Part shown: positions 1 to 38,193 of the stretch, in pieces
Layout: each line of letters begins with the position of its first letter
Numbering within the stretch: the stretch's first letter is position 1
IMG/VR virus record: IMGVR_UViG_3300048586_000134
Span: 89,703-127,895 of that record
Direction: 5' to 3' (one strand)
Length of the DNA stretch: 38,193 nt
Source of the DNA: a virus
Lineage: Duplodnaviria > Heunggongvirae > Uroviricota > Caudoviricetes
Program-made: the position numbers and the translations under genes
The notes under the pieces: generated by a model
The model's database searches: none
What the model saw: the letters and a program-made list of their open reading frames with translations, nothing else
Told to the model about the DNA's origin: nothing

Positions 1-2
1 AC

Positions 3-989
3 TTGGCAGCGGTTGAGGCCGTCAAGCGTTCGACCGACACCAACGAGATTATCTCCCTGATCAATCAGTATGGACTTCCTCGGGAAGTTCTGCCGACTCA
101 GGCGTTGAATGATCCGAAGGTGTGGGAGGCGCTCCTTTACGCAGGTAAGGGAATGCCGCTGACGGCGCTGGTTCGAAACCTCGGTACGATGTCCAAGATC
201 GGTCTGCTCACGCAGGGTTCGGATGCGTCTCGCTACGTGCTTGACCGTCTGGACGATCAGGATGGACTGCTCAAGTCGAGGATTCACCCAATCGATCTTC
301 TCAAGGCAAAGATGGTGTACGCAAACGGTCAGGGTCTCAAGTCGTCCGCGACGTGGACTCCTGTCCAGCCAGTTGTATACGTGCTTGAGACAGCGTTCTA
401 CAAGTCCTTCGGGAATGTAGAGCCGACCAACAAGCGTCTCTGCCTTGCGCTCGACGTTTCGGGATCGATGACTTCTGGTGAGCGCACTGGCTCATTCGCG
501 TGGTACGGCGCAGGCCGTGAGCCACTTGCGGGTGTTCCAGGGCTGTCTCCACGCATCGCTTCAGGCGCTCTGGCGCTGATTACGGCTCGTACGGAAAGGG
601 ACTACGAAATCTACGGATTTACGACGAACTATCGTCAGCTTAACATCAGCGGCCACGACTCGCTTGAGACGGTGCTGAAGAAGATCAGCGACCTTCCATT
701 CGGCGGAACCGATTGTGCGTTGCCGTTCCGAGAGGCACAGCGACAGAACAAGAAGTTCGATGCCTTTATCGTCTACACGGACTCCGAAACGGGTGGAGGT
801 AACCCTTCTGCCGCGCTTCGCCAGTACCGTGCATCGTCGGGAATCCATGATGCGAAGCTCATCGTGAACGCGATGGAAGCTAACAACTTCTCAATCGCTG
901 ATCCGAGAGACCGTAACATGCTTGACGTGGTTGGATTCGACACGGCTGCACCGCAGATCATGTCTGAGTTCATTCGAGGGGGTATCTAA
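3..989 (+). CDS. rsr: Ro60/TROVE-domain RNA-binding protein (Rsr), 5' part outside window
   Basis: TROVE C-terminus (MPLTALVRNLG, RIHP) then vWA MIDAS DVSGSM, VYTDSET and IADPRDRNMLDVVGFD, typical of Ro60 orthologs. Confidence 0.95.
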   Translation: MAAVEAVKRSTDTNEIISLINQYGLPREVLPTQALNDPKVWEALLYAGKGMPLTALVRNLGTMSKIGLLTQGSDASRYVLDRLDDQDGLLKSRIHPIDLLKAKMVYANGQGLKSSATWTPVQPVVYVLETAFYKSFGNVEPTNKRLCLALDVSGSMTSGERTGSFAWYGAGREPLAGVPGLSPRIASGALALITARTERDYEIYGFTTNYRQLNISGHDSLETVLKKISDLPFGGTDCALPFREAQRQNKKFDAFIVYTDSETGGGNPSAALRQYRASSGIHDAKLIVNAMEANNFSIADPRDRNMLDVVGFDTAAPQIMSEFIRGGI

Positions 990-1010
990 GCCCTAGATGG
1001 AAACTTTCAA

Positions 1011-1075
1011 TCCGCTCGCCGCTACTGTACAGTACGAGGGTAAAACCTCGGAACATGTACGCCAGCGGGAGCGGA
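1011..1075 (+). other. Long hairpin directly after the Ro60 gene
   Basis: TCCGCTC/GAGCGGA, bulged G, CCGCT/AGCGG, GTACA/TGTAC, CGAGG/CCTCG. Confidence 0.6.
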
Positions 1076-1091
1076 CTGAAAGGGAACGAAA

Positions 1092-1508
1092 ATGGCTAGT
1101 TATATCCATGTGAACGCCGAGACCGATGAACAGGTCTCTGATGTTCTCGAACGATTACGTGGATCGGGCGTAGAGGTGGTCCATACGGGTGAAGACAACC
1201 CGATTTATGACGCACTCTTCTACGTTGCACGAATCAATTCAAAACTCGATAATCTTGGACAGCTACGACATCTGCACAAGATTCAAACGTCTCTTCAGAA
1301 GATCGAAGAAGCGCAGAGACAGGTTGGGACGTATTACCATACGCTCAACGTGGAAAAAAGTTACGAACAGGACGAACGCAGAAAATACTATATGGAGCTT
1401 GCTCGCACGTTAGGTGTAAAGCCCCAAATCAACTATCTCTACATGTCTCTCGATGCGATCAAGAGAGCGTTTGCAGCAGAAGTCGGGGCCATGAATGCAG
1501 AGGAGTAA
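1092..1508 (+). CDS. Hypothetical protein
   Basis: 138-aa ORF, AGGGA RBS. Confidence 0.75.
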   Translation: MASYIHVNAETDEQVSDVLERLRGSGVEVVHTGEDNPIYDALFYVARINSKLDNLGQLRHLHKIQTSLQKIEEAQRQVGTYYHTLNVEKSYEQDERRKYYMELARTLGVKPQINYLYMSLDAIKRAFAAEVGAMNAEE

Positions 1509-1510
1509 GC

Positions 1511-1741
1511 ATGAAGGTATTTACCGCGTCGTGGTGTGGACCATGCCAGACATACAAACAACAACTCGATGGGATGGATGTCGAGATTATCGATGTTGAG
1601 GAGAATATTCCTCTGGCAATCGAGTATCAGGCATATTCAGTACCCTTGACGGTTTTCGTCAAAGATGGTATGGTTACGCATAAGGTGAATGGGCCGATTC
1701 CTCGTCAAGAGGTTGAGGCGCTTCGAATGCAATACGAATAA
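1511..1741 (+). CDS. Thioredoxin/glutaredoxin-like protein
   Basis: WCGPC active site, SVP cis-Pro motif, GGAG RBS. Confidence 0.9.
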   Translation: MKVFTASWCGPCQTYKQQLDGMDVEIIDVEENIPLAIEYQAYSVPLTVFVKDGMVTHKVNGPIPRQEVEALRMQYE

Positions 1742-1771
1742 CAATGCGGAGCGTCGAAAGGCGCTCCCTGA

Positions 1772-1846
1772 TGCGGGGTGGCGCAGAGGCAGCGCGTGGG
1801 TCTCATAAGCCCAAGGTCAGTCGTTCGAATCGACTCCCCGCCTCCA
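1772..1846 (+). tRNA. tRNA-Met(CAT), probably initiator
   Basis: Cloverleaf, CAT 1804-1806, 1:72 mismatch, encoded CCA. Confidence 0.9.
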
Positions 1847-1859
1847 AGGAGGAGGAGCA

Positions 1860-2099
1860 ATGGCGGTTATTCTTCAGCTTAACAAGCCACGAAAGGTCAA
1901 CAATCTTCGTTGGCGCGTCACCTGTCATGACTGTGAGTCCTTGATTGGGCTTACGGAAGAGGACAAAAGCTACATTGTTGATGACGCCGATGGGTATGGA
2001 ACTGATCTGACGGTTCGTGTATCATGCTTTCGCTGTCCTGCGTGTCAGGCGGTGAATGTTTTCTCCTTCGATCCAAAACTTGCGGTAAAGATGCGGTAA
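1860..2099 (+). CDS. Small Zn-ribbon protein (paralog 1)
   Basis: CHDC...CPAC, GGAGGAG RBS. Confidence 0.75.
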   Translation: MAVILQLNKPRKVNNLRWRVTCHDCESLIGLTEEDKSYIVDDADGYGTDLTVRVSCFRCPACQAVNVFSFDPKLAVKMR

Positions 2100-2108
2100 G
2101 GAGGGGTA

Positions 2109-2462
2109 ATGAAGGTAAATGATGCAGTCGCCTTGATCGATGTGCTGGCATGGGGTGGAAACTACCCAAAAGAGATACTCAAGATTGCGCGAGAGATTCT
2201 GGTCTGGTATAATGCCTATCTGGAATCTGTCACAATTGGCTCAAGCGGTATTTATCTCTTCTTCTTCAACCGCGAAGCAGACAAAGTTGCTCAGGTTTAC
2301 TTCAGCAGGCTCTTTCCTGAGTCGTACGAAGTTCGTTTCTACGACGTTGGCGCAGGTATTATTCCGAACTCAAAATATGGTAGTTTCAGACTGACGACGA
2401 GTCAGCAATACTGTCACTTGCATAAATTTCTCGATGATGGTATCATTCGGGAGGTGGCATGA
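2109..2462 (+). CDS. Hypothetical protein
   Basis: 117-aa ORF, GGAGG RBS. Confidence 0.75.
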   Translation: MKVNDAVALIDVLAWGGNYPKEILKIAREILVWYNAYLESVTIGSSGIYLFFFNREADKVAQVYFSRLFPESYEVRFYDVGAGIIPNSKYGSFRLTTSQQYCHLHKFLDDGIIREVA

Positions 2463-2674
2463 TGGTCCGCGTGATCAAAGAGGACAAAGAGTTCGAAATC
2501 CGTTGCACGGATTGCCTGCATCTCCTTGCTTACAAGCTCGAAGACATTGAAGATGTCTATGACTACGATTACACTGGTAGTCGAGACTATCTCGGTAAGG
2601 GTATCACATGTCCTGTTTGCCGTGAAAGGCTTGTTATTGGACACAAGAAGGAGGTTCGCCATGAAAATCATTAA
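2459..2674 (+). CDS. Small Zn-ribbon protein (paralog 2)
   Basis: CTDC...CPVC, ATGA overlap with previous gene. Confidence 0.75.
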   Translation: MMVRVIKEDKEFEIRCTDCLHLLAYKLEDIEDVYDYDYTGSRDYLGKGITCPVCRERLVIGHKKEVRHENH

Positions 2675-2930
2675 GCCGTCTCCGTTTGCGGATGAATGGA
2701 CTATGCAGGTTACCTGTCCACGTTGCAAGGCTGTCCTTGAGGTGAACAAAAACGATCTGACTGTCAATTATTACGATGATCAGCGTGAGGGTTCCTACTA
2801 CTCCTGCCATGCGACATGCATCTCCTGTCATCATCTTGTTTCGGTGAATGCGCCGAGAGACTTGCTTGAATATCTCTACAAGACGAGAGGGAACTCGAAT
2901 TCCTCGTCGTCCTACTACGATTATCGATAA
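2661..2930 (+). CDS. Small Zn-ribbon protein (paralog 3)
   Basis: CPRC...CISC; start moved to ATG 2661 behind AAGGAGG. Confidence 0.75.
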   Translation: MKIIKPSPFADEWTMQVTCPRCKAVLEVNKNDLTVNYYDDQREGSYYSCHATCISCHHLVSVNAPRDLLEYLYKTRGNSNSSSSYYDYR

Positions 2931-2938
2931 GTAAATAT

Positions 2939-2964
2939 GGGTCAGTTGTCCGTGGTCGGGCATC
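2939..2964 (+). pseudogene. Orphan 5' fragment of tRNA-Tyr
   Basis: GGGTCAG-TT-GTCCG-TGGT-CGGGC-ATC parallels GGGTCAG-CC-TCCTG-TGGT-CAGGA-ATC at 3366. Confidence 0.7.
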
Positions 2965-2973
2965 GGAGGGAAT

Positions 2974-3366
2974 ATGAGTCTTTTACAGAAGAACACTAGA
3001 AAGCAGGGTGATGCAGGACTTGGACAGGCAATTGCCTATTTTACGTCTCTTGGCTACTCTGTTTCCCTTCCTCTCACCGAGAGTCAGCGTTATGACCTCA
3101 TTGTGGACGACGGAGAGAGTCTAAATCGAGTCGAAGTCAAAACTACGCGGAACAAGAAAAGCGATGCCGCGAGTTTTGTGGTACAACTTGCTACGAATGG
3201 TGGCAACCAAACATGGAACGGAACAATCCGAAAAATCTCCAAACTTGACAGCGACTATGTATTCGTGGTAACATCAGATGGAAGTCGGTATCTCATTCCA
3301 ACCGAACTTCTCGATGGTAAGCAGAATGTGACGCTTACCTCAAAATGGGATGAGTTCAAAATCTAG
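2974..3366 (+). CDS. PD-(D/E)XK putative homing endonuclease
   Basis: GYSVSLP...RYDLIVD...RVEVKT signature; stop overlaps first base of tRNA-Tyr. Confidence 0.85.
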   Translation: MSLLQKNTRKQGDAGLGQAIAYFTSLGYSVSLPLTESQRYDLIVDDGESLNRVEVKTTRNKKSDAASFVVQLATNGGNQTWNGTIRKISKLDSDYVFVVTSDGSRYLIPTELLDGKQNVTLTSKWDEFKI

Positions 3367-3446
3367 GGTCAGCCTCCTGTGGTCAGGAATCCAATCTGTA
3401 AAATTGGCGCTCTTTAGCAATGCAAGTTCGATTCTTGTCTGGCCCA
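3366..3446 (+). tRNA. tRNA-Tyr(GTA)
   Basis: GGGTCAG/CTGGCCC, GTA 3398-3400, variable arm; atypical D arm. Confidence 0.85.
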
Positions 3447-3447
3447 C

Positions 3448-3543
3448 CGCTGAAAGCCGAGGTCACAGGGTTATCCATTGAGGGTCTTACTCGAAAGAGA
3501 TTACTGTCACGCATCTCCCTACGACGACGACTTGCTGGAAGCG
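3448..3543 (+). ncRNA. Y RNA-like #1
   Basis: AGC[C]GA pairs with TTGCT; 8 nt then GGTTATC; upper stem GTCacAGGG/CCCTacGAC; T-tract follows. Confidence 0.8.
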
Positions 3544-3571
3544 TTTTTCTGTTATCATGGGGGTGGTTACC

Positions 3572-3715
3572 ATGTTGGAGGTGTTACTTGCCGTTAATCT
3601 GGTCTTGTTGATCAGACTCTATATCGGCCTAATAAGACACGAGAAAAAGACCGCCGAAATGACGGAGAAGATCGATGCGTTGGTGTACAGCGTTGCGAAT
3701 CTTCTGAACAAGTAA
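3572..3715 (+). CDS. Small membrane protein (47 aa)
   Basis: MLEVLLAVNLVLLIRLYIG...; below ORF-track cutoff. Confidence 0.55.
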   Translation: MLEVLLAVNLVLLIRLYIGLIRHEKKTAEMTEKIDALVYSVANLLNK

Positions 3716-3727
3716 AAGGAGAGGAAG

Positions 3728-4339
3728 ATGACATTCGCGATTGATCAACTCTTTACGACGTGGTGGGAGTTTTTTGGGGTCATAACGGGCATTCTGAGCG
3801 TGGCGTTCCTGCTACCGACGAAACACCCTCGACTTCAATACCTGAATTGGCCTGCGGGTGTCATGACAGCGGCAATCTACACGTACATCTTCACCGAATG
3901 GGAGTTGTACGGTAACGCCGCATTACAAGTCTATTTCGTGCTCGTTTGTCTGGTTGGTGCGTGGACATGGAGAGGGCAGTTGCGGGGTCTCGTCAGTGAC
4001 GTTCCCGAAATTCCCATCACGACCTGTCCGTGGTCTGAAGTCTGGAAAGCAGGACTCTTTGCTCTGGCTATCTCGATTCCGATCATCGGCGTACTTACCC
4101 TGACAAATGACGCGCATCCAATTCCAGATGGTGCGATGGTTGCTCTGTCAGCCGCCGCAATCTGGCTTCAACTCAAGAAATACGTTCAGTCGTGGTTCTT
4201 CTGGATCGCGGTTGATTGTATTGCCATTCCGCTACACGCCTCCCAAGGTTTAGGCGCAACCGCAGCACTCTATGCTATTTACATGGCAATGTGCTTCGTT
4301 GGTTACAGACAGTGGGCGAAAGAAGCGGCAAATGGCTAA
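3728..4339 (+). CDS. pnuC: Nicotinamide riboside transporter PnuC
   Basis: Polytopic membrane protein with LNWPAG, YGNAALQVYF, WFFWIAVD motifs; next to nadR. Confidence 0.9.
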   Translation: MTFAIDQLFTTWWEFFGVITGILSVAFLLPTKHPRLQYLNWPAGVMTAAIYTYIFTEWELYGNAALQVYFVLVCLVGAWTWRGQLRGLVSDVPEIPITTCPWSEVWKAGLFALAISIPIIGVLTLTNDAHPIPDGAMVALSAAAIWLQLKKYVQSWFFWIAVDCIAIPLHASQGLGATAALYAIYMAMCFVGYRQWAKEAANG

Positions 4340-4829
4340 CATTATTCTCTTAAGAGGAACCCCGCTAAGTGGGAAAACGACCTTTGCTCAGAAAGCTGTG
4401 CTTGAGAGCAACGGTACATTAAAACTGGTCTCGAAGGACGCCTTAAGGCATATGTGTGACACCGATAATCGATTTGGTAACACACAGGCAAAAGAATACA
4501 CCGAACTTCGAGACCAGCTAATCTCCTTCTGGACTAAGCGCTTCTATAATGTGATCGTAGATGAGACCTTTGCGCGATTCGAAGATATTTACGAGGTTCG
4601 TAAGAAATTCATCTTTGACTCGCCTTGGAATATGTGCACCATTTACGACATGCCGCTCCTGTCACTAGACGAGCTAATTGACCGTGATCGTGAACGGGCA
4701 GAGCGCATTGGGCGTCGAATCGGTGCCGAAGAGTTAGCCGAGTATCATCGGCTCATTACGGAGTGGCCGACGAGGAAGTATCCTTCGTGGGAAAACCAAC
4801 GCCGCTGGGAGGAGGAGAAACATGTTTAA
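4332..4829 (+). CDS. P-loop kinase, T4 Pnk kinase-domain-like (AAA_33)
   Basis: IILLRGTPLSGKTT, VSKDALR, VIVDET; start set at ATG 4332. Confidence 0.75.
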   Translation: MANIILLRGTPLSGKTTFAQKAVLESNGTLKLVSKDALRHMCDTDNRFGNTQAKEYTELRDQLISFWTKRFYNVIVDETFARFEDIYEVRKKFIFDSPWNMCTIYDMPLLSLDELIDRDRERAERIGRRIGAEELAEYHRLITEWPTRKYPSWENQRRWEEEKHV

Positions 4830-5877
4830 GCATGGGATTGTTGCAGGGAAATTCTGGCCGCTGCACAAGGGACATGACGCCCTCATTCGTACAGCCTTGC
4901 GGCAGTGCGAACGCGTCACCGTCTTTGTGGTTTGGCTTGGCGATCAGGAACCAAGTGGTTTGACGCGTCAGGCATGGGTGCAAGCTGCCTATCCGCAAGC
5001 AGATGTACGACTTGTGGTGGATATCTGTACTGATGATAACCATCCAGACTCGTCAGTGACGTGGGCTGAGTACACGAAGGACATTCTCGAAGGCGATCTT
5101 CCCGATGCGGTCTTCTCGTCTGAGCCGTACGGAACATGGTGGGCTGCAAATATGGGAGCGCAGCACGTTCAGGTCAACCTGAATCGTAGCTACTTCCCGA
5201 TTAGTGGAACCATGATACGAAGTGATCCATATAAGTACTTTCACTACATCCATCCGATTGCGCGTGCGTACTACAACAAGCGCGTTCTCGTGGTAGGTGC
5301 TGAATCGACAGGCAAGACAACGCTATGCGCTGATCTTGCAATCGACTACTCTACGGTCTTTGTGCCTGAGTATGGTCGTATCTATGTCGAGAACAAGGCA
5401 TCTCGCGATGGTGTTGATGAGCGTGCCTGTTTTGGCGAAATCGTGAATCGACAGCTTCGTATGGAAGAAGAATATCTGAAAGACGCAAATCGCGTCCTTT
5501 TCTGCGACACTGATCTTTTCACAACGTCTCTCTGGTGGGAGCGTTGGATGGGAACGGGCTATGACCGTCTCTGGAATACGATTCAGACGATGGGGATCGA
5601 GCATGCGCATAAATATGATCTTGTACTCGTGATGGATCATGAAGGAACCGAGTGGGTTGATGACGGATTCCGCGATCAGCGTGATACGCGTGCGTGGTTT
5701 ACGGAGAACCTTGAAAACTTCTTCCGTTCGGTTGTTGTAAAAGAGTTCTACCCGACAGATGAGCGTCCACTCAATGTGGTCAAGCTGTCTGGCTCATGGG
5801 AAGAGCGTCACAAGACGGCGATTGCCGCTGTGAACGAGATTTTCGGTCAAACGGAGGCATTGCTTCCAAGGAGTTAA
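4822..5877 (+). CDS. nadR: NadR-like bifunctional NMN adenylyltransferase / ribosylnicotinamide kinase
   Basis: GKFWPLHKGH, ISGTMIR, GAESTGKTT, EYGR, FCDTD. Confidence 0.92.
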   Translation: MFKHGIVAGKFWPLHKGHDALIRTALRQCERVTVFVVWLGDQEPSGLTRQAWVQAAYPQADVRLVVDICTDDNHPDSSVTWAEYTKDILEGDLPDAVFSSEPYGTWWAANMGAQHVQVNLNRSYFPISGTMIRSDPYKYFHYIHPIARAYYNKRVLVVGAESTGKTTLCADLAIDYSTVFVPEYGRIYVENKASRDGVDERACFGEIVNRQLRMEEEYLKDANRVLFCDTDLFTTSLWWERWMGTGYDRLWNTIQTMGIEHAHKYDLVLVMDHEGTEWVDDGFRDQRDTRAWFTENLENFFRSVVVKEFYPTDERPLNVVKLSGSWEERHKTAIAAVNEIFGQTEALLPRS

Positions 5878-5881
5878 CACT

Positions 5882-5941
5882 ATGTATATCGGCATTGGTA
5901 CACTACTCATCATTATCATTCTGCTCATTCTTCTTTTCTAG
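5882..5941 (+). CDS. 19-aa hydrophobic micropeptide
   Basis: MYIGIGTLLIIIILLILLF; AAGGAG RBS 8 nt upstream. Confidence 0.55.
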   Translation: MYIGIGTLLIIIILLILLF

Positions 5942-5961
5942 GAGGCTTCGCGCCTCCATCT

Positions 5962-6034
5962 GCCGCGTAAGCTATTGTGGAACAGCAGCCGACTTTTAAT
6001 CGGCAGACGGCGGGTTCGATGCCTGCACGCGGTA
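5962..6034 (+). tRNA. tRNA-Lys(TTT)
   Basis: GCCGA-CTTTTAA-TCGGC, TTT 5995-5997. Confidence 0.88.
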
Positions 6035-6048
6035 CAGGGATTTTGCGT

Positions 6049-6375
6049 ATGGTGAACAAGACACGAATACGATCTGAGCTAAAGTCATGGTTTTACACAC
6101 TCAAGAGTCAATGTGCCTGTGTAGACTGTGGAGAAGCGCATCCAGCGTGTCTTGATTTCCATCACCGTAATCCTCGACATAAGGTTATGTCTGTCTCTGA
6201 GATGGTGAACCTGTGTTTTTCAAAGGACGACATTATTACAGAGATTATGAAATGTGATTCGCTGTGTGCGAATTGCCACCGAAAGCGGCATTGGGCCGAA
6301 GGAGGTTATTATGGAAAACGACATTCAACGCGTCGAGGTAGACGTGATCTACGTGCTTCGGAACAACGATGGTGA
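6049..6375 (+). CDS. HNH endonuclease (family A)
   Basis: CVDC...LDFHHR...KCDSLCANCHRKRH; start moved to ATG 6049, after the tRNA. Confidence 0.85.
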   Translation: MVNKTRIRSELKSWFYTLKSQCACVDCGEAHPACLDFHHRNPRHKVMSVSEMVNLCFSKDDIITEIMKCDSLCANCHRKRHWAEGGYYGKRHSTRRGRRDLRASEQRW

Positions 6376-6538
6376 TCTGTTCACGAAGTCAGAGTTGACA
6401 CGGAATACCTTCGTCGGGTATCTTACGGTAGACGCAGCGAGACGAGCGCGTGCGCATGCCAATAAAGTCGGGTATAATCCGCCATTCGAGATTGTACCAA
6501 TCCAAGTTTCGTCACTAGGCTTCACCCAAGAAGTCTAG
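6311..6538 (+). CDS. Hypothetical protein
   Basis: GGAGG RBS, 75 aa. Confidence 0.7.
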   Translation: MENDIQRVEVDVIYVLRNNDGDLFTKSELTRNTFVGYLTVDAARRARAHANKVGYNPPFEIVPIQVSSLGFTQEV

Positions 6539-6539
6539 A

Positions 6540-6577
6540 TGTCGCCAAAATCAAACGTATCGCATATGATAGTATGT
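6540..6577 (+). promoter_or_regulatory. Repeated sigma70-like promoter, copy 1
   Basis: TCGCCA 6542-6547, 17 nt, TATGAT 6565-6570; same motif at 10993 and 16734. Confidence 0.8.
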
Positions 6578-6584
6578 GATACAT

Positions 6585-6655
6585 GCTTCCTTAGCTGAGT
6601 GGCTTAGCAACTGGCTCTTAACCAGTAGAGCGGAGTTCGATCCTCCGAGGGGGCA
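6585..6655 (+). tRNA. tRNA-Lys(CTT)
   Basis: ACTGG-CTCTTAA-CCAGT, CTT 6617-6619. Confidence 0.9.
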
Positions 6656-6659
6656 CTAT

Positions 6660-6734
6660 GGTGGGTGTAGCCTAATGGTAAGGCGAACGGCTGTGAACCG
6701 TGCTATTCGAGTTCGATCCTCGACATTCACCCCA
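6660..6734 (+). tRNA. tRNA-His(GTG)
   Basis: G-1:C73, GTG 6693-6695, encoded CCA. Confidence 0.93.
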
Positions 6735-7172
6735 TATCCGAAGATTGCTCGCTCTCAATGTGAGAGAGGAAAGTCCGCGCAGCGCAGAGTAGGGTGCCAA
6801 GGCTAAGAACCGAGGGCACCAAGGAGAAACACATGACAAACCGACTATCGATGACGCTCTTGATCCGTCTGAACTCCGATTCAGAAATCACCGCTGACCG
6901 CGTTGCGGAACTAGTGGCAGAACGTCTGGCAGAGCTTCCTGACGTAAAGGCCGTCATGACGGTTGATGTGACCGATCTTGGTGACAGTCAGACTAACAGA
7001 AAAGATTCTTGGGTTGACGAAGAGGCTGATGTCCAGTCCGATCCAAGCTGAAAATAGTAGAGAATCCTCCCTGCTGCAAGTTCGACCGTGGTGTGTCACT
7101 CGCACAAGACCACGAAGTAACGCTGAGATAGATGAGCATTGGAACAGAACGCGGCTTACATAAAGGGTATGG
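6735..7172 (+). ncRNA. rnpB: RNase P RNA, bacterial type A-like, lacking P18
   Basis: GAGGAAAGTCC 6766-6776 and ACAGAACGCGGCTTA 7144-7158; P2, P3, P4, P5 (GCAGC/GCTGC), P6 (GAGT/ACTC), P7 and P15-17 all pair. Confidence 0.88.
6833..7051 (+). CDS. Possible 72-aa ORF inside the RNase P RNA S-domain
   Basis: AAGGAG RBS 6 nt before ATG 6833; amphipathic ADRVAELVAERLAELPDV. Confidence 0.5.
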   Translation: MTNRLSMTLLIRLNSDSEITADRVAELVAERLAELPDVKAVMTVDVTDLGDSQTNRKDSWVDEEADVQSDPS

Positions 7173-7255
7173 AAACTTCTTGCTTTCTCGCGGCATTATT
7201 CAAGTGCAAGGACACTTGTTACGACGAATTGTGTGAGATACAAGACGAAATTGAT

Positions 7256-7337
7256 GCAGATATGGCGGAACGGCATACGCGGTAGCTTCAGAAGCTATGA
7301 TCTTGTGATCGTGAGAGTTCGAATCTCTCTATCTGCA
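7256..7337 (+). tRNA. tRNA-Leu(CAG)
   Basis: CAG 7289-7291, long variable arm. Confidence 0.92.
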
Positions 7338-7339
7338 CC

Positions 7340-7490
7340 GAGCATAAGCCGACCTTCAATCGTTATCATCCCCACCAAGGAGAGCCACGACTCTCCACTT
7401 GGGGACGAGGGGTTCGACTCCCCCGTATAGCGACGGTTCGCATGTTGGCAGACATCCAACGTGTGCGGTTTTAGGACTTATTGCTTGCTC
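7340..7490 (+). ncRNA. Y RNA-like #2
   Basis: AAGC[C]GA/TTGCTT; CCTtcAATCG/CGGTTttAGG; CGTTATC; internal T-arm GGGG-TTCGACT-CCCC 7409-7423. Confidence 0.82.
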
Positions 7491-7549
7491 TCTCTTGTCT
7501 AGGAGAGTGCTCGTGGTGGATGTTCGGGGTTGCTTGCGGCTCCGAATGT

Positions 7550-7622
7550 GGGGAATTGGCGCAACGGCAGACGCATTAATTTTAAAAATTAAGAGTTGTG
7601 GGTTCGAATCCCACATTCCCTA
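7550..7622 (+). tRNA. tRNA-Leu(TAA), short variable loop
   Basis: TTAAT-TTTAAAA-ATTAA, TAA 7583-7585, Leu-type D loop. Confidence 0.85.
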
Positions 7623-7638
7623 CTGACTAGGAGGGTGT

Positions 7639-8058
7639 ATGCGAAAATATACAGATGATGATATCATTGTGTATGCAGCAGAGTCCTTCAGTCTTGCGCA
7701 GTTGCTTTCTAAGCTAGGTCTTCGGTCTGCTGGTGGTAACTATGCACATATGAAGAAGCATCTTCAACGCCTTAATGTTGACACATCTCACTGGACTGGA
7801 CAGGCGTGGAGCGCCGACCAACGTCTCAAGGACTGGTCAAAGTTTAAGAAGATGGATTGGTTAAAAAAGCACCTTATCCGTGAGCGAGGACATCGGTGTG
7901 AGAAATGCTTGACAGAGATGTGGTTTGATGATATGATTACGTTAGAAGTTCATCACATTGATGGTGATCGCACTAACAACGTATACGAGAACCTTCAACT
8001 TCTTTGTCCAAATTGTCATTCGTACACCGACAATTGGCGAGGGAAGAATAAAAAATAA
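7639..8058 (+). CDS. HNH endonuclease (family B)
   Basis: CEKC...LEVHHIDGDRTNN...NLQLLCPNCHS. Confidence 0.92.
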   Translation: MRKYTDDDIIVYAAESFSLAQLLSKLGLRSAGGNYAHMKKHLQRLNVDTSHWTGQAWSADQRLKDWSKFKKMDWLKKHLIRERGHRCEKCLTEMWFDDMITLEVHHIDGDRTNNVYENLQLLCPNCHSYTDNWRGKNKK

Positions 8059-8059
8059 T

Positions 8060-8135
8060 GCCGCTATAGCAGAATTGGCATATGCTCAGGGTCTAGACCC
8101 CTGGAAACTTGGAGGTTCAAGTCCTCCTAGCGGCA
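8060..8135 (+). tRNA. tRNA-Leu(TAG), C33, short variable region
   Basis: CAGGG-TCTAGAC-CCCTG, TAG 8094-8096. Confidence 0.82.
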
Positions 8136-8266
8136 CTATCCCGAGTGGGTTTCTCGGGCTGTCAGCGGTTCATAACCGATCTGACGTAACTCGACTGCGT
8201 AGCGGGAGAGTTGGCGCACACAGCTAGCACATCGGTGATCCCATAATCGATGGGTGTGCGCGTTTT

Positions 8267-8345
8267 GCGATTGTGGTGGAACGGCAGACACGCAGCGTTG
8301 AGGACGCTGTTCTTCGGAGTAAGAGTTCGAATCTCTTCAATCGCA
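8267..8345 (+). tRNA. tRNA-Leu(GAG)
   Basis: GAG 8300-8302, small UUCG variable hairpin. Confidence 0.9.
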
Positions 8346-8406
8346 CAAGAGAGTGGGGTCCGTAGCCGTACGAGTCGGCTAACCACTTTAAAACAACGGG
8401 CACCAT

Positions 8407-8479
8407 CGGGAACTAGGGTAACGGTTAGCCTACTTCGTTTGGATCGAAGAGCGTCCGCGTTCGAATCGCGGGTTCCCGA
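8407..8479 (+). tRNA. tRNA-Pro(TGG)
   Basis: C1:G72, A73, TGG 8440-8442. Confidence 0.9.
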
Positions 8480-8482
8480 CTA

Positions 8483-8610
8483 TGATGAGCCGATTGTTTT
8501 CGGTTATCTATTGGAAGACGTGGACGCAGGTGCGATTCCTGCCCTCCCGACCATCGGGAGGTAGCTCAGTAGCAGAGCACGAAAAATTCCGAGGCGTTAC
8601 TTGCTCATCA
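8483..8610 (+). ncRNA. Y RNA-like #3 (YrlA-type, permuted tRNA-Pro-like module)
   Basis: TGATGAGC[C]GA/TTGCTCATCA; GGTTATC; T arm 8526-8542, closed acceptor CCTCCCG-ACCAT-CGGGAGG, D arm TAGCTCAGTAGCAGAGC. Confidence 0.9.
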
Positions 8611-8636
8611 GTTTTTCATTTGTGAGAGGAGGCACA

Positions 8637-8843
8637 ATGAAATACGAAGTTACTCAAGAATACAGCCGCAAGAAAGCAGAATTCAGTAATCTGGACGAAG
8701 CGCTCGTCAATGCGATTGTACGGGCTGCTCAATCCAAGTACGACTCGACGGAAATCAGTATTAACGGCGTGCACTTCATTTCGGTCTCACCTTCTGGTGC
8801 GCAGAAGTACGCAGGAGTTGACGACGACGAAGACGACTACTAA
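8637..8843 (+). CDS. Hypothetical protein
   Basis: GGAGG RBS, ATG 8637. Confidence 0.7.
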   Translation: MKYEVTQEYSRKKAEFSNLDEALVNAIVRAAQSKYDSTEISINGVHFISVSPSGAQKYAGVDDDEDDY

Positions 8844-9055
8844 TGTGGGTTACTGCTCAAATTGAGGACAAGCCAATCAGTCCAGCCGAGTTGGAGAGAG
8901 ACCGAAAGGCTCGTCTTGCTGCCGCGCTCGCGCATGCAGGCAAGGGAAAGAGTCTCTCGAATCGTCAACTCGATAAGATGGTTGACAGGCTTGAAGAGAT
9001 TGTGATACAATTGCGTCAGCAGGACGAATTGCAGCGATTGCAGGGGGTGACATGA
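8843..9055 (+). CDS. Hypothetical protein
   Basis: Translationally coupled 70-aa ORF. Confidence 0.7.
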   Translation: MWVTAQIEDKPISPAELERDRKARLAAALAHAGKGKSLSNRQLDKMVDRLEEIVIQLRQQDELQRLQGVT

Positions 9056-9339
9056 GGAGGAGCTATGTAGATATCGAATTCCTGCCTAACGCCCACAAGG
9101 GGAGATGGGATCGTCAGATATGTGGCAGACTGACGTTTGCGCATGTTCGTGACGAACTTGGAAATATTTCTCCGTGGCCTGTGACGCATGCTCGCGCCAA
9201 GGAGACCGTTCGCGTACTTGTGCATGCCTTTGACCGTGAAGAGCACGAGCAAGGTAAATGGTATGATACCTATCTTGTCTTGAAGCAGGAGTCGGAGAGC
9301 GTCTGGTACTTCGAAATCCTGCAACCGTGGCTAGACTAA
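9052..9339 (+). CDS. Hypothetical protein
   Basis: ATGA overlap, 95 aa. Confidence 0.65.
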   Translation: MRRSYVDIEFLPNAHKGRWDRQICGRLTFAHVRDELGNISPWPVTHARAKETVRVLVHAFDREEHEQGKWYDTYLVLKQESESVWYFEILQPWLD

Positions 9340-9350
9340 GGAGTTCAGAA

Positions 9351-9470
9351 ATGATAAGATGGTTTCGTGAGCTTAAGCCCGAGGACTCTCGTGCGTTGAT
9401 TGTTGCCTTGCTTGGTGTGAATCTCATCTTCACTACTATCATGATGGTCATGCACGCGATCTACATGTAA
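9351..9470 (+). CDS. Small membrane protein (39 aa)
   Basis: AAGGAG RBS, one hydrophobic helix. Confidence 0.55.
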   Translation: MIRWFRELKPEDSRALIVALLGVNLIFTTIMMVMHAIYM

Positions 9471-9474
9471 ATAT

Positions 9475-9514
9475 TCAGGAGTGTTTGTAACGGTAGCAAA
9501 GGTGACTTTGAATC
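9475..9514 (+). pseudogene. Orphan 5' half of tRNA-Gln(TTG)
   Basis: TCAGGAG, D arm and CTTTGAA loop, cut off after the anticodon by the HNH RBS. Confidence 0.8.
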
Positions 9515-9524
9515 AGGAGGAGAG

Positions 9525-9881
9525 ATGCCATACAAAGATAAAGAAAAGGCTCGTGAGTATCAACGTAACTACCATAAACAATGGTACGAAAAGAATCGTG
9601 AGCATCGCCGTGATCAGCTTCGAAATAGATTACAACGGCTGCGTGAGTTTATTCGAGAGCAAAAGAAGGGCAAATCGTGTATGCAGTGCGGTTTTAGTCA
9701 TGTAGCTGCTTTGGATTTTCATCATCGAGACGGCAGTGAGAAAGAAGCGAATATCTCAGAAATTGCTGTAGCGCGAGGATGGGGTGAAGAGCGGATTCTT
9801 GCAGAAATTGCTAAGTGTGATGTTCTGTGTGCGAACTGTCACAGAATTGTGCACTACAACGAGTATTCAGGAGTGGTCTAA
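9525..9881 (+). CDS. HNH endonuclease (family A)
   Basis: CMQC...LDFHHRD...KCDVLCANCHRIVH; stop lies in the tRNA-Gln D loop. Confidence 0.9.
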   Translation: MPYKDKEKAREYQRNYHKQWYEKNREHRRDQLRNRLQRLREFIREQKKGKSCMQCGFSHVAALDFHHRDGSEKEANISEIAVARGWGEERILAEIAKCDVLCANCHRIVHYNEYSGVV

Positions 9882-9938
9882 CGGTAGGACACGACGCTTT
9901 GAACGTCGCTGATCGGGGTTCGAATCCCTGCTCCTGAT
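9867..9938 (+). tRNA. tRNA-Gln(TTG)
   Basis: TCAGGAG/CTCCTGA, CGACG-CTTTGAA-CGTCG. Confidence 0.9.
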
Positions 9939-10041
9939 CTGGTCTGGATGCAACGACCAGACCGCATGGTGCGCATTTGCTCTCTAGGCAGGAGCAAATA
10001 CCTTTCGTTAGGGTCTTGTGTTGTGAAACACTGTGACCTGT

Positions 10042-10112
10042 TCCCCTTTCTTCTAATGGTAGGAAGACTGACTCTGACTCAGTAAATCGAGGTTCGAATC
10101 CTTGAGGGGGAG
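10042..10112 (+). tRNA. tRNA-Gln(CTG)
   Basis: CTG 10074-10076. Confidence 0.92.
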
Positions 10113-10114
10113 CT

Positions 10115-10248
10115 ATGTAAGCCGACTTGTGTGCGTTATCATCAAATTTTTGATTGTAGGTTCGAATCCTATCATCCTTCGGGATGTGGCCGAATGGCAA
10201 AGGCAGAAATTGGGGAAACCCATCTCGCACCTAACTTATTGCTTACAT
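10115..10248 (+). ncRNA. Y RNA-like #4 (YrlA-type)
   Basis: ATGTAAGC[C]GA/TTGCTTACAT; GTGCG/CGCAC; T arm GTAGG-TTCGAAT-CCTAT, CATCC-TTCG-GGATG, D arm GCC-GAATGGCAAA-GGC. Confidence 0.9.
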
Positions 10249-10251
10249 TAT

Positions 10252-10325
10252 TGGCGTATCGTCTAATGGTAAGACGAGGGACTGTTAATCCCTTTATCTA
10301 GGTTCGAATCCTAGTTCGCCAGCCA
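10252..10325 (+). tRNA. tRNA-Asn(GTT)
   Basis: GTT 10284-10286, encoded CCA. Confidence 0.92.
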
Positions 10326-10418
10326 CTTCGGGTTGTGGTTGCAAACCGAGAACGACCACCGTAGAGATTGCGGAATCATGGCTGTCAGCAAGCTCGTACC
10401 ACAAACCGAGGTGTTATT

Positions 10419-10505
10419 ATGCACAAGAACGTGTGGATTGCGCTCTACATTCTTTTGTTGGTCGCAATTGCCTGCTTTTCGTTTTACGCTGATGGGAGGT
10501 ACTAG
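10419..10505 (+). CDS. 28-aa membrane micropeptide
   Basis: GAGGTG RBS, MHKNVWIALYILLLVAIACF... Confidence 0.5.
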   Translation: MHKNVWIALYILLLVAIACFSFYADGRY

Positions 10506-10506
10506 C

Positions 10507-10674
10507 GTGCATACAATCGTGATCGAGTTCCGAAAGGAAGATGAATGTGTCTTTCTTGTAGCAAAGAGCGAAGATGGTGAAGTGCTCCTCGAAGACTGGA
10601 TTTGCGATGGTGACGATTGGTACTGGCACTTTCCTGATAAGTTACGAGAACTTTTGAATCTGGAGGAAGGGTAA
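10507..10674 (+). CDS. Hypothetical protein (55 aa)
   Basis: GGGAGG RBS, GTG start; stop inside the next tRNA-like element. Confidence 0.6.
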   Translation: MHTIVIEFRKEDECVFLVAKSEDGEVLLEDWICDGDDWYWHFPDKLRELLNLEEG

Positions 10675-10736
10675 GGGCTGGTTGCCCTCAGAATTCTTAT
10701 AAAGTTCTATCTCAGGTTCGATTCCTGATTCCTCTA
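10662..10736 (+). tRNA. Atypical tRNA-Ile(TAT)-like element
   Basis: GGAGGAA/TTCCTCT, AGAATT-CTTATAA-AGTTCT, TCAGG-TTCGATT-CCTGA; non-canonical D arm. Confidence 0.6.
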
Positions 10737-10787
10737 CTGACCGCTGGGTTGGAGTTTCCTCCTCCTTCCTCCGCTCAGCGGTCTCAC

Positions 10788-10862
10788 GGCCCTGTCGTAT
10801 ATTGGATATTATACGCGCCTGTCGAGCGCACGAAGAGGGTTCGATTCCCTTCAGGGTCGCCA
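10788..10862 (+). tRNA. tRNA-Asp(GTC)
   Basis: GTC 10821-10823, G73, encoded CCA. Confidence 0.92.
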
Positions 10863-10983
10863 TACAAGCCGTTTGATGTGGGTTACCAGCATTGAACTTT
10901 TAATTCAAAGAATGCGGGTATCCAATCCCGCCATGCGAAAGCATGTAGCTAAAAACCTTCCCATGTCGCTCTTTGCTTGTGTG
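10863..10983 (+). ncRNA. Y RNA-like #5 (Lys-UUU anticodon-like arm)
   Basis: TACAAGC[C]G/TTGCTTGTG; GATGTGGG/CCCATGTC; TTGAA-CTTTTAA-TTCAA, T-like and GAAA-capped hairpins; T-tract. Confidence 0.85.
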
Positions 10984-10992
10984 CTTTTTCAA

Positions 10993-11030
10993 TGTCGCCA
11001 AAAACGCTACTACCGCATATGATAGTGTGT
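10993..11030 (+). promoter_or_regulatory. Repeated sigma70-like promoter, copy 2
   Basis: TCGCCA 10995-11000, 17 nt, TATGAT 11018-11023. Confidence 0.8.
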
Positions 11031-11032
11031 GA

Positions 11033-11105
11033 GGGGGTGACTGGCATGCCGAGCACTACAGGATTGTGGTCCTCGGAAACGCGGGTTCGAATCCCGCCAC
11101 CTCCA
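11033..11105 (+). ncRNA. tmRNA-like tRNA-like domain without mRNA domain
   Basis: GGGGGTG/CACCTCC with G3-U70 and A73, stemless D loop, CCGAG/CTCGG helix closed by a short hairpin, ACGCGGGTTCGAATCCCGCC. Confidence 0.72.
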
Positions 11106-11143
11106 CTGAGCGCTTTGCTCGCGGGTCAAACGAAGGAGGCTGC

Positions 11144-11353
11144 ATGCGGAAAGCAGGAAAAGTTACGCTCGTTGCGTTGATGTCGTTGGTATCGATTGGT
11201 TTGACGAATGTTGTTGATGTGAGTGCACACAGTACTGAGTATCGGTGCTATAATGGGTACTACCAGAAACGAACGGCAACGACAGGAGTGGCGAACGGAG
11301 CAAATCACTGGCACGTATGGAGTCCGTGGTATAACATTTCATACGGTTGCTAG
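11144..11353 (+). CDS. Small secreted peptide A
   Basis: AAGGAGG RBS; signal peptide ending VSA-H; 41-aa mature part with 2 Cys. Confidence 0.75.
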   Translation: MRKAGKVTLVALMSLVSIGLTNVVDVSAHSTEYRCYNGYYQKRTATTGVANGANHWHVWSPWYNISYGC

Positions 11354-11374
11354 TCAGCCGAGAAGGGAGTGCGA

Positions 11375-11620
11375 ATGCGAAGAATTCGAAACTTCTTTGT
11401 GGCAATTGTCGCAGCGGTGATGCTGGTTATCGGAGGTTTGGCAGTTACGACTCCTGACTCCGCTTCAGCGCATACGTATGTAGCAGGAGTCAGTTGCGGA
11501 TCGAGCGTCAGTCCGTCGAGCGGACAGATCAAGATCGGCTATCACTATGGCAGTGAGCCGTGGCATCGCTTTTATTGGCGAACGATGACGGCTGGTGAAT
11601 ACTGGACATATTGTTGGTAA
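11375..11620 (+). CDS. Small secreted peptide B
   Basis: Signal peptide ending ASA-H; 49-aa mature part with 2 Cys. Confidence 0.78.
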   Translation: MRRIRNFFVAIVAAVMLVIGGLAVTTPDSASAHTYVAGVSCGSSVSPSSGQIKIGYHYGSEPWHRFYWRTMTAGEYWTYCW

Positions 11621-11688
11621 GGTAAGTGGTTCGGCTTTGTGCGTGAGGCAACATGTAAGTAAGGTAACACACTCCTGATCCGAACTAA

Positions 11689-11764
11689 CGCGGCGGGGCG
11701 GTACAGAATCGCGTCGGTCTCATAAGCCGATCAAAGTCGGGGCAGTTCCGACCGTACGCAACCA
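11689..11764 (+). tRNA. Atypical initiator-like tRNA-Met(CAT)
   Basis: C1:A72 mismatch, CAT 11721-11723, CCA; T loop GGCAGTT and a bulged acceptor base are atypical. Confidence 0.65.
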
Positions 11765-11943
11765 TTCTCGGGTAGCGCCTGAGACGTGAGCGCAAGGCAG
11801 CACGTAGAAAACCTGCCTATCTTTGATGGGGCGAGATTAATAAACCATCCGTGAGGGGCGGTAACACAGAACCTCGGGACTCTACGTAAACGAGTTAGCA
11901 GTCTAGGCTGCGGGGAAAGGAAGTCATGAGCCTTTCCCTTCAT

Positions 11944-12019
11944 GGGCGTAGTAGCTCAATGGGAGAGCACCTGTTTTGCACGCAGGGGGTTGAGGGTTCG
12001 AATCCCTTCTGGTCCACCA
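11944..12019 (+). tRNA. tRNA-Ala(TGC)
   Basis: G3-U70, TGC 11977-11979, CCA; one bulged nt in the acceptor. Confidence 0.87.
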
Positions 12020-12134
12020 AGTAAGCCGATTGGGTAAGCGTTATCTTATTACTTGAAACAATAAACGAGCAAGGTTCGAATCCTGCACTTGGGTTGGTAT
12101 CCCTAATTTCGCTTCCCGCCCTTTGCTTATCTTG
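12020..12134 (+). ncRNA. Y RNA-like #6
   Basis: TAAGC[C]GA/TTGCTTA; GGGtAAGCG/CGCTTCCC; TTATC; TTATT-aCTTGAAAc-AATAA and GGTTCGAATCC T arm. Confidence 0.85.
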
Positions 12135-12155
12135 ACTTTCTTGGAAGGAGGTTGT

Positions 12156-12359
12156 ATGATTGAGAACGACGACCAGCGAGCAATCACAGCGTATTGGGTT
12201 AAGCTGTTTCTAGATCGTGCAAGCACTGCTCAAGAACAGTACAAAGACGATCCAGCGTTTGCCAAAGAACTTATGAATTCGTACACTGGCATGGCGAACA
12301 CACTAGAGGAGGAAGTGATCGACTATGACGAACGAAAAACTCGTCAAATGGGGGATTAG
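12156..12359 (+). CDS. Hypothetical protein
   Basis: AAGGAGG RBS; stop at tRNA-Ala positions 8-10. Confidence 0.72.
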   Translation: MIENDDQRAITAYWVKLFLDRASTAQEQYKDDPAFAKELMNSYTGMANTLEEEVIDYDERKTRQMGD

Positions 12360-12420
12360 TGCTAAGGGGAACACATTGGTTTTGCAATCCAAAATTAAGG
12401 GTTCGAGTCCCTTATCCTCC
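12350..12420 (+). tRNA. tRNA-Ala(TGC), second copy
   Basis: G3-U70, TGC 12382-12384. Confidence 0.87.
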
Positions 12421-12435
12421 ACCGACAATTGAATA

Positions 12436-12507
12436 CGGTTCCGTAGTGTTAGCGGCAGCACATCTGTTTGAAGCACAGCCAGCTTCGGTTCGAATCCGAA
12501 CGGGACC
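12436..12507 (+). tRNA. tRNA-Phe(GAA)
   Basis: GAA 12469-12471. Confidence 0.9.
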
Positions 12508-12617
12508 ACAGTAGCCAAGCGCCTCTCCCGATCCTCACTGGTCGGTGAAGCAATTCGGGCTGGAAAGACGGATGCATACGGTGAGCCAGCAGTTCTGTTC
12601 GGACTCAATCGAACACA

Positions 12618-12689
12618 TGGGCGGTAGTGTAAAGTGCACGCCTCTCCTGAAAGCAGAGGAAGATGGAGGAGCAATACCTCTTCCGCCCA
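12618..12689 (+). tRNA. Atypical tRNA-Phe(GAA)-like element
   Basis: GGGCGG/CCGCCC, CCTCT/AGAGG around CTGAAAG; T loop AGCAATA is non-canonical. Confidence 0.55.
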
Positions 12690-12691
12690 CT

Positions 12692-12858
12692 AACGATAAG
12701 CCGCTTGGGTATGGGTTATCCGCATACATTTTGATGAGTGCTATCAAAAGCTCTCCGAGGAGTCGGAGGTAAAACAATACTACAAAGCCGCAGGAAGGGG
12801 CGCGATTCCTGAGTTCGGTGCACAGCGCAATCTCCCATCCCGCCTTTTGCTTATTGTT
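12692..12858 (+). ncRNA. Y RNA-like #7 (longest)
   Basis: AACGATAAGC[C]G/TTGCTTATTGTT; ATGGG/CCCAT; GGTTATC; internal TTTTGAT/ATCAAAA and CTCCG/CGGAG hairpins. Confidence 0.82.
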
Positions 12859-12884
12859 CCTTTTCTAATTAAAGGGGTCACGAC

Positions 12885-12971
12885 ATGGACGACAATGTGA
12901 TTATTCTTGGTTTCGTTATCTCGGTGTTCGTATTTGTCATCCTAAGACCAAGCAAGAAGGAGGAAGAATAG
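12885..12971 (+). CDS. 28-aa membrane micropeptide
   Basis: MDDNVIILGFVISVFVFVILRP... Confidence 0.5.
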   Translation: MDDNVIILGFVISVFVFVILRPSKKEEE

Positions 12972-13183
12972 TGTATTCTGTTCTGGTCGTGATCGAAAAT
13001 GACGCAGGCGAGCAAGTCCGACAGTACACCCTTGGTGTCTATCAGGAAGAGGCTCGCGATTTTCTTTGTCGGGTAGGAGAAGACTTTGACGCTGGTCGTC
13101 TTCGTTTTGGAAGCGATCAGGAGATTCTTGACTTGTACGAGGGGATCGATTATACTGTACGGGGAATTAGCGCAGATGGTTAG
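12971..13183 (+). CDS. Hypothetical protein
   Basis: GGAGG RBS, GTG start; stop in the tRNA-Val D loop. Confidence 0.7.
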   Translation: MYSVLVVIENDAGEQVRQYTLGVYQEEARDFLCRVGEDFDAGRLRFGSDQEILDLYEGIDYTVRGISADG

Positions 13184-13234
13184 CGCGTCACGTTGACATC
13201 GTGAAGGTCACTGGTTCGAGTCCAGTATTTCCCA
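13161..13234 (+). tRNA. tRNA-Val(GAC)
   Basis: GAC 13195-13197. Confidence 0.93.
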
Positions 13235-13236
13235 CT

Positions 13237-13346
13237 AAGGGCCGAGAGTAATCCGTTATCAGTTACCAGGGCACAGCCCATTCAATGCGGACCAGACGAA
13301 CCGCAACCCTTTCGCGAGGGATTAACGGATACTGCCCCTTGCCCTT
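13237..13346 (+). ncRNA. Y RNA-like #8
   Basis: AAGGGC[C]GA/TTGCCCTT; AGTaATCCGTT/AACGGATACT; three internal hairpins. Confidence 0.85.
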
Positions 13347-13350
13347 TCAT

Positions 13351-13427
13351 GCACGATAAGTCAACTGGTTGTGGACGCCATGCTGATAACGTGGTTTAGA
13401 GTGGTTCGACTCCACTATCGTGTACCA
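13351..13427 (+). tRNA. tRNA-Ile(GAT)
   Basis: GAT 13385-13387, encoded CCA. Confidence 0.92.
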
Positions 13428-13494
13428 TGAGGCCGAAGTTAATGGGTTATCTTCTGCAACCTTGGAATAAATGCCCATAACGTGTCTTGCCTCA
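13428..13494 (+). ncRNA. Y RNA-like #9 (minimal, 67 nt)
   Basis: TGAGGC[C]GA/TTGCCTCA; GTTaATGGG/CCCATAAC; GGTTATC; T-tract. Confidence 0.85.
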
Positions 13495-13519
13495 GTTTTC
13501 TTTCACGAAAGGGGCGGTG

Positions 13520-13723
13520 ATGAAGATTCGTAAGGATCGCTATGAACATCGTGAAGTTTTGAAAGAAGACGCCAATCGACATAATAATAGAATGGCGCAA
13601 CATCCACAAGTCGGTCGTCAGATTGACGAAGAAGCGTTTCAGCGAGAGGAATTACAGGATGAAGACCATGATTATGAAATTTGGCTCAGTGGCGGCAGCG
13701 TTCGCGTTTGCTATTATCAATAA
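13520..13723 (+). CDS. Hypothetical protein
   Basis: AAGGGG RBS, ATG 13520. Confidence 0.6.
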   Translation: MKIRKDRYEHREVLKEDANRHNNRMAQHPQVGRQIDEEAFQREELQDEDHDYEIWLSGGSVRVCYYQ

Positions 13724-13742
13724 CATCCGCTAAGGCGGAAAT

Positions 13743-13819
13743 GCCTGAGTAGCTCAGTTGGTCAGAGCGATGCACTCGTAACGCATAGGTCGCGGGTTCG
13801 AATCCCGCCTTTGGCTCCA
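13743..13819 (+). tRNA. tRNA-Thr(CGT)
   Basis: CGT 13777-13779, encoded CCA. Confidence 0.93.
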
Positions 13820-13820
13820 T

Positions 13821-13892
13821 GCTCCCTTCGCCAAGCGGAAAGGCATCGGGTTTACATTCCGACATGCGGCGGTTCGATTCCGTCAGGGAGCA
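13821..13892 (+). tRNA. tRNA-Val(TAC)
   Basis: TAC 13853-13855. Confidence 0.9.
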
Positions 13893-13904
13893 CTGAGGAG
13901 GATT

Positions 13905-14141
13905 GTGATGAAGGCGCATAAAGTTGATGAATTCACAATTCTCGGTCGTAACTTTTACGGTAGACGCTTACGTTGTCCAAAATGCGGACATTGGGACGTA
14001 CATTTCCATCCCAATAACGATTATTTCTTCGTCTGTAAGAAGAGGAAGAAATACAAGTACTACAATGGGTGTGGTTATCTAGGTCCGATCCATGAGTTTC
14101 GGGGTGAAGTCAAGCGAAACGGAAAATGGTTCAAATTGTAG
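13905..14141 (+). CDS. Small Cys-containing hypothetical protein
   Basis: CPKC...C...C, GAGGAGG RBS. Confidence 0.7.
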   Translation: MMKAHKVDEFTILGRNFYGRRLRCPKCGHWDVHFHPNNDYFFVCKKRKKYKYYNGCGYLGPIHEFRGEVKRNGKWFKL

Positions 14142-14168
14142 CGAGAGGAGTACGCAGGATGGTGAGTT

Positions 14169-14264
14169 ATGAACACAAACCCAAACGGCGTACGGATCAT
14201 TCGTCGCCCGAACGGTCAAATTATCATTGTTCGTGCCGATGACAAAAAGGAGAAACCAAAATGA
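14169..14264 (+). CDS. 31-aa hypothetical protein
   Basis: ATG 14169, ATGA overlap with next ORF. Confidence 0.45.
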   Translation: MNTNPNGVRIIRRPNGQIIIVRADDKKEKPK

Positions 14265-14518
14265 GAGCAATCTGGTATTCGTGTAGTCAGTGTGGCAACA
14301 CTGGCGCAACGGTTTTTGGTCCGTGCTCGTGTATCTTCGGACAGGCGCTTCGAGCGTCGTGGGGATGCTGTGGCGGATATTGTGGATGTAATCGAGTAAT
14401 CTATCGCACCTACACGTCGAATCGAAGTGATGGTCCGATCCTGCCGAAGCAGCGTCGAGACTATCAGGCTGAGGAAGCAGAGCGAACGAGAAAGTTCATG
14501 GAGAGACACTACGAATAG
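14261..14518 (+). CDS. Cys-rich hypothetical protein
   Basis: AAGGAG RBS, CSQC...CSC...CCGGYCGC. Confidence 0.65.
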   Translation: MRAIWYSCSQCGNTGATVFGPCSCIFGQALRASWGCCGGYCGCNRVIYRTYTSNRSDGPILPKQRRDYQAEEAERTRKFMERHYE

Positions 14519-14528
14519 TGTCTCAAAT

Positions 14529-14600
14529 GCAGCCGTGGTGAAAGGGATATCATAAGAGCGTGCGAAGTTCTTGTTTCGCGTTCGAATCGCGACGGTTGTA
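14529..14600 (+). tRNA. tRNA-Arg(GCG)
   Basis: AGAGC-GTGCGAA-GTTCT, GCG 14562-14564. Confidence 0.82.
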
Positions 14601-14612
14601 CTAGGAGGGAGG

Positions 14613-14840
14613 ATGAAAGTATTCTACGGTCCTGCAAAAGACAAGCCAAAGGATACCTTCTATGCTGAGATAGTTGCTGTACAAGAAGGCAGTAACTACT
14701 ATGGTAAAGCATGGACTGATGTTGAAATCGCCGTCAGGCGGAATCATCACACGGTCCATCACGAAATACTACGTGTTGATCAAGCGCCACCGCAAGCGCT
14801 CGTTCACACAGAGAAGAAACTGCGGAGCATTCCGCTGTAG
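14613..14840 (+). CDS. Hypothetical protein
   Basis: GGAGGGAGG RBS, ATG 14613. Confidence 0.72.
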   Translation: MKVFYGPAKDKPKDTFYAEIVAVQEGSNYYGKAWTDVEIAVRRNHHTVHHEILRVDQAPPQALVHTEKKLRSIPL

Positions 14841-14851
14841 GAGGAGGAGAC

Positions 14852-15124
14852 ATGACGCCGATTGTTGCCGTTCAATGGTTCGAGAGCGAGCGAGGATGGG
14901 GTATTCGCCCTGATGGGTGGTCGATCCACAAGACGACTGCCGACGCTGAAGATTTCATCAATGACTACAAGGCGAAATACCATACGGCTCCGACTGCACC
15001 AGATACGTATTCGTTTCCTGATGCGCAGAAGGTGATCGATTCCAGTGCTGTACCACAGGAGTATCTCGATCAGCTTGAAGAGGCTCCTCATGGAACGTGG
15101 GTTCCTCAGCGTCACATTCAGTGA
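14852..15124 (+). CDS. Hypothetical protein
   Basis: GGAGGAGG RBS; WFESERGWGIRPDG motif. Confidence 0.78.
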   Translation: MTPIVAVQWFESERGWGIRPDGWSIHKTTADAEDFINDYKAKYHTAPTAPDTYSFPDAQKVIDSSAVPQEYLDQLEEAPHGTWVPQRHIQ

Positions 15125-15132
15125 CGCACAAT

Positions 15133-15205
15133 GCTCCTATGGTCTAACGGATAGGGCAAAGGTGTTCTAAGCCTTAAGGTGCGAGTTCGAATCTTGCTAG
15201 GAGCG
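15133..15205 (+). tRNA. tRNA-Arg(TCT)
   Basis: TCT 15166-15168. Confidence 0.92.
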
Positions 15206-15337
15206 CAGGGCGTAAGACAGCCCCGCCGAGTGTACATGTGGCAAATGTCTGGCGAGGATCAGGTCATCTGCTCCCGCGCAACCTGCGTAAGTGGTTGGCT
15301 TTTCGCCCCGACGTTAGGCTGTAAACATCAGGGCTAG

Positions 15338-15409
15338 GCTACGGTGGCTCAACGGTAGAGCAAGACTTTTGTAAAGTCTAGGTTGCGGGTTCGAATCCTG
15401 TTCGTAGCT
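15338..15409 (+). tRNA. tRNA-Thr(TGT)
   Basis: TGT 15370-15372. Confidence 0.92.
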
Positions 15410-15579
15410 CTGAGGCTTAACCTCACAGGATATAGCCACACTTCCTGCCGCAAAGTACACGCGGAAACGTGATTGGATGTCGGTCTCAGGCAATGACCGA
15501 TACGCTTTGATTGCTACAGTATCAACGTGCAACCTGCGACAGTGGTTGGTTGAGGGGGATTAGCTACAGTCCCCTACCC

Positions 15580-15655
15580 GCATCCTTAGTTCATCTGGTA
15601 GAATCTCTCTTTGGTATAGAGAAGGTGCGCGGTTCGAGTCCGCGAGGGTGCTCCA
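15580..15655 (+). tRNA. tRNA-Thr(GGT)
   Basis: GGT 15613-15615, encoded CCA. Confidence 0.92.
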
Positions 15656-15692
15656 CATATCGAGTATTGTCATAAAAAGAAAAGGAGGGACA

Positions 15693-16694
15693 ATGACCGC
15701 AGACCAAAACTATATCAATCACGTCGTTCTCGTCATGGATGCGTCATCCTCGATGAGTCATCTGACGAACCAAGTCGTTCAGGTTGCTGACCAGCAGGCA
15801 GCATATCTGGCACAGCGTTCGAAAGAGCTTGATCAGGAGACACGCATGACGGTATACACTTTTAGTGACAACACGCAATGTGTGTATTATGACAAGGACG
15901 TGTTGCGTCTGCCGTCATTGAAAGGTAAGTATCGAGCTTCTGGTATGACCGCGCTCGTGGATGCCACGCTTCGCGCAGTCGAAGACCTTGAGAAAACCGC
16001 AACACTTTACGGGGATCACGCTTTCCTGATCTACGTTCTCACGGATGGACAGGAGAACGCCAGTGGTTCACATCCGTCCACACTGTCAAATAAGCTGTCT
16101 CGACTGCCCGACAACTGGACTGTGGCCGTGATGGTTCCTGACCAGAACGGTGTCTTCGAAGCCAAGAAGTTTGGTTTCGCGCCAAACAACATTGCTATTT
16201 GGGATACATCGGTCAAGGGTATTGGTGAAGTTTCCGAGACAATCAAGCGTGCCACTGATAATTACATGGTTGCGCGTGCCTCTGGACTTCGCTCTACGCA
16301 GAACATTTTCAGCCTTGATGCGTCGTCATTGCAACAAGCTGCACAAACTGGTGCACTGACTTCCTTGAAAGGTCATCAATACCGTTCTTACCCTGTCGAA
16401 CGCGAAGCGCAAATCTCCGCGTTTGTCGAGTGGAAGACAGGTATTCCGTACAAGATTGGTACTGCTTTCTATCAGCTTTCGAAGCGTGAGACCATTCAAC
16501 CGCAGAAGCAGATTGCTGTTCGTGACCGACGTACCTATGATTTGTACACTGGTCCGAATGCGAGACAGCTTCTCAAGCTGCCTGATTATGAGGTGCGGGT
16601 CTCGCCTATCGATCATCCTGACTACGATATCTTTGTTCAGTCCACAAGTGTGAATCGCAAGTTGGTTCCTGGGACTGAAGTTATTCTCTTGTAA
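15693..16694 (+). CDS. vWA-domain protein with C-terminal extra domain
   Basis: HVVLVMDASSSM (MIDAS DxSxS), GMTALVDA, VLTDGQEN; ATG 15693 behind AAGGAGG. Confidence 0.88.
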   Translation: MTADQNYINHVVLVMDASSSMSHLTNQVVQVADQQAAYLAQRSKELDQETRMTVYTFSDNTQCVYYDKDVLRLPSLKGKYRASGMTALVDATLRAVEDLEKTATLYGDHAFLIYVLTDGQENASGSHPSTLSNKLSRLPDNWTVAVMVPDQNGVFEAKKFGFAPNNIAIWDTSVKGIGEVSETIKRATDNYMVARASGLRSTQNIFSLDASSLQQAAQTGALTSLKGHQYRSYPVEREAQISAFVEWKTGIPYKIGTAFYQLSKRETIQPQKQIAVRDRRTYDLYTGPNARQLLKLPDYEVRVSPIDHPDYDIFVQSTSVNRKLVPGTEVILL

Positions 16695-16700
16695 TGCTAG

Positions 16701-16733
16701 CGAAAGCCTCTCTGCTGGTCGGAGAGGCTTTCG
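16701..16733 (+). terminator. 12-bp inverted repeat after the vWA gene
   Basis: CGAAAGCCTCTC/GAGAGGCTTTCG; no clear U-tract. Confidence 0.5.
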
Positions 16734-16771
16734 TGTCGCCAAAATTCGATCAACCGCATATGATAGTGTGT
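16734..16771 (+). promoter_or_regulatory. Repeated sigma70-like promoter, copy 3
   Basis: TCGCCA 16736-16741, 17 nt, TATGAT 16759-16764. Confidence 0.8.
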
Positions 16772-16773
16772 AA

Positions 16774-16844
16774 GCAGGTAAGATGTTATGGCCGCATGGT
16801 TGCCTTCCAAGCAAATCGTCGGAGTTCGATTCTCCGTACCTGCA
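16774..16844 (+). tRNA. tRNA-Gly(TCC)
   Basis: TCC 16806-16808; weak D arm. Confidence 0.82.
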
Positions 16845-16953
16845 CTGACGTTTGATGGTGCACCATCAAATATCCCTTGTATCACATGGTCCCGCTGTGG
16901 TACAATGGCTTTGTTCGCCTTCACCTACGAACAAGGTAGGGTGAGCGGGACTT

Positions 16954-17026
16954 GAAGGTGTGGTGAAGTGGTAAACACGGTGGTCTGCAAAACCTCCATA
17001 CAGCGGTTCGAATCCGCTCACCTTCT
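16954..17026 (+). tRNA. tRNA-Cys(GCA)
   Basis: GCA 16987-16989, U73. Confidence 0.92.
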
Positions 17027-17163
17027 CTAACGAATGTGTGCGCGAGTCGCGCCGAGGTAAGGTGTAGAACCCCATATCGTATCGTGTCAAGCGACGGCAT
17101 TGTACGTGTGGATAACTTCGTGGCCGATGCCAAGGAAAACGCGCACACGTTCGCTTTCTTTTT

Positions 17164-17206
17164 GCAGGATTAAGCTAGTGGTAAACTGGTACATTGCCAA
17201 TGTACA
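17164..17206 (+). pseudogene. Orphan 5' half of tRNA-Gly(GCC)
   Basis: GCAGGAT, D arm, GTACA-TTGCCAA-TGTAC; no T arm follows. Confidence 0.78.
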
Positions 17207-17252
17207 CCCGCTAGCTTCTACATACAAGCACCATTAACAACGGAGGTTAGAA

Positions 17253-17693
17253 ATGGGCAATACCAATCAGCGCAAGGCTGAAACACTAGGCATGCCTCAC
17301 GGCACGGCCAACAACAAATTGCGAAAGCAACTGCTATTTAAATACGTGCGCAAGGCAGGAGAACACTATTGTTTCAAGTGCGGTGCGGAAATTGAGTCAG
17401 TTGACGATCTTTCCGTTGAACACAAAGAGGCGTGGGAAGGGATATCTGCTGATCTATTTTGGGATTTAGATAACATTGCTTTTAGTCATCTCTCGTGTAA
17501 CAGACCTAACACAAACGGAGGAGCATTCAAGGTAACAAGGAACTTCAACTCTCTCATGAAATGGTGTCCTTCTTGCGAGACCTATGTGGGGAAAGAAGAT
17601 TTCAACAAGAATGCGAATCGCAAAGACGGATTGGCTGATTACTGCAAATCCTGTCACAGAAAAAAGAAAATGCAGCGGTCATTCAAGGGCTAG
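17253..17693 (+). CDS. HNH endonuclease with C-terminal Zn module (family C)
   Basis: CFKC...LSVEHK...LDNIAFSHLSCN; CPSC...CKSC; last codons encode the tRNA-Gly 5' end. Confidence 0.85.
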   Translation: MGNTNQRKAETLGMPHGTANNKLRKQLLFKYVRKAGEHYCFKCGAEIESVDDLSVEHKEAWEGISADLFWDLDNIAFSHLSCNRPNTNGGAFKVTRNFNSLMKWCPSCETYVGKEDFNKNANRKDGLADYCKSCHRKKKMQRSFKG

Positions 17694-17746
17694 GATACAC
17701 GCTTGCCAAGTGTGATATACGGGTTCGAATCCCGTTCGCTGCACCA
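17672..17746 (+). tRNA. tRNA-Gly(GCC)
   Basis: GCAGCGG/TCGCTGC, CTTGCCAA loop region, encoded CCA. Confidence 0.9.
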
Positions 17747-17850
17747 GTCAAGCCGTTGGTAATCGGTTATCAGATTCAATCCTCTGGCAACTAGGGTAGT
17801 TCCTACTGCTTTGCGCGAAAGCGCTTTCCGATTCCGTTTTTGCTCGACTG
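17747..17850 (+). ncRNA. Y RNA-like #10
   Basis: GTCaAGC[C]G/TTGCTcGAC; AATCGG/CCGATT; GGTTATC; GCGC-GAAA-GCGC hairpin. Confidence 0.82.
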
Positions 17851-17854
17851 TCTC

Positions 17855-17927
17855 GCAGATGTAGGCTAAATGGCAGGCCGCTTCTCTCTCAAGGAAGTGC
17901 GTGCGAGTTCGACTCTCGTCATCTGTA
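17855..17927 (+). tRNA. tRNA-Glu(CTC)
   Basis: CTC 17888-17890. Confidence 0.88.
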
Positions 17928-17929
17928 CT

Positions 17930-18057
17930 AATGTTGGTCGATTGTTGTAGGTTATCTTATTATTCCGCCAAAACTTAGGGACAACGGTGTTAGGGCACGC
18001 TTCGGGTATTTCCGATGAGGTTAAGAACTTCACCCTACGACGCAACTTACTAACATT
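17930..18057 (+). ncRNA. Y RNA-like #11
   Basis: AATGTTGGT[C]GA/TTACTAACATT; GTTGTAGG/CCTACGAC; GGTTATC. Confidence 0.82.
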
Positions 18058-18077
18058 TCTTTTACGAGGGAGGGGAA

Positions 18078-18347
18078 ATGAATCCATTTGAGCGCTATCG
18101 TGATGAATTGCGGACGCATCTTGAAAATGTTGAACGTCTGATACAAGATGGTGAGTCTTTCGAGAAGCGTTTTCTTCTGGATAGGTATGGTAAGGAACTT
18201 CTTGTCAAACTTCGTGCAGAGCGTACCTTTACCGTAGGGCTACTGGAAACGGTCGAATCGATTATTCACAAGCTCCGACAGGTTCGGGAAACGATTGAAG
18301 AGCATGCACGATCCGATTTTCGAACACTATCTCAAGGAACTGAATGA
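18078..18347 (+). CDS. Hypothetical coiled-coil protein
   Basis: GGGAGG RBS, 89 aa. Confidence 0.7.
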   Translation: MNPFERYRDELRTHLENVERLIQDGESFEKRFLLDRYGKELLVKLRAERTFTVGLLETVESIIHKLRQVRETIEEHARSDFRTLSQGTE

Positions 18348-18531
18348 GGCAATTAGTCTCATGGATGATTATGTCGAGAGATGGGCATTTGGTGATTGGG
18401 ATGTAGATTACTTGACATCCACGCAAGTTTATAGTAGACTGAGAACAGGAAAAAAGATCAGCAAACAAATCAGATTGATCAACGACATCTGTGAGAGTAT
18501 GGACGATCACAGACATGCAGACGTACGCTAA
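18304..18531 (+). CDS. Hypothetical protein
   Basis: Start uncertain; stop in the tRNA-Glu D loop. Confidence 0.6.
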   Translation: MHDPIFEHYLKELNEAISLMDDYVERWAFGDWDVDYLTSTQVYSRLRTGKKISKQIRLINDICESMDDHRHADVR

Positions 18532-18589
18532 TGGCTAGGCGGAACGGCTTTCACCCGTTTGTGTGCGAGTTCGAATCTCGTCGTCTGTA
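18517..18589 (+). tRNA. tRNA-Glu(TTC)
   Basis: TTC 18550-18552. Confidence 0.88.
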
Positions 18590-18608
18590 CTAACAAGAAG
18601 GAGACATT

Positions 18609-18869
18609 ATGACAAACCAACTTCCATTCAATATCGAGTACGTTGAAGGTGATGCGATCTTCGACAAGGACACGCAATTCTTTGCGCTCAACGCGGCAAC
18701 AACGATTGCACACCGCTCAGACGGTAAAGCGATTATGGAAATTCCCGCTCAGCTAACGCTGATTCAGATGTTGGAGAACTGGATTGAAGAAGGATACACC
18801 GTCACCATCAAGCTCGAACCAGTTGGGACTTCCGAGTTGGATGGAGGAGAGCCTACTAACGGAGCTTAG
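18609..18869 (+). CDS. Hypothetical protein
   Basis: AAGGAG RBS, 86 aa. Confidence 0.72.
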   Translation: MTNQLPFNIEYVEGDAIFDKDTQFFALNAATTIAHRSDGKAIMEIPAQLTLIQMLENWIEEGYTVTIKLEPVGTSELDGGEPTNGA

Positions 18870-18872
18870 CGA

Positions 18873-19202
18873 ATGGCAGATCAACTATCTCTTGAGTTCG
18901 GCAGAACCGAGACACGTACGACGGTCGTCAATGTACACACCGATCCGTTTGATATCTACATCGGGAGGAGCGGAAAAGGAGTCACCTCGATTTGGGGGAA
19001 CCCTTTTACGACTGGCAGAGACGGCACGCGAGAAATGGTTATCGAGAAGTATCGCGCCTATCTCCAAGGACGACCTGACCTACTCGCGCTTATCCCGACT
19101 CTTAAAGGAAAGAGGCTGGGATGTTTCTGTAAGCGACACGACCGAGAGGTTGCATGCCACGGAGACGTACTTGCGGAGCTTGCGGATCGAGAAGGAGGGT
19201 AA
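18873..19202 (+). CDS. DUF4326-family protein
   Basis: DIYIGR...WGNPF...YRAYL...LKGKRLGCFC...CHGDVL. Confidence 0.88.
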   Translation: MADQLSLEFGRTETRTTVVNVHTDPFDIYIGRSGKGVTSIWGNPFTTGRDGTREMVIEKYRAYLQGRPDLLALIPTLKGKRLGCFCKRHDREVACHGDVLAELADREGG

Positions 19203-19204
19203 GA

Positions 19205-19378
19205 GTGGGCGAAATTAGAATTCGGTTTGATATGTCGGATCAGGAGCGGAACGTGTTGATTGATTCGCTTCTTAACGATTTCAAACCCCTTGACGAGTGG
19301 ATCAATGACTTGCGTAATAAAGGATATGACATTATTATCAGAGTCTCCTCTCCTGTAGAGGATGACGTGGGGGAATAG
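19205..19378 (+). CDS. Hypothetical protein
   Basis: GGAGGG RBS, GTG start; stop at tRNA-Leu positions 8-10. Confidence 0.6.
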   Translation: MGEIRIRFDMSDQERNVLIDSLLNDFKPLDEWINDLRNKGYDIIIRVSSPVEDDVGE

Positions 19379-19443
19379 CAGAACGGCATATGCGGGAGCT
19401 TCAAAACCTCCGACACCTGTGGGTTCAAATCCCACTTCCCCTA
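19369..19443 (+). tRNA. tRNA-Leu(CAA), short variable region
   Basis: CAA 19402-19404, Leu-type D loop GAACGGCATA. Confidence 0.85.
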
Positions 19444-19447
19444 CCGT

Positions 19448-19519
19448 GTCGATATCGTTCAATGGTTAGGACGGTTCTCTCATAAGGAACCAATGGTGGT
19501 TCGACTCCACCTATCGACA
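19448..19519 (+). tRNA. tRNA with CAT anticodon (elongator Met or Ile2)
   Basis: CAT 19481-19483, paired 1:72. Confidence 0.9.
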
Positions 19520-19538
19520 CTCAGCAAGAAAGGAGTAC

Positions 19539-19754
19539 ATGATGTACAGTTGCGTAGTTACTGTAAAGGTCTCGGAAAATTCTGTTGGAGAAATTATGCG
19601 AACGTTTGCATCGCAAAGCAAACCAACGATCAATTTTGAAGCAGAATGGGTGAAAATTGTCGCAGACGAGGAAGGTCGCGAGCAGACGGCATACGTCAGT
19701 CGCGAAAATTTCGTCGCCTGTACAATTTTGACCGAGGCTGGAACCAATGAATAA
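19539..19754 (+). CDS. Hypothetical protein
   Basis: AAGGAG RBS, 71 aa. Confidence 0.68.
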   Translation: MMYSCVVTVKVSENSVGEIMRTFASQSKPTINFEAEWVKIVADEEGREQTAYVSRENFVACTILTEAGTNE

Positions 19755-20517
19755 AATTGTCGCGGTTGGTGACATCCACGGACAGTTTTACAAGCTCCTC
19801 GATTTGATGGGTGCTCTCGAAGAGCACGGCTATCGTCTCGGAGAATGCAAGTTCGTGTTTCTTGGAGACTTGGTTGATGGTGGCCCTGAAACGCGTCAGG
19901 TGGTTGAGTGGATCAAGACAACTGAGAGTCAGTATCCCGAAGTCCATGTACTGTTAGGCAATCATGAACATCTCATGCTTGATGCGTTGAGATGGGGAAG
20001 TAACATCTATGGCAACTATTATCTTTGGTACATGCAGGGTGGCCGTGAAACATTTGAGTCGTACATTCCTGCCCATCTAACGCCGCTTGAGCGGGGTTTG
20101 GTGGGACCAGAGGATGTTATTCCTTCTGAACATCTTGACTGGCTTGAGACGCTTCGCACTGAGTACGAAACTAATCAGTTTATCTTTGTTCACGCTGGCT
20201 TGCGTCCGACGAAAACAGTGCACGAATCCTCTTTGTGGGATAAAATCTGGATACGAGAAGACTTCATCGACTCTGATTACGATTGGGGAAAGAGAGTGGT
20301 CTACGGACATACCTATACCAAGGCACCATTGATCATGCCGAACAAAATTGGCATCGATACAATGCACCACGGTCACGGCGTTATCACGTCGGTTGTCCTC
20401 GATGACGAGAATGGGGGCATTCTTGACTTCATCACGGATCAGGACTTGATCAGGAAGGAGACGCGCTATGGCCTCGCCCACAAGCACGACGGAGAGTGGA
20501 CGCTTTCCCTTTCATGA
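19747..20517 (+). CDS. Calcineurin-like metallophosphoesterase (lambda PP/PrpA type)
   Basis: GDIHG, GDLVDGG, GNHE, FVHAG, VYGHT, GIDT. Confidence 0.93.
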   Translation: MNKIVAVGDIHGQFYKLLDLMGALEEHGYRLGECKFVFLGDLVDGGPETRQVVEWIKTTESQYPEVHVLLGNHEHLMLDALRWGSNIYGNYYLWYMQGGRETFESYIPAHLTPLERGLVGPEDVIPSEHLDWLETLRTEYETNQFIFVHAGLRPTKTVHESSLWDKIWIREDFIDSDYDWGKRVVYGHTYTKAPLIMPNKIGIDTMHHGHGVITSVVLDDENGGILDFITDQDLIRKETRYGLAHKHDGEWTLSLS

Positions 20518-20923
20518 TCAGCCACCAGTGGTGGTTGTTATCGGGAGCAGGGAGTTCACGCGTAAGGATTGGGTAGACAAATTCCTTGCTCGTCTTGCTG
20601 ATGAAACGCTTATCATCAGTGGAGGTGCGAAGTCAGGAGTTGACCTGTGGGTGAAGGAATACTGCGAAGCAAACCCAAGACGAGTTTCGTACAAGGAAAT
20701 TCCTGTGACGAGGGCAGAATGGGAACTGGTAGGTAACTACGCGGGACCGCTTCGAAACGAAGTCATCATGTTCCATGTGAGTCTCTTCAAGAAACGTGGT
20801 GTATCGGTCGCAGTTGTCGCCTTCTCAGAAGTGGGTGAGAATGGTGTCTTGACGCCTGGAACGTTAACTGCTATTCTTGCTGCAAGGAAGTACGCACTTC
20901 CTGTCTACATTTATACTACGTAG
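20468..20923 (+). CDS. SLOG-superfamily protein (YspA/DUF2493-like)
   Basis: VVVIGSREF, IISGGAKSGVD, AGPLRN motifs. Confidence 0.75.
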   Translation: MASPTSTTESGRFPFHDQPPVVVVIGSREFTRKDWVDKFLARLADETLIISGGAKSGVDLWVKEYCEANPRRVSYKEIPVTRAEWELVGNYAGPLRNEVIMFHVSLFKKRGVSVAVVAFSEVGENGVLTPGTLTAILAARKYALPVYIYTT

Positions 20924-20932
20924 GAGAGCGTC

Positions 20933-21082
20933 ATGATGGACGAATGCAACATCTGTGGGCTTGAGGTTGAGGACGCTGAGAAGTGCGGGGTTAAAGAAGT
21001 TGGTGAGTCATGCGCTTGCTGCGGACGTGTTCTGATTGCTCGTGCTAACGAGGAGGACGAAAACGAAACAGAGGAGCAATAA
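20933..21082 (+). CDS. 49-aa Cys-rich hypothetical protein
   Basis: AGGAG RBS, CNIC...CACC. Confidence 0.55.
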   Translation: MMDECNICGLEVEDAEKCGVKEVGESCACCGRVLIARANEEDENETEEQ

Positions 21083-21336
21083 TGGCAGCGGATAAGGATA
21101 CCAGCCCGAAGCCGCGTGATACCTCGTGGCTCCTTTATATTGCGGCACCATTGGTGCTAATCATGATTCTCGTTACGGCCTCGAATGAAGTGGGAACGCA
21201 CACAACGCCGACACCGACTGCGGTCGTTGAGCCAACAGCCACTCCAACAATCGATGTGAGTGAATACTTATTCTGTACAGTTATTGAATTTACAGACGAT
21301 TATTTACTAGTTCGTTGTGATAAAGAGGAGCCGTAA
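21082..21336 (+). CDS. Membrane-anchored protein with PT-rich linker
   Basis: One TM helix then TTPTPTAVVEPTATPT. Confidence 0.72.
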   Translation: MAADKDTSPKPRDTSWLLYIAAPLVLIMILVTASNEVGTHTTPTPTAVVEPTATPTIDVSEYLFCTVIEFTDDYLLVRCDKEEP

Positions 21337-21410
21337 CGGAAACTTTTCCACACGAGTCGGTTATACTACATTAGTAGGGGAAATTAGCTAACTCAAGAAA
21401 GGGAACTTCT

Positions 21411-21542
21411 ATGGTTCGAGTTGCAACACAACCAGCACGCCCAGCAGTTCGAAAGGGTAATGGCGGAGTTCGCGGAAATCACGCAAATTCCAAGAAGACC
21501 GTCAAGCAGGAGATTGGTGCACCAAGCACTCCATCTCGTTAG
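21411..21542 (+). CDS. 43-aa basic peptide
   Basis: AAGGGA RBS; downstream of a TATACT box at about 21362. Confidence 0.45.
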   Translation: MVRVATQPARPAVRKGNGGVRGNHANSKKTVKQEIGAPSTPSR

Positions 21543-21553
21543 GATAACGTCAT

Positions 21554-21808
21554 ATGGAAGAGATTGTTGAAGAGTTCGAGCAAGAAGGTCAGAAACCTAC
21601 TCCGACAAAAGAAGTCTGGCAGCGTGCGGCACGTACGATCATCCAGCTTATTGCCGCAGGAGGTTTGACAGCCTTGACGGATCAGATCGCGAGTGACCTT
21701 CCAGCTAACTACGCTGTGTACTTCATGATTCTGTACACCGCAGTTGTCTCGTGGTCACAGAACTACCTTGAGAGCAAGGAAGTTATTCCGACGATTCTCA
21801 AAAAGTAA
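21554..21808 (+). CDS. Holin-like protein
   Basis: WQRAARTIIQ plus two TM helices, resembling r1t-type holins. Confidence 0.6.
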   Translation: MEEIVEEFEQEGQKPTPTKEVWQRAARTIIQLIAAGGLTALTDQIASDLPANYAVYFMILYTAVVSWSQNYLESKEVIPTILKK

Positions 21809-21839
21809 CATACACGGCTGTCAATGGCGACAGCCACTC

Positions 21840-21879
21840 GGGAAGGTCGCTATGGTAGCGTAGGAGCCTCCAAAACTCC
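21840..21879 (+). pseudogene. 5' half of a split tRNA-Trp(CCA)
   Basis: GGGAAGG, D hairpin, GGAG-c-CTCCAAA-a-CTCC. Confidence 0.75.
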
Positions 21880-21890
21880 AAGGAGTCGCA

Positions 21891-22244
21891 ATGAGTAGTG
21901 CTGAATGGAAGCAAGCAAACGCAGAAAAGATGCGTGAGTATCGTAGAACACACTACGCCAACAACAAAGAAGCCTATAGCTCAAACGTTCTCAAACGCAA
22001 GAAAGAGACGCAAGAATGGCTTCGTTCGCTGAAGGCTGGAAAATCGTGTCGATATTGCACAGAGTCTTACGCGGCTTGTCTCGATTATCATCATCGTGAT
22101 GGTACAGAGAAAAAGTTCAACATTGCAAAAGCGGCTACTAATGGGTATAGTAGAGAAACAATCCTCAAAGAGATTGCCAAGTGTGATCTGATCTGTGCGA
22201 ATTGTCACAGAAAGTTGCACGATGGTTTTTATGGCGACTTTTAG
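21891..22244 (+). CDS. HNH endonuclease (family A)
   Basis: CRYC...LDYHHRD...KCDLICANCHRKLH. Confidence 0.9.
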   Translation: MSSAEWKQANAEKMREYRRTHYANNKEAYSSNVLKRKKETQEWLRSLKAGKSCRYCTESYAACLDYHHRDGTEKKFNIAKAATNGYSRETILKEIAKCDLICANCHRKLHDGFYGDF

Positions 22245-22256
22245 GAGTCGCCTCTT

Positions 22257-22328
22257 GTGGACTTGGTGTAACGGTAACATGCACGTCTCCAAAACGTGAA
22301 GATAGGGGTTCAAATCCTCTAGGCCACG
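22257..22328 (+). tRNA. tRNA-Trp(CCA)
   Basis: CCA 22289-22291, G73. Confidence 0.9.
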
Positions 22329-22353
22329 CCGATTGTTTCTCTTAGGTTCAAGA

Positions 22354-22381
22354 ACGGGTTCGATTCCTGTCCGTCCCGCCA
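22354..22381 (+). pseudogene. 3' half of the split tRNA-Trp
   Basis: ACGGG-TTCGATT-CCTGT, then CCGTCCC-G-CCA, which pairs 6/7 with GGGAAGG at 21840. Confidence 0.78.
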
Positions 22382-22471
22382 ACAGCCGCCCTCCGTCGAT
22401 TCGCAAAGCGAGAGGGAAGCGACGGCGATGAGCGTTCTTCAGGGTGTTATGGCGTTACATAAGGCCCAAAT

Positions 22472-22547
22472 GTCCGTATCGCATAATGGAGATGCAACAG
22501 CCTTCGAAGCTGTGGGAATGCGGGTTCGAGTCCTGCTACGGACGCCA
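22472..22547 (+). tRNA. tRNA-Arg(TCG)
   Basis: TCG 22504-22506, encoded CCA. Confidence 0.92.
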
Positions 22548-22574
22548 GCGTGTTCGATTAATGAGGAGGAGCTT

Positions 22575-22676
22575 ATGGACATACTCGTAAAACTTGGATG
22601 CTTTTTCACAATCGGCTGTCTTTTCTGGCTCTTTGTGTTCATCCTTATTTTTGCTAAGTACGCTCAAGGAGGTTGA
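22575..22676 (+). CDS. 33-aa membrane peptide
   Basis: GAGGAGG RBS. Confidence 0.6.
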   Translation: MDILVKLGCFFTIGCLFWLFVFILIFAKYAQGG

Positions 22677-22946
22677 ATGGTTCAACAATATGTCAAGAAA
22701 CCGATTCCCGTTGATGCGATCAAAATCACGGAAGATAACATTCAAGACATCGTTCTCTGGTCTCAAGGAGCAGTTCGCTGGGATGCCGAACATTCCCGAA
22801 TGGTCATTAACACATGGGAAGGTACTGTGTGGGCTGGTTTTGGGGATTATATTATTCGCGGCATTCGTGGCGAATTTTACCCGCATAACGGAGCGCTCTT
22901 TGAAGAGGTTTACGAACCCGTTACATCAGAGAATCCAAACGCTTGA
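22677..22946 (+). CDS. Phage hypothetical protein (YVKKPIPVDA...GDYIIRGIRGEFYP type)
   Basis: Motif familiar from phage proteins; GGAGG RBS. Confidence 0.82.
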   Translation: MVQQYVKKPIPVDAIKITEDNIQDIVLWSQGAVRWDAEHSRMVINTWEGTVWAGFGDYIIRGIRGEFYPHNGALFEEVYEPVTSENPNA

Positions 22947-23103
22947 ATCGGCACTTCTTGAATCGGAATCGACATGCGAAGAGTTTGAGAAAATTTACGC
23001 ATTTCAGGAACGAGCATACAAAAAGTCGATCCAGCATACACGCCTCCTGGCGTCGTTGATGGTGGCTATTATGTTTGTCTTTCTCGTTATCCGTTTGTTC
23101 TAA
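22900..23103 (+). CDS. Hypothetical protein with C-terminal TM helix
   Basis: Start uncertain (TTG 22900); the longer ORF-track call overlaps the previous gene. Confidence 0.45.
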   Translation: MKRFTNPLHQRIQTLESALLESESTCEEFEKIYAFQERAYKKSIQHTRLLASLMVAIMFVFLVIRLF

Positions 23104-23154
23104 AGGAGGATGAGGGTAGGTGCTTTTTGCTAACGACTGAAAGGAGTCAACAGC

Positions 23155-23583
23155 ATGAGTAGGGCAAAAGAACAGGCAGAGCTACTTGGACAAAGTTTTG
23201 GATCAGCTAACTCTCGCCTGCGTAAGAACATCATTTTTCATTTATTGGAACGCCTCGGTGAGAATGTGTGTTACGTTTGTGGTGAGGTTATTGAGGTGTC
23301 TGATGACCTCTCGGTTGAACACATTAAACCTTGGGAAAAGCGATCAGCAGAATTATTTTGGGCGCTGGACAACATTGCATTCAGTCATCGTAAATGTAAT
23401 AGACCACACAGCGGAGGAGAAAAGCGAAGAATTGAAAGCCCTGAAGGAAAGGCTTGGTGCGGCTCTTGTAGGCAACATCGTGATCGTGAAGATTTTGGAA
23501 AGAAACACGCTCGCTGGAATGGTTTACAACCTTATTGCAGAGATTGTAAAAAAGAAAGCGATGCCCGATATTATCGTGGGTAG
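23155..23583 (+). CDS. HNH endonuclease with C-terminal Zn module (family C)
   Basis: CYVC...LSVEHIKPW...LDNIAFSHRKCN; stop inside the tRNA-Ser acceptor. Confidence 0.85.
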   Translation: MSRAKEQAELLGQSFGSANSRLRKNIIFHLLERLGENVCYVCGEVIEVSDDLSVEHIKPWEKRSAELFWALDNIAFSHRKCNRPHSGGEKRRIESPEGKAWCGSCRQHRDREDFGKKHARWNGLQPYCRDCKKESDARYYRG

Positions 23584-23661
23584 GTGGCATAATGGTAGTG
23601 CAATAGTTTCGAAAACTATCCAAGGTCAAATCTTGTGCAGGTTCGAATCCTGTCCTACCCG
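23578..23661 (+). tRNA. tRNA-Ser(CGA)
   Basis: CGA 23610-23612, long variable arm, G73. Confidence 0.92.
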
Positions 23662-23665
23662 CTGA

Positions 23666-23697
23666 TGAGTCTTGACCGAGTAGGAAGGTACACGTTT
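23666..23697 (+). pseudogene. 5' half of a split tRNA-Ser
   Basis: TGAGTCT-TG-ACC-GAGTAGGAA-GGT-A-CACGT-TT. Confidence 0.8.
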
Positions 23698-23701
23698 TAC
23701 G

Positions 23702-24103
23702 ATGAGAAGTTGTTTAGTGTGTGGTAATTCCACGAGTAAAAATTCAAAGGGTTGTTGTAGTGTCATCTGCCGCAAGCAGTTAGAGCACAAGCAGTATATC
23801 GAACGGTGGTATGCTGGTTTAGAGACTGGTAATAAACCATCTGGTGCGAGCATTTCACCGTATGTCAGAAAACATCTTTTTGAGACACACAACAACCGCT
23901 GTCAGAAATGCGGCTGGGGGGAATTAAATCCGTTTACTGGTAACATTCCACTGCAAGTTCATCACATCAATGGTGACTCCCTCGACAGCGTTCCTGACAA
24001 TCTTGAATTACTGTGTCCGAATTGCCACGCACTAACCAATTTCTTCGGTAACTTAAACAAAGGTCGAGGACGACCAAGACGGTATGGGAAGCTGGCAGAG
24101 TAG
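23702..24103 (+). CDS. HNH endonuclease (family B)
   Basis: CQKC...LQVHHINGD...NLELLCPNCHA; last codons encode the tRNA-Ser 5' end. Confidence 0.9.
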   Translation: MRSCLVCGNSTSKNSKGCCSVICRKQLEHKQYIERWYAGLETGNKPSGASISPYVRKHLFETHNNRCQKCGWGELNPFTGNIPLQVHHINGDSLDSVPDNLELLCPNCHALTNFFGNLNKGRGRPRRYGKLAE

Positions 24104-24174
24104 TAATGCAGCGCTTTGGAAAGGCGTAGGCGCTGATGAAGCGTCCACGAGTGCAAATCTCGTGCTTCCCTCCA
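24086..24174 (+). tRNA. tRNA-Ser(GGA)
   Basis: GGA 24118-24120, long variable arm, T loop TGCAAAT, encoded CCA. Confidence 0.85.
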
Positions 24175-24178
24175 TCGT

Positions 24179-24231
24179 TAACGTGAGTCGTGTATGCGCA
24201 CGCGTGGGTGCAATCCCCACAGGCTCAGCCA
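24179..24231 (+). pseudogene. 3' half of the split tRNA-Ser
   Basis: ACGTG pairs with CACGT; variable arm; GTGGG-TGCAATC-CCCAC; AGGCTCA-G-CCA pairs 7/7 with TGAGTCT. Confidence 0.82.
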
Positions 24232-24244
24232 AAAGGAGGTTACT

Positions 24245-24472
24245 ATGCATAATGATCGATTCTTCTATTACGATAGCGTCCTCCACGATAACTACAGGAT
24301 GGACGAAGACTTCTATGCTCACGAAATTGGCGTCGTGCTACGGAACAGTAAAACAGGCGGTTATCTCGCGGTGCTGTATGAGCCAGAGCAGGAAGCCGAA
24401 TTTGATGAGCATGATGATGCCTTGGAGTGGTTAATCGAGACCTATCTCGAAGGTGAGCAATGTTCACAGTAG
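24245..24472 (+). CDS. Hypothetical acidic protein
   Basis: AAGGAGG RBS, ATG 24245. Confidence 0.72.
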   Translation: MHNDRFFYYDSVLHDNYRMDEDFYAHEIGVVLRNSKTGGYLAVLYEPEQEAEFDEHDDALEWLIETYLEGEQCSQ

Positions 24473-24828
24473 ATGCGGTGGTCGCTCATTTTGTCGGAGA
24501 TTACTTTCTACAAAGTAATAAAATGTCAGTCGAGAAAACGAAGAAGTGGAGGGTTGCAGCGTGGCACGGTCTTACCTACAGTCTGCCCTTTATCTTGCTC
24601 GATCCTTCCTTGATTGCCTTTCTGATTATCTTGGGAACGCATATCATCATCGACCGTCTTAGATTGACGACCTACATCTCATGGTTTCGCAATGGAGCGA
24701 ACTACGACCGAACAGCAAACTACGGTTATCCGCCAGAGGTTCCTGCCTTTCTGTCGATCTGGCTTATGATTCTCGTGGACAATCTTACGCATATTTTGAT
24801 AAACGGTTTGGCGCTCTATTACTTCTAG
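24460..24828 (+). CDS. DUF3307-like membrane protein
   Basis: AHFVGDYFLQ, HGLTY, THIIID, DNLTH. Confidence 0.75.
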   Translation: MFTVDAVVAHFVGDYFLQSNKMSVEKTKKWRVAAWHGLTYSLPFILLDPSLIAFLIILGTHIIIDRLRLTTYISWFRNGANYDRTANYGYPPEVPAFLSIWLMILVDNLTHILINGLALYYF

Positions 24829-24837
24829 GAGCGCTTT

Positions 24838-24921
24838 TGGCAGTTGGCCGAGTGGTAAGGCGCTTGTTTTGAACGCAAGTGAGGGGTAACACCTACGCGG
24901 GTTCGAGTCCTGCACTGCCAG
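24838..24921 (+). tRNA. tRNA-Ser(TGA)
   Basis: TGA 24870-24872, long variable arm, G73. Confidence 0.92.
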
Positions 24922-24957
24922 CCGATAAGGTATTTAGCTGATAAGGATGATGATTTT

Positions 24958-27900
24958 ATGGAGCACACAGATCGCGACCAATTAGCTCGTGCCTTGCACG
25001 GTGGACGTGCGACTGAAATTGAAGCAGCGCTTCGAGATGTTATTTCTGACTTCGTGCGTGATCAAACAGATGTGCGGCAGGCGGTCGCGGATGTCATCTA
25101 CCAAATGGGTATGGGTGATATCGATGCGGGTGTTATCTCGGTTAATGGAAGACTCGGAACGGTTGTCCTCACACAAGACGCCATTCCTGACGGCAACAAC
25201 GCCAAGCAGTTTTCCATTTTCGACAAGGCCAAGCTCGACTCTGTTGCAATTGGCGCAACCGCAAACCAGACCGACGCCTTTTTGGTTAGTCGGGCAAATC
25301 ATACAGGAACACAGTCCGCTGATACCATTGTCAACGGTGTAACCAACAAGGTACTTACGGCGGCTGAAAAAGCAAAACTCACCAGCATGAATGCAGGAGC
25401 AACGGTCAACTCCCCCGACAGCTTTCTCCTGAATCGGGCGAACCACACTGGAACGCAGTCGGCAGCAACCATCTCCGACCTTTCCAATGTGGTTCGTTCT
25501 ATTTTGGCTGATATCAGTATTGCGGTTTCGTCAGTTAACGGTCAGGGTGGCGATGTTGTCCTTGATCTTGATGACATTCTTGCTGGACAACTGAACAAGC
25601 ACTTCACAGAAGCCGAAAAAGTCAAGCTCCTCGGGATTGCTTCTGGTGCGACGGCGAACAACACGGACGCATTTCTTACGAATCGTGCGAATCACACAGG
25701 TACGCAATCGTCTACAACCATCGCGGATTTCGACACGGCAGTTGCCACGAATACGTTTGTCGCCGCAGCGACCGCTGCTCGACACACGCACGCGAACAAG
25801 TCTGTTCTTGATAATGTAACAGCGGCATACACAACCACTGAGCAAACAAAGCTCGCGGGTATTGCTCCAAACGCAACCGCGAACGCCTCGGATGCGCAGC
25901 TACGGGACCGCTCCACACATACAGGAACACAGGCTCCTGATACGATTGACGGTCTTGCGGAGACGATTCTCGACACCGTAGGGAACTCACTCATCGCTGG
26001 CGACAATATTAGCATCGTTTATGATGACGAGGGTGATACCGTCAACTTTGTGGTTTCCGCCACGAGTGGGGCAGTTTCGTCCGTCAACGGTCAAACGGGT
26101 ATCGTGGCGCTCGATCAGGACGACATTCCTGATGGAACAACTGCAAAGCAGTTCACTGCAACCGAGAAGACGAAACTCTCGGGAATTGCGACAGGAGCGA
26201 CAGCGAACTCGACTGACGCTCAGCTTCGAAGCCGCGCAACCCACACAGGAACGCAGACGGCATCGACCATCAGCGATTTCGATCTGGCGGTCTCTCAGAA
26301 CACGACCGTCCAAGCGAACACCACAGCACGCCACTCGCACACAAACAAGGCATTGCTTGACAGCTACAACCGCACCAACGAAGAGATTTCAAATGCGGTT
26401 GCGATTGCACACTCACACACAAACGGCGCAGTTCTCAACGCTACGACGGCTTCATTCACAACGGCACTCAAGACCAAGCTCGACGGTATCGCGACAGGGG
26501 CAACAGCAAACGACACTGATGCCAACCTTCGTAGCCGTGCGACACACACTGGCACGCAACCATCGACAACCATCTCGGACTTTGCAGAAGCAGTTCGGGA
26601 CACGATGGGAGTAGCGCTGGTCGCTGGTACGAACATCACAATTACTCCTGACGATGCTGCGAACACGATTACCATCAACTCAACCGCAAGTACGAGTGGT
26701 GAGGTAGAATCGGTTAACGGGCAGATAGGAATTGTCGTTCTCGATCAGGATGATATTCTTGACGGCACCACGGCTAAGCAATTCACGGCGACAGAGAAAA
26801 CGAAGCTCGCTGGAATCGCGACCGCCGCAACCGCAAACAGCACTGACGCGCAATTACGTGATCGTGCGACACATACGGGAACACAGCTTTCCTCCACGAT
26901 CAGCAACTTCCAGACAAGCGTTTCCGCGAATACGGACGTTGCTGCGAACACCACGGCTCGACACACGCACACCAATAAGACCATCCTCGATGCAGTCACC
27001 GCAGCCTTCACGACAGCGGATGAAACCAAGCTCGACGGTATCCAGGCTGGCGCTACAGTTAATGCGACCGATGCGGCTCTTCGTGACCGCACAACGCATA
27101 CAGGCACACAACCCTCCACGACGATTTCCGATTTCTCGGAAGCCGTACGTGACACGATGGGTCTGGCATTGGTGGCGGGTGATAACGTTACGATCACTCC
27201 TGATGACAACGCGAACACCATCACCATTACCTCGGTTGCGGGTGGACAGGTTGACTCGGTAAACGGACAGACTGGTAATGTGACGCTGACGCAGGATGAC
27301 GTGGCAGATGGACTGATTGCGAAGCAGTTCACGGTATCTGAGGAAACCAAGCTGGCAGGGATTGCCGCTGGTGCGACTGTTAATGATACCGATGCAGCGC
27401 TCCGTGACCGTTCGACGCACACAGGAACACAAACTGCATCAACGATCAGCGACTTCCAGACAACGGTAAGCGCGAATGCGACGGTAGCTGCAAATACGGC
27501 AGCGAGACACACGCATACGAACCAAGCCGTTCTCGACGCAACAACCGCATCCTTTACACTTGCTGACGAAAGCAAGCTCGACGGCGTTCAAGCAGGAGCT
27601 ACCGCAAACGCGTCAGATTCGTCTCTAAGGGATCGAAGTACCCACACAGGTACGCAGACATCAAATACGATTTCTGACCTCTCTGAGACGATCCTAGAGC
27701 GCGTGGGAGGCATCCTACAAGCAGGTGCCAATGTTACCCTGACGCCAAACACCGAAACAGACACCATTACCATTGCCGCAATTGTCGAAAGTGGTATGGG
27801 TGAGGTTAATTCGGTCAATGGTGCTACGGGTGTTGTTACCCTCGACACCGACGACATTCCAAGCGGTACAGTTACGTCACAGTACACGAACACCGAGAAG

Positions 27901-30900
27901 ACAAAGCTCGCAGGTATCCAGAGTGGTGCAACCGCGAATGCAACCGATGCTCAACTACGTGATCGTAGTACGCATACGGGAACGCAATTGGCGTCCACCA
28001 TTTCTGACTTCCAGACGGCGGTTTCCGCCAACGCCGATCTAGTGGCTCTGGTTGGTCATGACCACGACGCGGACTATGCCGCACTCGTTCACGACCACGA
28101 TGGGCGCTACTACACAGAGACGGAAGTTAACACGCTCCTGACTGGAAAATCAGACACAACTCACAATCATGACGCCGAGTACGCGACAATTGGTCACGAT
28201 CACGATCTTGACTATGCGTTGATTGCGCACGGTCATGTTATCGCTGATGTAACTGGACTCCAAACCGCACTCGACGGAAAAGCAGCAACCACTCATAATC
28301 ACGATCTGACGTATGCACCGATTGTGCACACGCACGACGAGTATGCGACGGATGCTGATTTGACGGCTGGTTTGGCAACAAAGTCAAATACGACGCATAT
28401 CCATGACGACCGCTACTACACAGAAACGGAAGTTGATGATGCGCTTGTTTTGAAAGCAAATGCTGATCACACACACGCCGATCTGGTTACGGATGCTGAG
28501 TTTGCAACGGCTCTAGCGGGAAAGAGTGACACAACCCACAATCACGATACTGTGTACGCGGCTCTTAGCCACGGACATGTTATTGCTGATGTTACGGGTT
28601 TGCAGGCGGCTCTCGATGCGAAGGCCGCAGCAGGACACAACCACGATTCGGCTTATGCCGCCCTTGTTCATGGTCACGTTATCGGAGACGTTACAGGTCT
28701 TCAGACGGCGTTGGATGGTAAGGCTTCAACATCGCACAATCACGATCTGGTTTACTCCGCAATCGGACACACGCATAGCGATCTGGTTACGGACGCGGAA
28801 CTGGCAACCGCACTTTCGGGTAAGGCTGATACAGTTCACGATCACGACACGCGGTACTATACTGAAACCGAAACGGACACGTTGCTTGCGGGTAAAGCGA
28901 ATACCGTGCATACGCACGACGACCGATACTTTACTGAATCGGAAGTAACGACCTTACTAGCTGGCAAGAGTGACACGACACACAACCACGATGCAGCGTA
29001 TGCGGTTATTGGACACAATCATGACAGTGCCTATGCAAGTATAACACACGATCACGACACCGACTATGCCGCGCTCGTACATGATCATGATGGTCGCTAC
29101 TATACGGAAACAGAAGTTGATGACGCGCTCGTGCTGAAAGCTGACGCGGATCATTTGCACACAGGAGTCTATGCCCCTGTTGCGCATGACCACGACCTTG
29201 ATTATGCAGCTATCGGACATCTTCACGATGACCGCTACTTTACTGAAACCGAGGTAACGGACGCGCTCGCCGCAAAAGCAAATGTAGCACACATGCACGC
29301 CATTGCGGATACAACGGGACTTCAGGCCGCACTAGATGGTAAAGCGGCAACCGTCCATAACCACGACGCGGCATACGCTGCTCTTGTGCATGGTCATGCT
29401 ATTACCGACGTAACTGGTCTACAGACGGCTCTTGATGGAAAGGCTGCAACAGGACACGATCACGATCTGGACTACGCAGCAATCGATCATACACACGCTG
29501 ATCTGGTAACAGATGGTGAGTTTGCGACAGCGCTTGCAGGAAAGTCCGATATAGCGCACACGCATGACGGTCGATATTACACCGAGACAGAAGTTGATAC
29601 CTTCCTGGCTGGCAAGTCTGATACGACGCATAATCACGATGCCGCATATGCGGCTCTTGGTCACAACCATGACGCCGACTACGCGGACATTGCGCACAAT
29701 CACGACCTAGACTATGCGGATATTGCCCACCTCCACGACGGTCGTTATTACACAGAGACCGAAATTGATACGGCGTTGGCGCTGAAGTCAGATACTACAC
29801 ATAATCACGCTGGCGTCTATGCACCGACTGTCCACGATCATGACTCACGTTATTACACGGAGACGGAAATTGATACGGCTCTAGCTGGTAAAGCAAACAC
29901 AACGCACGCGCACGCCATTGCGGATGTGACCAATTTGCAGTCCAGTCTTGACGGTAAAGCAAGCAGCACGCATAACCACGATCTTGTGTATGCGGCTATC
30001 GGCCACAACCACGATGCGGCATACTCCGCACTTGGTCACAATCACGATGATCGCTACTTTACGGAATCCGAAGTCACAACCGCTCTGGCAGGGAAGTCAG
30101 ATACGGGCCACACGCACACAGCGGCCAATGTTACCGACTTCAACACGGCGGCGGATGCTCGCATTACTGCTCAGAAGGGTGTCGCGAGCGGACTGGCAAC
30201 GCTTGACGGTTCTGGTAAGATTCCAACGACGCAGATTCCTCCGATTGCGATGACTGACGTTTCGGTTGTGGCGTCTCAGGCGGCACAATTGGCACTGACC
30301 TCGCAAGAGGGTGACGTTGTTATTCGAACCGACCTCAATCGCACCTACATTCACAACGGCGGCAGCGCGGGGACAATGGCCGATTGGACTGAAATGGCGA
30401 CTCCAACCGATGTCGTTCAGAGCGTCAATGGTCAGACTGGCGTTGTCACCCTGACGACGACCAATGTGAATGAGGGAACCAACCTTTACTACACCGAAGC
30501 AAGAGTCAACGCCAACACGAATGTCGCTGCGAATACGTCTGCACGTCACTCGCACAGCAACAAGGCAACTCTTGACGCGGTGACAGCGGCGTTCACGACG
30601 GCGCTGAATACGAAGCTGACTGGAATCGAGACAGGAGCGGATGTCACGGACGCTGCGAATGTCGATGCCGCAGGAGCGGTCATGAATACGGATACCACGA
30701 CAGCAGCAATGCAGTTCGTGGTTGATGAAGACAGCATGACCTCCAATAGCGCAACCAAGGTTCCAACCCAGCAGAGTGTCAAGGCGTATGTGGACACAGG
30801 ACTTGCAACGAAAGCAAGCAGCACGCACAACCATGATGCGACGTATGCAGCGCTCGTGCATGATCACGATAGCCGTTACTACACCGAGACGGAGATTGAC

Positions 30901-33900
30901 ACGGCACTCGCTGGAAAAGCGAATACCGCGCACGACCACGATACTCGATACTACACCGAAACCGAAGTCGATACCCTGCTTGCTGATAAGAGTAACACAA
31001 CTCACAATCACGACGCAAGCTACGCGCCACTGGTTCACAACCATGACACGCTGTACTACACCGAGTCGGAAGTTGACACCCTGCTGGCTGGAAAGTCCGC
31101 GACGAGTCACACACACGTCACCGCTGACGTAACGGGACTCGATACGGCTCTGGCAGGTAAGGCTGCTTCAAGCCACACGCACCATGTCAATGATCTGACC
31201 GCGACAGGAACGAAGTCTACGACGACCTTCCTCCGAGGTGACAACACCTGGGCGACTCCGCCGAACACAACCTATGCGGTTCCGACGCAAGCAGAAGCAG
31301 AAGCGGGTACGGCAACGACTGGACGCGCATTCAGCGCTCAGCGCGTCAATCAGGCGATTCAGGCGTTGGCTCCTGTTAAGGCTGCTGATCTGGCAACCAA
31401 GGCGAATGTGTCGCACACGCATGTCATCGGAGACACGACTGGCCTTCAGGCGGCTCTTGACGGTAAGGCAAGTACGACACACAATCACGATGCGACCTAT
31501 GCGGCTCTTGCACATACCCATGCTATCGCAGATACAACGGGATTGCAAGCGGCTCTGGATGGGAAGGCGTCAACAACACATAACCACGACGCGGCATACG
31601 CGGCGATTGGTCATAACCATGATGCTGCTTATGCGGCTCTCGTCCATGACCATGACACACGCTATTACACCGAGACAGAGGTTGATACCCTTCTTGGAGG
31701 AAAAGCGAACAGTTCGCACACGCACGCAATCTCGGATGTGACAAACTACCGTTCCGAAATCTGGAACGCGATGTCACACACCTCGCAACCAGCCGAAACC
31801 GAAATAGGTTCGGGAGCGGATGCGGGTACGGCGACTGCAAGCGTGGCGATTGGTAACAACGCGCAAACGCTTGAGGCAAACTCCGTTGCAATCGGTCAGT
31901 TTGCTGCTGCACACGGCGAAAGCTCGACTGTCATTGGTGATCTGGCGTATGCAATGGGTGACCGTGGCTTTGCGATTGGAGCAAACGCTGAAGCCGACAA
32001 TGCTGATGAAGGTGTTCTGAGAGCAAACTCGGTAAAGATTCAGCGGTCGAACGGAACGGGAGCAACGACGCTCAATGTGGCGGCTCCTGATGGTACGGCG
32101 AAGGTTCTTGGCATCGGCAATGATAACATTCCGACGATCAATGGCGTTGCACTCTCCATCCCGCACAACCATGACGCGACCTATGCGGCGATCAGTCACA
32201 CGCATGTTGCAGCGAACATTACCGACTTCGACACTGAGGTGTCCAACAACACCGACGTGACAGCAAATACGGCGGCTCGTCACAGTCATGCAAATAAGGC
32301 GCTTCTCGATACGTACGCACAAACAGAAGTCAATCTGGCAGATGCCGTAGCCAAGAAGCACAGTCACAGCAATCAGGCCGTACTTGACGCAACGACTGCT
32401 TCGTATACAACAGCGCTCAACACCAAGCTCTCTGGCATCGAAGCACTCGCTGATGTAACTGACGCAGCAAACGTAGACGCTGCTGGCGCGGTCATGAACT
32501 CCGACACCACAACTGCTTCAATGTCGTTTGTGGTTGACGAAGATGCAATGACTTCGAATAGTGCCACAAAGGTGCCGACGCAACAAAGTGTGAAAGCGTA
32601 TGTCGATACGGGATTGAGCGGAAAGGCGAACACGTCGCACACGCACACCGCAGCGAACATTACGGATTTCAGCACGGCGGCAGATGCACGAATTACGGCA
32701 CAAAAAGGTAATGCGAGTGGTCTGGCTACCCTGGATGCTGGCGGCAAGATTCCATCGACACAGCTTCCTGCTATCGGTCTCACGGATGTCAATGTTGTCG
32801 CGTCTCAGGCAGCGCAGCTTGCATTAACGGCCCAAGAGGGTGACGTTGCGATCCGCTCTGACCTGAACCGCAGCTATATCCACAATGGCGGTACAGCGGG
32901 AACTATGGCTGACTGGACCGAACTGGCAACGCCGACTGACGCAGTACAAAGCGTCAACGGTCAGACAGGTGCGGTTTCACTTACCACGACAAACATCAAT
33001 GAAGGTACGAATCTCTACTACACCGAGGCTCGTGTCAATGCGAATACGAATGTTGCGGCGAACACGGCTGCACGACACAGCCACTCCAACAAGGCTCTTC
33101 TTGATACGTACACACAGACCGAGGCAAACCTCGCGGATGCGGTATCCAAGAAGCACAGTCACGCAAATCAGGCAACGCTCGATGCGACAACCGCTTCCTA
33201 CACGACAGCACTCAACACGAAGCTGACAGGTATTGAAGCACTCGCTGATGTGACGGATGCGGCGAATGTTGATGCGGCTGGTGCAGTTATGAATTCGGAC
33301 ACGACAACGGCAAGTATGTCGTTTGTTGTGAATGAAAACAACATGGTGTCGAATAGTACGACCAAGGTTCCAACGCAGGCAAGCGTCAAGAGTTATGTCG
33401 ATACTGGTCTGGCTGGTAAGGCGGCAAGCTCGCACTCACACGCTATCTCGGACGTGACAAACTTACAGACAACGCTCGATGGTAAGGCGTCCTCGACACA
33501 TAACCATGATGCAACGTATGCGGCTCTGTCGCACACACACACGGCAGCGAATGTTACTGATTTTGCTGAGGTTGTCCGAGATACGATGGGAACCGCGCTC
33601 GTTGCGGGTTCGAACATCACGATTACACCAAATGATGTAGGCGATACCATTACGATTGCTGCTACGTCAACTGCTCCTGTAACGTCGGTTAACACCCTCA
33701 CTGGTGCGGTCACGCTTACGCAAGATAACATCGGTGATGGTACAACATACAAACAATACTCGCAAACCGAGAAGAGTAAGCTCGCTGGCATCGAAGCTGG
33801 TGCAGACGTTACTGACGCGGCAAATGTCGATGCTGCTGGCGCGGTAATGAATTCGGATACTTCGACGGCTTCTATGTCCTTTGTCATTGACGAAGACGCG

Positions 33901-34782
33901 ATGACAACGAATACCGCGACCAAGGTGCCGACACAACAGAGCGTGAAAGCCTACGTTGACGCGGGGCTTGCAACGAAGGCGGCGACAAGCCATAATCACG
34001 ATGCAACCTACGCAGCGCTTTCGCACACGCACGATGACCGCTACTACACTGAAAGTGAAATGGCGACTCTGTTGAACGCGAAAGCAGGATTGGTTCACAC
34101 GCATGCGGCATCTGAGCTTACAGCAACAGGTACGCGAGACGCAACGACATTTCTCCGTGGTGACAACACATGGCAAGTGCCTCCTCTTGCAACCCATACG
34201 CACGATGATCGATATTATACTGAGACTGAGATTAACTCTCAGATGTCAGGCAAGGCAAACTCAGTACACAGTCACGCCGCAGTCGATGTCATCGACTTCG
34301 CTGAAACCGTTCGTGATACAATGGGTGCAGCCCTTGTTGGTGGTACGGGTATCACGGTTACGCCAAACGACGTTGGAGATACCATTACCATTACGAATAA
34401 CGCCTCGGTGGTGACTGTCTGCGATTCTGCAAGTGCTGCATCGACAGCAAGTACGACAAGCACGACAGTCTATGCTACAGCGTTATCTACGAACATCACA
34501 CTTCCTGCTGGTACGTGGACGGTGAATGCTATTGGCGGTCTTCTCTGTACACACAGCGCAAGTGGTACTGTGAACGTGCAAACTGTTATTGCTGGTGATG
34601 CAGGAACAGCACGCGCAATCAGCGGTGTTTCAAGTTCATCTCCAAATATGGTGGTAGACAACGCTGTTAAGGGAGGCCAGTCTGGAACAATTACCTGTCT
34701 CATTCAGTACAAGTCCAGCACGGCTGGAACAACTGCTGCGAAGAACCCTTGGATTACCATTATTGCGGAGAGAACCGCGTAA
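24958..34782 (+). CDS. Giant (3274 aa) His-rich repetitive fibre protein, tail fibre/whisker-like
   Basis: Many HxHD, HTHDDRYYTETE, RANHTGTQ, SVNGQTG and HxIADVTGLQxALDGKA (phage tail repeat-like) units; YadA-head-like xAIG repeats at about 31810-32010. Confidence 0.85.
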   Translation: MEHTDRDQLARALHGGRATEIEAALRDVISDFVRDQTDVRQAVADVIYQMGMGDIDAGVISVNGRLGTVVLTQDAIPDGNNAKQFSIFDKAKLDSVAIGATANQTDAFLVSRANHTGTQSADTIVNGVTNKVLTAAEKAKLTSMNAGATVNSPDSFLLNRANHTGTQSAATISDLSNVVRSILADISIAVSSVNGQGGDVVLDLDDILAGQLNKHFTEAEKVKLLGIASGATANNTDAFLTNRANHTGTQSSTTIADFDTAVATNTFVAAATAARHTHANKSVLDNVTAAYTTTEQTKLAGIAPNATANASDAQLRDRSTHTGTQAPDTIDGLAETILDTVGNSLIAGDNISIVYDDEGDTVNFVVSATSGAVSSVNGQTGIVALDQDDIPDGTTAKQFTATEKTKLSGIATGATANSTDAQLRSRATHTGTQTASTISDFDLAVSQNTTVQANTTARHSHTNKALLDSYNRTNEEISNAVAIAHSHTNGAVLNATTASFTTALKTKLDGIATGATANDTDANLRSRATHTGTQPSTTISDFAEAVRDTMGVALVAGTNITITPDDAANTITINSTASTSGEVESVNGQIGIVVLDQDDILDGTTAKQFTATEKTKLAGIATAATANSTDAQLRDRATHTGTQLSSTISNFQTSVSANTDVAANTTARHTHTNKTILDAVTAAFTTADETKLDGIQAGATVNATDAALRDRTTHTGTQPSTTISDFSEAVRDTMGLALVAGDNVTITPDDNANTITITSVAGGQVDSVNGQTGNVTLTQDDVADGLIAKQFTVSEETKLAGIAAGATVNDTDAALRDRSTHTGTQTASTISDFQTTVSANATVAANTAARHTHTNQAVLDATTASFTLADESKLDGVQAGATANASDSSLRDRSTHTGTQTSNTISDLSETILERVGGILQAGANVTLTPNTETDTITIAAIVESGMGEVNSVNGATGVVTLDTDDIPSGTVTSQYTNTEKTKLAGIQSGATANATDAQLRDRSTHTGTQLASTISDFQTAVSANADLVALVGHDHDADYAALVHDHDGRYYTETEVNTLLTGKSDTTHNHDAEYATIGHDHDLDYALIAHGHVIADVTGLQTALDGKAATTHNHDLTYAPIVHTHDEYATDADLTAGLATKSNTTHIHDDRYYTETEVDDALVLKANADHTHADLVTDAEFATALAGKSDTTHNHDTVYAALSHGHVIADVTGLQAALDAKAAAGHNHDSAYAALVHGHVIGDVTGLQTALDGKASTSHNHDLVYSAIGHTHSDLVTDAELATALSGKADTVHDHDTRYYTETETDTLLAGKANTVHTHDDRYFTESEVTTLLAGKSDTTHNHDAAYAVIGHNHDSAYASITHDHDTDYAALVHDHDGRYYTETEVDDALVLKADADHLHTGVYAPVAHDHDLDYAAIGHLHDDRYFTETEVTDALAAKANVAHMHAIADTTGLQAALDGKAATVHNHDAAYAALVHGHAITDVTGLQTALDGKAATGHDHDLDYAAIDHTHADLVTDGEFATALAGKSDIAHTHDGRYYTETEVDTFLAGKSDTTHNHDAAYAALGHNHDADYADIAHNHDLDYADIAHLHDGRYYTETEIDTALALKSDTTHNHAGVYAPTVHDHDSRYYTETEIDTALAGKANTTHAHAIADVTNLQSSLDGKASSTHNHDLVYAAIGHNHDAAYSALGHNHDDRYFTESEVTTALAGKSDTGHTHTAANVTDFNTAADARITAQKGVASGLATLDGSGKIPTTQIPPIAMTDVSVVASQAAQLALTSQEGDVVIRTDLNRTYIHNGGSAGTMADWTEMATPTDVVQSVNGQTGVVTLTTTNVNEGTNLYYTEARVNANTNVAANTSARHSHSNKATLDAVTAAFTTALNTKLTGIETGADVTDAANVDAAGAVMNTDTTTAAMQFVVDEDSMTSNSATKVPTQQSVKAYVDTGLATKASSTHNHDATYAALVHDHDSRYYTETEIDTALAGKANTAHDHDTRYYTETEVDTLLADKSNTTHNHDASYAPLVHNHDTLYYTESEVDTLLAGKSATSHTHVTADVTGLDTALAGKAASSHTHHVNDLTATGTKSTTTFLRGDNTWATPPNTTYAVPTQAEAEAGTATTGRAFSAQRVNQAIQALAPVKAADLATKANVSHTHVIGDTTGLQAALDGKASTTHNHDATYAALAHTHAIADTTGLQAALDGKASTTHNHDAAYAAIGHNHDAAYAALVHDHDTRYYTETEVDTLLGGKANSSHTHAISDVTNYRSEIWNAMSHTSQPAETEIGSGADAGTATASVAIGNNAQTLEANSVAIGQFAAAHGESSTVIGDLAYAMGDRGFAIGANAEADNADEGVLRANSVKIQRSNGTGATTLNVAAPDGTAKVLGIGNDNIPTINGVALSIPHNHDATYAAISHTHVAANITDFDTEVSNNTDVTANTAARHSHANKALLDTYAQTEVNLADAVAKKHSHSNQAVLDATTASYTTALNTKLSGIEALADVTDAANVDAAGAVMNSDTTTASMSFVVDEDAMTSNSATKVPTQQSVKAYVDTGLSGKANTSHTHTAANITDFSTAADARITAQKGNASGLATLDAGGKIPSTQLPAIGLTDVNVVASQAAQLALTAQEGDVAIRSDLNRSYIHNGGTAGTMADWTELATPTDAVQSVNGQTGAVSLTTTNINEGTNLYYTEARVNANTNVAANTAARHSHSNKALLDTYTQTEANLADAVSKKHSHANQATLDATTASYTTALNTKLTGIEALADVTDAANVDAAGAVMNSDTTTASMSFVVNENNMVSNSTTKVPTQASVKSYVDTGLAGKAASSHSHAISDVTNLQTTLDGKASSTHNHDATYAALSHTHTAANVTDFAEVVRDTMGTALVAGSNITITPNDVGDTITIAATSTAPVTSVNTLTGAVTLTQDNIGDGTTYKQYSQTEKSKLAGIEAGADVTDAANVDAAGAVMNSDTSTASMSFVIDEDAMTTNTATKVPTQQSVKAYVDAGLATKAATSHNHDATYAALSHTHDDRYYTESEMATLLNAKAGLVHTHAASELTATGTRDATTFLRGDNTWQVPPLATHTHDDRYYTETEINSQMSGKANSVHSHAAVDVIDFAETVRDTMGAALVGGTGITVTPNDVGDTITITNNASVVTVCDSASAASTASTTSTTVYATALSTNITLPAGTWTVNAIGGLLCTHSASGTVNVQTVIAGDAGTARAISGVSSSSPNMVVDNAVKGGQSGTITCLIQYKSSTAGTTAAKNPWITIIAERTA

Positions 34783-34791
34783 GGAGAGAGT

Positions 34792-35118
34792 ATGGCCCTT
34801 TATACCGTAACCCTTCCTGCTTCATTCGATCCTGCCGAGGACGATGCTGGTGTGTTACACGATTGGTTAGTTGGAAAGGGCGTCGTTGTAAACGGTGTCA
34901 CCATCAACTCAAATGGCACAGCCACCATTGATTCGGAGACCGATCCTGCACCTGTCTTGGCTCAATACACGTCGGTGGCGGATACCCAACGCCGACGTGC
35001 AAGACAGGCGTTACAGGGACTTAACGCAATTAACCTGAATACCGCAACGAACGTTCAAGTACGTGACGCTGTGCGGCTCACCCGCGTCCTGATTAACTAT
35101 ATTGTGCGCACAATATAG
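34792..35118 (+). CDS. Hypothetical protein, possibly fibre-associated chaperone
   Basis: AAGGAG RBS, immediately after the fibre gene. Confidence 0.7.
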   Translation: MALYTVTLPASFDPAEDDAGVLHDWLVGKGVVVNGVTINSNGTATIDSETDPAPVLAQYTSVADTQRRRARQALQGLNAINLNTATNVQVRDAVRLTRVLINYIVRTI

Positions 35119-35142
35119 TTCTGTGGGGAAAGGAGATAGATC

Positions 35143-35217
35143 GTGGAATTTGCTATACCGCTAATCCTTTCCCTGTTTGTCGTGTTTGTCCTTTTCACAA
35201 AGCGACCTATAGAATAA
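35143..35217 (+). CDS. 24-aa membrane micropeptide
   Basis: AAGGAG RBS, GTG start. Confidence 0.45.
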   Translation: MEFAIPLILSLFVVFVLFTKRPIE

Positions 35218-35226
35218 GGAGCTAGC

Positions 35227-35547
35227 ATGGAGCTTGTCTTTCTTTTGCTCACAGCGGCAACGGTTTTTGGATTTGGTTACTTTTGGGGCTACGAGCGAAA
35301 GGGAGGTCCGTGGACTGCTGTCGCTGCATTTATCTTTTTGCAAGCGGCAGCAGTCATCTCCGCAGTTACGGAAGCTGACGCCTCAACGATTGCTTGGCAG
35401 TTTTGCTTCAACATCATCGTCTTCAACTCAGCGGCAGCAGGCTATCAGCTTGGCGTCCCTGTCCGACGACCTTGGTGGAGGAAGCTCATGGCAGGGCACA
35501 TCATTGCAATTACTGTTTTGATCTGCTATGCTATCTACCTCTCGTAA
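35227..35547 (+). CDS. Membrane protein (about 4 TM)
   Basis: AAGGAG RBS, hydrophobic. Confidence 0.75.
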   Translation: MELVFLLLTAATVFGFGYFWGYERKGGPWTAVAAFIFLQAAAVISAVTEADASTIAWQFCFNIIVFNSAAAGYQLGVPVRRPWWRKLMAGHIIAITVLICYAIYLS

Positions 35548-35573
35548 GAGAGAGCGGGGGAAACCCCGCGAAA

Positions 35574-35645
35574 CGGTGTGATGCCGAATGGAGAGGCACT
35601 CGCTTCGGGAGCGAGAAAAAGTGGGTTCAATTCCCGCCACACCGA
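35574..35645 (+). tRNA. tRNA-Pro(CGG)
   Basis: C1:G72, A73, CGG 35606-35608. Confidence 0.92.
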
Positions 35646-35680
35646 CCGCTGCTTTTCCGCAGCGTAGATTGGAGGTTCTT

Positions 35681-36136
35681 ATGGCCTATGATTCACGACA
35701 GGACACCCTGAATCACATTCACCGTGTCCGAGAATTGCTTGAAGACGTTCGCAACGAATTCGAGATTCGTGCTATTCTTCACGATCAGAGCAAGCTGGAA
35801 AGTCCCGAAAAAGAAGCATTCGACCGCTTGACACCTCGCCTCAAGACACTCGAATACGGAAGTCCCGAATACGAGGAGTCCCGCCGAGAGCTAGGAGAAG
35901 CGCTCGAACATCACTATGCGAATAACAGTCACCACCCCGAGCATTTCGAGAACGGGGTAAACGGCATGACGTTGTTCGATGTACTGGAAATGTTAGTGGA
36001 TTGGAAGGCGGCATCAGAGCGTCATGAAACGGGCGACATTAACAAGAGTCTCACAACCAACATCACGCGTTTCAATATTGATCCGCAGCTACAGTCAATT
36101 CTCGAAAACACCGTAAAGGCTTTTGGCTGGACATAA
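35681..36136 (+). CDS. HD-like His-rich protein (DUF5662-like)
   Basis: HDQSKL...HHYANNSHHPEHF...DWKAASER; start moved to ATG 35681. Confidence 0.65.
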   Translation: MAYDSRQDTLNHIHRVRELLEDVRNEFEIRAILHDQSKLESPEKEAFDRLTPRLKTLEYGSPEYEESRRELGEALEHHYANNSHHPEHFENGVNGMTLFDVLEMLVDWKAASERHETGDINKSLTTNITRFNIDPQLQSILENTVKAFGWT

Positions 36137-36139
36137 TGA

Positions 36140-36226
36140 GGAGCGGTGGCCGAGAGGTAAGGCGCGTTTCTGCTAAAAACGTGAAGGGTGAATAACCCCG
36201 CGCAGGTTCGATTCCTGTCCGCTCCG
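36140..36226 (+). tRNA. tRNA-Ser(GCT)
   Basis: GCT 36172-36174, long variable arm, G73. Confidence 0.93.
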
Positions 36227-36244
36227 CCGTTCATGGAGGATTAC

Positions 36245-36325
36245 ATGGACATTTTGTTTGTTATTGTACCAGTCGTGCTTAGCATCCTGATCGCACGACG
36301 ACCAGATAGTAGAATATACTTTTAG
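36245..36325 (+). CDS. 26-aa membrane micropeptide
   Basis: GGAGG RBS, MDILFVIVPVVLSILIARR... Confidence 0.5.
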   Translation: MDILFVIVPVVLSILIARRPDSRIYF

Positions 36326-36326
36326 A

Positions 36327-36355
36327 AGCGTCATCCGAAAGGGTGGCGCTTTTTT
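36327..36355 (+). terminator. Intrinsic terminator
   Basis: AGCGTCATCC-GAAA-GGGTGGCGCT then a T run. Confidence 0.85.
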
Positions 36356-36391
36356 GTTGGGAGGGATTATGCAAGAAGAGTACTACGTAAT

Positions 36392-36416
36392 ACGCCTCGA
36401 TACGGGCGTCTTTTTT
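36392..36416 (+). terminator. Second intrinsic terminator
   Basis: ACGCCT-CGATAC-GGGCGT-C-TTTTTT. Confidence 0.7.
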
Positions 36417-36518
36417 GTCAACCTTGGAAGTTTCTTTATGAGACCGATAGAAACAATGTACCACTTCGTTCGTCTCGATCTTGAGGAGACCTTCGAAGAC
36501 GAGAAATGGAGATAACGA

Positions 36519-36890
36519 ATGGCAACAAAAGATCGTATCTACCCTGGTGACACATTGCCAGTGGCGTATGAATGTCGTATGCCTGATGAGGATAACCCAA
36601 ACAACTCAAATGGTCTCCCAGCGACACCAACGATTGCTGTTGCTCGCGTCTTTAACAGTACAGTCGGTGAGTTCTTGGAAATCGGTGGCCCTGGTGTCTT
36701 CGAGGATGCAGTAGCAATTGAAGCGCAGGAGGGAAATGGACAGTATGACAAGGGTGGCGTGCTTCGCTATACCGTTGATTCTGTTTTTACTGTTGATCCT
36801 GGCGATTATACGCTCTTCATCACCGCGACATTTGCTAATGGTGTCAAATTGACCGAGAATCGCAAATACAAGATTGAAGAATACCGTTAA
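36519..36890 (+). CDS. Hypothetical beta-rich protein, possibly virion
   Basis: GGAG RBS; YPGDT...DPGDYTLFITATF pattern. Confidence 0.7.
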   Translation: MATKDRIYPGDTLPVAYECRMPDEDNPNNSNGLPATPTIAVARVFNSTVGEFLEIGGPGVFEDAVAIEAQEGNGQYDKGGVLRYTVDSVFTVDPGDYTLFITATFANGVKLTENRKYKIEEYR

Positions 36891-36917
36891 ATGGTATCTA
36901 TAAATGGGAGGTTGTAA

Positions 36918-37403
36918 ATGCCAGGAGGTAGACCACGCTTATTGCTTGACGACGAAGACACTCAAAGAGTTCTTAAAGAGTGGGAGCAGGGTACTGGATA
37001 CAGTGCCATAGCGGTTAAACTTGGGCTGTCTGTCAAGCGTGTCAGAAATACTATCGAGGCGGCGGGACACACTATCGAGAAGAGAATGAAGGCAGAGCAA
37101 CATGGAAGATGGAAAGGTGGACAGCCTTACTATCACTCTGGTTATAAGTACGTCTGGATTTCTCAAGAACACCCATTTCGCATAATGGCGAATACAAATG
37201 GCCGTGTTGCAGAGCATCGTCTTGTTATGGCTGAGCATCTTGGACGACCGTTAGAGTACCACGAAAGTGTGCATCACAAGAACGGTGTACGAGATGACAA
37301 TCGACTCGAAAATTTACAGCTTCTTGTGAAAGCACACCCAACGGGTTATATCCCACGATGCCGTTGTTGCGGATCATACGAAATCATTTTTGAAGAACTA
37401 TAG
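36918..37403 (+). CDS. HNH endonuclease with N-terminal HTH
   Basis: EHRLVMAEHLGRPL...VHHKNGVRDDNRLENLQLL. Confidence 0.92.
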   Translation: MPGGRPRLLLDDEDTQRVLKEWEQGTGYSAIAVKLGLSVKRVRNTIEAAGHTIEKRMKAEQHGRWKGGQPYYHSGYKYVWISQEHPFRIMANTNGRVAEHRLVMAEHLGRPLEYHESVHHKNGVRDDNRLENLQLLVKAHPTGYIPRCRCCGSYEIIFEEL

Positions 37404-37411
37404 GAGGATAA

Positions 37412-37600
37412 ATGGCACGGACACGTAAAGATCACTTCTCGGACGACTCGGTACGCGAAGCAGAATCAGAAGCGCATAAGAATCGGAGACAGGTTTCGCA
37501 GCAACTTCGTGATTACTATCAGACCGATTTTCTGGATGAGTATGACGATGATGATTTTGAAACCTTTGAGCCGATCAAGCCGAAGTACGCCAAGAAGTAA
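37412..37600 (+). CDS. Hypothetical protein
   Basis: AGGAGG RBS, 62 aa. Confidence 0.7.
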   Translation: MARTRKDHFSDDSVREAESEAHKNRRQVSQQLRDYYQTDFLDEYDDDDFETFEPIKPKYAKK

Positions 37601-37611
37601 GGAGTTTCCGC

Positions 37612-38046
37612 ATGGAATTTGAAGAACCCAAGAAGCGGCCTGGACGACCAAAAGGCTCTCGAAACAAGTCTCCCGAAGTACAGCAATTTATTAAACAGTT
37701 CGAACATATTTACGAACGCGTTGAGCACCTGATGAATGATGAACAACGCGACTACTATCAGAAGGCGTTTGCAGGACAGGCTCCATTTGATCCGATCAAG
37801 GATGCAGAACTGTTCATGCGTCTCTATGGCATCTACTCTGTTGGTGTTGTTGGCAAGGCAATCGAAGAAGGAAAGGCATCCGAGTCGATTGCACAAACCG
37901 CCGCACAGTATCGTATGGGCCTGAAAGACCTCTTTGATATGCAAAGCAAGCGCGAGGAAGCAAAGGATAAAGATGGTAACAAAGCAGGAGTGGCTGACCC
38001 AACACGCAAGCCCGAGATGGCTCTCTTCGAAGATTTACATCGATAG
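37612..38046 (+). CDS. Probable terminase small subunit-like protein
   Basis: N-terminal KRPGRPKGSRNK motif common in TerS; helical body. Confidence 0.45.
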   Translation: MEFEEPKKRPGRPKGSRNKSPEVQQFIKQFEHIYERVEHLMNDEQRDYYQKAFAGQAPFDPIKDAELFMRLYGIYSVGVVGKAIEEGKASESIAQTAAQYRMGLKDLFDMQSKREEAKDKDGNKAGVADPTRKPEMALFEDLHR

Positions 38047-38193
38047 TTTTCCAGAAAATCAACGGGATCAAGTCATTGAGCAATTAGCCTTTACCTTTCC
38101 GACATGGTTCTTCGAGGTGCTGTGTTCCTATCACGGCTCTCCCCTTGTCCTCGAACCGTTCCAAGTCAAATACCTCCTAGACGAGTCGCTTTT

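Follow-up and report, generated by a model that had tools for sequence, protein, structure and literature searches.

The DNA examined here comes from an uncultivated metagenomic phage with a genome of 127,895 bp (128 kb; IMG/VR record IMGVR_UViG_3300048586_000134). The window, that is, the whole stretch analysed, covers 38,193 nt and contains a cluster of 40 tRNAs. It opens inside a Ro60 gene (genome positions 89036-90691, 551 aa) whose start lies 666 nt before the window. The full protein matched the structure of Deinococcus radiodurans Rsr (PDB 2nvo, E 3e-109) as well as human and Xenopus Ro60 (about 1e-102), and it contains the MIDAS motif DVSGSM. An earlier note, made from the sequence, had placed a Ro60 gene upstream of a set of RNA elements and on the same strand; this gene is real, full-length and canonical (TROVE and vWA_Ro60). 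The note had also proposed a search for RtcB, which gave no match in the phage genome, and searches for the other effector enzymes considered (Rnl1, Rnl2 and CCA-adding enzyme) gave none either.

Eleven elements, all on the plus strand and at the starts reported earlier, follow the Ro60 gene (Table 1). The first lies 2.4 kb from Ro60 and the other ten 6-17 kb from it, the copies being spread over 14.6 kb of the tRNA array. Ten of them begin 0-2 nt past a tRNA, and the eleventh (Y7) follows a pseudo-tRNA, a degenerate fold that is not among the ARAGORN calls and that occupies the place where the other ten copies have a tRNA. Three copies (Y4, Y8 and Y10) stop 3-6 nt ahead of the next tRNA. The first 8 flanking nucleotides contain 4-6 T where no tRNA lies downstream versus 2-3 where one does. 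Genes for HNH and PD-(D/E)XK nucleases are scattered through the array.

Table 1. Features of the window. Bit scores per copy refer to R1, a covariance model (CM) built from nine copies, unless Rfam is named; z is the single-sequence MFE folding z-score (ten copies folded, Y7 being too long).
Feature	Positions	Strand	Scores	Neighbouring tRNAs	Body and tail
Ro60 (Rsr/TROVE) gene, C-terminal 328 aa	3-989	+	Pfam vWA_Ro60 3e-52, TROVE 3e-19
Y1, divergent Y-like RNA	3448-3543	+	12.5 bits, z -0.7	directly 3' of tRNA-Tyr	no tRNA-like part; U5 tail
RNase P RNA-like gene	6732-7176	+	Rfam RNaseP_bact_a 58.2 bits, E 1e-15	same array
Y2	7340-7490	+	34.4 bits, z -2.7	0 nt after tRNA-Leu(cag)	T-arm-like hairpin and two further hairpins
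Y3, YrlA-type	8483-8610	+	Rfam YrlA 34.2 bits, end to end; 62.7 bits, z -3.1	2 nt after tRNA-Pro	T arm, 7-bp acceptor-like stem (loop ACCA), D arm
Y4, YrlA-type	10115-10248	+	Rfam YrlA 28.1 bits; held-out 39.5 bits, E 2e-7	1 nt after tRNA-Gln(ctg), 3 nt before tRNA-Asn	T arm, acceptor-like stem, D arm
Y5	10863-10982	+	72.5 bits, z -3.1	0 nt after tRNA-Asp (CCA encoded)	T-arm-like hairpin, 8-nt loop; U-rich tail
Y6	12020-12132	+	72.9 bits, z -0.4	0 nt after tRNA-Ala	T-arm-like hairpin, T-loop GGTTCGAATCC
Promoter-like site	12132-12160			begins at Y6 3' end
Degenerate tRNA-like fold	12619-12689	+	Rfam tRNA 21.9 bits, E 1.6; cloverleaf-like MFE fold	directly 5' of Y7
Y7, longest copy	12692-12858	+	65.3 bits; predicted fold	after the tRNA-like fold	10-bp terminal stem; unrelated hairpins; U-rich tail
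Y8	13237-13346	+	63.2 bits, z -3.1	1 nt after tRNA-Val(gac), 4 nt before tRNA-Ile(gat)	three hairpins, none tRNA-like
Y9, minimal, 67 nt	13428-13494	+	49.8 bits, z -2.4	0 nt after tRNA-Ile(gat)	two helices and loop, almost no body; U-rich tail
Y10	17747-17848	+	67.6 bits, z -2.4	0 nt after tRNA-Gly(gcc), 6 nt before tRNA-Glu(ctc)	unrelated hairpins
Y11	17930-18057	+	Rfam Y_RNA 26 bits, end to end; 64.4 bits	1 nt after tRNA-Glu(ctc)	unrelated hairpins; U-rich tail

Architecture and covariation of the family

The same architecture is present in all 11 copies and consists of a terminal helix, a single bulged C, an invariant G-U pair, a second helix and the motif (G/C)GUUAYC. The details given in the earlier note held up on inspection: the G on the 3' side of the bulged C lies opposite U in every copy, the next pair is A-U in eight (the exceptions are Y5, Y7 and Y10), the covarying strands it quoted are correct (AAGC/GCUU, GAGC/GCUC, GGGC/GCCC, AGGC/GCCU, UGGU/ACUA), and nine copies have a spacing of 8 nt to the last motif, Y6 and Y7 one of 9 nt. 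Within this 4-bp block Y1 and Y10 have one mismatch each. Y1 is a weak copy, with three purine-purine mismatches in its stem, and the handle of Y11 (UGGU-C-GA/UU-ACUA) is the nearest to metazoan Y RNAs. The bodies truly differ, as had been noted: Y3 and Y4 are complete YrlA-type tRNA mimics, Y2, Y5 and Y6 have the T-arm-like hairpin as their tRNA-like part, five copies carry unrelated hairpins and Y9 has almost no body.

In MFE folds the 5' and 3' ends form a terminal stem in 10/10 copies, with z <= -2 in eight of them. The model R1 retrieved the held-out Y4, and Y1 weakly, and over the whole genome it found no copy beyond the 11. A plain search for a 6-bp partner does not discriminate by itself, since a 6/6 partner also exists for 4 of 12 chance occurrences of the motif in other parts of the genome. 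In an alignment of 34 elements from seven phage records, 92.1% of cells pair, against 33-44% with slid partners; since this alignment was fitted to the structure of the model, and both paralogs and phages share ancestry, such shuffle counts are not probabilities. Changes on both strands occur in 13 of the 14 pairs, the G-U pair is kept in 34/34 elements and the C-G pair before the bulge in 33/34. These results support the assignment of the 11 elements to one structured RNA family with a predicted Y RNA docking helix for Ro60.

Other phages, too, carry the family together with a Ro60 gene. In eight IMG/VR phages (L004-L010 and L013) the CM matches lie on the Ro60 strand only, within about 1.5 kb of Ro60, and tandem arrays of 3-8 copies adjoin the gene (5-8 in the L007 and L008 types); several phages have such an array right beside it, away from any tRNAs. 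The cultured Streptomyces phage Gilson carries at least four copies in a tRNA array upstream of Ro60. The jumbo phage G001 (462 kb) has at least ten inside an array of 54 tRNAs, four of them flush between two tRNAs, and its Ro60 (45% identical) is on the same strand, with the array about 117 kb away. The CM search gave no match in the Ro60-encoding Microbacterium phage Magritte, nor in L003 and L011.

Relation to known Y RNAs

Scoring against Rfam gave a divided outcome. Three copies match Y families end to end, Y3 and Y4 with YrlA (RF02553, gathering score 69) and Y11 with metazoan Y_RNA (RF00019, gathering score 38), but all of them score below these thresholds; for the remaining eight copies the Rfam scan gave no Y-family match at all. 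In two cultured phages, Gordonia phage Cashline (42.2 bits) and Mycobacterium phage Alice (37.4 bits), matches of the YrlA type just upstream of Ro60 are likewise under the gathering score, and the copies here score in a similar range. The human Y4 5' strand quoted in the earlier note is consistent with the consensus of Rfam Y_RNA (GGUCCgA, 8 nt, GGUUAu).

YrlA and YrlB, which accompany Rsr in bacteria (Chen et al. 2014, PMC4201824), resemble the phage elements in lying on the Ro60 strand, in a GNCG motif near the 5' end and in a YUAY that opens the variable region. The order of T arm, acceptor-like stem and D arm in Y3 and Y4 is that of YrlA, and the 7-bp acceptor-like stem of Y3 recalls Mycobacterium smegmatis YrlA, which is cleaved by RNase P, a cleavage linked to such a stem (PMC4201824); other phage copies, lacking a tRNA-like body, are more like YrlB. 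On the other hand, there are 11 phage copies, whereas two have been confirmed per bacterium, with further small RNAs encoded near rsr in D. radiodurans (PMC4201824). Only GNCG of the bacterial GNCGAA motif is invariant in the phage, and both docking strands are conserved, while Salmonella and M. smegmatis show a recognisable sequence on the 5' strand only. The phage copies extend along the tRNA array instead of lying within 4 kb of Ro60, the distance used by Chen et al. (2014), and ten of the 11 are farther away.

Metazoan Y RNAs (RF00019) and D. radiodurans Yrn1 and Yrn2 share with the phage copies the terminal helix, the single bulged C with the G-U and A-U pairs that come after it, the internal loop, and the second helix ending in GG with UUAUC at the same 8-nt spacing; most phage copies also have a U-rich 3' tail. 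However, phage-encoded copies cannot be made by RNA polymerase III, several have tRNA-like bodies that are absent in metazoans, and a repeat of one tRNA and one Y RNA has been described for neither group. Yrn1 and Yrn2 depend on Ro60 for their accumulation. A single D. radiodurans precursor contains Yrn2, tRNA-Asp and Yrn1 (PMC4201824), and no other published link between tRNAs and Y RNAs was found in the literature.

Among phages, YrlA RNAs have been reported in mycobacteriophages (PMC4201824). Thermus phage phiLo likewise encodes Ro60 and more than one Y-like RNA, with Ro60 binding and assembly with host PNPase demonstrated in vitro; its two RNAs, Yrl1 and Yrl2, lie directly upstream of the gene, whereas the 11 copies here are interleaved with tRNAs (PMC12135203). 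In the Felix O1-type phage Bas63 a Ro60-type gene, gp130, also heads a tRNA array, its deletion sensitises the phage to the Ppl defence system, and the authors of that study speculated that Y RNAs might be among the "tRNAs" (bioRxiv 10.1101/2024.10.10.617714). Nevertheless, the study did not define any Y RNAs, and gp130 is Ro60-like in structure only. The earlier statement that one or two Y RNAs are usual per Rsr locus fits this literature (PMC4201824, PMC12135203), but arrays of 3-10 are common in the uncultivated phages examined here, and no paper was found on a Y RNA family so large or so laid out.

Proposed origin and function

The most probable explanation (about 0.8), judged from sequence, is that the elements are Ro60-binding Y RNAs that share a docking handle and are released by tRNA processing. 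The 11 paralogous genes would encode small non-coding RNAs that dock onto the phage's own Ro60 ring protein through their base-paired 5' and 3' termini. The putative docking site comprises a helix, a C-G pair, the bulged C, the G-U pair and usually an A-U pair, and it would be followed by the internal loop, the second helix with GG or CG at its end, and UUAYC. The position of each copy against a tRNA or tRNA-like 3' end, on which the earlier note had not remarked, points to how these RNAs are made; being directly behind it, each gene is probably co-transcribed with the tRNAs and its product set free when the tRNA ends are processed. Maturation of the upstream tRNA at its 3' side would create the 5' end, and an RNase P cut at the next tRNA would create the 3' end of Y4, Y8 and Y10, while in most others the terminal stem and the U-tract may serve as end or terminator.

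Part of this evidence could be read without Ro60, if the elements were tRNA mimics or structured decoys that soak up, for example, host tRNA-targeting nucleases or tRNA-modifying enzymes, with the handle used for stability or processing only. The tRNA-like arms in five of the 11 bodies would suit such a role, as would the location of all copies within the tRNA array, ten of them more than 6 kb from Ro60, and the even greater distance in G001. Nevertheless, nothing tRNA-like is present in six copies, of which Y9 is little more than the handle; what is conserved corresponds exactly to the helix that docks Ro60 in the Rfam Y_RNA consensus, and the arrays that adjoin Ro60 in several phages have no tRNAs near. 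This alternative is considered unlikely.

Even less likely is that the stems are mere spacers or terminators of tRNA operons, ending transcription or guiding tRNA 3' processing with no function as free RNAs. A tRNA precedes each element, a run of at least five T within 8 nt follows seven of them, and promoter-like sites start right after Y5 and Y6. However, the terminator scan called none of the 11, and 29 of the window's 40 tRNAs lack such an element. The same-strand tRNAs just downstream of Y4, Y8 and Y10 mean that transcription must read through these copies. A terminator would not need the invariant bulged C, the G-U pair, the second helix or GUUAYC, and these are kept in the 34 aligned copies, tRNA-less arrays included. 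It is very improbable that the elements are DNA-level repeats without RNA function, be they decayed copies of tRNAs or mobile elements aimed at tRNA 3' ends. The scattered nuclease genes and the pseudo-tRNA before Y7 could be cited for it, but only about 20 nucleotides are conserved among the copies, every copy is on the transcribed strand, and local alignment to the 40 tRNAs gave generic T-loop matches only. In addition, the stem sequences vary but stay complementary, and this indicates selection on RNA pairing and not recent copying.

If the elements are Y RNAs for Ro60, the common handle would load all copies onto the protein, and the differing bodies might provide the Ro60 particle with different partners or different gating, most likely when tRNA or other structured RNA is handled in the infected cell. 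We infer expression, processing and Ro60 binding, as well as any effector role. The earlier note was right about one RNA family, its docking helix, the upstream Ro60 and their co-occurrence; its reading of the bodies as distinct effector modules, which might tether RNases or repair enzymes or sponge defence effectors, is a hypothesis. The array also contains the RNase P RNA-like gene, whose match covers model positions 1-367 below the gathering score of 100, and which, by association, is a possible processing partner.

The Ro60 gene and the architecture of the Y-like elements

The phage record, a complete IMG/VR entry of 127,895 bp, has direct terminal repeats, and the window comprises its final 38 kb. 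The G+C content of the window is 50%, and ARAGORN located 40 tRNA genes in it, all on the + strand. No close cultured relative was found, as megablast of window 1-18100 gave no match among 50,697 GenBank phages. A Ro60 gene had been placed upstream on the strand of the Y-like elements, and the TROVE and vWA_Ro60 domains bear this out. The full gene, extended upstream in the genome, encodes 551 aa with a good ribosome site ahead of the start, and residues 13-550 aligned to D. radiodurans Rsr (PDB 2nvo) with an E of 3e-109. The comparison of the same protein with human and Xenopus Ro60 gave an E of about 1e-102. Ro60/Rsr proteins have a TROVE HEAT-repeat ring domain and then a vWA domain with a MIDAS, in a full length of about 530-550 aa; the phage protein has these domains and this length, and its MIDAS motif DVSGSM is intact. 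Judged from its sequence, it is a canonical Ro60 and no distant look-alike. A second vWA-domain protein is encoded within the tRNA array.

The eleven Y-like elements (Y1-Y11 in 5' to 3' order, window 3448-18057) were all found where the earlier note had located them. Their terminal stem measures 6-10 bp, differs in sequence in every copy and is interrupted in Y1, Y2 and Y10; the pair that closes it is U-A in Y11 and C-G in every other copy. A single unpaired C and then a G facing U follow in all eleven, and the next pair is A facing U in eight. Located 3' of these docking pairs are an internal loop, a second helix ending in GG/CC or CG/CG, and UUAYC. The motifs are 9 nt apart in Y6 and Y7 and 8 nt apart in each of the other nine copies, in agreement with the earlier note, and the covarying 4-mers that it quoted are correct. 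The 5' strand of human Y4 as given there is in line with the Rfam Y_RNA consensus (GGUCCgA, 8 nt, GGUUAu), and Y11 aligned to that consensus end to end through both helices.

The bodies are variable. They are fully tRNA-like in Y3 and Y4, include only a T-arm-like hairpin in Y2, Y5 and Y6, and consist of unrelated hairpins in Y1, Y7, Y8, Y10 and Y11, while Y9 (67 nt) is nearly bodiless. The acceptor-like stem of Y3 (window 8542-8562) has 7 bp (CCTCCCG / CGGGAGG) and a loop that reads ACCAT, and an RNase P cut there would give a 5' fragment with ACCA at its end. In M. smegmatis, YrlA is cleaved at the equivalent site and CCA is then added (PMC4201824). The possibility that the bodies are copies of neighbouring tRNAs was rejected: local alignments to the 40 tRNAs gave generic T-loop matches only, with just 7 nt in common between Y3 and tRNA-Pro.

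Table. Features of the window and of the comparison loci, with their coordinates
Sequence	Feature	Position	Strand	Evidence or context
Window	Ro60, C-terminal 328 aa	3-989	+	Pfam vWA_Ro60 3e-52, TROVE 3e-19
Window	One PD-(D/E)XK nuclease and two HNH endonuclease genes	2974-3366, 7639-8058, 17253-17693	+	Among tRNAs and Y-like elements
Window	PnuC-type NMN transporter family	3728-4339	+	Pfam; inside tRNA array
Window	AAA_33/zeta-type kinases	4272-4829	+	Pfam; inside tRNA array
Window	AAA_28 and weak cytidylyltransferase-like match	4822-5877	+	Pfam; inside tRNA array
Window	RNase P RNA class A-like gene	6732-7176	+	58.2 bits (gathering score of 100 not reached), E 1e-15, whole model; flush after tRNA-His
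Window	Promoter-like site	10995-11023		Just ahead of tmRNA-like domain
Window	tmRNA-like tRNA domain	11033-11108	+	Rfam tmRNA 46 bits (gathering 47); match of only 76 nt, no mRNA-like part seen
Window	Degenerate cloverleaf ahead of Y7	12619-12689	+	Rfam tRNA 21.9 bits; not called by ARAGORN; oversized anticodon-type loop
Window	Second vWA-domain protein, 348 aa	15648-16694	+	Pfam VWA 2e-5; between tRNA-Thr and tRNA-Gly
Window	Single 3274-aa ORF	24958-34782	+	
L008	GC-rich non-coding stretch, roughly 400 nt	9440-9850	+	Between seven-copy Y array and Ro60 start; strong stem plus T-run at its end
L014 (Gilson)	Y-like elements	17682-18305, about 19104-19235		Handle GGGTCGG...GTTATC...ATCC; upstream of annotated RNA-binding (Ro-like) protein gene
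L018 (G001:C1:172001-192000)	tRNA with CUA (amber-reading) anticodon	13829-13902	-	One of 54 tRNA calls in 20 kb
L018	Y element	18349-18477		
L018	ARAGORN tRNA-Ser(tga)	18407-18483		Overlaps 5' half of the Y element

Structural support and identity of the family

Minimum free energy folds computed without an imposed model paired both ends into the terminal stem in the ten copies folded (all but Y7, which is too long), and eight of these reached z <= -2 against dinucleotide shuffles (Y1 -0.7, Y6 -0.4). MAFFT by itself places the 3' strands of Y1, Y4 and Y8 wrongly, so a structure of 14 pairs was set by hand and the covariance model R1 was built with it on nine copies. Such a model had been proposed as a check, and held-out Y4 was recovered at 39.5 bits (E 2e-7); held-out Y1 was matched weakly (12.5 bits, E 0.4). 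No further R1 matches appeared in the window or the remaining genome. The 29 tRNAs having no such element gave none either, so R1 is not a tRNA detector.

Covariation was also seen in homologs. Seven phage records supplied 34 elements for the alignment, and 92.1% of its cells were paired, vs 33-44% when the 3' partners were slid by 1-3 columns; two-sided changes were present in 13 of the 14 pairs, the G-U in 34/34 and the C-G ahead of the bulge in 33/34, counts that are strong descriptive values and not P-values, the sequences being related and the alignment fitted to the model structure. A 25-sequence version of this count was also made. Two simpler markers were discarded. The bare motif [CT]CG-N8-11-GTTAYC gave 12 extra + strand matches in the genome, none supported by the covariance model, and one of them (window 25121) falls inside the 3274-aa ORF. 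The search for a 6-bp partner in each element was too permissive, its observed value being reached by 5-70% of shuffles, but the joint partner count was informative (8/11 perfect, vs 0/2000 shuffles).

Regarding identity, the paired ends, the C-G or its U-A substitute, the bulged C and the G-U of the Ro60-docking helix (the handle) are present in all eleven copies, and its A-U in eight. Scoring against Rfam, suggested as a check, gave a divided answer: Y3 (34.2 bits) and Y4 (28.1 bits) aligned end to end to YrlA (RF02553) and Y11 alone matched Y_RNA (RF00019, best 26 bits), whereas every score was below gathering (69 and 38 bits, respectively). RF00019 was built on metazoan sequences, and YrlA-like matches just upstream of Ro60 in cultured phages are also below 69 bits, namely those in Gordonia phage Cashline (42.2) and Mycobacterium phage Alice (37.4), the latter from the group of mycobacteriophages for which YrlA has been reported (PMC4201824). 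One more YrlA match (24.1 bits), located at genome 52529-52630, was treated as chance, since it lacks both a handle and a covariance model match and lies near no tRNA.

Chen et al. 2014 (PMC4201824) give as hallmarks of YrlA the motif GNCGAAN0-1G near the 5' end, YUAY opening the variable region, and a body that runs from (V) and the T arm through an acceptor-like stem to the D arm. GNCG occurs in all eleven copies, with A as the following base in eight and the complete GNCGAA in Y9 only; YUAY, as UUAU or UUAC, also occurs in all of them, and the tRNA-like domain is complete only in Y3 and Y4. YrlA is placed about 4 kb or less from Ro60 on the same strand; the eleven copies share the strand, and only Y1 (2.4 kb) lies within that distance, the others being 6.3-17 kb downstream. 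Taken together, the Rfam matches, the partly shared YrlA hallmarks and the independent co-occurrence with Ro60 point to Y RNAs.

Linkage to tRNA genes and occurrence in other phages

Ten of the eleven copies start 0-2 nt past a tRNA 3' end, whether CCA is encoded or not, and Y7 follows the degenerate cloverleaf. Moreover, Y4, Y8 and Y10 end 3-6 nt ahead of the next tRNA, and interleaved runs are formed (tRNA-Gln-Y4-tRNA-Asn, tRNA-Val-Y8-tRNA-Ile-Y9 and tRNA-Gly-Y10-tRNA-Glu-Y11). The first 8 nt of the 3' flank contain 2-3 T in copies with a tRNA next and 4-6 in the rest. Promoter-like sites are located directly after Y5, directly after Y6 and directly before tRNA-Val(gac). The simplest reading would be that tRNAs and Y RNAs share transcripts from which the tRNA-end machinery frees the Y RNAs, their 3' end being set either by the stem plus a U-tract or by RNase P acting on the tRNA that follows. 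There is published precedent: in D. radiodurans, Yrn2-tRNA-Asp-Yrn1 is one precursor, and M. smegmatis YrlA is cut by RNase P (PMC4201824). The RNase P RNA-like gene of the array may take part in processing the tRNA-Y RNA precursor. An RNase P RNA encoded by a phage would be unusual. The strict position behind tRNAs suggests a simple, testable biogenesis route and a functional tie of Ro60 particles to phage tRNA sets.

Eleven IMG/VR loci carry a Ro60 that is 38-46% identical to this protein. The proposed co-occurrence with TROVE genes in other phages is supported: at these loci, every R1 match shares the strand of the Ro60 gene and lies no more than about 1.5 kb from that gene. L003, L011 and Microbacterium phage Magritte (Ro60 within a roughly 30-tRNA array) had no R1 match, the family being either absent or diverged there. 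Loci of the L007 and L008 types contain 5-8 tandem copies immediately upstream of Ro60, and the L008 stretch preceding the gene may be another structured RNA. Clusters of 3-5 motif sites, some with a complementary 3' partner, are present in L006, L012 and L005, and L004 has one R1 match near Ro60. In the cultured Streptomyces phage Gilson, the Ro60 gene lies in the middle of a tRNA array, and at least four unannotated copies occur among the tRNAs, no more than 2.2 kb upstream of it. By eye, one Gilson element has a full T arm, an acceptor-like stem and a D arm, and begins directly after tRNA-Ile.

When the entire 462-kb genome of jumbo phage G001, the source of L004, was searched, at least ten copies were found inside a 54-tRNA array, on the strand of the Ro60 gene and about 117 kb away from it. 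Most have textbook YrlA bodies, their handle is nearly identical to that of Y1-Y11, and four are flush between two tRNAs. One of its tRNA calls has an amber-reading anticodon, and the tRNA-Ser(tga) call is probably the miscalled tRNA-like body of a Y element.

Plain terminators or spacers might be proposed for elements lying between tRNAs, but this does not explain the invariant bulged C, the G-U, the second helix and the UUAYC kept across phages, also in arrays without tRNAs, and leaves read-through into the next tRNA unaccounted for. Nor does an origin as DNA repeats or decayed tRNAs explain stems that differ in sequence yet stay complementary. An action independent of Ro60 is less likely, given that what has been conserved is the docking site for this protein.

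Possible roles of the array and its neighbouring genes

Phage Ro60 and phage Y RNAs were already known, from 22 phages in Chen et al. 2014 (PMC4201824) and as two RNAs in phiLo (PMC12135203). Published work describes Y RNAs as gating Ro60 and as tethering it to PNPase (PMC4201824; phiLo, PMC12135203). Published bacterial and phage loci have one or two Ro60-bound RNAs each, as far as the available part of that literature goes, in contrast to the eleven Y-like elements of this phage. In the searchable literature, no description was found of arrays this large or of their one-tRNA-one-Y-RNA layout, and none of a phage handle so near the metazoan consensus. Furthermore, in phage Bas63 a Ro60-like protein heads a tRNA block and is required against the Ppl defence system (bioRxiv 10.1101/2024.10.10.617714).

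Concerning partners, an RtcB gene had been suggested, and the search of the phage genome gave no match to it, nor to Rnl2 or a CCA-adding enzyme; the Rnl1 search, also without a match there, is uninformative since its control matched nowhere. Any such repair partner would hence be host-encoded. The best guess is a role in the handling of tRNA or other structured RNA during infection, favoured because the placement in tRNA arrays is consistent here and in two other phages. The very different bodies would fit the idea of a library of effector modules. It is conceivable, with a chance of about one in four, that large phages with their own tRNA sets carry a tRNA-punctuated Y RNA library, in which a shared conserved handle would let one phage Ro60 take up all the RNAs, while the body of each (full tRNA mimic, T arm only or unrelated hairpins) would steer the particle to a host factor or RNA substrate of its own. 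Ro60 would then work combinatorially, in tRNA surveillance or against tRNA-directed host defences, a design recurring from 128-kb siphovirus-like phages to 462-kb jumbo phages.

Y RNAs are still poorly understood, whatever the organism. Eleven natural variants with one docking helix and different bodies, plus at least ten in the unrelated G001, are a natural experiment on the role of the variable half of Y RNAs. The handle resembles the human Y RNA consensus more closely than the handles of Salmonella or Mycobacterium do, a point relevant to whether the Ro60-Y RNA pair has an ancient origin or has been moved around by phages. The tie of Ro60 particles to tRNA sets could also connect to tRNA-targeting phage defence. 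On the practical side, the annotation of large phages misses a whole class of RNA genes within tRNA arrays.

Other genes and RNA-like features are interspersed in the array. The block at 3728-5877 may be an NAD-salvage set, a tmRNA-like domain is preceded by a promoter-like site, and the PD-(D/E)XK and HNH genes are probably homing-type selfish genes.

What the first reader, a model, noticed from the sequence alone, without database searches (positions are those of the whole stretch)
3446..17930. Every Y RNA-like gene starts 2-4 nt after a tRNA discriminator (tRNA punctuation)
Seen: Tyr 3446/3448, Leu 7337/7340, Pro 8479/8483, Gln 10112/10115, Asp CCA 10862/10863, Ala CCA 12019/12020, Phe-like 12689/12692, Val 13234/13237, Ile CCA 13427/13428, Gly CCA 17746/17747, Glu 17927/17930. 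The RNase P RNA likewise starts at the tRNA-His CCA. Several copies end in U-tracts or just before another tRNA. Inference: tRNA 3'-end cleavage creates the Y RNA 5' ends, as in mitochondrial punctuation, so Y RNA output is coupled to tRNA maturation.
Basis: partly seen in the sequence, partly recalled or inferred. Interest (0 to 1): 0.72.

Follow-up and report, generated by a model that had tools for sequence, protein, structure and literature searches.

The report
tRNA-flanked Y RNA genes in phage
In an uncultured 128-kb phage that encodes its own Ro60 protein, all eleven partner "Y RNA" genes sit flush against the 3' end of a tRNA gene, so they are most likely cut out of shared transcripts by the enzymes that trim tRNAs; the same layout recurs in many other large phages, but no RNA data yet show it.

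Summary
The window belongs to a complete 127,895-bp phage with terminal repeats. It encodes Ro60 (TROVE plus vWA domains), followed by 40 tRNA genes on one strand.

A covariance model built here finds exactly 11 Y RNA-like genes in the whole genome. In all 11 the closing (Ro-binding) helix begins 2-4 nt after a tRNA discriminator. Ten of the upstream elements are real tRNAs and one is a degenerate cloverleaf. Chance gives about 1e-25 or less.

- Three copies end 3-4 nt before the next tRNA.
- The other eight are followed by U-rich tails (P about 1e-12).
- The RNase P RNA-like gene pairs its P1 helix with the CCA of tRNA-His.
- No promoter-like site lies inside the upstream tRNAs.

The layout is not peculiar to this phage. 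I found 49 tRNA-to-Y and 37 Y-to-tRNA junctions with the same geometry in other viral contigs, some of them 435-465-kb phages that encode Ro60. One case occurs in the cultured Streptomyces phage Blueeyedbeauty.

The interpretation (tRNA-punctuated processing) is the best reading but rests on DNA alone. No RNA run holds this phage. The cutting enzyme and exact cut site are inferred, and the helix overlaps the encoded CCA in several copies.

This scan had already noted phage Ro60 with Y-like RNA arrays in tRNA operons on other DNA. I rate this a new variant of a known kind, of moderate interest.

The parts
1..989 (+). 3' part of the phage Ro60 gene (583 aa; it starts 762 nt before the window)
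   Evidence: Pfam TROVE 1.2e-38 and vWA_Ro60 1.2e-51. The nearest cultured relatives are 'Ro-like RNA binding proteins' of Gordonia, Mycobacterium and Streptomyces phages at 32-43% identity.
3448..3543 (+). Y RNA-like 1, after tRNA-Tyr (3366-3446, then CC)
   Evidence: R1 49 bits. The helix starts at discriminator +2 and is followed by UUUUU.
6732..7176 (+). RNase P RNA-like gene whose P1 helix starts with the CCA of tRNA-His (6661-6734)
   Evidence: Rfam RNaseP_bact_a, 58.2 bits (cut-off 100), E 3e-17, full-length alignment with the conserved P4 strands.
7339..7490 (+). Y RNA-like 2, after tRNA-Leu(CAG) (7256-7337)
   Evidence: R1 50.5 bits. The helix starts at +2/+3. It has a T-arm-like GGGGUUCGACUCCCC inside.
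8483..8610 (+). Y RNA-like 3, after tRNA-Pro(UGG) (8407-8479)
   Evidence: R1 89 bits. Rfam YrlA 34.2 bits, full-length alignment with T arm, acceptor-like hairpin and D arm. The helix starts at +4 and is followed by GUUUUUC.
10115..10248 (+). Y RNA-like 4, between tRNA-Gln(CUG) (10042-10112) and tRNA-Asn (10252)
   Evidence: R1 73.8 bits, Rfam YrlA 28.1 bits. Helix at +3; 3 nt to the next tRNA.
10861..10983 (+). Y RNA-like 5, after tRNA-Asp (10788-10862 with CCA)
   Evidence: R1 88.9 bits. The helix includes C75 and A76 of the CCA, and the tail is CUUUUUC.
12018..12134 (+). Y RNA-like 6, after tRNA-Ala (11945-12019 with CCA)
   Evidence: R1 71.4 bits. The helix includes C75 and A76. In related metagenome contigs a 208-nt deletion puts it next to the second tRNA-Ala.
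12618..12689 (+). Degenerate tRNA-shaped element ('Phe-like', GAA in the anticodon-like loop)
   Evidence: Cloverleaf fold, -29.2 kcal/mol, z -3.0. Not called by ARAGORN or the Rfam tRNA model.
12692..12858 (+). Y RNA-like 7, after the tRNA-shaped element
   Evidence: R1 78.6 bits. Helix at +3; tail CCUUUUC.
13237..13346 (+). Y RNA-like 8, between tRNA-Val(GAC) (13161-13234) and tRNA-Ile(GAU) (13351)
   Evidence: R1 52.5 bits. Helix at +3; 4 nt to the next tRNA.
13428..13494 (+). Y RNA-like 9 (short form), after tRNA-Ile(GAU) (13351-13427 with CCA)
   Evidence: R1 56.4 bits. The helix starts right after the CCA; tail GUUUUCUUUC.
17745..17850 (+). Y RNA-like 10, between tRNA-Gly(GCC) (17672-17746 with CCA) and tRNA-Glu(CUC) (17855)
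   Evidence: R1 55.5 bits. The helix includes C75 and A76; 4 nt to the next tRNA.
17930..18057 (+). Y RNA-like 11, after tRNA-Glu(CUC) (17855-17927)
   Evidence: R1 69.6 bits. Helix at +3; tail UCUUUUAC.

Best explanation
The Ro60 gene is followed by long RNA operons in which tRNAs, eleven Y RNA-like genes and an RNase P RNA-like gene are transcribed together from a few promoters. The Y RNAs have no promoters of their own.

Their 5' ends are made when a host endonuclease of tRNA 3' maturation cuts at or just after the discriminator of the upstream tRNA. The most likely enzyme is RNase Z, followed by CCA addition, because only 11 of the 40 tRNA genes encode CCA and the phage carries no CCA-adding enzyme or RNase Z. 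The cut leaves a 5'-monophosphate Y RNA with 1-3 unpaired or weakly paired nucleotides before the Ro-binding helix.

Their 3' ends are made in one of two ways. Where a tRNA follows 3-4 nt later, RNase P cuts at the 5' end of that tRNA. Otherwise transcription ends, or the RNA is trimmed, at the U-rich tract that follows the helix.

The released RNAs then bind the phage Ro60.

Shown: the geometry, the copy number, the helix covariation, the lack of promoter-like sites, and recurrence in other phages. Inferred: co-transcription, the enzymes, the exact cut sites, the stability of the products and Ro60 binding.
For: 1. All 11 genome-wide copies start at discriminator +2 to +4. The chance is 1e-25 or less.
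2. The upstream sequence is the acceptor-stem 3' strand of ten different tRNAs. No sigma-70-like site lies inside them. Promoter-like sites lie instead ahead of tRNA groups, for example TCGCCA-17-TATGAT at 6542, 10995 and 16736, and a site at 13128-13156 just before tRNA-Val.
3. The 3' ends lie 3-4 nt before a tRNA (3 copies) or have U-rich tails (8 copies, P 1e-12).
4. The RNase P RNA-like gene uses the same design: P1 starts at the CCA of tRNA-His.
5. The elements are real Y RNA-like genes. They lie next to Ro60. Two give full-length sub-threshold YrlA alignments. They share a GCCGA motif and bulged C, as in the Ro-binding site. The helices covary among the 11 paralogues and among 93 homologues from other phages: 88.7% of cells paired against 38-46% when the partner is slid, with 496 double changes.
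6. The layout is general. A T-loop-plus-Y-motif scan found 69 viral loci. In these, 49 tRNA-to-Y junctions have the helix starting at +1 to +4 in 40 cases. Thirty-seven Y-to-tRNA junctions, which were not part of the search pattern, have 3-6 spacer nt in 32 cases, mostly ending in AU.
7. Three complete 435-465-kb phages with such arrays all encode TROVE. Genome-wide in these three, 12 of 25 Y RNAs have a tRNA just upstream and 13 of 25 just downstream.
8. Streptomyces phage Blueeyedbeauty has Y - tRNA-Ile - Y - Y - tRNA-Ser.
9. There is precedent. M. smegmatis YrlA and YrlB are processed from one precursor, and YrlA is an RNase P and CCA-adding substrate (PMC4201824). MHV68 pre-miRNAs are released from tRNA-like RNAs by tRNase Z (PMC3534370).
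10. The phage has no Pfam hit to a CCA-adding enzyme or to the RNase Z fold, so host enzymes must act.
Against: There is no transcript evidence of any kind.

In Tyr, Leu, Asp, Ala and Gly the predicted helix pairs position 75 and/or 76 of the tRNA's own 3' triplet. In bacteria studied so far an encoded CCA inhibits RNase Z (my knowledge of B. subtilis work). For the four CCA-encoding junctions a different cut, or a trade-off between tRNA and Y RNA, is therefore needed.

The host and its RNase set are unknown.

One of the eleven upstream elements is not a recognisable tRNA.

In other phages about half of the Y RNAs stand in tandem Y-Y arrays or alone. A tRNA is therefore not required for Y RNA biogenesis in general.

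Tight packing holds for all RNA genes of this array, so the adjacency may partly reflect compaction.

The closing helix joins strands 70-170 nt apart, which is unusual for an intrinsic terminator hairpin.
Confidence: 0.65

Rival explanations
1. The Y-like modules work mainly in cis. As structured 3' trailers they load phage Ro60, and through it a 3'-5' exonuclease, onto the pre-tRNA. This helps or checks tRNA 3' maturation, or sets a switch between making the tRNA and making the Y RNA. The free Y RNA is a by-product or short-lived.
For: The helix overlaps positions 75-76 of the tRNA in 5 of 11 copies, and P1 of the RNase P RNA overlaps the CCA of tRNA-His. All 11 copies have a tRNA upstream, but only 3 have one downstream. 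From my own knowledge, not checked in a paper here: Ro60 acts with exonucleases in RNA 3' maturation and binds single-stranded 3' ends (D. radiodurans Rsr with RNase II and RNase PH).
Against: Most copies keep elaborate interiors, such as T-arm and D-arm mimics, that a mere loading site would not need. In other phages the same RNAs stand in tandem arrays without tRNAs. U-rich tails and RNase P-type leaders suggest defined, stable products.
Confidence: 0.15
2. Adjacency is only compaction. The Y RNA ends are set by general nucleases (RNase E, J or III cuts and exonucleolytic trimming up to the stable helix), whatever lies upstream. tRNA processing is not what defines them.
For: All RNA genes in the array are tightly packed: tRNA-to-tRNA gaps are 1-13 nt, and other hairpins start 2 nt after a discriminator. 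Y-Y tandems without tRNAs exist in Bxz1, Blueeyedbeauty and many viral contigs, so another route to Y ends must exist.
Against: All 11 copies have a tRNA on the 5' side. In contrast, eight have ORFs or long spacers on the 3' side. The 1-4 nt window is kept at 40 of 49 junctions in unrelated phages with many different tRNAs. A cut at the tRNA border happens anyway during tRNA maturation, so it would define the Y 5' end by default.
Confidence: 0.15
3. Each Y RNA is a primary transcript from its own promoter lying inside the upstream tRNA gene.
For: None found.
Against: No promoter-like site overlaps any of the upstream tRNAs. The -10 position would fall in GC-rich acceptor strands of ten different tRNAs.
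Confidence: 0.03

Closest known systems
Bacterial and phage YrlA-type Y RNAs with Rsr/Ro60 (Chen et al. 2014, PMC4201824; Rfam RF02553; Thermus phage phiLo Yrl1/Yrl2, PMC12135203)
   Same: The RNAs are encoded on the same strand near a Ro60 gene. A helix formed by the 5' and 3' ends carries a G-N-C-G-A motif and a bulged C. Several copies have a tRNA-like interior. In M. smegmatis they are processed from a precursor, and YrlA is a substrate for RNase P and CCA addition.
   Different: There are eleven paralogues instead of 1-3, spread over 15 kb of a tRNA array rather than within 4 kb of Ro60. Every copy abuts a tRNA 3' end. All score below the Rfam cut-off (best 34 bits against 69). [quoted passage not shown]
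tRNA punctuation of mitochondrial polycistronic transcripts (RNase P and RNase Z/ELAC2 cuts at tRNA borders; from my own knowledge)
   Same: Genes abut tRNAs with 0-4 nt between them. Cuts that mature the tRNAs would also create the ends of the neighbouring RNAs.
   Different: Here the released products are small Ro60-binding RNAs and an RNase P RNA in a phage. Only the 5' side is always a tRNA; most 3' ends are U-rich tails. No cleavage has been shown.
tRNA-linked small RNAs released by tRNase Z or RNase P: MHV68 tRNA-pre-miRNA units (PMC3534370), plant tRNA-snoRNA genes, MALAT1-mascRNA, and the stable RNAs in the T4 tRNA cluster (the last three from my own knowledge)
   Same: A structured small RNA lies directly 3' of a tRNA or tRNA-like element. 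It uses the tRNA 3' endonuclease instead of its own promoter or other processing signals. The MHV68 and T4 cases are also viral.
   Different: The cargo class differs (Y RNA). The hosts are bacterial and the tRNAs are apparently functional. Up to eleven units occur per genome, with tRNA on both sides in many phages.

Membership tests
YrlA / bacterial Y RNA (Rfam RF02553) | Score at or above the Rfam gathering threshold (69 bits) | tested here: not met
   The best hits are 34.2 bits (8486-8610) and 28.1 bits (10130-10234). The other nine copies give no hit at E <= 1.
YrlA / bacterial Y RNA (Rfam RF02553) | Encoded near a Ro60/TROVE gene and on the same strand | tested here: met
   Ro60 ends at window position 989. 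The first copy starts at 3448 and the last ends at 18057, all on the + strand. Only the first copy lies within the 4 kb used by Chen et al.
YrlA / bacterial Y RNA (Rfam RF02553) | Helix formed by the 5' and 3' ends that carries the Ro-binding motif (GNCGAA-like 5' strand, bulged C) | tested here: met
   G[CU]CG[AUC] is present in 11 of 11 copies, with the pairs AGC/GCU, then a bulged C, then G-U and A-U. Outer and inner helices covary. The sixth position, A, is kept in only 1 of 11.
YrlA / bacterial Y RNA (Rfam RF02553) | tRNA-like interior (T arm, acceptor-like hairpin, D arm) | tested here: inconclusive
   It is clear in the Pro and Gln copies from the Rfam alignment. T-arm-like motifs are seen in the Leu and Ala copies. 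It is absent from the short Tyr and Ile copies.
YrlA / bacterial Y RNA (Rfam RF02553) | Bound by Ro60 in vivo or in vitro | not testable with these tools
   This needs RIP or EMSA with the phage Ro60.
tRNA-punctuated polycistronic processing | Genes directly abut tRNAs (0 to a few nt) | tested here: met
   On the 5' side 11 of 11 copies are at +2 to +4. On the 3' side 3 of 11 are 3-4 nt from a tRNA.
tRNA-punctuated polycistronic processing | One transcript spans the tRNA and its neighbour | tested here: inconclusive
   There are no promoter-like sites inside the upstream tRNAs and no room for one. There are no RNA data.
tRNA-punctuated polycistronic processing | RNase Z and RNase P cuts create the mature ends of the neighbour | not testable with these tools
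   This needs end mapping or in vitro cleavage.

The most novel reading that the evidence does not exclude
The tRNA-Y junction is a designed either/or switch and a quality-control device. Because the Ro-binding helix borrows positions 75-76 of the tRNA, folding of the Y module hides the tRNA 3' end. Phage Ro60 bound there decides whether the precursor yields a finished tRNA, a Y RNP, or is handed to an exonuclease. Phage tRNA supply would then be governed by Ro60. This would be a first concrete cellular substrate class for a viral Ro60, and a general rule for the tRNA-Y-tRNA arrays of huge phages.
Probability: 0.1. Interest if true: 0.8.

Novelty: new variant of a known kind. Interest (0 to 1): 0.55.

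Why it matters
How bacterial and phage Y RNAs get their ends is largely unknown, as is why phages carry Ro60.

A layout in which every Y RNA is bracketed by tRNA processing sites gives a simple, testable route of biogenesis. It would tie the output of Ro60's partner RNAs to the phage tRNA operons.

It also explains how a phage can afford eleven Y RNA paralogues without eleven promoters.

The recurrence of tRNA-Y-tRNA units in dozens of uncultured large phages, and in a cultured Streptomyces phage, means the idea can be tested in the laboratory. It also suggests that Y RNAs are under-annotated: one appears to be annotated as a 'tRNA-His' in a GenBank record.

I found no paper that describes this arrangement.

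Tried and rejected
1. RNA evidence. The look-up of sequencing runs listed no RNA holder. Read laying on four DNA metagenome runs gave only contigs of relatives. It was useful for structural variants, not for RNA ends.
2. Close relatives. megablast of the array against 50,697 phage records found no match. The search for related loci with the Ro60 protein in viral contigs found no relative.
3. The Rfam gathering search finds only tRNAs. The Y RNA, RNase P and tmRNA-like hits appear only below threshold.
4. RNAduplex over wide downstream windows paired several 5' strands with spurious partners. I redid it with 3' windows anchored on the UUGCU motif.
5. The extra YrlA-like hit at genome 52529-52630 was rejected. 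It lies inside a minus-strand ORF, lacks the motif and is not found by R1.
6. Origin of each Y RNA by duplication of its neighbouring tRNA was rejected. The upstream tRNA ranks 5th to 40th of 40 in similarity to the Y interior.
7. A phage-encoded CCA-adding enzyme or RNase Z was sought. Neither gave a Pfam hit.
8. Two reviews on bacterial Y RNAs (PMC10870794, PMC6047535) and the supplements of Chen et al. 2014 are not held. A search for the T4 stable-RNA literature found nothing.
9. Complex prediction, structure prediction and the large protein searches were not used. They would not bear on the junction question.

Full report
**What the window is.** The window is the last 38 kb of a complete 127,895-bp viral record with direct terminal repeats. 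ARAGORN finds 40 tRNA genes, all on the + strand and all inside the window.

Just upstream of the array lies a 583-aa Ro60 homologue with TROVE and Ro60-type vWA domains. Its closest cultured relatives are the 'Ro-like RNA binding proteins' of Gordonia, Mycobacterium and Streptomyces phages, at 32-43% identity. The DNA has no near match among 50,697 phage records.

**The Y RNA-like family.** A short motif, G[CU]CG-N(6-14)-GUUA[UC]C, occurs ten times on the + strand of the array, and an eleventh variant lies at 12700.

Each copy has a 3' partner strand ending in UUGCU-like sequence. The two ends form an outer helix of variable sequence. Next come the pairs AGC/GCU, a bulged C, and G-U and A-U pairs. 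Last comes an inner helix closed by the G of GUUAUC. This is the design of the Ro-binding site described for Y RNAs and YrlA (PMC4201824).

Two copies give full-length but sub-threshold alignments to Rfam YrlA. In the Pro copy these include the T arm, the acceptor-like hairpin and the D arm.

The helices covary among the eleven paralogues. They also covary among 93 distinct homologues from other phages: 88.7% of cells are paired against 38-46% when the partner is slid, with 496 double changes. That alignment was fitted to the model, so the counts lean towards the structure.

A covariance model built from the eleven copies (R1) finds exactly these eleven in the whole genome and nothing else. 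One weak extra YrlA hit elsewhere is inside an ORF and lacks the motif.

**The junctions.** The first paired nucleotide of the closing helix lies at these offsets:
- discriminator +2 for Tyr, Leu(CAG), Asp, Ala and Gly(GCC)
- +3 for Gln(CUG), the Phe-like element, Val(GAC) and Glu(CUC)
- +4 for Pro(UGG) and Ile(GAU)

The chance of eleven hits in such a slot is about 1e-25 even within the array.

Ten upstream elements are bona fide tRNAs of ten different isoacceptors. The eleventh (12618-12689) folds as a cloverleaf (z -3.0), but no tRNA tool calls it.

At the 3' side, three copies stop 3-4 nt before the next tRNA. The other eight are followed by 5-6 U in 8 nt (42 of 64, P 1e-12).

The RNase P RNA-like gene is a type A alignment of 58 bits, below the cut-off, with both P4 strands. 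It begins with the CCA of tRNA-His, which forms the first three pairs of P1.

**What the junctions imply.** The 12 nt before each Y start are the GC-rich 3' strand of an acceptor stem. None of the 32 promoter-like sites in the first 20 kb lies inside an upstream tRNA. Good sites sit ahead of groups of RNA genes instead: a thrice-repeated TCGCCA-17-TATGAT at 6542, 10995 and 16736, and a site at 13128 just before tRNA-Val. Separate transcription of the Y RNAs is therefore very unlikely.

The Y interiors are no more similar to their upstream tRNA than to the other 39; the ranks run from 5 to 40. The junctions are thus not relics of local duplication, and the spacing looks selected.

The phage has no Pfam match to a CCA-adding enzyme or to the RNase Z fold. 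Only 11 of the 40 tRNA genes encode CCA, so host 3' processing and CCA addition must act on most phage tRNAs anyway. A cut at or just after the discriminator would at the same stroke create the Y RNA 5' end. RNase P at the next tRNA, or the U-rich tract, would define the 3' end.

**Generality.** A scan of viral contigs for a tRNA T-loop followed at the right distance by the Y motif gave 69 loci. R1 found 93 distinct full-length Y RNAs in them.
- Forty-nine have a tRNA ending right before them. The helix starts at +1 to +4 in 40 of these, and 47 have C at position 74.
- Thirty-seven have a tRNA starting after them, with 3-6 spacer nucleotides in 32 cases, usually ending in AU. This 3' relation was not part of the search pattern.

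Three complete 435-465-kb phages with such arrays all encode a TROVE protein. Genome-wide in those three, 12 of 25 Y RNAs have a tRNA just upstream and 13 of 25 just downstream. The units tRNA-Leu(CAG)-Y-tRNA-Ile and tRNA-Pro-Y-tRNA-Lys/Gly are conserved among them.

The cultured Streptomyces phage Blueeyedbeauty has Y - tRNA-Ile - Y - Y - tRNA-Ser beside its Ro gene. Mycobacteriophage Bxz1 has three tandem Y motifs upstream of Ro and no tRNA link.

tRNA punctuation is therefore common but not obligatory for phage Y RNAs. This phage is the extreme case, with 11 of 11.

**Limits and complications.** No RNA data exist for this phage, and the metagenome contigs laid on the array are DNA only. They do show that relatives lack the HNH gene at 17253-17693. 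They also lack the small ORF between Y6 and the second tRNA-Ala, which would make that unit tRNA-Y-tRNA.

In five copies the predicted helix pairs position 75 and/or 76 of the tRNA's own 3' triplet. The P1 helix of the RNase P RNA does the same with the CCA of tRNA-His. One molecule therefore cannot keep both an encoded CCA end and the full helix. Either the cut is at the discriminator and CCA is re-added, or the outer pairs are dispensable, or there is a real trade-off.

Other spacers in the array also form stable hairpins that start 2 nt after a discriminator and end 4 nt before the next tRNA, for example 10739-10783 with z -4.5. tRNA-to-tRNA gaps are 1-13 nt. Dense packing is thus a property of the whole array.

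**Comparison with what is known.** Phage Ro60 with nearby Y RNA-like genes is known from mycobacteriophages and Thermus phage phiLo (PMC4201824, PMC12135203). M. smegmatis YrlA and YrlB are processed from one precursor, and YrlA is cut by RNase P and receives CCA. Release of a small RNA by the tRNA 3' endonuclease is known for MHV68 (PMC3534370). From my own knowledge it is also known for plant tRNA-snoRNA genes and MALAT1-mascRNA, and mitochondrial punctuation is the classic case.

What is new here is the cargo (Y RNAs and an RNase P RNA), the number of units, and their recurrence across large phages. I found no paper describing this. [quoted passage not shown]

Earlier notes of this scan had already recorded phage Ro60 with Y-like RNAs in tRNA operons on other genomes. 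The RNA family and its Ro60 link are therefore not new to the scan. The punctuation geometry and its generality are what this report adds.

**Verdict.** I rate it a new variant of a known kind, with interest 0.55.

Noticed in passing
window, all 40 tRNA genes (1772-36228): Position 74 is C in 40 of 40 tRNA genes. Position 75 is C or U in 36 of 40, and position 76 is A or G in 39 of 40. Only 11 genes encode a full CCA. C74 is also present at 47 of 49 tRNA-to-Y junctions in other phages. One possible reason is pairing of C74 and Y75 with the GG of the RNase P RNA L15 loop, or a rule of the host 3' processing. This was not tested.
   Followed up: partly
window 6732-7176: This is a phage RNase P RNA-like gene of type A: 58 bits (cut-off 100), with both P4 strands conserved and a 159-nt insertion where the model has 4 nt. 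Its P1 helix is built with the CCA of tRNA-His.
   Followed up: partly
window 11033-11108: A tmRNA-like hit of only 76 nt scores 46 bits against a cut-off of 47. It spans the whole model with the mRNA-like part missing, and lies 10 nt after a TCGCCA-17-TATGAT promoter-like site.
   Followed up: no
window 15206-15337 and 15410-15579: The two spacers after tRNA-Arg(UCU) and tRNA-Thr(UGU) are related (69% column identity). They share the block GCAACCUGCG..AGUGGUUGG, which suggests a second small-RNA family in the array.
   Followed up: partly
window 8136-8266, 9939-10041, 10737-10787, 16845-16953: Non-Y spacers between tRNAs fold into stable hairpins (z -2.0 to -4.5). They begin 2-4 nt after the discriminator and end about 4 nt before the next tRNA.
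   Followed up: partly
window 17211-17739 and 12141-12350: Contigs of relatives in two metagenome runs skip the HNH gene (17253-17693), with 18 other letters in its place. They also skip the small ORF after Y6, with 8 letters in its place. The protein genes inside the array therefore look like later insertions.
   Followed up: no
window 3728-5877: A PnuC-type NMN transporter, an AAA_33/zeta-toxin-like kinase and an AAA_28 (NadR-like) gene sit between Y RNA 1 and tRNA-Lys. This is an NAD-salvage island inside the RNA array.
   Followed up: no
L011 18905-19060 (Streptomyces phage Blueeyedbeauty, record about 66,996-67,151): The feature annotated tRNA-His (gene 99) overlaps a Y RNA-like element. 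It has a GGUCGGA...GGUUAUC 5' strand and a long closing helix (R1 hit, E 0.015). This is probably a mis-annotated Y RNA.
   Followed up: partly
window 24958-34782: A single ORF of 3,274 aa lies downstream of the array. It was not analysed.
   Followed up: no

What the first reader, a model, noticed from the sequence alone, without database searches (positions are those of the whole stretch)
6735..7172. Phage-encoded RNase P RNA in the tRNA array
Seen: both universal signatures plus compensatory pairs relative to E. coli M1 RNA. P4 is AAGuCCGC/GCGGCUU, P5 is GCAGC/GCUGC (E. coli GCUCC/GGAGC), and the P6 pseudoknot is GAGU/ACUC (E. coli GGGC/GCCC). P2 is UGCUC/GAGCA, P1 is CCAUAUCC/GGGUAUGG, and P15-P17 are present. 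P18 is absent (GCUGAGA-UAGAU). Known: RNase P RNA is the catalytic tRNA 5'-maturase of cells; to my knowledge it is rarely reported in phages. Inference: the phage processes its own polycistronic tRNA/Y RNA array, possibly with host RnpA.
Basis: partly seen in the sequence, partly recalled or inferred. Interest (0 to 1): 0.86.

Follow-up and report, generated by a model that had tools for sequence, protein, structure and literature searches.

The report
Phage RNase P ribozyme carrying gene
A complete 128-kb phage genome encodes, inside its 40-tRNA gene array, its own slimmed-down RNase P ribozyme (the RNA enzyme that trims new tRNAs), and one hairpin of that ribozyme holds a small protein-coding gene; I found neither arrangement in print.

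Summary
Window 6732-7176 (+) matches Rfam RNaseP_bact_a over the whole model (58.2 bits, E 4.7e-17). It scores below the curated cut-off of 100 because P13/P14 and P18 are missing and 159 nt are inserted in the P9 loop.

The record is a complete tailed-phage genome with no rnpA.

A distant relative (L149; Ro60 protein 43% identical) has the same RNA. Across 77 base pairs there are 17 double compensatory changes, 7 one-sided changes and no pair broken, so the fold is under selection and this is not a pseudogene.

The P9 insert is a gene. It has a Shine-Dalgarno site and an ATG, and a 72-codon frame with dN/dS 0.11 against a close relative. L149 carries an unrelated 56-residue N-terminal part at the same site, in the same frame, ending at the same UGA. 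The shared 22-residue tail is encoded by P9-P12. In all three RNAs the Shine-Dalgarno site is predicted to pair into an extended P9.

Catalysis, use of host RnpA and translation are inferred, not shown.

This scan has found phage RNase P RNAs before on other DNA, and genes nested in RNase P RNA in CPR bacteria. I found no paper on either.

The parts
6542..6570 (+). Sigma-70-like promoter candidate (TCGCCA-17-TATGAT) in front of tRNA-Lys, tRNA-His and the RNase P RNA
   Evidence: Consensus scan, 9 of 12 matches. The -10 box is conserved in L122 and the -35 region is not. Weak evidence.
6660..6734 (+). tRNA-His(GTG) with encoded G-1 (6660), C73 (6731) and encoded CCA (6732-6734) that overlaps the first three bases of P1
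   Evidence: ARAGORN, Rfam tRNA 56.3 bits, sequence read
6732..7176 (+). Phage RNase P RNA gene, 445 nt (286-nt ribozyme core plus 159-nt insert)
   Evidence: RF00010, 58.2 bits, E 4.7e-17, full model. Against L149, 76 of 77 pairs are canonical in both RNAs and 17 changed on both sides.
6766..6779 (+). CR-I / J3-4 and the P4 5' strand (GAGGAAAGUCCGCG, bulged U6774)
   Evidence: Exact match to the model consensus. Pairs with 7150-7157.
6816..6820 (+). P9 5' strand
   Evidence: Pairs with 6980-6985 with bulged A6984. Top pair is C-G here, U-A in L122 and G-C in L149.
6821..6979 (+). 159-nt insertion in the P9 loop. It is predicted to close into an extended P9 arm.
   Evidence: The model has 4 nt here. 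In the MFE fold 6821-6824 pair with 6976-6979.
6821..6826 (+). Shine-Dalgarno site AAGGAG, 6 nt before the ATG. Four of its six bases are predicted to pair into the extended P9.
   Evidence: Sequence. P(unpaired) 0.01-0.14 for 6821-6824. The site is conserved in L122 while the spacer behind it has four substitutions.
6833..7051 (+). 72-codon ORF. Codons 1-49 lie in the insert. Codons 50-72 are read from the P9 3' strand, P10, P11, J11/12 and P12. The stop is UGA 7049-7051 in J12/13.
   Evidence: Homologues P0002 (77% identical) and P0003 (69% identical), both 72 aa. dN/dS 0.106 in the insert part. Differences by codon position 16/5/29.
6980..7068 (+). Rest of the specificity domain: P9 3' strand, P10, P11, J11/12 (ACAGAAAAG 6996-7004), two-part P12 (7008-7013/7042-7047 and 7024-7028/7034-7038), and a short linker in place of P13/P14
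   Evidence: The stretch 6980-7051 is 90% identical to L149, against 68-72% for the rest of the core.
7080..7121 (+). P15-P16-P17. L17 (ACUC 7098-7101) forms P6. The J16/15 loop reads AAGUA instead of the E. coli GGGUA.
7143..7172 (+). CR-V (AACAGAACGCGGCUUA), the P4 3' strand and the P1 3' strand

Best explanation
Window 6732-7176 is a phage-encoded, structurally reduced type-A RNase P RNA that is kept under selection.

What it retains and lacks:
- It keeps the whole catalytic core (P1-P5, the P6 pseudoknot, P15-P17, CR-I, CR-IV and CR-V).
- It keeps the tRNA-elbow-reading core of the specificity domain (P7-P12, J11/12, and the AA of J14/11).
- It lacks the peripheral struts P13, P14 and P18, and the L9 tetraloop.

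Likely function (inferred): it is transcribed with the tRNA array, directly behind tRNA-His. Most likely it cuts the 5' leaders of the phage's 40 pre-tRNAs together with the host's RnpA protein. The phage has no rnpA, and an RNA without these struts should need a protein.

Substrate fit: its L15 loop reads AGU instead of GGU. This fits substrates that all carry an encoded C74 but mostly no CCA.

Second function: the same gene is a carrier for a small protein gene. The P9 hairpin is expanded by 159 nt holding a Shine-Dalgarno site, an ATG and 49 codons of a folded domain. The frame then runs on through the ribozyme's own P9-P12 sequence, giving a 22-residue acidic tail, and stops at the UGA of the conserved J12/13 motif.

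Proposed coupling (inferred): closure of the extended P9 pairs the Shine-Dalgarno site. So the ORF would be translated mainly on the nascent or unfolded transcript, and the folded ribozyme would be closed to ribosomes.

Shown: homology, selection on the fold, and coding-type selection on the insert. Inferred: catalysis, the protein partner, translation, and the folding/translation switch.
For: (1) Full-length RF00010 match, E 4.7e-17. It is the only such hit in the genome.

(2) All consensus helices pair. The conserved single-stranded motifs match the model and E. coli M1 RNA.

(3) Relative L149 (RF00010, 84.9 bits) comes from a phage whose Ro60 protein is only 43% identical.
- Of 77 pairs, 76 are canonical in both RNAs.
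- 17 pairs changed on both sides, 7 on one side, and none changed to a mismatch.
- With the 3' partners slid by 1-3 positions there are 0-2 double changes and at least 52 broken pairs.

(4) The record is a complete phage: 127-bp direct terminal repeat, CheckV completeness 100, terminase, portal, protease, primase and DNA polymerase.

(5) There is no rnpA (PF00825) in the genome.

(6) Evidence for the ORF:
- The Shine-Dalgarno site and ATG are conserved while the spacer between them varies.
- The 72-aa length is kept in three homologues.
- dN/dS is 0.106 with pS 0.68 in the insert, and 29 of 50 differences fall at codon position 3.
- The other two frames are full of stops.

(7) L149 has a 78-aa ORF at the same P9 site with the same frame, the same tail and the same UGA stop. 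Its N-terminal part is unrelated (hhalign probability 0.3%).

(8) The Shine-Dalgarno site is predicted to pair into an extended P9 in the window, L122 and L149, through different sequences.

(9) All 37 tRNA genes checked have C at position 74, but only 10 encode CCA. The G293-equivalent base is kept and the G292-equivalent is A.
Against: - The score is below Rfam's curated cut-off (58 against 100 bits).
- All four long-range struts of type-A RNAs (L9-P1, L13-P12, L14-P8, L18-P8; from the published bacterial structures, own knowledge) have lost one partner. RNA-alone activity may therefore be poor.
- There is no expression or activity data of any kind.
- Only two independent lineages with DNA were found (window/L122 and L149). 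Most pattern and protein scans of viral contigs and metagenomes found no further members.
- The L149 ORF has no comparative support, because its three copies are identical.
- A ribosome reading the ORF must unfold P9-P12, so the two functions compete on any one molecule.
- High identity of the core between the window and L122 is not evidence of constraint, because neighbouring spacers are also 93-98% identical.
- The promoter call is weak.
Confidence: 0.7

Rival explanations
1. Two-piece ribozyme. The P9 insert is an intervening sequence, like the ORF-bearing insertions of 23S rRNA. It would be cut out of, or cut within, the transcript by RNase III or another host nuclease. That would release a small mRNA and leave an RNase P RNA made of two fragments (about 90 nt and about 195 nt) held together by P1, P2, P4, P5, P7 and P9.
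For: The insert sits at the tip of a peripheral hairpin and is predicted to close on itself into a long irregular arm (folding z-scores -1.5 to -3.9). ORF-bearing insertions of CPR rRNA genes are reported to be removed from transcripts (PMC11270868). RNase P RNAs reassembled from fragments are active in vitro (own knowledge).
Against: The ORF is not confined to the insert. Its last 23 codons and its stop lie in the P9 3' strand through P12. Excision at the base of P9 would therefore remove the stop codon and the conserved tail from the mRNA. The closing helix is only 9 bp with loops beyond it, which is not a long perfect RNase III duplex. There are no RNA-end data.
Confidence: 0.15
2. A ribozyme-derived scaffold that no longer cleaves tRNA. 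The fold would be kept either as a decoy that titrates host RnpA or competes with the host enzyme (host shut-off), or only as a stable structured frame that protects and gates the mRNA of the small ORF.
For: The peripheral struts are lost, and the L15 GGU reads AGU. There is no phage rnpA. The most conserved part of the RNA is the part overlapped by the ORF (90% against 68-72%).
Against: Residues and helices needed only for catalysis and substrate binding are intact in both lineages. These include P4 with its bulged U, CR-I, CR-IV and CR-V, the J5/15 AA, the P6 pseudoknot (kept through two compensatory pairs), and the J11/12 and J14/11 adenosines. A decoy or an mRNA frame would not need all of them. 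Its place in a 40-tRNA array directly behind a tRNA fits a processing role.
Confidence: 0.12
3. A decaying pseudogene: a captured host rnpB that was disrupted when a small phage gene inserted into it.
For: The Rfam score is below the cut-off, there is a large insertion, and three helices are missing.
Against: There are 17 double compensatory changes and no broken pair across two lineages whose Ro60 proteins are 43% identical. The insertion sits exactly in a terminal loop. The same architecture with a different cargo occurs in L149.
Confidence: 0.03

Closest known systems
Bacterial type-A RNase P RNA (Rfam RF00010; E. coli M1 RNA, rnpB)
   Same: Same helices P1-P12 and P15-P17, the P4 and P6 long-range pairings, and CR-I to CR-V motifs. 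The alignment covers the full model.
   Different: - Encoded by a phage.
- No P13, P14 or P18.
- L9 is replaced by a 159-nt coding insert.
- L15 reads AGU, not GGU.
- P3 is only 6 bp.
- Scores 58 bits against a cut-off of 100.
- No cognate rnpA in the genome.
Archaeal type-A RNase P RNA (Rfam RF00373)
   Same: Same helix inventory. To my knowledge archaeal type-A RNAs also lack P13, P14 and P18 while keeping P15-P17 and P6 (comparative work of Harris, Brown and colleagues; recalled, not tested here). A related phage-array RNA, L132, scores best against RF00373.
   Different: For the window the bacterial model is the best of the clan. The context is a tailed phage whose tRNA-His has an encoded G-1.
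Miniature RNase P RNAs in tRNA arrays of other large phages
   Same: An RNase P RNA homologue embedded in a phage tRNA array, reduced relative to cellular RNAs, and partly below the Rfam cut-off.
   Different: Those are 203-331 nt, and many have lost most of the specificity domain. This one keeps P7-P12 and is lengthened to 445 nt by a nested gene.
ORF-bearing insertion or intervening sequences in structural RNA genes: rRNA insertions of CPR bacteria (PMC11270868), 23S rRNA intervening sequences with the S23p ORF (own knowledge), and genes nested in RNase P RNA of Saccharibacteria/WOR-3 noted by this scan
   Same: A small protein gene sits at the tip of a dispensable helix of an essential structured RNA. 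In the scan's Saccharibacteria cases the ribosome-binding site is also reported to form one strand of the closing helix.
   Different: Here the host RNA is viral. The ORF is neither a homing nuclease nor a member of any Pfam or PHROG family. It also extends out of the insert into the ribozyme's functional core, so it cannot be excised cleanly.
Group I introns with ORFs in peripheral loops; dual-function RNAs (tmRNA, SgrS/SgrT, RNAIII/hld)
   Same: One transcript is both a structured functional RNA and a message (own knowledge).
   Different: None of these is RNase P. In group I introns the ORF usually encodes a homing enzyme or maturase that serves the intron. No such link is visible here.

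Membership tests
Bacterial RNase P RNA class A (RF00010) | Score at or above the curated gathering threshold (100 bits) | tested here: not met
   58.2 bits, and not listed at the gathering threshold. The E-value of 4.7e-17 is still far beyond chance. The shortfall comes from three deleted helices and one large insertion.
Bacterial RNase P RNA class A (RF00010) | Universal conserved regions: CR-I (GAGGAAAGUCC), CR-II (ACAGAAA), CR-III (UGAAA), CR-IV (AGAU..AUG) and CR-V (ACAGAAC.CGGCUUA) | tested here: met
   All are aligned to the consensus in the window, L122 and L149. The E. coli counterparts were located.
Bacterial RNase P RNA class A (RF00010) | P4 long-range helix with a bulged U, and the P6 pseudoknot | tested here: met
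   P4 has 8 bp with bulged U6774. P6 has 4 bp. P6 has two double compensatory changes between the window and L149.
Bacterial RNase P RNA class A (RF00010) | Core helices P1-P3, P5, P7-P12 and P15-P17, kept by covariation | tested here: met
   77 pairs: 76 canonical in both lineages, 17 double changes, 7 single changes, none broken. Slid controls give at least 52 broken pairs.
Bacterial RNase P RNA class A (RF00010) | Type-A peripheral elements P13, P14 and P18, and the L9 tetraloop (tertiary struts) | tested here: not met
   42 model positions are reduced to 3 (P13/P14) and 24 to 0 (P18). The L9 position holds a 159-nt insert. L122 and L149 show the same.
Bacterial RNase P RNA class A (RF00010) | L15 GGU motif that pairs with the tRNA 3' CCA | tested here: not met
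   AAGUA 7115-7119 against GGGUA 291-295 in E. coli. The motif is also absent from some cellular type-A RNAs whose tRNA genes lack CCA (own knowledge). Only 10 of 37 phage tRNA genes encode CCA.
Bacterial RNase P RNA class A (RF00010) | Endonucleolytic 5' maturation of pre-tRNA, with the RnpA protein in vivo | not testable with these tools
   No rnpA in the phage. Activity needs a bench assay.
Protein-coding gene (the nested 72-aa ORF) | Start signals, an open frame kept in relatives, and purifying selection on the protein | tested here: met
   AAGGAG followed by ATG. Three 72-aa homologues. dN/dS 0.106 and a codon position 3 excess. No family match in Pfam or PHROGs.
ORF-bearing intervening sequence (IVS) of a structural RNA | A self-contained insert, ORF included, closed by a helix and removable without loss of host RNA sequence | tested here: not met
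   The insert is closed by an extended P9. However, codons 50-72 and the stop lie in the ribozyme's own P9-P12 sequence.

The most novel reading that the evidence does not exclude
The RNA is a true bifunctional ribozyme-messenger with a built-in order of events. On the nascent transcript the exposed Shine-Dalgarno site allows one or a few rounds of translation of the P9-borne gene, and the ribosome runs through P9-P12. Once the P9 3' strand is free it pairs with the Shine-Dalgarno site, the specificity domain folds, and the molecule becomes a ribosome-proof RNase P RNA that works with host RnpA on the phage's CCA-less pre-tRNAs. In this phage lineage the P9 loop serves as a fixed docking site where different small genes are swapped in, and each inherits the same ribozyme-encoded acidic tail.
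Probability: 0.35. Interest if true: 0.88.

Novelty: new variant of a known kind. Interest (0 to 1): 0.8.

Why it matters
RNase P RNA is one of the few universal ribozymes and is regarded as a cellular housekeeping gene. Seven full-text searches found no paper reporting a virus that encodes it.

A phage copy kept under selection would mean that large tRNA-rich phages bring the catalytic part of tRNA 5' maturation with them, possibly tuned to their own CCA-less precursors.

This copy also shows that a working ribozyme gene can carry a protein gene whose reading frame overlaps the ribozyme's substrate-recognition core. That is a natural case of dual coding (RNA structure plus protein) and of possible competition between translation and folding.

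It is also a naturally minimised type-A RNase P RNA (286-nt core without P13, P14, P18 or L9). That makes it a useful test object for which elements the enzyme really needs.

Tried and rejected
Searches that found no relatives:
- blastn of 6600-7400 against cultured phages: no match.
- The portal protein has at most 27% identity to any cultured phage, so no host could be inferred.
- Exact-pattern scans for close relatives of the RNA found nothing in viral contigs or in prokaryote genomes.
- In metagenomes, 24 of 26 hits to an 18-mer were chance matches in coding DNA. Only L130 and L132 are RNase P-like.
- Protein-based locus searches with the ORF, with its alignment, and with the NadR-like neighbour found nothing.
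- The DNA of the third ORF homologue (P0003, ENA ERZ1761215) could not be fetched.

The ORF product:
- No Pfam or PHROG family for either ORF.
- The language-model search gave a 4-oxalocrotonate-tautomerase-like cluster at 0.80, which is chance level by the tool's own statistics.
- The AlphaFold model is only moderate: pLDDT 70, with residues 1-50 at 72-87 and the tail below 50. I did not search folds with it.

Readings I gave up:
- My first argument was that near-identity of the core between the window and L122, next to saturated synonymous change in the ORF, proves RNA constraint. I rejected it because the flanking spacers are also 93-98% identical and the region is mosaic.
- My first register for P7 (AGGG/CCCU) was wrong. 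L149 supports the covariance-model register with bulged U6795.
- Pseudogene reading: rejected.
- Homology between the two cargo N-terminal parts: not detected.
- No CCA-adding enzyme (PF01743) was found in the phage.

Full report
**Observation**

A scan of the whole window at Rfam's curated thresholds finds 37 tRNAs and no RNase P. ARAGORN finds 40 tRNA genes, all on the + strand. Searching 6500-7400 at E-value threshold gives RF00010 (RNaseP_bact_a) at 6732-7176 (+). The score is 58.2 bits, E 4.7e-17, and the alignment covers model positions 1-367 of 367.

Three things explain the low score:
- 159 nt stand where the model has a 4-nt P9 loop.
- The 42 positions of P13/P14 are reduced to 3.
- The 24 positions of P18 are reduced to 0.

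I checked every helix by script:
- P1 has 8 bp, P2 has 5 bp and P3 has 6 bp.
- P4 has 8 bp with bulged U6774.
- P5 has 4 bp and the P6 pseudoknot has 4 bp.
- P7 has 3+1 bp with bulged U6795.
- P8, P9, P10, P11, a two-part P12, P15, P16 and P17 are all present.
- All pairs are canonical except one A·G at the end of P11, which is conserved.

**Is it a phage?**

- The window is the last 38 kb of a 127,895-bp IMG/VR virus record with direct terminal repeats, rated complete. I found a 127-bp exact terminal repeat.
- PHROG searches identify large terminase, portal, head protease, ribonucleotide reductase, primase and DNA polymerase.
- The portal protein is at most 27% identical to any cultured phage, so the host is unknown.
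- The RNase P RNA is the only one in the genome.
- There is no rnpA and no CCA-adding enzyme.
- Neighbouring genes include Ro60, PnuC, a NadR-like protein and HNH endonucleases.

**Is the fold under selection?**

A close relative, L122 (Logan SRR33375158), has the same RNA at 62.1 bits. This comparison is weak evidence. The two phages are 93-100% identical in most of the region, with two diverged patches:
- the tRNA-Lys/tRNA-His pair, at 53-57% identity;
- the ORF insert, at 70% identity.

Even so, the two changes that touch helices are compensated. The top pair of P9 goes from C-G to U-A, and P12 pair 7009/7046 goes from U-A to C-G.

The decisive comparison came from a profile search with the ORF. 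It found a 78-aa protein, P0004, that shares only the C-terminal 22 residues. Its gene lies in L149 (a 52-kb ENA contig; two Logan contigs are identical). There it sits inside another RNase P RNA at L149:5906-6360 (84.9 bits), which also lacks P13/P14/P18 and also has a large P9 insert.

That phage is only distantly related: its Ro60 protein is 43% identical. The gene order, with tRNA-Tyr, tRNA-Lys and tRNA-His upstream of the RNase P RNA, is similar, though tRNA-Lys(ttt) lies downstream of it in L149.

Pair by pair:
- 76 of 77 pairs are canonical in both RNAs.
- 17 pairs changed on both sides, spread over P1, P2, P3, P5, P6, P7, P8, P9, P11, P12 and P15.
- 7 pairs changed on one side.
- No pair changed to a mismatch.
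- With the 3' partners slid by 1-3 positions there are 0-2 double changes and at least 52 broken pairs.

This rules out a pseudogene. It shows that the RNase P fold, including the pseudoknot and the catalytic P4, has been maintained.

**The nested gene**

Directly after the P9 5' strand come AAGGAG (6821-6826), a 6-nt spacer, and ATG 6833. The frame is open for 72 codons and ends at UGA 7049-7051.

Against L122:
- The Shine-Dalgarno site and the ATG are conserved, while the spacer between them has four substitutions.
- The 50 differences in the ORF fall 16/5/29 by codon position.
- Codons 1-49 give dN/dS 0.106 with pS 0.68.
- The other two frames are full of stops.

A third 72-aa homologue (P0003) shows conservative replacements in residues 1-49 and an invariant stretch at residues 51-68. 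So the insert encodes a protein under purifying selection.

Codons 50-72 are not in the insert. They are read from the P9 3' strand, P10, P11, J11/12 and P12, and the stop is the UGA of the conserved J12/13 motif.
- In this overlap, synonymous change is suppressed (pS 0.16).
- This stretch is the most conserved part of the RNA between the two lineages: 90% identity, against 68-72% for the rest of the core and about 50% for the inserts.
- That is what a double constraint (RNA plus protein) would give.

AlphaFold predicts residues 1-50 with moderate confidence and the tail as disordered.

The L149 cargo has no detectable similarity in its first 56 residues. It uses the same site, frame, tail and stop. 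Neither protein matches Pfam or PHROGs, so what the proteins do is unknown.

**Shine-Dalgarno sequestration**

Folding the P9 arm alone predicts that the insert closes on itself and lengthens P9 in all three RNAs. The Shine-Dalgarno bases form one strand of that helix.
- In the window, 6821-6824 pair with 6976-6979.
- L122 shows the same pairing.
- In L149, 5989-5991 and 5993-5996 pair with 6160-6168.
- P(unpaired) is at most 0.02 for most of these bases.
- The pairing is achieved with different sequences in the two lineages.

This is a prediction, not a measurement. It suggests that the folded ribozyme is closed to ribosomes and that translation happens on nascent or unfolded RNA.

**Substrate fit**

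All 37 tRNA genes found by Rfam have C at position 74, but only 10 encode CCA. In E. coli the L15 bases G292 and G293 pair with C75 and C74 (established knowledge; the motif is located). Here the equivalent loop reads AAGUA in both lineages, so the G293 equivalent is kept and the G292 equivalent is A. This fits an enzyme tuned to precursors that have C74 but no C75-A76. It is an inference.

**Mechanism proposed**

- The RNA is made as part of a tRNA transcript. A weak promoter candidate lies at 6542-6570, and no + strand terminator-like site was found within 5800-7700, the only stretch scanned.
- Its 5' end abuts tRNA-His, whose encoded CCA forms the first three bases of P1.
- It would assemble with host RnpA and cut the 5' leaders of the phage tRNAs.
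- The loss of P13, P14, P18 and L9 removes one partner of each known interdomain strut, so dependence on a protein is likely.

The rivals, with my odds:
- Two-piece ribozyme after excision of the insert, 0.15. It is weakened because the ORF runs out of the insert.
- Non-catalytic decoy or mRNA scaffold, 0.12. It is weakened by the intact catalytic and substrate-binding residues.
- Pseudogene, 0.03.

**Context and novelty**

A motif scan of viral contigs, followed by cmscan, showed other RNase P RNA homologues inside tRNA arrays of unrelated viral or phage-like contigs:
- L017: 266 nt, 64.8 bits.
- L098: 331 nt, 132.7 bits.
- L111: 290 nt, 103.5 bits.
- L107: 298 nt, 173.1 bits. This one has no tRNA gene in the fetched locus and lies about 3 kb from a group I intron.
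- L132: 263 nt, best against the archaeal model.

This scan's notebook holds many such cases on other DNA. It also holds cases of genes nested in RNase P RNA of Saccharibacteria and WOR-3 bacteria, where the ribosome-binding site is likewise reported to form the closing helix.

Seven full-text searches found no paper on a virus-encoded RNase P RNA or on an ORF inside RNase P RNA. Subscription journals are not covered. The nearest published parallel I could read is the ORF-bearing insertions in CPR rRNA genes (PMC11270868), and that paper does not mention RNase P.

I rate this a new variant of a known kind: a viral, minimised type-A RNase P RNA that also serves as the carrier, and in part the coding sequence, of a small gene.

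Noticed in passing
window, 37 tRNA genes (ends listed): Every tRNA gene has C directly after the discriminator base, but only 10 of 37 encode the full CCA. The others read CTA, CTG, CCG, CAG, CAA or CTC. No CCA-adding enzyme was found in the phage.
   Followed up: partly
window 6585-6731 against L122 911-1061: The tRNA-Lys(CTT) and tRNA-His(GTG) genes are the same species in both phages but only 53-57% identical, while flanking DNA is 93-100% identical. This looks like mosaic allele replacement of single tRNA genes.
   Followed up: partly
L132 1866-2128 (-), metagenome contig Ga0207756_100077 (109 kb): A 263-nt RNase P-like RNA inside a dense tRNA array. It scores best against the archaeal model RF00373 (45.9 bits, E 7e-11) and has the same CCGCG/CGCGG P4 variant as the window.
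   Followed up: no
L017 3884-4149 (-), L098 650-980 (+), L111 3574-3863 (+), L107 6583-6880 (-): Other viral contigs carry reduced RNase P RNA homologues (266-331 nt, 65-173 bits). L017, L098 and L111 lie inside tRNA arrays. L017 also has a tmRNA-like hit. L107 has a group I intron about 3 kb away.
   Followed up: partly
L149 9198-9280 (+): An 83-nt match to tmRNA (RF00023, 45.5 bits, just under the cut-off of 47) directly behind a tRNA.
   Followed up: no
window 5977-6375 and 7639-8058 (+): Small HNH-type endonuclease ORFs lie between tRNA genes on either side of the RNase P RNA. The second matches Pfam HNH and HNH_3. The first has the Cys/His pattern but no Pfam hit.
   Followed up: no
window 7008-7047: P12, usually the most variable helix of RNase P RNA, is here almost invariant between phages whose Ro60 proteins are 43% identical. 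The 23-nt stretch 7014-7036 is identical in all three RNAs. The overlap with the ORF tail may explain part of this, but synonymous positions are frozen too.
   Followed up: partly
window 24958-34782 (+): A single 3274-codon ORF lies in the tRNA-rich arm of the genome. It was not examined.
   Followed up: no
L122 2452-2515 (+): A weak YrlA (Y RNA-like, RF02553) match at 33 bits, behind tRNA-Pro. This is consistent with the Ro60/Y RNA module noted for this genome.
   Followed up: no

What the first reader, a model, noticed from the sequence alone, without database searches (positions are those of the whole stretch)
8483..8610. Y RNA #3 contains a circularly permuted tRNA-Pro with CCA in the closing loop
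Seen: inside the Ro stem the order is a TTGGAA anticodon-like segment, T arm (GCAGG-TGCGATT-CCTGC), acceptor 3' strand CCTCCCG, ACCA-T, acceptor 5' strand CGGGAGG, then a canonical D arm. C1:G72 and A73 are tRNA-Pro identity elements. The neighbouring tRNA-Pro is also preceded by ACCAT (8402-8406). Known: YrlA RNAs have the T-AS-D permuted order with a closed acceptor. Inference: RNase P cleavage before C1 plus a one-nt trim would expose a free CCA, giving an aminoacylatable Y RNA. The element may record the origin of YrlA from tandem tRNA genes.
Basis: partly seen in the sequence, partly recalled or inferred. Interest (0 to 1): 0.78.

Follow-up and report, generated by a model that had tools for sequence, protein, structure and literature searches.

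The report
Phage Y RNA with built-in CCA
An uncultured phage encodes a small Ro60-partner RNA (a YrlA-type Y RNA) whose tRNA-shaped part has a full-length acceptor stem capped by the letters ACCA-U, so ordinary tRNA processing could open it into a two-piece RNA with a tRNA-like CCA end; one bacterium is already known to do this, so it is a new example and not a new principle.

Summary
Window 8483-8610 is a YrlA-type Y RNA (Rfam RF02553, 34 bits; known actinophage and actinobacterial YrlAs score 36-56). It is one of about 11 RNAs with a shared Ro-type handle in the tRNA array of a 128-kb phage that encodes Ro60.

Its tRNA-like module runs T arm, 7-bp acceptor stem, loop A73-C-C-A-U, D arm. Covariation supports the fold.

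M. smegmatis YrlA (7-bp stem) is cut by RNase P and receives CCA (Chen 2014). The authors already raised aminoacylation.

Added here:
- The CCA is encoded in the genome.
- NCCA follows the 7-bp stem in 5 of 20 YrlAs found without regard to the loop (P about 1e-5).
- The same ACCAU loop sits next to Ro60 genes in distant phages.
- It tends to occur with C1:G72, the bacterial tRNA-Pro acceptor mark.

The tRNA-Pro likeness is solid for the acceptor end only. An in-register UGG is present here but not kept in relatives. The D arm is generic.

Cleavage, charging and an origin from tandem tRNAs are untested.

Earlier notes of this scan report many permuted tRNA mimics with CCA loops on other DNA.

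Verdict: new member of a known kind, moderate interest.

The parts
8402..8406 (+). ACCAT leader directly before tRNA-Pro(UGG); identical to the Y RNA acceptor loop
   Evidence: the 10-mer ACCATCGGGA occurs only at 8402 and 8550
8407..8479 (+). tRNA-Pro(UGG), C1:G72, A73, no encoded CCA; ends 3 nt before the Y RNA
   Evidence: ARAGORN; Rfam tRNA 54.2 bits
8483..8490 (+). 5' strand of the terminal (Ro-type handle) helix, UGAUGAGC
   Evidence: perfect 8-nt complement at 8603-8610; Rfam YrlA alignment
8489..8508 (+). Handle motif GCCGAUUG ... GGUUAUC, shared by the roughly 11 paralogous RNAs of the window and resembling the YrlA GNCGAAN0-1G motif plus the CGGUUAYC seen here in actinobacterial and phage YrlAs
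   Evidence: motif definition in PMC4201824
8511..8516 (+). UUGGAA: falls at tRNA positions 33-38 (U33, UGG 34-36, A37) if the variable loop is the 4-nt GGAC
   Evidence: not conserved in register in relatives
8519..8521 (+). CGU, pairs with ACG 8579-8581 (3-bp remnant of an anticodon stem)
   Evidence: Rfam alignment; ARAGORN drawing
8526..8542 (+). T arm, 5-bp stem, loop UGCGAUU (G at position 55)
8543..8549 (+). Acceptor-like stem, 3' strand (positions 66-72), CCUCCCG
8550..8554 (+). Loop A73-C74-C75-A76-U(-1); predicted RNase P site between U8554 and C8555
   Evidence: sequence; precedent PMC4201824; recurrence
8555..8561 (+). Acceptor-like stem, 5' strand (positions 1-7), CGGGAGG
8562..8578 (+). 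U8 A9 and D arm (GCUC AGUAGCA GAGC)
8603..8616 (+). 3' strand of the terminal helix (GCUCAUCA) followed by G and U5, the likely 3' end or terminator

Best explanation
Window 8483-8610 is a phage YrlA-type Y RNA, a partner RNA of the phage's own Ro60 (Rsr). It is transcribed within the tRNA array and released by tRNA processing; it starts 3 nt after tRNA-Pro.

Its tRNA-like module has a true-length 7-bp acceptor helix stacked on a 5-bp T stem. The helix is closed by A73-C-C-A-U. RNase P most likely cuts between U8554 and C8555, and a 3' exonuclease then removes U8554. The two pieces (about 71 nt and about 58 nt) would stay base-paired and carry a free CCA end, as shown for M. smegmatis YrlA.

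Shown here: the fold, family membership, recurrence of the design, and its linkage to Ro60.

Inferred only: cleavage, trimming, Rsr binding, and whatever the CCA end then does (protection from exonucleases, or binding of a tRNA-recognising protein).
For: Family membership:
- Rfam YrlA matches the full model at 34.2 bits, E = 1e-5. Known mycobacteriophage, Gordonia and Streptomyces phage YrlAs and Mycobacteriales YrlAs score 36-56 bits, all below the gathering score.
- A Ro60/TROVE gene lies in the same genome on the same strand.
- The handle motif AGCCGA...GGUUAUC is shared by about 11 paralogues, each placed right after a tRNA.

Fold:
- The core folds alone as T-AS-D.
- Across 12 related elements 92.7% of cells are paired against 72% in shuffles. 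12 of 16 pairs show changes on both sides. 0 of 500 shuffles reach this, and slid controls reach 59% at most.

Loop design:
- NCCA follows a 7-bp stem in 5 of 20 YrlAs found with the Rfam model, binomial P about 1e-5.
- The same ACCAU loop occurs 185 nt downstream of Ro60 in L376. That Ro60 is only 21% identical to ours, yet about 45 nt of the RNA core are nearly identical.
- It also occurs about 650 nt upstream of Ro60 in G300.
- Short acceptor stems carry UUCG-type caps, whereas 7-bp stems carry longer, unstructured loops.
- The junction NCCA-U-N1 also separates genuine tandem tRNAs in this phage (Thr/Val, 13816-13821), so processing of exactly this junction must already occur.

Enzymes and precedent:
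- An RNase P RNA-like gene lies at 6732-7176 and shows the conserved P4 strands (GAGGAAAGUCCG; ACAGAACGCGGCUUACA) in the Rfam alignment.
- RNase P cleavage and a CCA tail on M. smegmatis YrlA are published, and its 7-bp stem is named as the determinant (PMC4201824; bioRxiv 10.1101/312249).
Against: - There is no transcript, cleavage or binding data for this RNA.
- The loop is only 5 nt, and A73:U-1 can pair to give an 8-bp stem with a CCA triloop. RNase P access is therefore uncertain. The M. smegmatis-like YrlA in L143 has a 6-nt loop.
- Pairing potential between positions 73 and -1 is kept in most relatives, which also fits selection for a closed cap.
Encoded CCA is therefore not required by the class.
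- The gene lies 7.5 kb from rsr. Chen et al. report that nearly all best matches to their model lay within 4 kb of the Ro60 gene.
- The GNCGAA motif has one mismatch (GCCGAU).
Confidence: 0.58

Rival explanations
1. Same Y RNA, but the acceptor hairpin stays closed in vivo, as in S. Typhimurium YrlA. The CCA is only the sequence of a stable 3- to 5-nt cap, and the RNA works as an intact tether between Ro60 and an effector.
For: RNAfold gives an 8-bp stem with a CCA triloop at -13.3 kcal/mol, z = -3.7. The Rfam YrlA consensus cap is a 3-nt 'cua', one letter away from CCA. Pairing between positions 73 and -1 is possible in most relatives. Most YrlAs are thought to stay closed (bioRxiv 10.1101/312249).
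Against: NCCA directly after a 7-bp stem is far more frequent than chance. It goes together with tRNA-length stems, whereas shorter stems use UUCG caps. ACCAU is kept while the stem covaries between phages whose Ro60 proteins are 21% identical. The M. smegmatis precedent ties a 7-bp stem to cleavage.
Confidence: 0.27
2. After opening, the RNA is a working tRNA-Pro mimic. Prolyl-tRNA synthetase charges its CCA end. The charged or bound RNA then links Ro60 to the synthetase, EF-Tu or ribosomes, or it decoys factors that target tRNA-Pro.
For: G72 and A73 are the strongest determinants for bacterial-type ProRS, ahead of G36 and G35 (PMC11229370). The RNA has C1:G72, A73, G15:C48 and an in-register U33-UGG-A37. 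When re-permuted in silico, ARAGORN calls it tRNA-Pro(tgg) at one of four junctions tried. Its 3' segment including the acceptor strand is closest to tRNA-Pro among 1,993 tRNAs (18 of the top 40, P = 4e-15). C1:G72 goes with NCCA loops (4 of 6 against 1 of 20, Fisher P = 0.005). The same CCCG-A...U-CGGG acceptor end recurs in phages Atuin and Percival.
Against: There is no closed anticodon arm: only 3 bp of the stem remain, and the 'loop' is a junction into the handle. In relatives with ACCAU the in-register triplet is GUG (L452, L495). About half of the NCCA lineages have G73, which cost ProRS 90-fold in B. thuringiensis. T-arm likeness to tRNA-Pro is weak, and the control Y RNA #4 gives the same result. 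The D arm is generic. The elbow is non-canonical (A18, G55). The phage already has two normal tRNA-Pro genes.
Confidence: 0.12
3. A decaying by-product: a recent local chimera of the neighbouring tRNA-Pro gene and a Y RNA, or a tandem-tRNA false positive, with no function of its own.
For: The 10-mer ACCATCGGGA is shared with the leader and start of the tRNA-Pro gene 150 nt upstream. Tandem tRNAs can mimic the T-AS-D order (PMC4201824 methods; L420).
Against: The two acceptor strands are perfectly complementary within one RNA. Between the end of tRNA-Pro and the T arm there are only 46 nt, which is too little for a first tRNA. The handle motif is intact. The same core with ACCAU is kept next to Ro60 in a distant phage.
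Confidence: 0.03

Closest known systems
Mycobacterium smegmatis YrlA (Chen et al. 2014, RNA 20:1715, PMC4201824)
   Same: Ro60-bound Y RNA with T arm, 7-bp acceptor-like stem closed by a loop, and D arm. It is cut by RNase P at the tRNA 5'-end position. The 5' half ends in CCA, and both halves stay with Rsr.
   Different: There, CA is added after cleavage and nibbling. Here the whole ACCA is encoded and a single U separates it from C1. This one is phage-encoded, sits in a tRNA array 7.5 kb from rsr, has a C1:G72/A73 acceptor end, and has a non-canonical elbow (A18, G55). Processing is not shown here.
Mycobacteriophage and other actinophage YrlAs (22 phages in Chen et al. 2014; Rfam RF02553)
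   Same: Encoded by Ro60-carrying phages. They share the handle motif (GNCGA...GGUUAYC), the same module order, and similar sub-threshold Rfam scores.
   Different: The copies next to Ro60 that I examined in Pinkcreek, Cashline, GMA2 and Limpid have UUCG caps or other loops without CCA. A second, unannotated element in Pinkcreek (about 91.8 kb) has G-CCA after a 7-bp stem.
S. Typhimurium YrlA (structure: Wang et al. 2018, bioRxiv 10.1101/312249)
   Same: tRNA-like L-shape with a closed acceptor stem; described as resembling a circularly permuted tRNA.
   Different: 6-bp stem; not cut by RNase P; no CCA; sits in the rsr-rtcBA operon.
Two-piece (circularly permuted) tmRNA genes and permuted tRNA genes of Cyanidioschyzon merolae (own knowledge; Soma 2007 as cited)
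   Same: The acceptor 3' strand with CCA is encoded upstream of the 5' strand. An intervening loop must be opened by tRNA end-processing enzymes.
   Different: The Rfam permuted-tmRNA model scores only 15 bits. There is no tag reading frame. No splicing-type motif or ligation step would rebuild an anticodon loop.
Permuted tRNA-mimic RNAs beside DUF7873 genes
   Same: T arm, acceptor stem with CCA in the closing loop, D arm; found in many phages and bacteria.
   Different: Those RNAs follow a DUF7873 gene and mostly lack Ro60 and the Ro handle. Here Ro60 and the handle are present, and no DUF7873 was found among the 36 ORFs scanned.

Membership tests
YrlA / bacterial Y RNA (Rfam RF02553) | Score at or above the Rfam gathering threshold (69 bits) | tested here: not met
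   34.2 bits over the full model, E = 1e-5. Accepted actinophage and Mycobacteriales YrlAs also fall below the threshold at 36-56 bits, so the threshold does not discriminate in this clade.
YrlA / bacterial Y RNA (Rfam RF02553) | Module order T arm, acceptor-like stem-loop, D arm, enclosed by a stem formed from the 5' and 3' ends | tested here: met
   covariation
YrlA / bacterial Y RNA (Rfam RF02553) | GNCGAAN0-1G motif near the 5' end (proposed Ro60 contact) | tested here: inconclusive
   GCCGAUUG at 8489-8496 has one mismatch (U for the second A). The paralogue at 13428 has an exact GCCGAAG. GGUUAUC follows, as in other actinobacterial and phage YrlAs.
YrlA / bacterial Y RNA (Rfam RF02553) | Encoded near a Ro60 (TROVE) gene on the same strand (nearly all best matches within 4 kb in Chen et al.) | tested here: inconclusive
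   Same strand and same genome, but 7.5 kb downstream. Homologues with the same loop lie 185 nt from Ro60 (L376) and about 650 nt from it (G300).
YrlA / bacterial Y RNA (Rfam RF02553) | Bound by Ro60/Rsr | not testable with these tools
   Needs co-immunoprecipitation or a gel-shift assay.
YrlA / bacterial Y RNA (Rfam RF02553) | Conserved tRNA tertiary-pair nucleotides (U8:A14, G15:C48, G18:U55, G19:C56, U54:A58) | tested here: inconclusive
   U8, A14, G15, C48, G19, C56, U54 and A58 are present. G18 and U55 are replaced by A and G, in L376_Y1 as well.
RNase P-cleavable YrlA (M. smegmatis type) | 7-bp acceptor-like stem | tested here: met
   CCUCCCG pairs with CGGGAGG, 7 Watson-Crick pairs.
RNase P-cleavable YrlA (M. 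smegmatis type) | Cleavage by RNase P, and a CCA 3' end on the 5' half | not testable with these tools
   CCA is encoded and the site is predicted at 8554/8555. There are no experimental data.
Bacterial (P-type) tRNA-Pro | C1:G72 and A73 | tested here: met
   Of the 40 tRNAs in the window, only the two tRNA-Pro genes start with C. Determinants as given in PMC11229370.
Bacterial (P-type) tRNA-Pro | Closed anticodon arm presenting G35 G36 | tested here: not met
   UGG is in register only if the variable loop is 4 nt. The stem has 3 pairs plus A-A and A-G. The loop is open into the handle.
Bacterial (P-type) tRNA-Pro | Recognised as a tRNA by tRNA finders | tested here: not met
   ARAGORN and the Rfam tRNA model make no call at 8483-8610. 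An in-silico re-permuted version is called tRNA-Pro(tgg) at only one of four junctions.
Bacterial (P-type) tRNA-Pro | Body (D and T arms) resembling tRNA-Pro | tested here: not met
   The D arm is closest to Thr, Val, Met and Lys tRNAs. The enrichment of V+T for Pro is weak and is matched by the control Y RNA #4. The phage's own tRNA-Pro genes rank mid-table.
Permuted tmRNA (Rfam RF04321) | Model score; tag reading frame | tested here: not met
   15.2 bits against a gathering score of 47, covering only the T arm and acceptor strand.
DUF7873-associated tRNA-mimic RNA (earlier notes of this scan) | Lies directly after a DUF7873 gene | tested here: not met
   The upstream neighbours are tRNAs and an HNH endonuclease. 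No DUF7873 hit was found in 36 ORFs of the genome, 139-351 aa long. ORFs outside those scanned were not checked.

The most novel reading that the evidence does not exclude
A sub-family of phage and actinobacterial Y RNAs, together with related handle-less RNAs in phages that lack Ro60, are two-piece tRNA-Pro mimics. RNase P opens an acceptor helix that carries the bacterial ProRS determinants C1:G72 and A73 and an encoded CCA. The RNA is then bound or charged by prolyl-tRNA synthetase. This would couple Ro60 RNA surveillance to the translation apparatus, or decoy factors aimed at tRNA-Pro.
Probability: 0.12. Interest if true: 0.85.

Novelty: new member of a known kind. Interest (0 to 1): 0.45.

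Why it matters
What the tRNA-like domain of YrlA Y RNAs does is still unknown. The only processed example so far is M. smegmatis.

This element and its relatives show that a tRNA-length acceptor stem with an encoded NCCA, often with the tRNA-Pro-specific C1:G72 pair, recurs next to Ro60 genes in distant phages and in Mycobacteriales. That makes 'opened, CCA-ended Y RNA' look like a class and not an oddity of one species.

It also gives a sharp test: is the RNA cut, and is it charged with proline?

Cultured systems carry related elements: Arthrobacter phage Atuin, Microbacterium phage Percival, and cluster C1 mycobacteriophages such as Pinkcreek on M. smegmatis.

If the loop stays closed, this is one more ordinary phage YrlA.

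Tried and rejected
- blastn of 8050-8900 against cultured phages found nothing.
- The search for related loci with Ro60 gave nothing in IMG/VR and only relatives at 43% identity or less in metagenomes.
- I tried to fetch the M. smegmatis YrlA gene through the published primer sequences. The first primer had no hit. A 16-mer gave only chance hits. L143, a close relative, was used as a stand-in.
- The IMG/VR pattern TTCGANT-N13-CCA-N8-13-TAGCTCA returned mostly tandem tRNAs.
- The pattern TGCGATTCC-N10-ACCATCGG hit mostly a coding motif in giant-virus contigs, which I read as RNA polymerase (not tested). Only L376 was a real homologue.
- 'Tandem tRNA false positive' is rejected. The acceptor strands pair within one RNA, and only 46 nt separate tRNA-Pro from the T arm.
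- 'Conserved proline anticodon' is rejected as a class feature. In-register triplets are UGG, AGG or CGG in some lineages but GUG, GUU or UGU in others.
- 'T arm is tRNA-Pro-specific' is rejected after a control.
- DUF7873 as an alternative protein partner was not found. The family name was not accepted by the genome search, so only 36 ORFs were scanned.
- No literature was found on permuted tRNAs in phages or on CCA-loop Y RNAs.

Full report
**What is there**

The window is the right-hand 38 kb of a 127,895-bp IMG/VR phage record with direct terminal repeats. It holds 40 tRNA genes. The Ro60/Rsr (TROVE) gene straddles the window start and reads on the + strand.

- a terminal helix, UGAUGAGC 8483-8490 with GCUCAUCA 8603-8610, followed by G and U5;
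- a handle motif, GCCGAUUG ... GGUUAUC, at 8489-8508;
- UUGGAA at 8511-8516;
- a T arm at 8526-8542;
- CCUCCCG 8543-8549, ACCAU 8550-8554, CGGGAGG 8555-8561;
- UA, then a D arm at 8564-8578.

tRNA-Pro(UGG) ends at A8479, 3 nt before the RNA starts, and is itself preceded by ACCAU (8402-8406). The 10-mer ACCATCGGGA occurs only at these two places in the window.

**Is it a Y RNA?**

The Rfam YrlA model matches 8486-8610 end to end at 34.2 bits, E = 1e-5 for the local search. That is below the gathering score of 69. However, the YrlAs of Mycobacterium phage Pinkcreek, Gordonia phages Cashline and GMA2 and Streptomyces phage Limpid score 37-43 bits. YrlAs in 20 Actinomycetes genomes score 36-56 bits. 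The threshold is therefore not informative in this clade.

The 5' motif AGCCGA-N8-10-GGUUAUC is shared by about 11 RNAs in the window. Each starts within a few nucleotides of a tRNA 3' end, and several have complementary ends. The same GNCGA...CGGUUAYC pattern is seen in the actinobacterial and actinophage YrlAs I extracted. It corresponds to the GNCGAAN0-1G motif of Chen et al. 2014.

A second paralogue at 10115-10248 is a conventional YrlA with a 5-bp acceptor mimic and a UUCG cap.

**Is the fold real?**

The 53-nt core folds alone into T arm, acceptor hairpin and D arm (64% of the ensemble, z = -3.4). A scan for this module order finds only this element at full score in the window.

I aligned it with 11 related elements from phages and Mycobacteriales (alignment A2). 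On that alignment:
- 92.7% of cells pair, against 72% in shuffles;
- 12 of 16 pairs have changes on both sides;
- 0 of 500 shuffles reach the observed values;
- sliding the partners drops pairing to 59% or less.

Part of this set was collected with CCA-containing patterns. The invariance of the loop in that alignment therefore proves nothing. The stem covariation does.

**The closing loop**

M. smegmatis YrlA, the one studied YrlA with a 7-bp acceptor stem, is found in vivo as two Rsr-bound halves. The 3' half starts exactly at the RNase P site. The 5' half carries CA added to give CCA. E. coli M1 RNA cuts the transcript at that site. The authors note it 'could potentially be aminoacylated' (PMC4201824). 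The structure paper describes most YrlAs as resembling circularly permuted tRNAs with closed acceptor stems (bioRxiv 10.1101/312249).

What differs here is that the whole A73-CCA is encoded and only one U separates it from C1.

Is that chance? Among YrlAs found with the Rfam model, without regard to the loop, 5 of 20 with a 7-bp stem have NCCA directly after the 3' strand:
- this RNA;
- L149, CCGCCCG-GCCAU-CGGGCGG;
- L144;
- L145;
- a second, unannotated element in phage Pinkcreek, L016.

The binomial P is about 1e-5. Relatedness is not corrected for.

**Homologues next to Ro60**

A true homologue was found in IMG/VR contig 3300006056_000001 (L376 6485-6612). It has the same unusual T loop UGCGAUU, the same D loop AGUAGCA and the same ACCAU. 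Positions 5:68 and 6:67 of the stem covary.

It lies 185 nt downstream of a Ro60 gene whose protein is only 21% identical to ours. A second Y RNA follows it whose loop is GCCAAU.

ACCAU-loop elements with a Ro-type handle also lie about 650 nt upstream of Ro60 in G300 (L452) and in the Ro60-encoding phage G302 (L478).

Short acceptor mimics (4-6 bp) carry UUCG-type caps. Stems of 7 bp mostly carry longer, unstructured loops, with or without CCA. This fits two classes, closed and openable.

**Does the phage already process this junction?**

Yes. tRNA-Thr(CGU) ends U73-CCA at 13816-13819, followed by U13820 and G1 of tRNA-Val. The phage also carries an RNase P RNA-like gene at 6732-7176 (58 bits, E = 3e-17). 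The Rfam alignment shows GAGGAAAGUCCG and ACAGAACGCGGCUUACA, which I read as the two strands of P4.

**Arguments against cleavage**

- RNAfold pairs A73 with U-1, giving an 8-bp stem with a CCA triloop.
- The loop is one nucleotide shorter than in the M. smegmatis-like L143.
Encoded CCA is a subset feature of the class and not a requirement.

**How much of a tRNA-Pro is it?**

Solid:
- C1:G72 and A73, the primary determinants of bacterial ProRS, ranked G72 > A73 > G36 > G35 (PMC11229370).
- Only the two tRNA-Pro genes among the window's 40 tRNAs start with C.
- Against 1,993 unique tRNAs from loci not fetched with this sequence, the segment V loop + T arm + acceptor 3' strand + A73 has 18 tRNA-Pro in its top 40 (P = 4e-15).
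- C1:G72 accompanies NCCA loops: 4 of 6 against 1 of 20 (Fisher P = 0.005).
- The end CCCG-A...U-CGGG recurs in Arthrobacter phage Atuin (Ro60-encoding; loop ACUUCAU) and in Microbacterium phage Percival (no Ro60; loop ACCACGU).

Suggestive:
- Counting back from the T stem with the 4-nt variable loop GGAC puts U33-UGG-A37 in register.
- An in-silico re-permuted sequence is called tRNA-Pro(tgg) by ARAGORN at one of four junctions. Random hexamers in place of UUGGAA give a tRNA% of the time.

Not supported:
- The anticodon stem has only three pairs and the loop is open.
- The in-register triplet is GUG in the ACCAU relatives L452 and L495, and GUU in many YrlAs.
- T-arm likeness to tRNA-Pro is weak, and the control Y RNA #4 reproduces it.
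- The D arm is the generic YrlA type.
- About half of the NCCA lineages have G73.

'Permuted tRNA-Pro' is thus an acceptor-end property plus one possibly coincidental triplet.

**Origin**

The loop does look like a tandem-tRNA junction. The 10-mer shared with the neighbouring tRNA-Pro suggests local exchange. But the ACCAU core predates this phage (L376), and YrlA is spread over many phyla. The element therefore cannot record the origin of YrlA. Direction and mechanism remain open.

**Other partner?**

Earlier AI notes of this scan report more than 200 permuted tRNA mimics with CCA loops on other DNA, mostly following a DUF7873 gene and lacking Ro60. Here the RNA has the Ro handle and the genome has Ro60. 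No DUF7873 was found in the 36 ORFs scanned.

Related handle-less modules do occur in huge phages that lack Ro60 (L424, L504). See the items noticed in passing.

**Verdict**

This is a genuine phage YrlA-type Y RNA of the M. smegmatis (7-bp stem) kind, with the CCA already encoded and a tRNA-Pro-like acceptor end.

My estimates:
- opening by RNase P: about 0.6;
- proline charging: about 0.12;
- a record of YrlA's origin from tandem tRNAs: not supported.

New member of a known kind; interest 0.45.

Noticed in passing
window 6732-7176 (+): RNase P RNA class A-like gene starting right after tRNA-His. 58.2 bits (gathering score 100), E = 3e-17, full model length. The Rfam alignment shows GAGGAAAGUCCG and ACAGAACGCGGCUUACA, which I read as the P4 strands, and a 159-nt insertion. 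The stretch aligned to the consensus CGGGUAG (which I take to be the L15 GGU site that binds CCA) reads CACGAAG. A phage-borne RNase P RNA would be unusual.
   Followed up: partly
window 3448, 7340, 8483, 10115, 10863, 12020, 12692, 13237, 13428, 17747, 17930 (+): About 11 RNAs share the 5' motif AGCCGA-N8-10-GGUUAUC. Each begins within a few nucleotides of a tRNA 3' end, and several have complementary 3' ends followed by U runs. Only those at 8483 and 10115 contain a tRNA-like T-AS-D module.
   Followed up: partly
window 11033-11108 (+): Rfam tmRNA match at 46 bits (gathering score 47), E = 3e-15, but spanning only 76 nt of sequence. Possibly the tRNA-like end of a reduced or split tmRNA.
   Followed up: no
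L376 6622-6760 (IMGVR_UViG_3300006056_000001): A second Y RNA lies directly after the homologue of this finding, downstream of Ro60. Its acceptor stem is CCACCCC/GGGGUGG with loop G-CCA-AU, again an encoded NCCA.
   Followed up: partly
L016 1480-1620 (Mycobacterium phage Pinkcreek MZ958745.1, about 91.84-91.96 kb): Unannotated YrlA-like RNA (24.6 bits, full model) in the tRNA cluster, 35 kb from the Ro gene, starting right after a tRNA CCA end. It has the handle GCCGACGAG...CGGUUAUC and the acceptor stem CGCUCCG/CGGAGCG with loop G-CCA-CAAACC.
   Followed up: partly
L424 6590-6720 and L504 6085-6170 (huge phages of metagenome 3300045988, 116-220 kb; about 30 contigs): Permuted tRNA-like genes with a perfect T arm, a 7-bp stem, an (A/G)CCAU loop, C1:G72, a canonical D arm, a full 5-bp anticodon stem that covaries between two types (CUGUU/AACAG and ACUAU/AUAGU), and U-A-(U/A)-G-G-G in the loop position. 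This amounts to a UGG or AGG anticodon followed by G37. No Ro60 was found in the two genomes checked, one of which is complete. That complete genome (G299) has 25 tRNAs but none for Pro, Lys, Gln or Asp, and it carries a CUA suppressor tRNA. These might be real permuted tRNA-Pro genes or Ro-independent mimics.
   Followed up: partly
L149, L144, L145 (three unnamed Mycobacteriales genomes G008, G124, G050): Bacterial YrlAs with 7-bp acceptor stems and encoded NCCA in the loop (GCCAU, GCCAGC, UCCACCCGC). L149 has the same 5-nt design as the phage RNA.
   Followed up: partly
L618 1495-1600 (Microbacterium phage Percival MH271308.1, 46.67-46.78 kb) and L619 1470-1600 (Arthrobacter phage Atuin OK040794.2, about 94.1 kb): Unannotated relatives in cultured phages. 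Percival has no Ro60; its minimal permuted tRNA-like RNA follows tRNA-Lys directly, with loop ACCACGU. Atuin's element lies 450 nt downstream of its annotated Ro-like gene, with loop ACUUCAU. Both have the CCCG-A...U-CGGG acceptor end.
   Followed up: partly
window 8347-8406 (+): The spacer between tRNA-Leu(GAG) and tRNA-Pro holds a hairpin, UAGCCG-UACGAGU-CGGCUA, with a 7-nt T-loop-like loop (U.CGA.U, as in the Y RNA). It is followed by ACCAC and later by ACCAU. Possibly a remnant of a tRNA or minihelix.
   Followed up: no
window 13816-13821 (+): tRNA-Thr(CGU) with encoded UCCA is separated from tRNA-Val(UAC) by a single U. This is the same NCCA-U-N1 junction as in the Y RNA loop.
   Followed up: yes
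window 3728-5877 (+): A PnuC-type nicotinamide mononucleotide transporter (E = 2e-39), a P-loop kinase-like protein, and a protein with an AAA_28 domain plus a faint cytidylyltransferase-like hit lie inside the tRNA array. I read the last as NadR-like (not tested). This looks like an NAD salvage set.
   Followed up: no
window 24958-34782 (+): A single open reading frame of 3,274 codons.
   Followed up: no

Follow-up and report, generated by a model that had tools for sequence, protein, structure and literature searches.

We show here that a 73-nt element encoded on the + strand of an uncultured phage of about 128 kb (window positions 11033-11105) is, in sequence and in structure, the tRNA-like domain (TLD) of tmRNA, present as a gene of its own without an mRNA-like domain. 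By analogy with TLD-only molecules studied elsewhere, this RNA probably interferes with host ribosome rescue and protein tagging, and the role we infer for it is that of a decoy. The element adds to a published kind, the TLD-only RNA of mycobacteriophage DS6A described in 2009-2014, and is not a new kind. Because RNAs of this kind have already been published and are common in phages, the finding is less novel than the first-pass annotation of this DNA had implied, and its value lies in confirmation and census rather than in discovery. It nevertheless supplies a well-placed example, with its own promoter, inside a tRNA array and in a large phage of the virulent type.

The window, by which we mean the whole 38,193-nt stretch of DNA that was analysed, is the final 38 kb of a 127,895-bp IMG/VR virus record (positions 89703-127895) with direct terminal repeats, and it carries 40 tRNA genes on the + strand according to ARAGORN. 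A Ro60 homologue with TROVE and Ro60 vWA domains (window 3-989, the gene continuing past the window start) heads the tRNA array, and a second vWA protein is encoded within the array (15648-16694). Directly 3' of the array lies a single ORF of 3,274 aa (24958-34782), and the window further contains genes of the NadR/PnuC type and several for HNH endonucleases. Besides tRNA, no other Rfam family reached the gathering level in the window. As judged from one vWA protein, the nearest named relatives of the phage are the cluster C2 mycobacteriophages Myrna and Phabba (48-50% amino-acid identity), followed by large Streptomyces phages.

Structure and class of the 73-nt element

The element begins with the acceptor 5' strand GGGGGTG (11033-11039), which contributes G3 of the G3:U70 pair, and ends with the acceptor 3' strand CACCTCC (11098-11104), which contributes U70, and the discriminator A73 (11105); all seven acceptor positions pair, G3:U70 included. 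The 5' strand is followed by an unpaired 9-nt D-loop analogue, ACTGGCATG (11040-11048), which in the RF00023 consensus alignment keeps the GG and lacks the usual UUCGAC. The whole mRNA-like domain is replaced by a 28-nt P2a-like helix with a capping hairpin (11049-11076), made up of a lower helix CCGAG/CTCGG, a C/C mismatch, an upper helix ACTACA/TGTGGT and a GGAT loop. A linker, AAAC (11077-11080), which has equivalents in the viral look-alikes described below, leads from this P2-like helix to the T stem, and the T arm GCGGG-TTCGAAT-CCCGC (11081-11097) is seen both in the fold and in the RF00023 alignment. The acceptor with G3-U70 and A73, the unpaired D loop and the P2-like helix were thus all found where the first-pass annotation had placed them. 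Its capping hairpin, given as ACTAC/GTGGT, is also present, except that the upper helix is longer by one A-U pair.

The structure just described is the exact minimum-free-energy fold of the 73 nt (-35.0 kcal/mol, 53% of the ensemble), with a z-score of -3.0 and an equal or better energy in one of 200 shuffles. Neither an anticodon arm nor a tag reading frame is present in 11033-11105; the fold, the RF00023 alignment and ARAGORN, which calls nothing in this interval at default settings, agree with the earlier claim on this point. It is barely credible that the element is an aberrant decoding tRNA, for example one with a 'tRNA-His(gtg)' cloverleaf. Its 73 nt are the length of a tRNA and ARAGORN at 80% thresholds does draw such a cloverleaf, but in the forced structure the D stem is poor and two of the five anticodon-stem positions are mismatched, whereas the alternative hairpin is fully paired and belongs to the minimum-free-energy fold. 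Further points against a decoding role are that the phage already has a tRNA-His(gtg) at 6661, that G3:U70 is an alanine identity mark, and that the element falls below the cut-off of the tRNA model RF00005.

Covariance models assign the element to tmRNA. RF00023 matches it from end to end, aligning model positions 1-374 with 308 internal positions deleted and 10 nt in their place, and scores 46 bits (E 2.3e-18) in the genome search and 37.4 bits in a local search; the higher score is 1 bit under the Rfam gathering cut-off of 47 bits. Under RF00005 the element receives 26.5 bits, against a cut-off of 29 bits and a range of 31.7-68.6 bits for all 38 true tRNAs of the phage, and the phage's genuine tRNA-Ala receives only 17.8 bits under RF00023. 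Like tRNA-Ala, the element is 73 nt long and has a T arm and the alanine identity set of G3:U70 and A73, but the D stem, the anticodon arm and U8 are missing from it. Comparison with tmRNA models had been proposed together with the first reading, and the scores of the two models, along with ends near-identical to those of Acidimicrobiia-type tmRNAs, uphold the view that this is a tmRNA TLD without an mRNA-like domain. Genes of this sort fall into an annotation gap, being missed by standard tools: ARAGORN makes no call, and Rfam falls short by 1 bit.

The resume codon, tag frame and pseudoknots of canonical tmRNA are absent, and only 28 nt separate the D-loop analogue from the linker. ARAGORN and the Rfam models found no full-length or two-piece tmRNA elsewhere in the phage genome. 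Other candidate classes were considered and rejected. With the two-piece (permuted) tmRNA model RF04321, the match is confined to the T arm and the 3' strand of the acceptor (22.8 bits truncated; 17.7 bits, E 0.33), and downstream of the element, where a two-piece tmRNA would have a coding piece that opens with the 5' acceptor strand, there are a ribosome-binding site and small ORFs. When its threshold is lowered to 50%, ARAGORN draws an artefactual 'tmRNA' around the element. The reading as an attP-type remnant of a host ssrA was dropped, given that the 5' acceptor strand and the D-loop are present and that the genome has no tyrosine integrase. Nor is the element a YrlA-type Y RNA, since its topology is the opposite one, with an open acceptor that the two ends form, and the GNCGAAN0-1G motif is absent from the 73 nt.

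The two small ORFs directly 3' of the mini-tmRNA gene (11144-11353 and 11375-11620; 69 and 81 aa) each have a signal-peptide-like N-terminus (...SA followed by H), two cysteines and strong ribosome sites. Neither product had a match in Pfam or PHROG.

Promoter and 3' end

A 34-nt promoter-type repeat of the pattern TGTCGCCAAAA-N11-GCATATGATAGT lies on the + strand at 10993-11026, with a -35-like TGTCGCC and a -10 box TATGAT at 11018-11023, and a generic sigma-70 scan also calls TCGCCA-17-TATGAT at this place. The first base of the mini-tmRNA gene is the 10th nucleotide after TATGAT, in keeping with the spacing first reported for this promoter copy. The exact pattern occurs three times in the window and not once in 100 shuffles. 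When small variations are admitted (ATGTCGCC-N15-GCATATGATAGT), eight copies are found in the genome, on the + strand at genome position 88941 and window positions 6540, 10993 and 16734, and on the - strand at genome positions 68817, 61843, 50069 and 45117. The copy at 16734 serves tRNA-Gly(tcc) in the same register as the mini-tmRNA, the gene in both cases beginning at repeat start + 40, and the copy at 6540 stands directly before tRNA-Lys(ctt). One copy precedes the Ro60 gene, and other copies precede several leftward units.

CCA is not encoded in the element, whose tail reads A followed by CTG. Because most of the phage tRNAs are likewise without an encoded CCA (27 of 37, the remaining 10 having it) and six of them share the CTG tail, the mini-tmRNA resembles its tRNA neighbours at the 3' end; CTA, CCG and CTG tails are all common in this set. 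We found no CCA-adding enzyme in the phage genome, and the phage therefore depends on the host enzyme. Myrna, by contrast, encodes a CCA-adding enzyme (gp28).

Relatives in bacteria, phages and organelles

In species-representative bacterial genomes, the 3' 29-mer of the element followed by CCA is present in 98 stretches from many phyla. In one group among the 98, made up of MAGs of Acidimicrobiia and 'uncultured Actinomycetes', the 13 nt with which the element begins, GGGGGTGACTGGC, are found as well. In this Acidimicrobiia-type group the P2a 3' strand and linker read CTCGGAAGAC, compared with CTCGGAAAC in the phage. The match to full-length tmRNAs of Acidimicrobiia/Actinomycetota MAGs covers 13 nt at the 5' end and, the linker change aside, about 36 nt at the other end. 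Set beside a canonical tmRNA (RF00023) of the Acidimicrobiia type, the phage RNA has the same 13 nt at the 5' end, the same P2a 3' strand and the same T arm and acceptor 3' strand, with a 3' 29-mer that is identical but for the bacterial CCA and a linker that is slightly different. It lacks about 285 nt, in which the bacterial RNA has the remainder of P2, four pseudoknots, the resume codon and the tag ORF; its D-loop is also shorter, and no CCA is encoded. On the simplest reading of these sequences, a tmRNA was probably captured from an Actinomycetota (Acidimicrobiia-like) host and then lost about 285 nt from its interior. The near-identity of the RNA ends also provides a host clue for an uncultured phage, and hints at an Acidimicrobiia-type actinomycetote as its host; the clue is only a soft one, because the bacterial scan took exact 3' matches only.

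A phage RNA of the same kind, 'Mycobacterium phage DS6A (TLD only)', was listed by Hudson, Lau and Williams in 2014 (PMC4131195), and the 2025 tmRNA database paper repeats this case and adds CDS-less forms in mitochondria and two plastids (PMC11915505). The DS6A element has the identifiers tmID 11587 and Phage__Mycobacterium.9 on the tmRNA Website. We located it at JN698994 28478-28560, where the GenBank record leaves it unannotated, and obtained the same end-to-end alignment to RF00023 with a score of 43.2 bits, close to the 46 bits of the element described here. The two RNAs share an acceptor with G3:U70 and A73, an unpaired D-loop analogue, a hairpin-capped P2-like helix and a T arm; both lack a tag frame and an encoded CCA (the tails are CTA in DS6A and CTG here), and both are missed by routine annotation, in the GenBank record in the one case and by ARAGORN in the other. 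The DS6A element differs in being 80-83 nt long, in keeping a TCGAC motif in the D-loop and in its inner hairpin, GAAAACCGCACGCGG, whereas the present RNA has 73 nt, a 9-nt D-loop and a different hairpin. The settings differ as well: the DS6A gene stands alone among the protein genes of a 60-kb siphovirus, whereas the mini-tmRNA gene follows a tRNA-type promoter inside an array of 40 tRNA genes, in a phage of 128 kb that has terminal repeats. CDS-less organellar tmRNAs (those of jakobid and oomycete mitochondria, RF02544, and the ~65-bp forms of Mallomonadaceae plastids; PMC11915505) likewise consist of little beyond the TLD and have no tag frame. In their case a SmpB encoded in the nucleus is retained alongside the RNA, which presumably works for the organelle, whereas the phage RNA belongs to a virus without SmpB.

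We scanned IMG/VR with one degenerate pattern (GGGG..G, a base other than T, 37-67 nt, the T loop, N7 and CTCCA), which at least 118 stretches matched. The 80 loci examined of these at least 118 stretches contained at least 84 raw matches, and 58 of the at least 84 matches listed form a pair at each of the three acceptor positions not fixed by the pattern, compared with about 4 expected by chance. Ordinary tRNA-Ala genes, as called by ARAGORN, account for only five of the 80 loci examined, and at least 57 non-redundant look-alikes that are not tRNAs have the layout of acceptor, D-loop, hairpin, linker and T arm. Among the look-alikes listed, acceptor pairs 5:68 and 6:67 covary (GC, CG, AT and TA), and GAC, AAC, AGAC and AAAC occur as linkers. 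A short D-loop like that of the element, AATGGAATGC, is found in viral look-alikes, and three of them (L063, L064 and L072) combine the same acceptor as the element with a near-identical short D-loop of the GGNAWGC type.

In four cases (L045, L070, L084 and L085) the pattern match overlaps a full-length tmRNA call by ARAGORN. These four may be the 3' parts of longer genes: either ARAGORN has over-extended its calls, or they are tmRNAs in which an internal GGGG..G mimics a second 5' end.

No close relative conserving the element itself was found in the INPHARED and IMG/VR searches: the element region had no megablast or blastn match among INPHARED phages, and the exact 18-mer of the element's 5' end has no other copy in IMG/VR. 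The promoter-repeat pattern also has no copy in IMG/VR, which is why a conservation test had no close relative to draw on. On the nearest contig (G001, about 50% amino-acid identity in the vWA protein), the tRNA cluster includes a weak 64-nt candidate (106820-106883, - strand) that combines G3:U70 and A73 with a T arm and one hairpin. Its RF00023 score is 22.3 bits, and it folds no better than shuffles do (z -0.96); it may be a diverged counterpart and was left out of the evidence. There is no mini-tmRNA in mycobacteriophage Myrna, in which the best RF00023 match is an annotated tRNA-Thr.

These comparisons bear on whether the element could be a functionless, decaying relic, that is, a pseudogene of a captured tmRNA or a degenerated tRNA-Ala, which we consider very unlikely. 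Degenerate tRNA-like pieces (RF00005 25.0 and 20.2 bits) do lie nearby in the array, and there is no close relative that could reveal purifying selection on the phage copy. Against decay, all seven acceptor pairs, all five T-stem pairs and the 11 hairpin pairs are intact, and a copy of a promoter that is otherwise conserved stands before the gene in the register used for tRNA. The compact design is also seen in DS6A and, with compensatory changes, in at least 57 viral contigs.

Possible roles in host ribosome rescue

Trans-translation is essential or important in many bacteria, including mycobacteria, and a natural TLD-only tmRNA would be a ready-made inhibitor, or a tag-free variant, of this process. 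We favour, with somewhat better than even confidence, the reading that the phage produces a tag-less mini-tmRNA, likely captured from a host, which damps trans-translation by competing for SmpB and stalled ribosomes. The transcript would be processed in the same way as those of the tRNAs around it: RNase P would cut the 5' end, and the 3' end would be trimmed and given its CCA by the host enzyme. Host AlaRS would then charge it with alanine by way of G3:U70 and A73, which are enough for AlaRS recognition of minihelices, and the mini-tmRNA would bind SmpB and EF-Tu of the host. Lacking a resume codon, it would compete with host tmRNA for SmpB and stalled ribosomes, and this competition would lead to less trans-translation and less SsrA tagging during infection. 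A search for a phage smpB or a full ssrA had been suggested at the outset and turned up neither; the phage genome encodes no SmpB, RF-1/ArfB domain, CCA-adding enzyme or integrase.

Work on comparable molecules is consistent with such competition. As cited in PMC4131195, Mao et al. 2009 found that a similar TLD molecule, whether chargeable or not, strongly inhibits tmRNA, perhaps through SmpB titration, and tmRNA inhibition is what PMC4131195 and PMC11915505 relate of the DS6A TLD tested in E. coli. The engineered TLD constructs of Shimizu and Ueda 2006, as they are cited in PMC3895274, have the same design, a TLD closed by a short hairpin, and according to that source can be charged with alanine and, together with SmpB and EF-Tu, act as acceptors of peptidyl transfer in vitro; they are laboratory constructs, whereas the phage RNA is a natural gene. 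The predicted binding of SmpB is uncertain because the D-loop analogue is short and lacks the UUCGAC conserved in bacterial tmRNAs, and this feature is the main structural doubt about SmpB binding. It also counts against the decoy model that the phage itself needs ribosomes and yet would block their rescue.

Alternatively, and in our view rather improbably, the RNA could be a tag-free rescuer. An alanine-charged mini-tmRNA would, with host SmpB, enter stalled ribosomes and take over the nascent chain, the ribosomes would be freed by drop-off, Pth or another release route without a degradation tag being added, and phage proteins made from damaged or cleaved mRNAs would thereby be shielded from SsrA-directed proteolysis. 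The structural evidence from the fold and RF00023 fits this role as well as that of a decoy, and the peptidyl transfer to a TLD-only tmRNA in vitro, in the account cited by PMC3895274, argues in its favour. So do the CDS-less tmRNAs of jakobid and oomycete mitochondria, which are conserved together with an organelle-targeted SmpB and are thought to aid with incomplete mRNAs (PMC11915505). The phage, however, has no RF-1/ArfB domain to release the ribosome carrying a peptidyl-TLD, and the DS6A TLD is related in PMC4131195 and PMC11915505 to have given inhibition in E. coli, not rescue. From sequence alone the decoy and the tag-free rescuer are inseparable. Both functions had been offered in the first-pass annotation, and both have already been discussed for the DS6A RNA and for CDS-less organellar tmRNAs (PMC4131195, PMC11915505).

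A broader proposal, which we regard as doubtful, is that phage mini-tmRNAs form a large and essentially unannotated class of viral small RNAs that reprogram host ribosome rescue. The present member would have been carved from an Acidimicrobiia-type host tmRNA and, as the first product of a phage operon, would either stop SsrA tagging or, without tagging, rescue the ribosomes that have stalled on phage messages cut by host defence RNases. If true, the mini-tmRNA would be an RNA-based counter-defence, more than a mere competitor.

It is quite unlikely that the element is an alanine-type tRNA look-alike acting outside ribosome rescue, be it as a decoy or sponge for a nuclease or defence factor of the host with affinity for tRNA or tmRNA, or as a partner of the phage Ro60. 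In support of such a role, the phage encodes the Ro60 homologue at the start of the window, tRNA-like Y RNAs are ligands of Ro60 proteins from bacteria and phages (PMC4201824), and fragments of tRNA and tmRNA are found in association with a phage anti-CRISPR protein (PMC11662646). YrlA-type Y RNAs are, however, opposite in topology: their 5' and 3' ends form the Ro-binding stem and their acceptor-like stem is closed (PMC4201824), whereas the acceptor here is open and of the alanine type. The element also lies 10 kb from the Ro60 gene, and a better Y RNA candidate is the family in which a (T/C)AAGCCG...GTTAYC box is combined with orphan T arms. An Rfam search gave no match to a Y RNA adjoining the Ro60 gene.

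The (T/C)AAGCCG...GTTAYC box is conserved 3' of five tRNAs in the window (7340-7440, 10114-10200, 10863-10945, 12020-12100 and 17747-17830). In four of the five cases the box is followed by an orphan T-arm-like hairpin (at 7408, 10156, 10914 and 12069). Two orphan T-arm pieces near the mini-tmRNA gene are sub-threshold under RF00005 (25.0 and 20.2 bits), and two of the box-containing stretches fold well, with z-scores of -2.9 and -3.2.

Follow-up and report, generated by a model that had tools for sequence, protein, structure and literature searches.

Why should a phage tRNA gene be broken at its anticodon loop by a nuclease gene together with a second, complete tRNA gene that has the same anticodon? 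This arrangement is found in a stretch of viral DNA of 38,193 nucleotides (the window), which is the rightmost 38 kb of a viral record, a metagenome assembly of 127,895 bp that has direct terminal repeats. The window contains 40 tRNA genes with small open reading frames interspersed among them, several of which encode nucleases. An initial annotation, made from the letters of the sequence only, described a tRNA-Ser gene split by an HNH gene that carries a replacement tRNA-Ser. Two readings were offered, namely a selfish cassette that disrupts its target tRNA gene and complements it, and a nested tRNA that is excised like an intron, with ligation of the outer halves.

The 5' half of the disrupted outer tRNA-Ser(GGA) (23666-23697, plus strand) contains, by direct reading, the acceptor strand TGAGTCT, U8, a 3-bp D stem with the loop GAGTAGGAA, A26 and the anticodon-stem strand CACGT, followed by TT (U32 and U33). 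The 3' half (24180-24231, plus strand), also read directly, contains A38, the strand ACGTG, a long variable arm, a T arm (GTGGG/CCCAC with the loop TGCAATC), the acceptor strand AGGCTCA, G73 and CCA. The halves pair at 7/7 positions in the acceptor stem, with one G-U pair, and at 5/5 positions in the anticodon stem. The paired acceptor, the CACGT/ACGTG stem, the variable arm, the T arm, G73 and CCA had all been pointed out in the initial annotation and can be read from the sequence as described. The rebuilding of a class II tRNA from the two pieces also stands, apart from one boundary: the 3' half had been taken to begin at 24179, and comparison with the intact allele places this base (T) in the insert, so that the half begins at 24180.

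When joined, the outer halves are called by ARAGORN as an 88-nt class II tRNA. Across both strands of the 128-kb genome, only five sites pair with the 3' half at 7/7 and 5/5 positions at tRNA spacing, and a D arm is present at only one of them, which lies 481 nt upstream. Since this is the only partner with a D arm in the whole genome, the pairing of the split halves is more than chance. All joins of the halves that give a 7-nt loop were tried, and a tRNA was called by ARAGORN only where the whole loop was taken from the 5' side, as 'Val(tac)'. This loop is ruled out as the original outer loop by the intact allele, in which the loop is TTGGAAA. The intron modes of ARAGORN (-i and -io) do not call the split tRNA and return only chimeras between paralogous tRNAs.

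The inserted cassette (23698-24179, plus strand) has a length of 482 nt, of which only about 9 nt lie outside its ORF and its tRNA. The ORF (23702-24103, plus strand) encodes an HNH homing endonuclease of 133 amino acids that matches PF01844 (HNH; E 5e-6) and PF13392 (HNH_3; E 7e-6). The protein has a Cys-rich, zinc-ribbon-like N-terminal region and a C-terminal HNH motif, and its Cys/His motif columns (CxxC...H...CxxC) are invariant in an alignment with homologues; the domains and the motif assign it to a homing-endonuclease family with the catalytic motif intact. The second gene (24086-24174, plus strand) encodes an intact, spare tRNA-Ser(GGA) of 89 nt, which is called by ARAGORN and scores 49.4 bits with the Rfam tRNA model. 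This inner tRNA has U73, an encoded CCA, the T loop TGCAAAT and the anticodon loop TTGGAAA, as in the intact outer allele; both the inner tRNA and that allele score above the Rfam gathering threshold and have a Ser anticodon and a long variable arm. As initially described, the two genes lie between the halves and share sequence: the overlap is 18 nt, in which the last five sense codons of the HNH gene and its stop codon form the 5' end of the tRNA. The stop codon, TAG, is located in the D loop.

The inner tRNA matches the outer allele at 63/102 aligned columns (about 62%). Their anticodon stems, GCGCT/GGCGT in the spare and CACGT/ACGTG in the outer tRNA, differ at 9/10 positions. Both tRNAs have G55 in the T loop (TGCAA rather than TTCRA), which is found in no other tRNA of the window, and in both the CCA is encoded, unlike the other tRNAs of the array. 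The common TGCAA loop and the encoded CCA indicate that the spare is a diverged homologue of its target rather than an unrelated Ser tRNA. An A18:G55 covariation in the elbow of the two tRNAs was considered and was lost when the D loops were re-indexed, leaving the common G55 as its solid part. The proposal that the cassette carries a complementing tRNA holds in that the anticodon is that of the target; the term isoacceptor used for it is better replaced by isodecoder, since the two anticodons are the same.

Two further features of the cassette were considered and set aside. Inverted repeats (ACGATG/CATCGT) are present at its ends, and longer ones occur in the related loci L003 and L005 described below. 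They were rejected as transposon-like termini or as an RNase III stem, the duplex energies being no better than those of shuffled sequences (controls: 392/2000 in the window, 311/2000 in L005 and 104/2000 in L003). The start of the HNH ORF, GAGAAGTTG, resembles GGGAAGCTG of the inner tRNA and was considered as the vestige of a tRNA 5' end. Since GAGAAGTTG encodes the conserved zinc-ribbon N-terminus, the resemblance is probably due to chance.

Close relatives of the phage were not found among GenBank phages by blastn, in IMG/VR by the exact pattern of the 3' half or by the DUF3307 neighbour, or in JGI metagenomes by a pattern search. Relatives with empty alleles were obtained from Logan assemblies, which were reached via protein look-ups only, and they are short metagenome contigs (1.2-1.5 kb). 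The DUF3307 protein encoded downstream of the split gene has a 98%-identical copy on one of these, the 1,187-nt contig L167. Comparison of L167 with the window by BLASTN and MAFFT shows that the whole insert corresponds to GGAA at L167:447-450. On the left, L167:324-446 matches 23575-23697 of the window with 93% identity, and on the right L167:451-1187 matches 24180-24916 with 97% identity, the first difference in the right flank being at 24340. The two halves are contiguous in L167 and form an intact 88-nt tRNA-Ser(GGA) with the loop TTGGAAA (ARAGORN; Rfam, 47 bits). The GGAA missing from the window is the anticodon plus A37 of this loop. The uninterrupted allele that the initial annotation had proposed to look for in related phages is thus present, with flanks about 97% identical, and the claim that the cassette disrupts a tRNA-Ser gene is borne out: tRNA-Ser(GGA) is intact in L167 and has its GGAA replaced in the window. 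The insert is a presence/absence element.

The 5' half is identical to L167:415-446 (32/32) and the 3' half to L167:451-502, which gives 84/84 identical nucleotides at a flank divergence of about 3%. Zero differences compare with about 2.7 expected at the flank rate, which is not significant (P about 0.07). The absence of decay in the outer halves fits a recent insertion and is also compatible with selection on the halves.

A mobile cassette composed of a homing endonuclease gene and a spare tRNA gene has very probably inserted into the resident tRNA-Ser(GGA) gene and inactivated it. The cassette occupies and destroys a tRNA gene with the same anticodon as the tRNA that it carries, and empty alleles are present in near-identical phages at two sites, the second of which is described below. 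The outer tRNA gene appears to be dead and its halves are presumably remnants.

The loss of GGAA also bears on the reading in which the insert behaves like an intron, the nested tRNA and the HNH RNA being excised and the outer halves being ligated into a working tRNA by an enzyme of the RtcB or Rnl type. The outer halves have flawless acceptor and anticodon stems, which pair at long range in the minimum free energy fold of the 566-nt region, as such a process would need, but whatever is excised, at most 3 nt of the original loop remain and a Ser anticodon does not. Because the anticodon and A37 are deleted from the DNA itself, no excision can regenerate the outer tRNA. The only well-formed 7-nt loop that could be obtained has UAC, a Val anticodon, on a body of Ser identity. 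The position of the inner tRNA is favourable to excision on one side, where only 5 nt separate its CCA from the right junction. On the other side the HNH ORF is interposed and the inner tRNA starts 388 nt past the left junction, so that after a cut by RNase P at this tRNA the 5' half would still carry about 390 nt of HNH mRNA. The phage has a Ro60 gene and a gene resembling RNase P RNA, which would suit an excision pathway, whereas RtcB and a PF09414 RNA ligase were not found in the phage genome, and no group I intron or other ribozyme was found in the window at E<=5 with Rfam, in a search that does detect the intron of contig L058 described below. Inserts resembling tRNAs are known in the anticodon loops of phage tRNA genes (Devoto 2019, PMC6784885), and similar ones occur in the loci examined here; against this, relatives of the cassette that carry tRNA-Ala lose their outer halves piecemeal. 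Excision followed by ligation, the alternative offered in the initial annotation, is accordingly very improbable.

Three known types of tRNA interruption were compared with the locus and rejected. A group I intron lacks its ribozyme core (P3-P9) here, and removal of the insert restores no functional exon junction. In a tRNA-shaped intron of the Lak type, the inner tRNA would be expected at the junctions, but it abuts neither of them, and a 7-nt anticodon loop cannot be restored. An archaeal bulge-helix-bulge (BHB) intron or split tRNA is not matched by the junction, which forms only a 3x2 internal loop beside a 6-bp helix, and the complementarity of the termini is not above that of shuffled sequences.

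A second cassette of the same design is located at 21840-22385 (plus strand) of the window, where a Trp(CCA)-type outer tRNA is split. It was first spotted by an orphan T arm at 22354. The outer halves (21840-21876 and 22357-22385, plus strand) are called as tRNA-Trp(cca) when joined; in this outer tRNA the D arm is minimal and the acceptor stem contains an A-G mismatch. Between the halves are an ORF with an HNH motif (21891-22244, plus strand; no Pfam hit at E<=0.001) and an intact tRNA-Trp(CCA) (22257-22330, plus strand). An uninterrupted Trp allele is found in contig L169, where 10 nt stand in place of window positions 21877-22356 and the Rfam tRNA score is 38.3 bits. Contig L168 was rejected as an empty Trp site, as it carries a third, divergent allele of tRNA-Trp.

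Another HNH gene, of a different subfamily (Pfam HNH, E 3.7e-8), lies at 23155-23583 (plus strand), and its end overlaps a tRNA-Ser(CGA) gene (23578-23662, plus strand; ARAGORN) that is located 3 nt upstream of the split gene. This HNH gene is missing from L167, in which window positions 23110-23574 are represented by 189 nt with an ORF of 57 amino acids. The window and L167 differ here at nine positions, all within 23577-23601. The tRNA-Ser(CGA) varies between both phages in the D arm only, and the stem changes compensate (GCA/TGC in the window, CTG/CAG in L167). These D-arm changes beside the HNH gene possibly represent co-conversion by a second homing endonuclease, or a tract that confers immunity to it.

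Other nuclease genes of the window also end at tRNA genes. A PD-(D/E)XK ORF (2974-3366) ends on the first base of a tRNA-Tyr gene, an HNH ORF (7639-8058) ends 2 nt before tRNA-Leu(TAG), and a further HNH ORF (17253-17693) shares 22 nt with tRNA-Gly(GCC). None of these three genes was seen to be flanked by outer halves.

Homologues of the HNH gene from the Ser cassette are common in viral contigs and are found almost always in tRNA arrays. A donor with a closely related cassette was not found, the best HNH relatives being 52-58% identical. At most homologous loci, the end of the ORF is about -37 to +67 nt from the start of a tRNA. Among cultured phages, homologues are carried for example by T5-like phages of Klebsiella, Salmonella and E. 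coli, and by an Enterococcus phage. Structural scans around homologous HNH genes (35-52% identity) reveal nested layouts in unrelated viral contigs. In L020, a Ser-type tRNA (G73) is split by an HNH gene and a tRNA-Ser(TGA), and in L005 and L003, tRNAs with G3:U70 and A73 (Ala identity) are split by tRNA-Ala(TGC) and an HNH gene. The nested cases are spread over at least three lineages of the HNH tree, which indicates that the nested cassettes have independent origins. Within the Ala clade, L004 and L007 retain an orphan 3' piece only and L006 retains neither half, and the HNH ORF is kept in all three. This partial and full loss indicates that the outer halves are dispensable and are decaying.

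The recurrence of the layout also addresses its authenticity. The locus comes from a metagenome assembly, and tRNA paralogues are classic sites of misassembly, so the nested layout could in principle be a chimera of two strains or of paralogous tRNA-Ser genes. The same architecture is nevertheless present in independent assemblies of other samples (L020, L003 and L005) and at a second site of this genome. Both junctions lie in unique sequence, and the cassette is single-copy in the genome, its only other match being a 73-nt stretch at 73% identity. An assembly artefact is the least probable of the explanations considered.

The decay in the Ala clade is likewise relevant to the possibility that the outer halves are dead as a tRNA and have been co-opted, a long-range tRNA-like fold regulating the nuclease. 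Such a fold could define the HNH transcript through its RNase P and 3'-end processing sites, or could sequester the ribosome-binding site. The only Shine-Dalgarno-like sequence (AGGAAGG) is indeed located in the old D loop and arm, 13 nt before the ATG, and the HNH start codon lies 6 nt past the old anticodon stem. Long-range pairing of the acceptor strands is predicted in all four nested loci (4/4), yet comparative support is lacking, as the relatives with Ala cassettes drop the 5' half or both halves and retain the HNH ORF. The outer halves have no substitutions relative to the intact allele, as co-option would predict, but their absence over 84 nt is not significant at 3% divergence. The complementarity of the cassette termini is no better than that of shuffled sequence. 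Co-option of the halves is unlikely, though less so than excision, and insertion of a mobile cassette that left inactive remnants is preferred.

A connection with classical homing is provided by contig L058, a viral contig of 207 kb. At L058:2904-3661, a tRNA-Ser(UGA) gene contains a group I intron between U34 and G35 (Rfam, 49.2 bits, E 5e-10). The 5' part of this intron contains an HNH ORF homologous to that of the window, a link between the HNH family and classical homing by introns into the same position of a tRNA. Members of the family occur between tRNA genes, within a group I intron of a tRNA gene, and within a broken tRNA gene together with a complete replacement that has the same anticodon, which makes three states in all. 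In contig L054 (2771-3383), an HNH homologue is located between tRNA-Thr(TGT) genes, 17 nt from the upstream one and overlapping the downstream one by 9 nt. This arrangement is possibly a variant outcome of the same process.

Under the cassette reading, when a phage without the cassette co-infects the cell, its intact tRNA-Ser(GGA) gene would be cut or nicked by the HNH protein close to the anticodon stem-loop. Recombinational repair from the carrier genome would then copy the cassette into the break, the tRNA halves and the flanks serving as homology. The filled site would be immune, since its target is split, and the carried tRNA would probably be immune to HNH cleavage as well, since its anticodon stem differs from that of the target at 9/10 positions. 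Loss of the resident tRNA would cost nothing, because a tRNA with the same anticodon is supplied by the cassette; the spare copy would take the role that self-splicing has for endonucleases borne by introns. Maturation of the spare tRNA by RNase P would also truncate the HNH message, whose stop codon is inside this tRNA, and expression of the nuclease may be kept low in this way.

The nearest characterised system is SegB of phages T4 and T6, a free-standing GIY-YIG homing endonuclease encoded in a tRNA cluster, which recognises a T-arm motif (PMC2330249; PMC13096335). SegB is inherited preferentially in mixed infection and neighbouring tRNA genes are carried along, so that the tRNA genes plus segB form a recombining module (PMC2330249; PMC13096335). 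Both nucleases are encoded by free-standing genes among phage tRNA genes. They differ in that SegB is a GIY-YIG enzyme encoded between tRNA genes, whereas the cassette of the window encodes an HNH enzyme inside a tRNA gene. SegB has not been reported within a tRNA gene or flanked by split halves with a spare of the same anticodon, as the cassette is.

Group I introns with homing endonuclease ORFs occur in the anticodon loops of bacterial tRNA genes (review, PMC3984707). The cassette resembles these mobile introns in its insertion at the anticodon loop, and would share with them a nuclease-driven spread to empty alleles and phenotypic neutrality. In group I introns, neutrality is achieved by splicing, whereas the cassette has no ribozyme, its target has lost the anticodon, and neutrality would come from a carried replacement gene. 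In phage Aeh1, insertion of the endonuclease gene mobE into nrdA reportedly splits a protein gene whose pieces still make a working split enzyme. There too, a free-standing gene of the HNH family has entered a needed gene with neither an intron nor an intein around it; its pieces are functional, whereas the split tRNA gene of the window appears dead and a complete spare is supplied.

Lak megaphages contain 'enigmatic' tRNA introns, one of which may encode a tRNA, and alleles with and without the insert are known (Devoto et al. 2019, PMC6784885). As in the window, tRNA-like sequence is nested at the anticodon loop of a phage tRNA gene, and similar short inserts are seen in L008, L012 and L046. 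The Lak inserts are short, contain no nuclease gene and are read as introns, and the host tRNA is presumed intact. In the window, unlike in Lak phages, the host tRNA has lost its anticodon and a nuclease gene is located upstream of a full tRNA.

Inserts of 55-130 nt in the anticodon loops of tRNA genes with otherwise perfect stems were observed in several contigs (L008/L009/L010:2424-2586, L008:4830-4966, L012/L013:2190-2331, L031:2359-2479 and L046-L048:~6122-6316). Some of them look like small tRNA-like helices that end in TCCA and have the T loops TGCAAGA or TTCAAAT. They resemble the tRNA introns of Lak phages.

Integrative elements enter tRNA genes and restore them with a carried duplicate of the 3' end. 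In these elements, as is proposed for the cassette, replacement tRNA sequence neutralises insertion into a tRNA gene. They rely on integrases and att sites and reconstitute the gene that they enter, whereas the cassette has a nuclease and a separate, whole tRNA and leaves its target broken. No account of a nuclease cassette that disrupts a tRNA gene and brings a substitute for it was found in the literature. To our knowledge, homing endonuclease genes are thought to survive in essential genes only by means of self-splicing introns or inteins.

Cassettes of a nuclease gene and a spare tRNA gene might, more tentatively, be a general third way to harmless invasion beside introns and inteins, and the main engine that builds and reshuffles phage tRNA arrays, although this broader proposal is somewhat more doubtful than not. 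If it is true, each homing event would add one tRNA gene and leave a decaying remnant, and the location of nearly every nuclease gene of the 40-tRNA array immediately upstream of a tRNA would be explained. The locus provides a concrete and testable case for neutrality based on replacement. A route by which genes are added to phage tRNA arrays is suggested as well, together with a reason for the many nuclease genes and orphan tRNA halves scattered through them. For annotation, orphan tRNA halves beside nuclease genes would be better regarded as scars than as split or intron-containing tRNAs.

Several other features of the window were recorded. A match to the full Rfam model of bacterial class A RNase P RNA is present in the tRNA array at 6732-7176 (58 bits, E 2e-15; gathering score 100), and a 76-nt tmRNA-like match is present at 11033-11108 (46 bits; gathering score 47). 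Two weak matches to YrlA (Y RNA-like) are located at 8486-8610 and 10130-10234, and orphan T-arm-like motifs at 8526, 10156 and 11081. A TROVE/Ro60 gene (120.9 bits) at 89105-90013 of the genome runs into the start of the window. Directly after a tRNA-Ser(TGA) gene, an ORF of 3,274 amino acids (24958-34782) contains many His-x-His-Asp and Thr-His-Thr-Gly-Thr-Gln repeats, and about 75% DNA identity to this ORF is found in contig L166.
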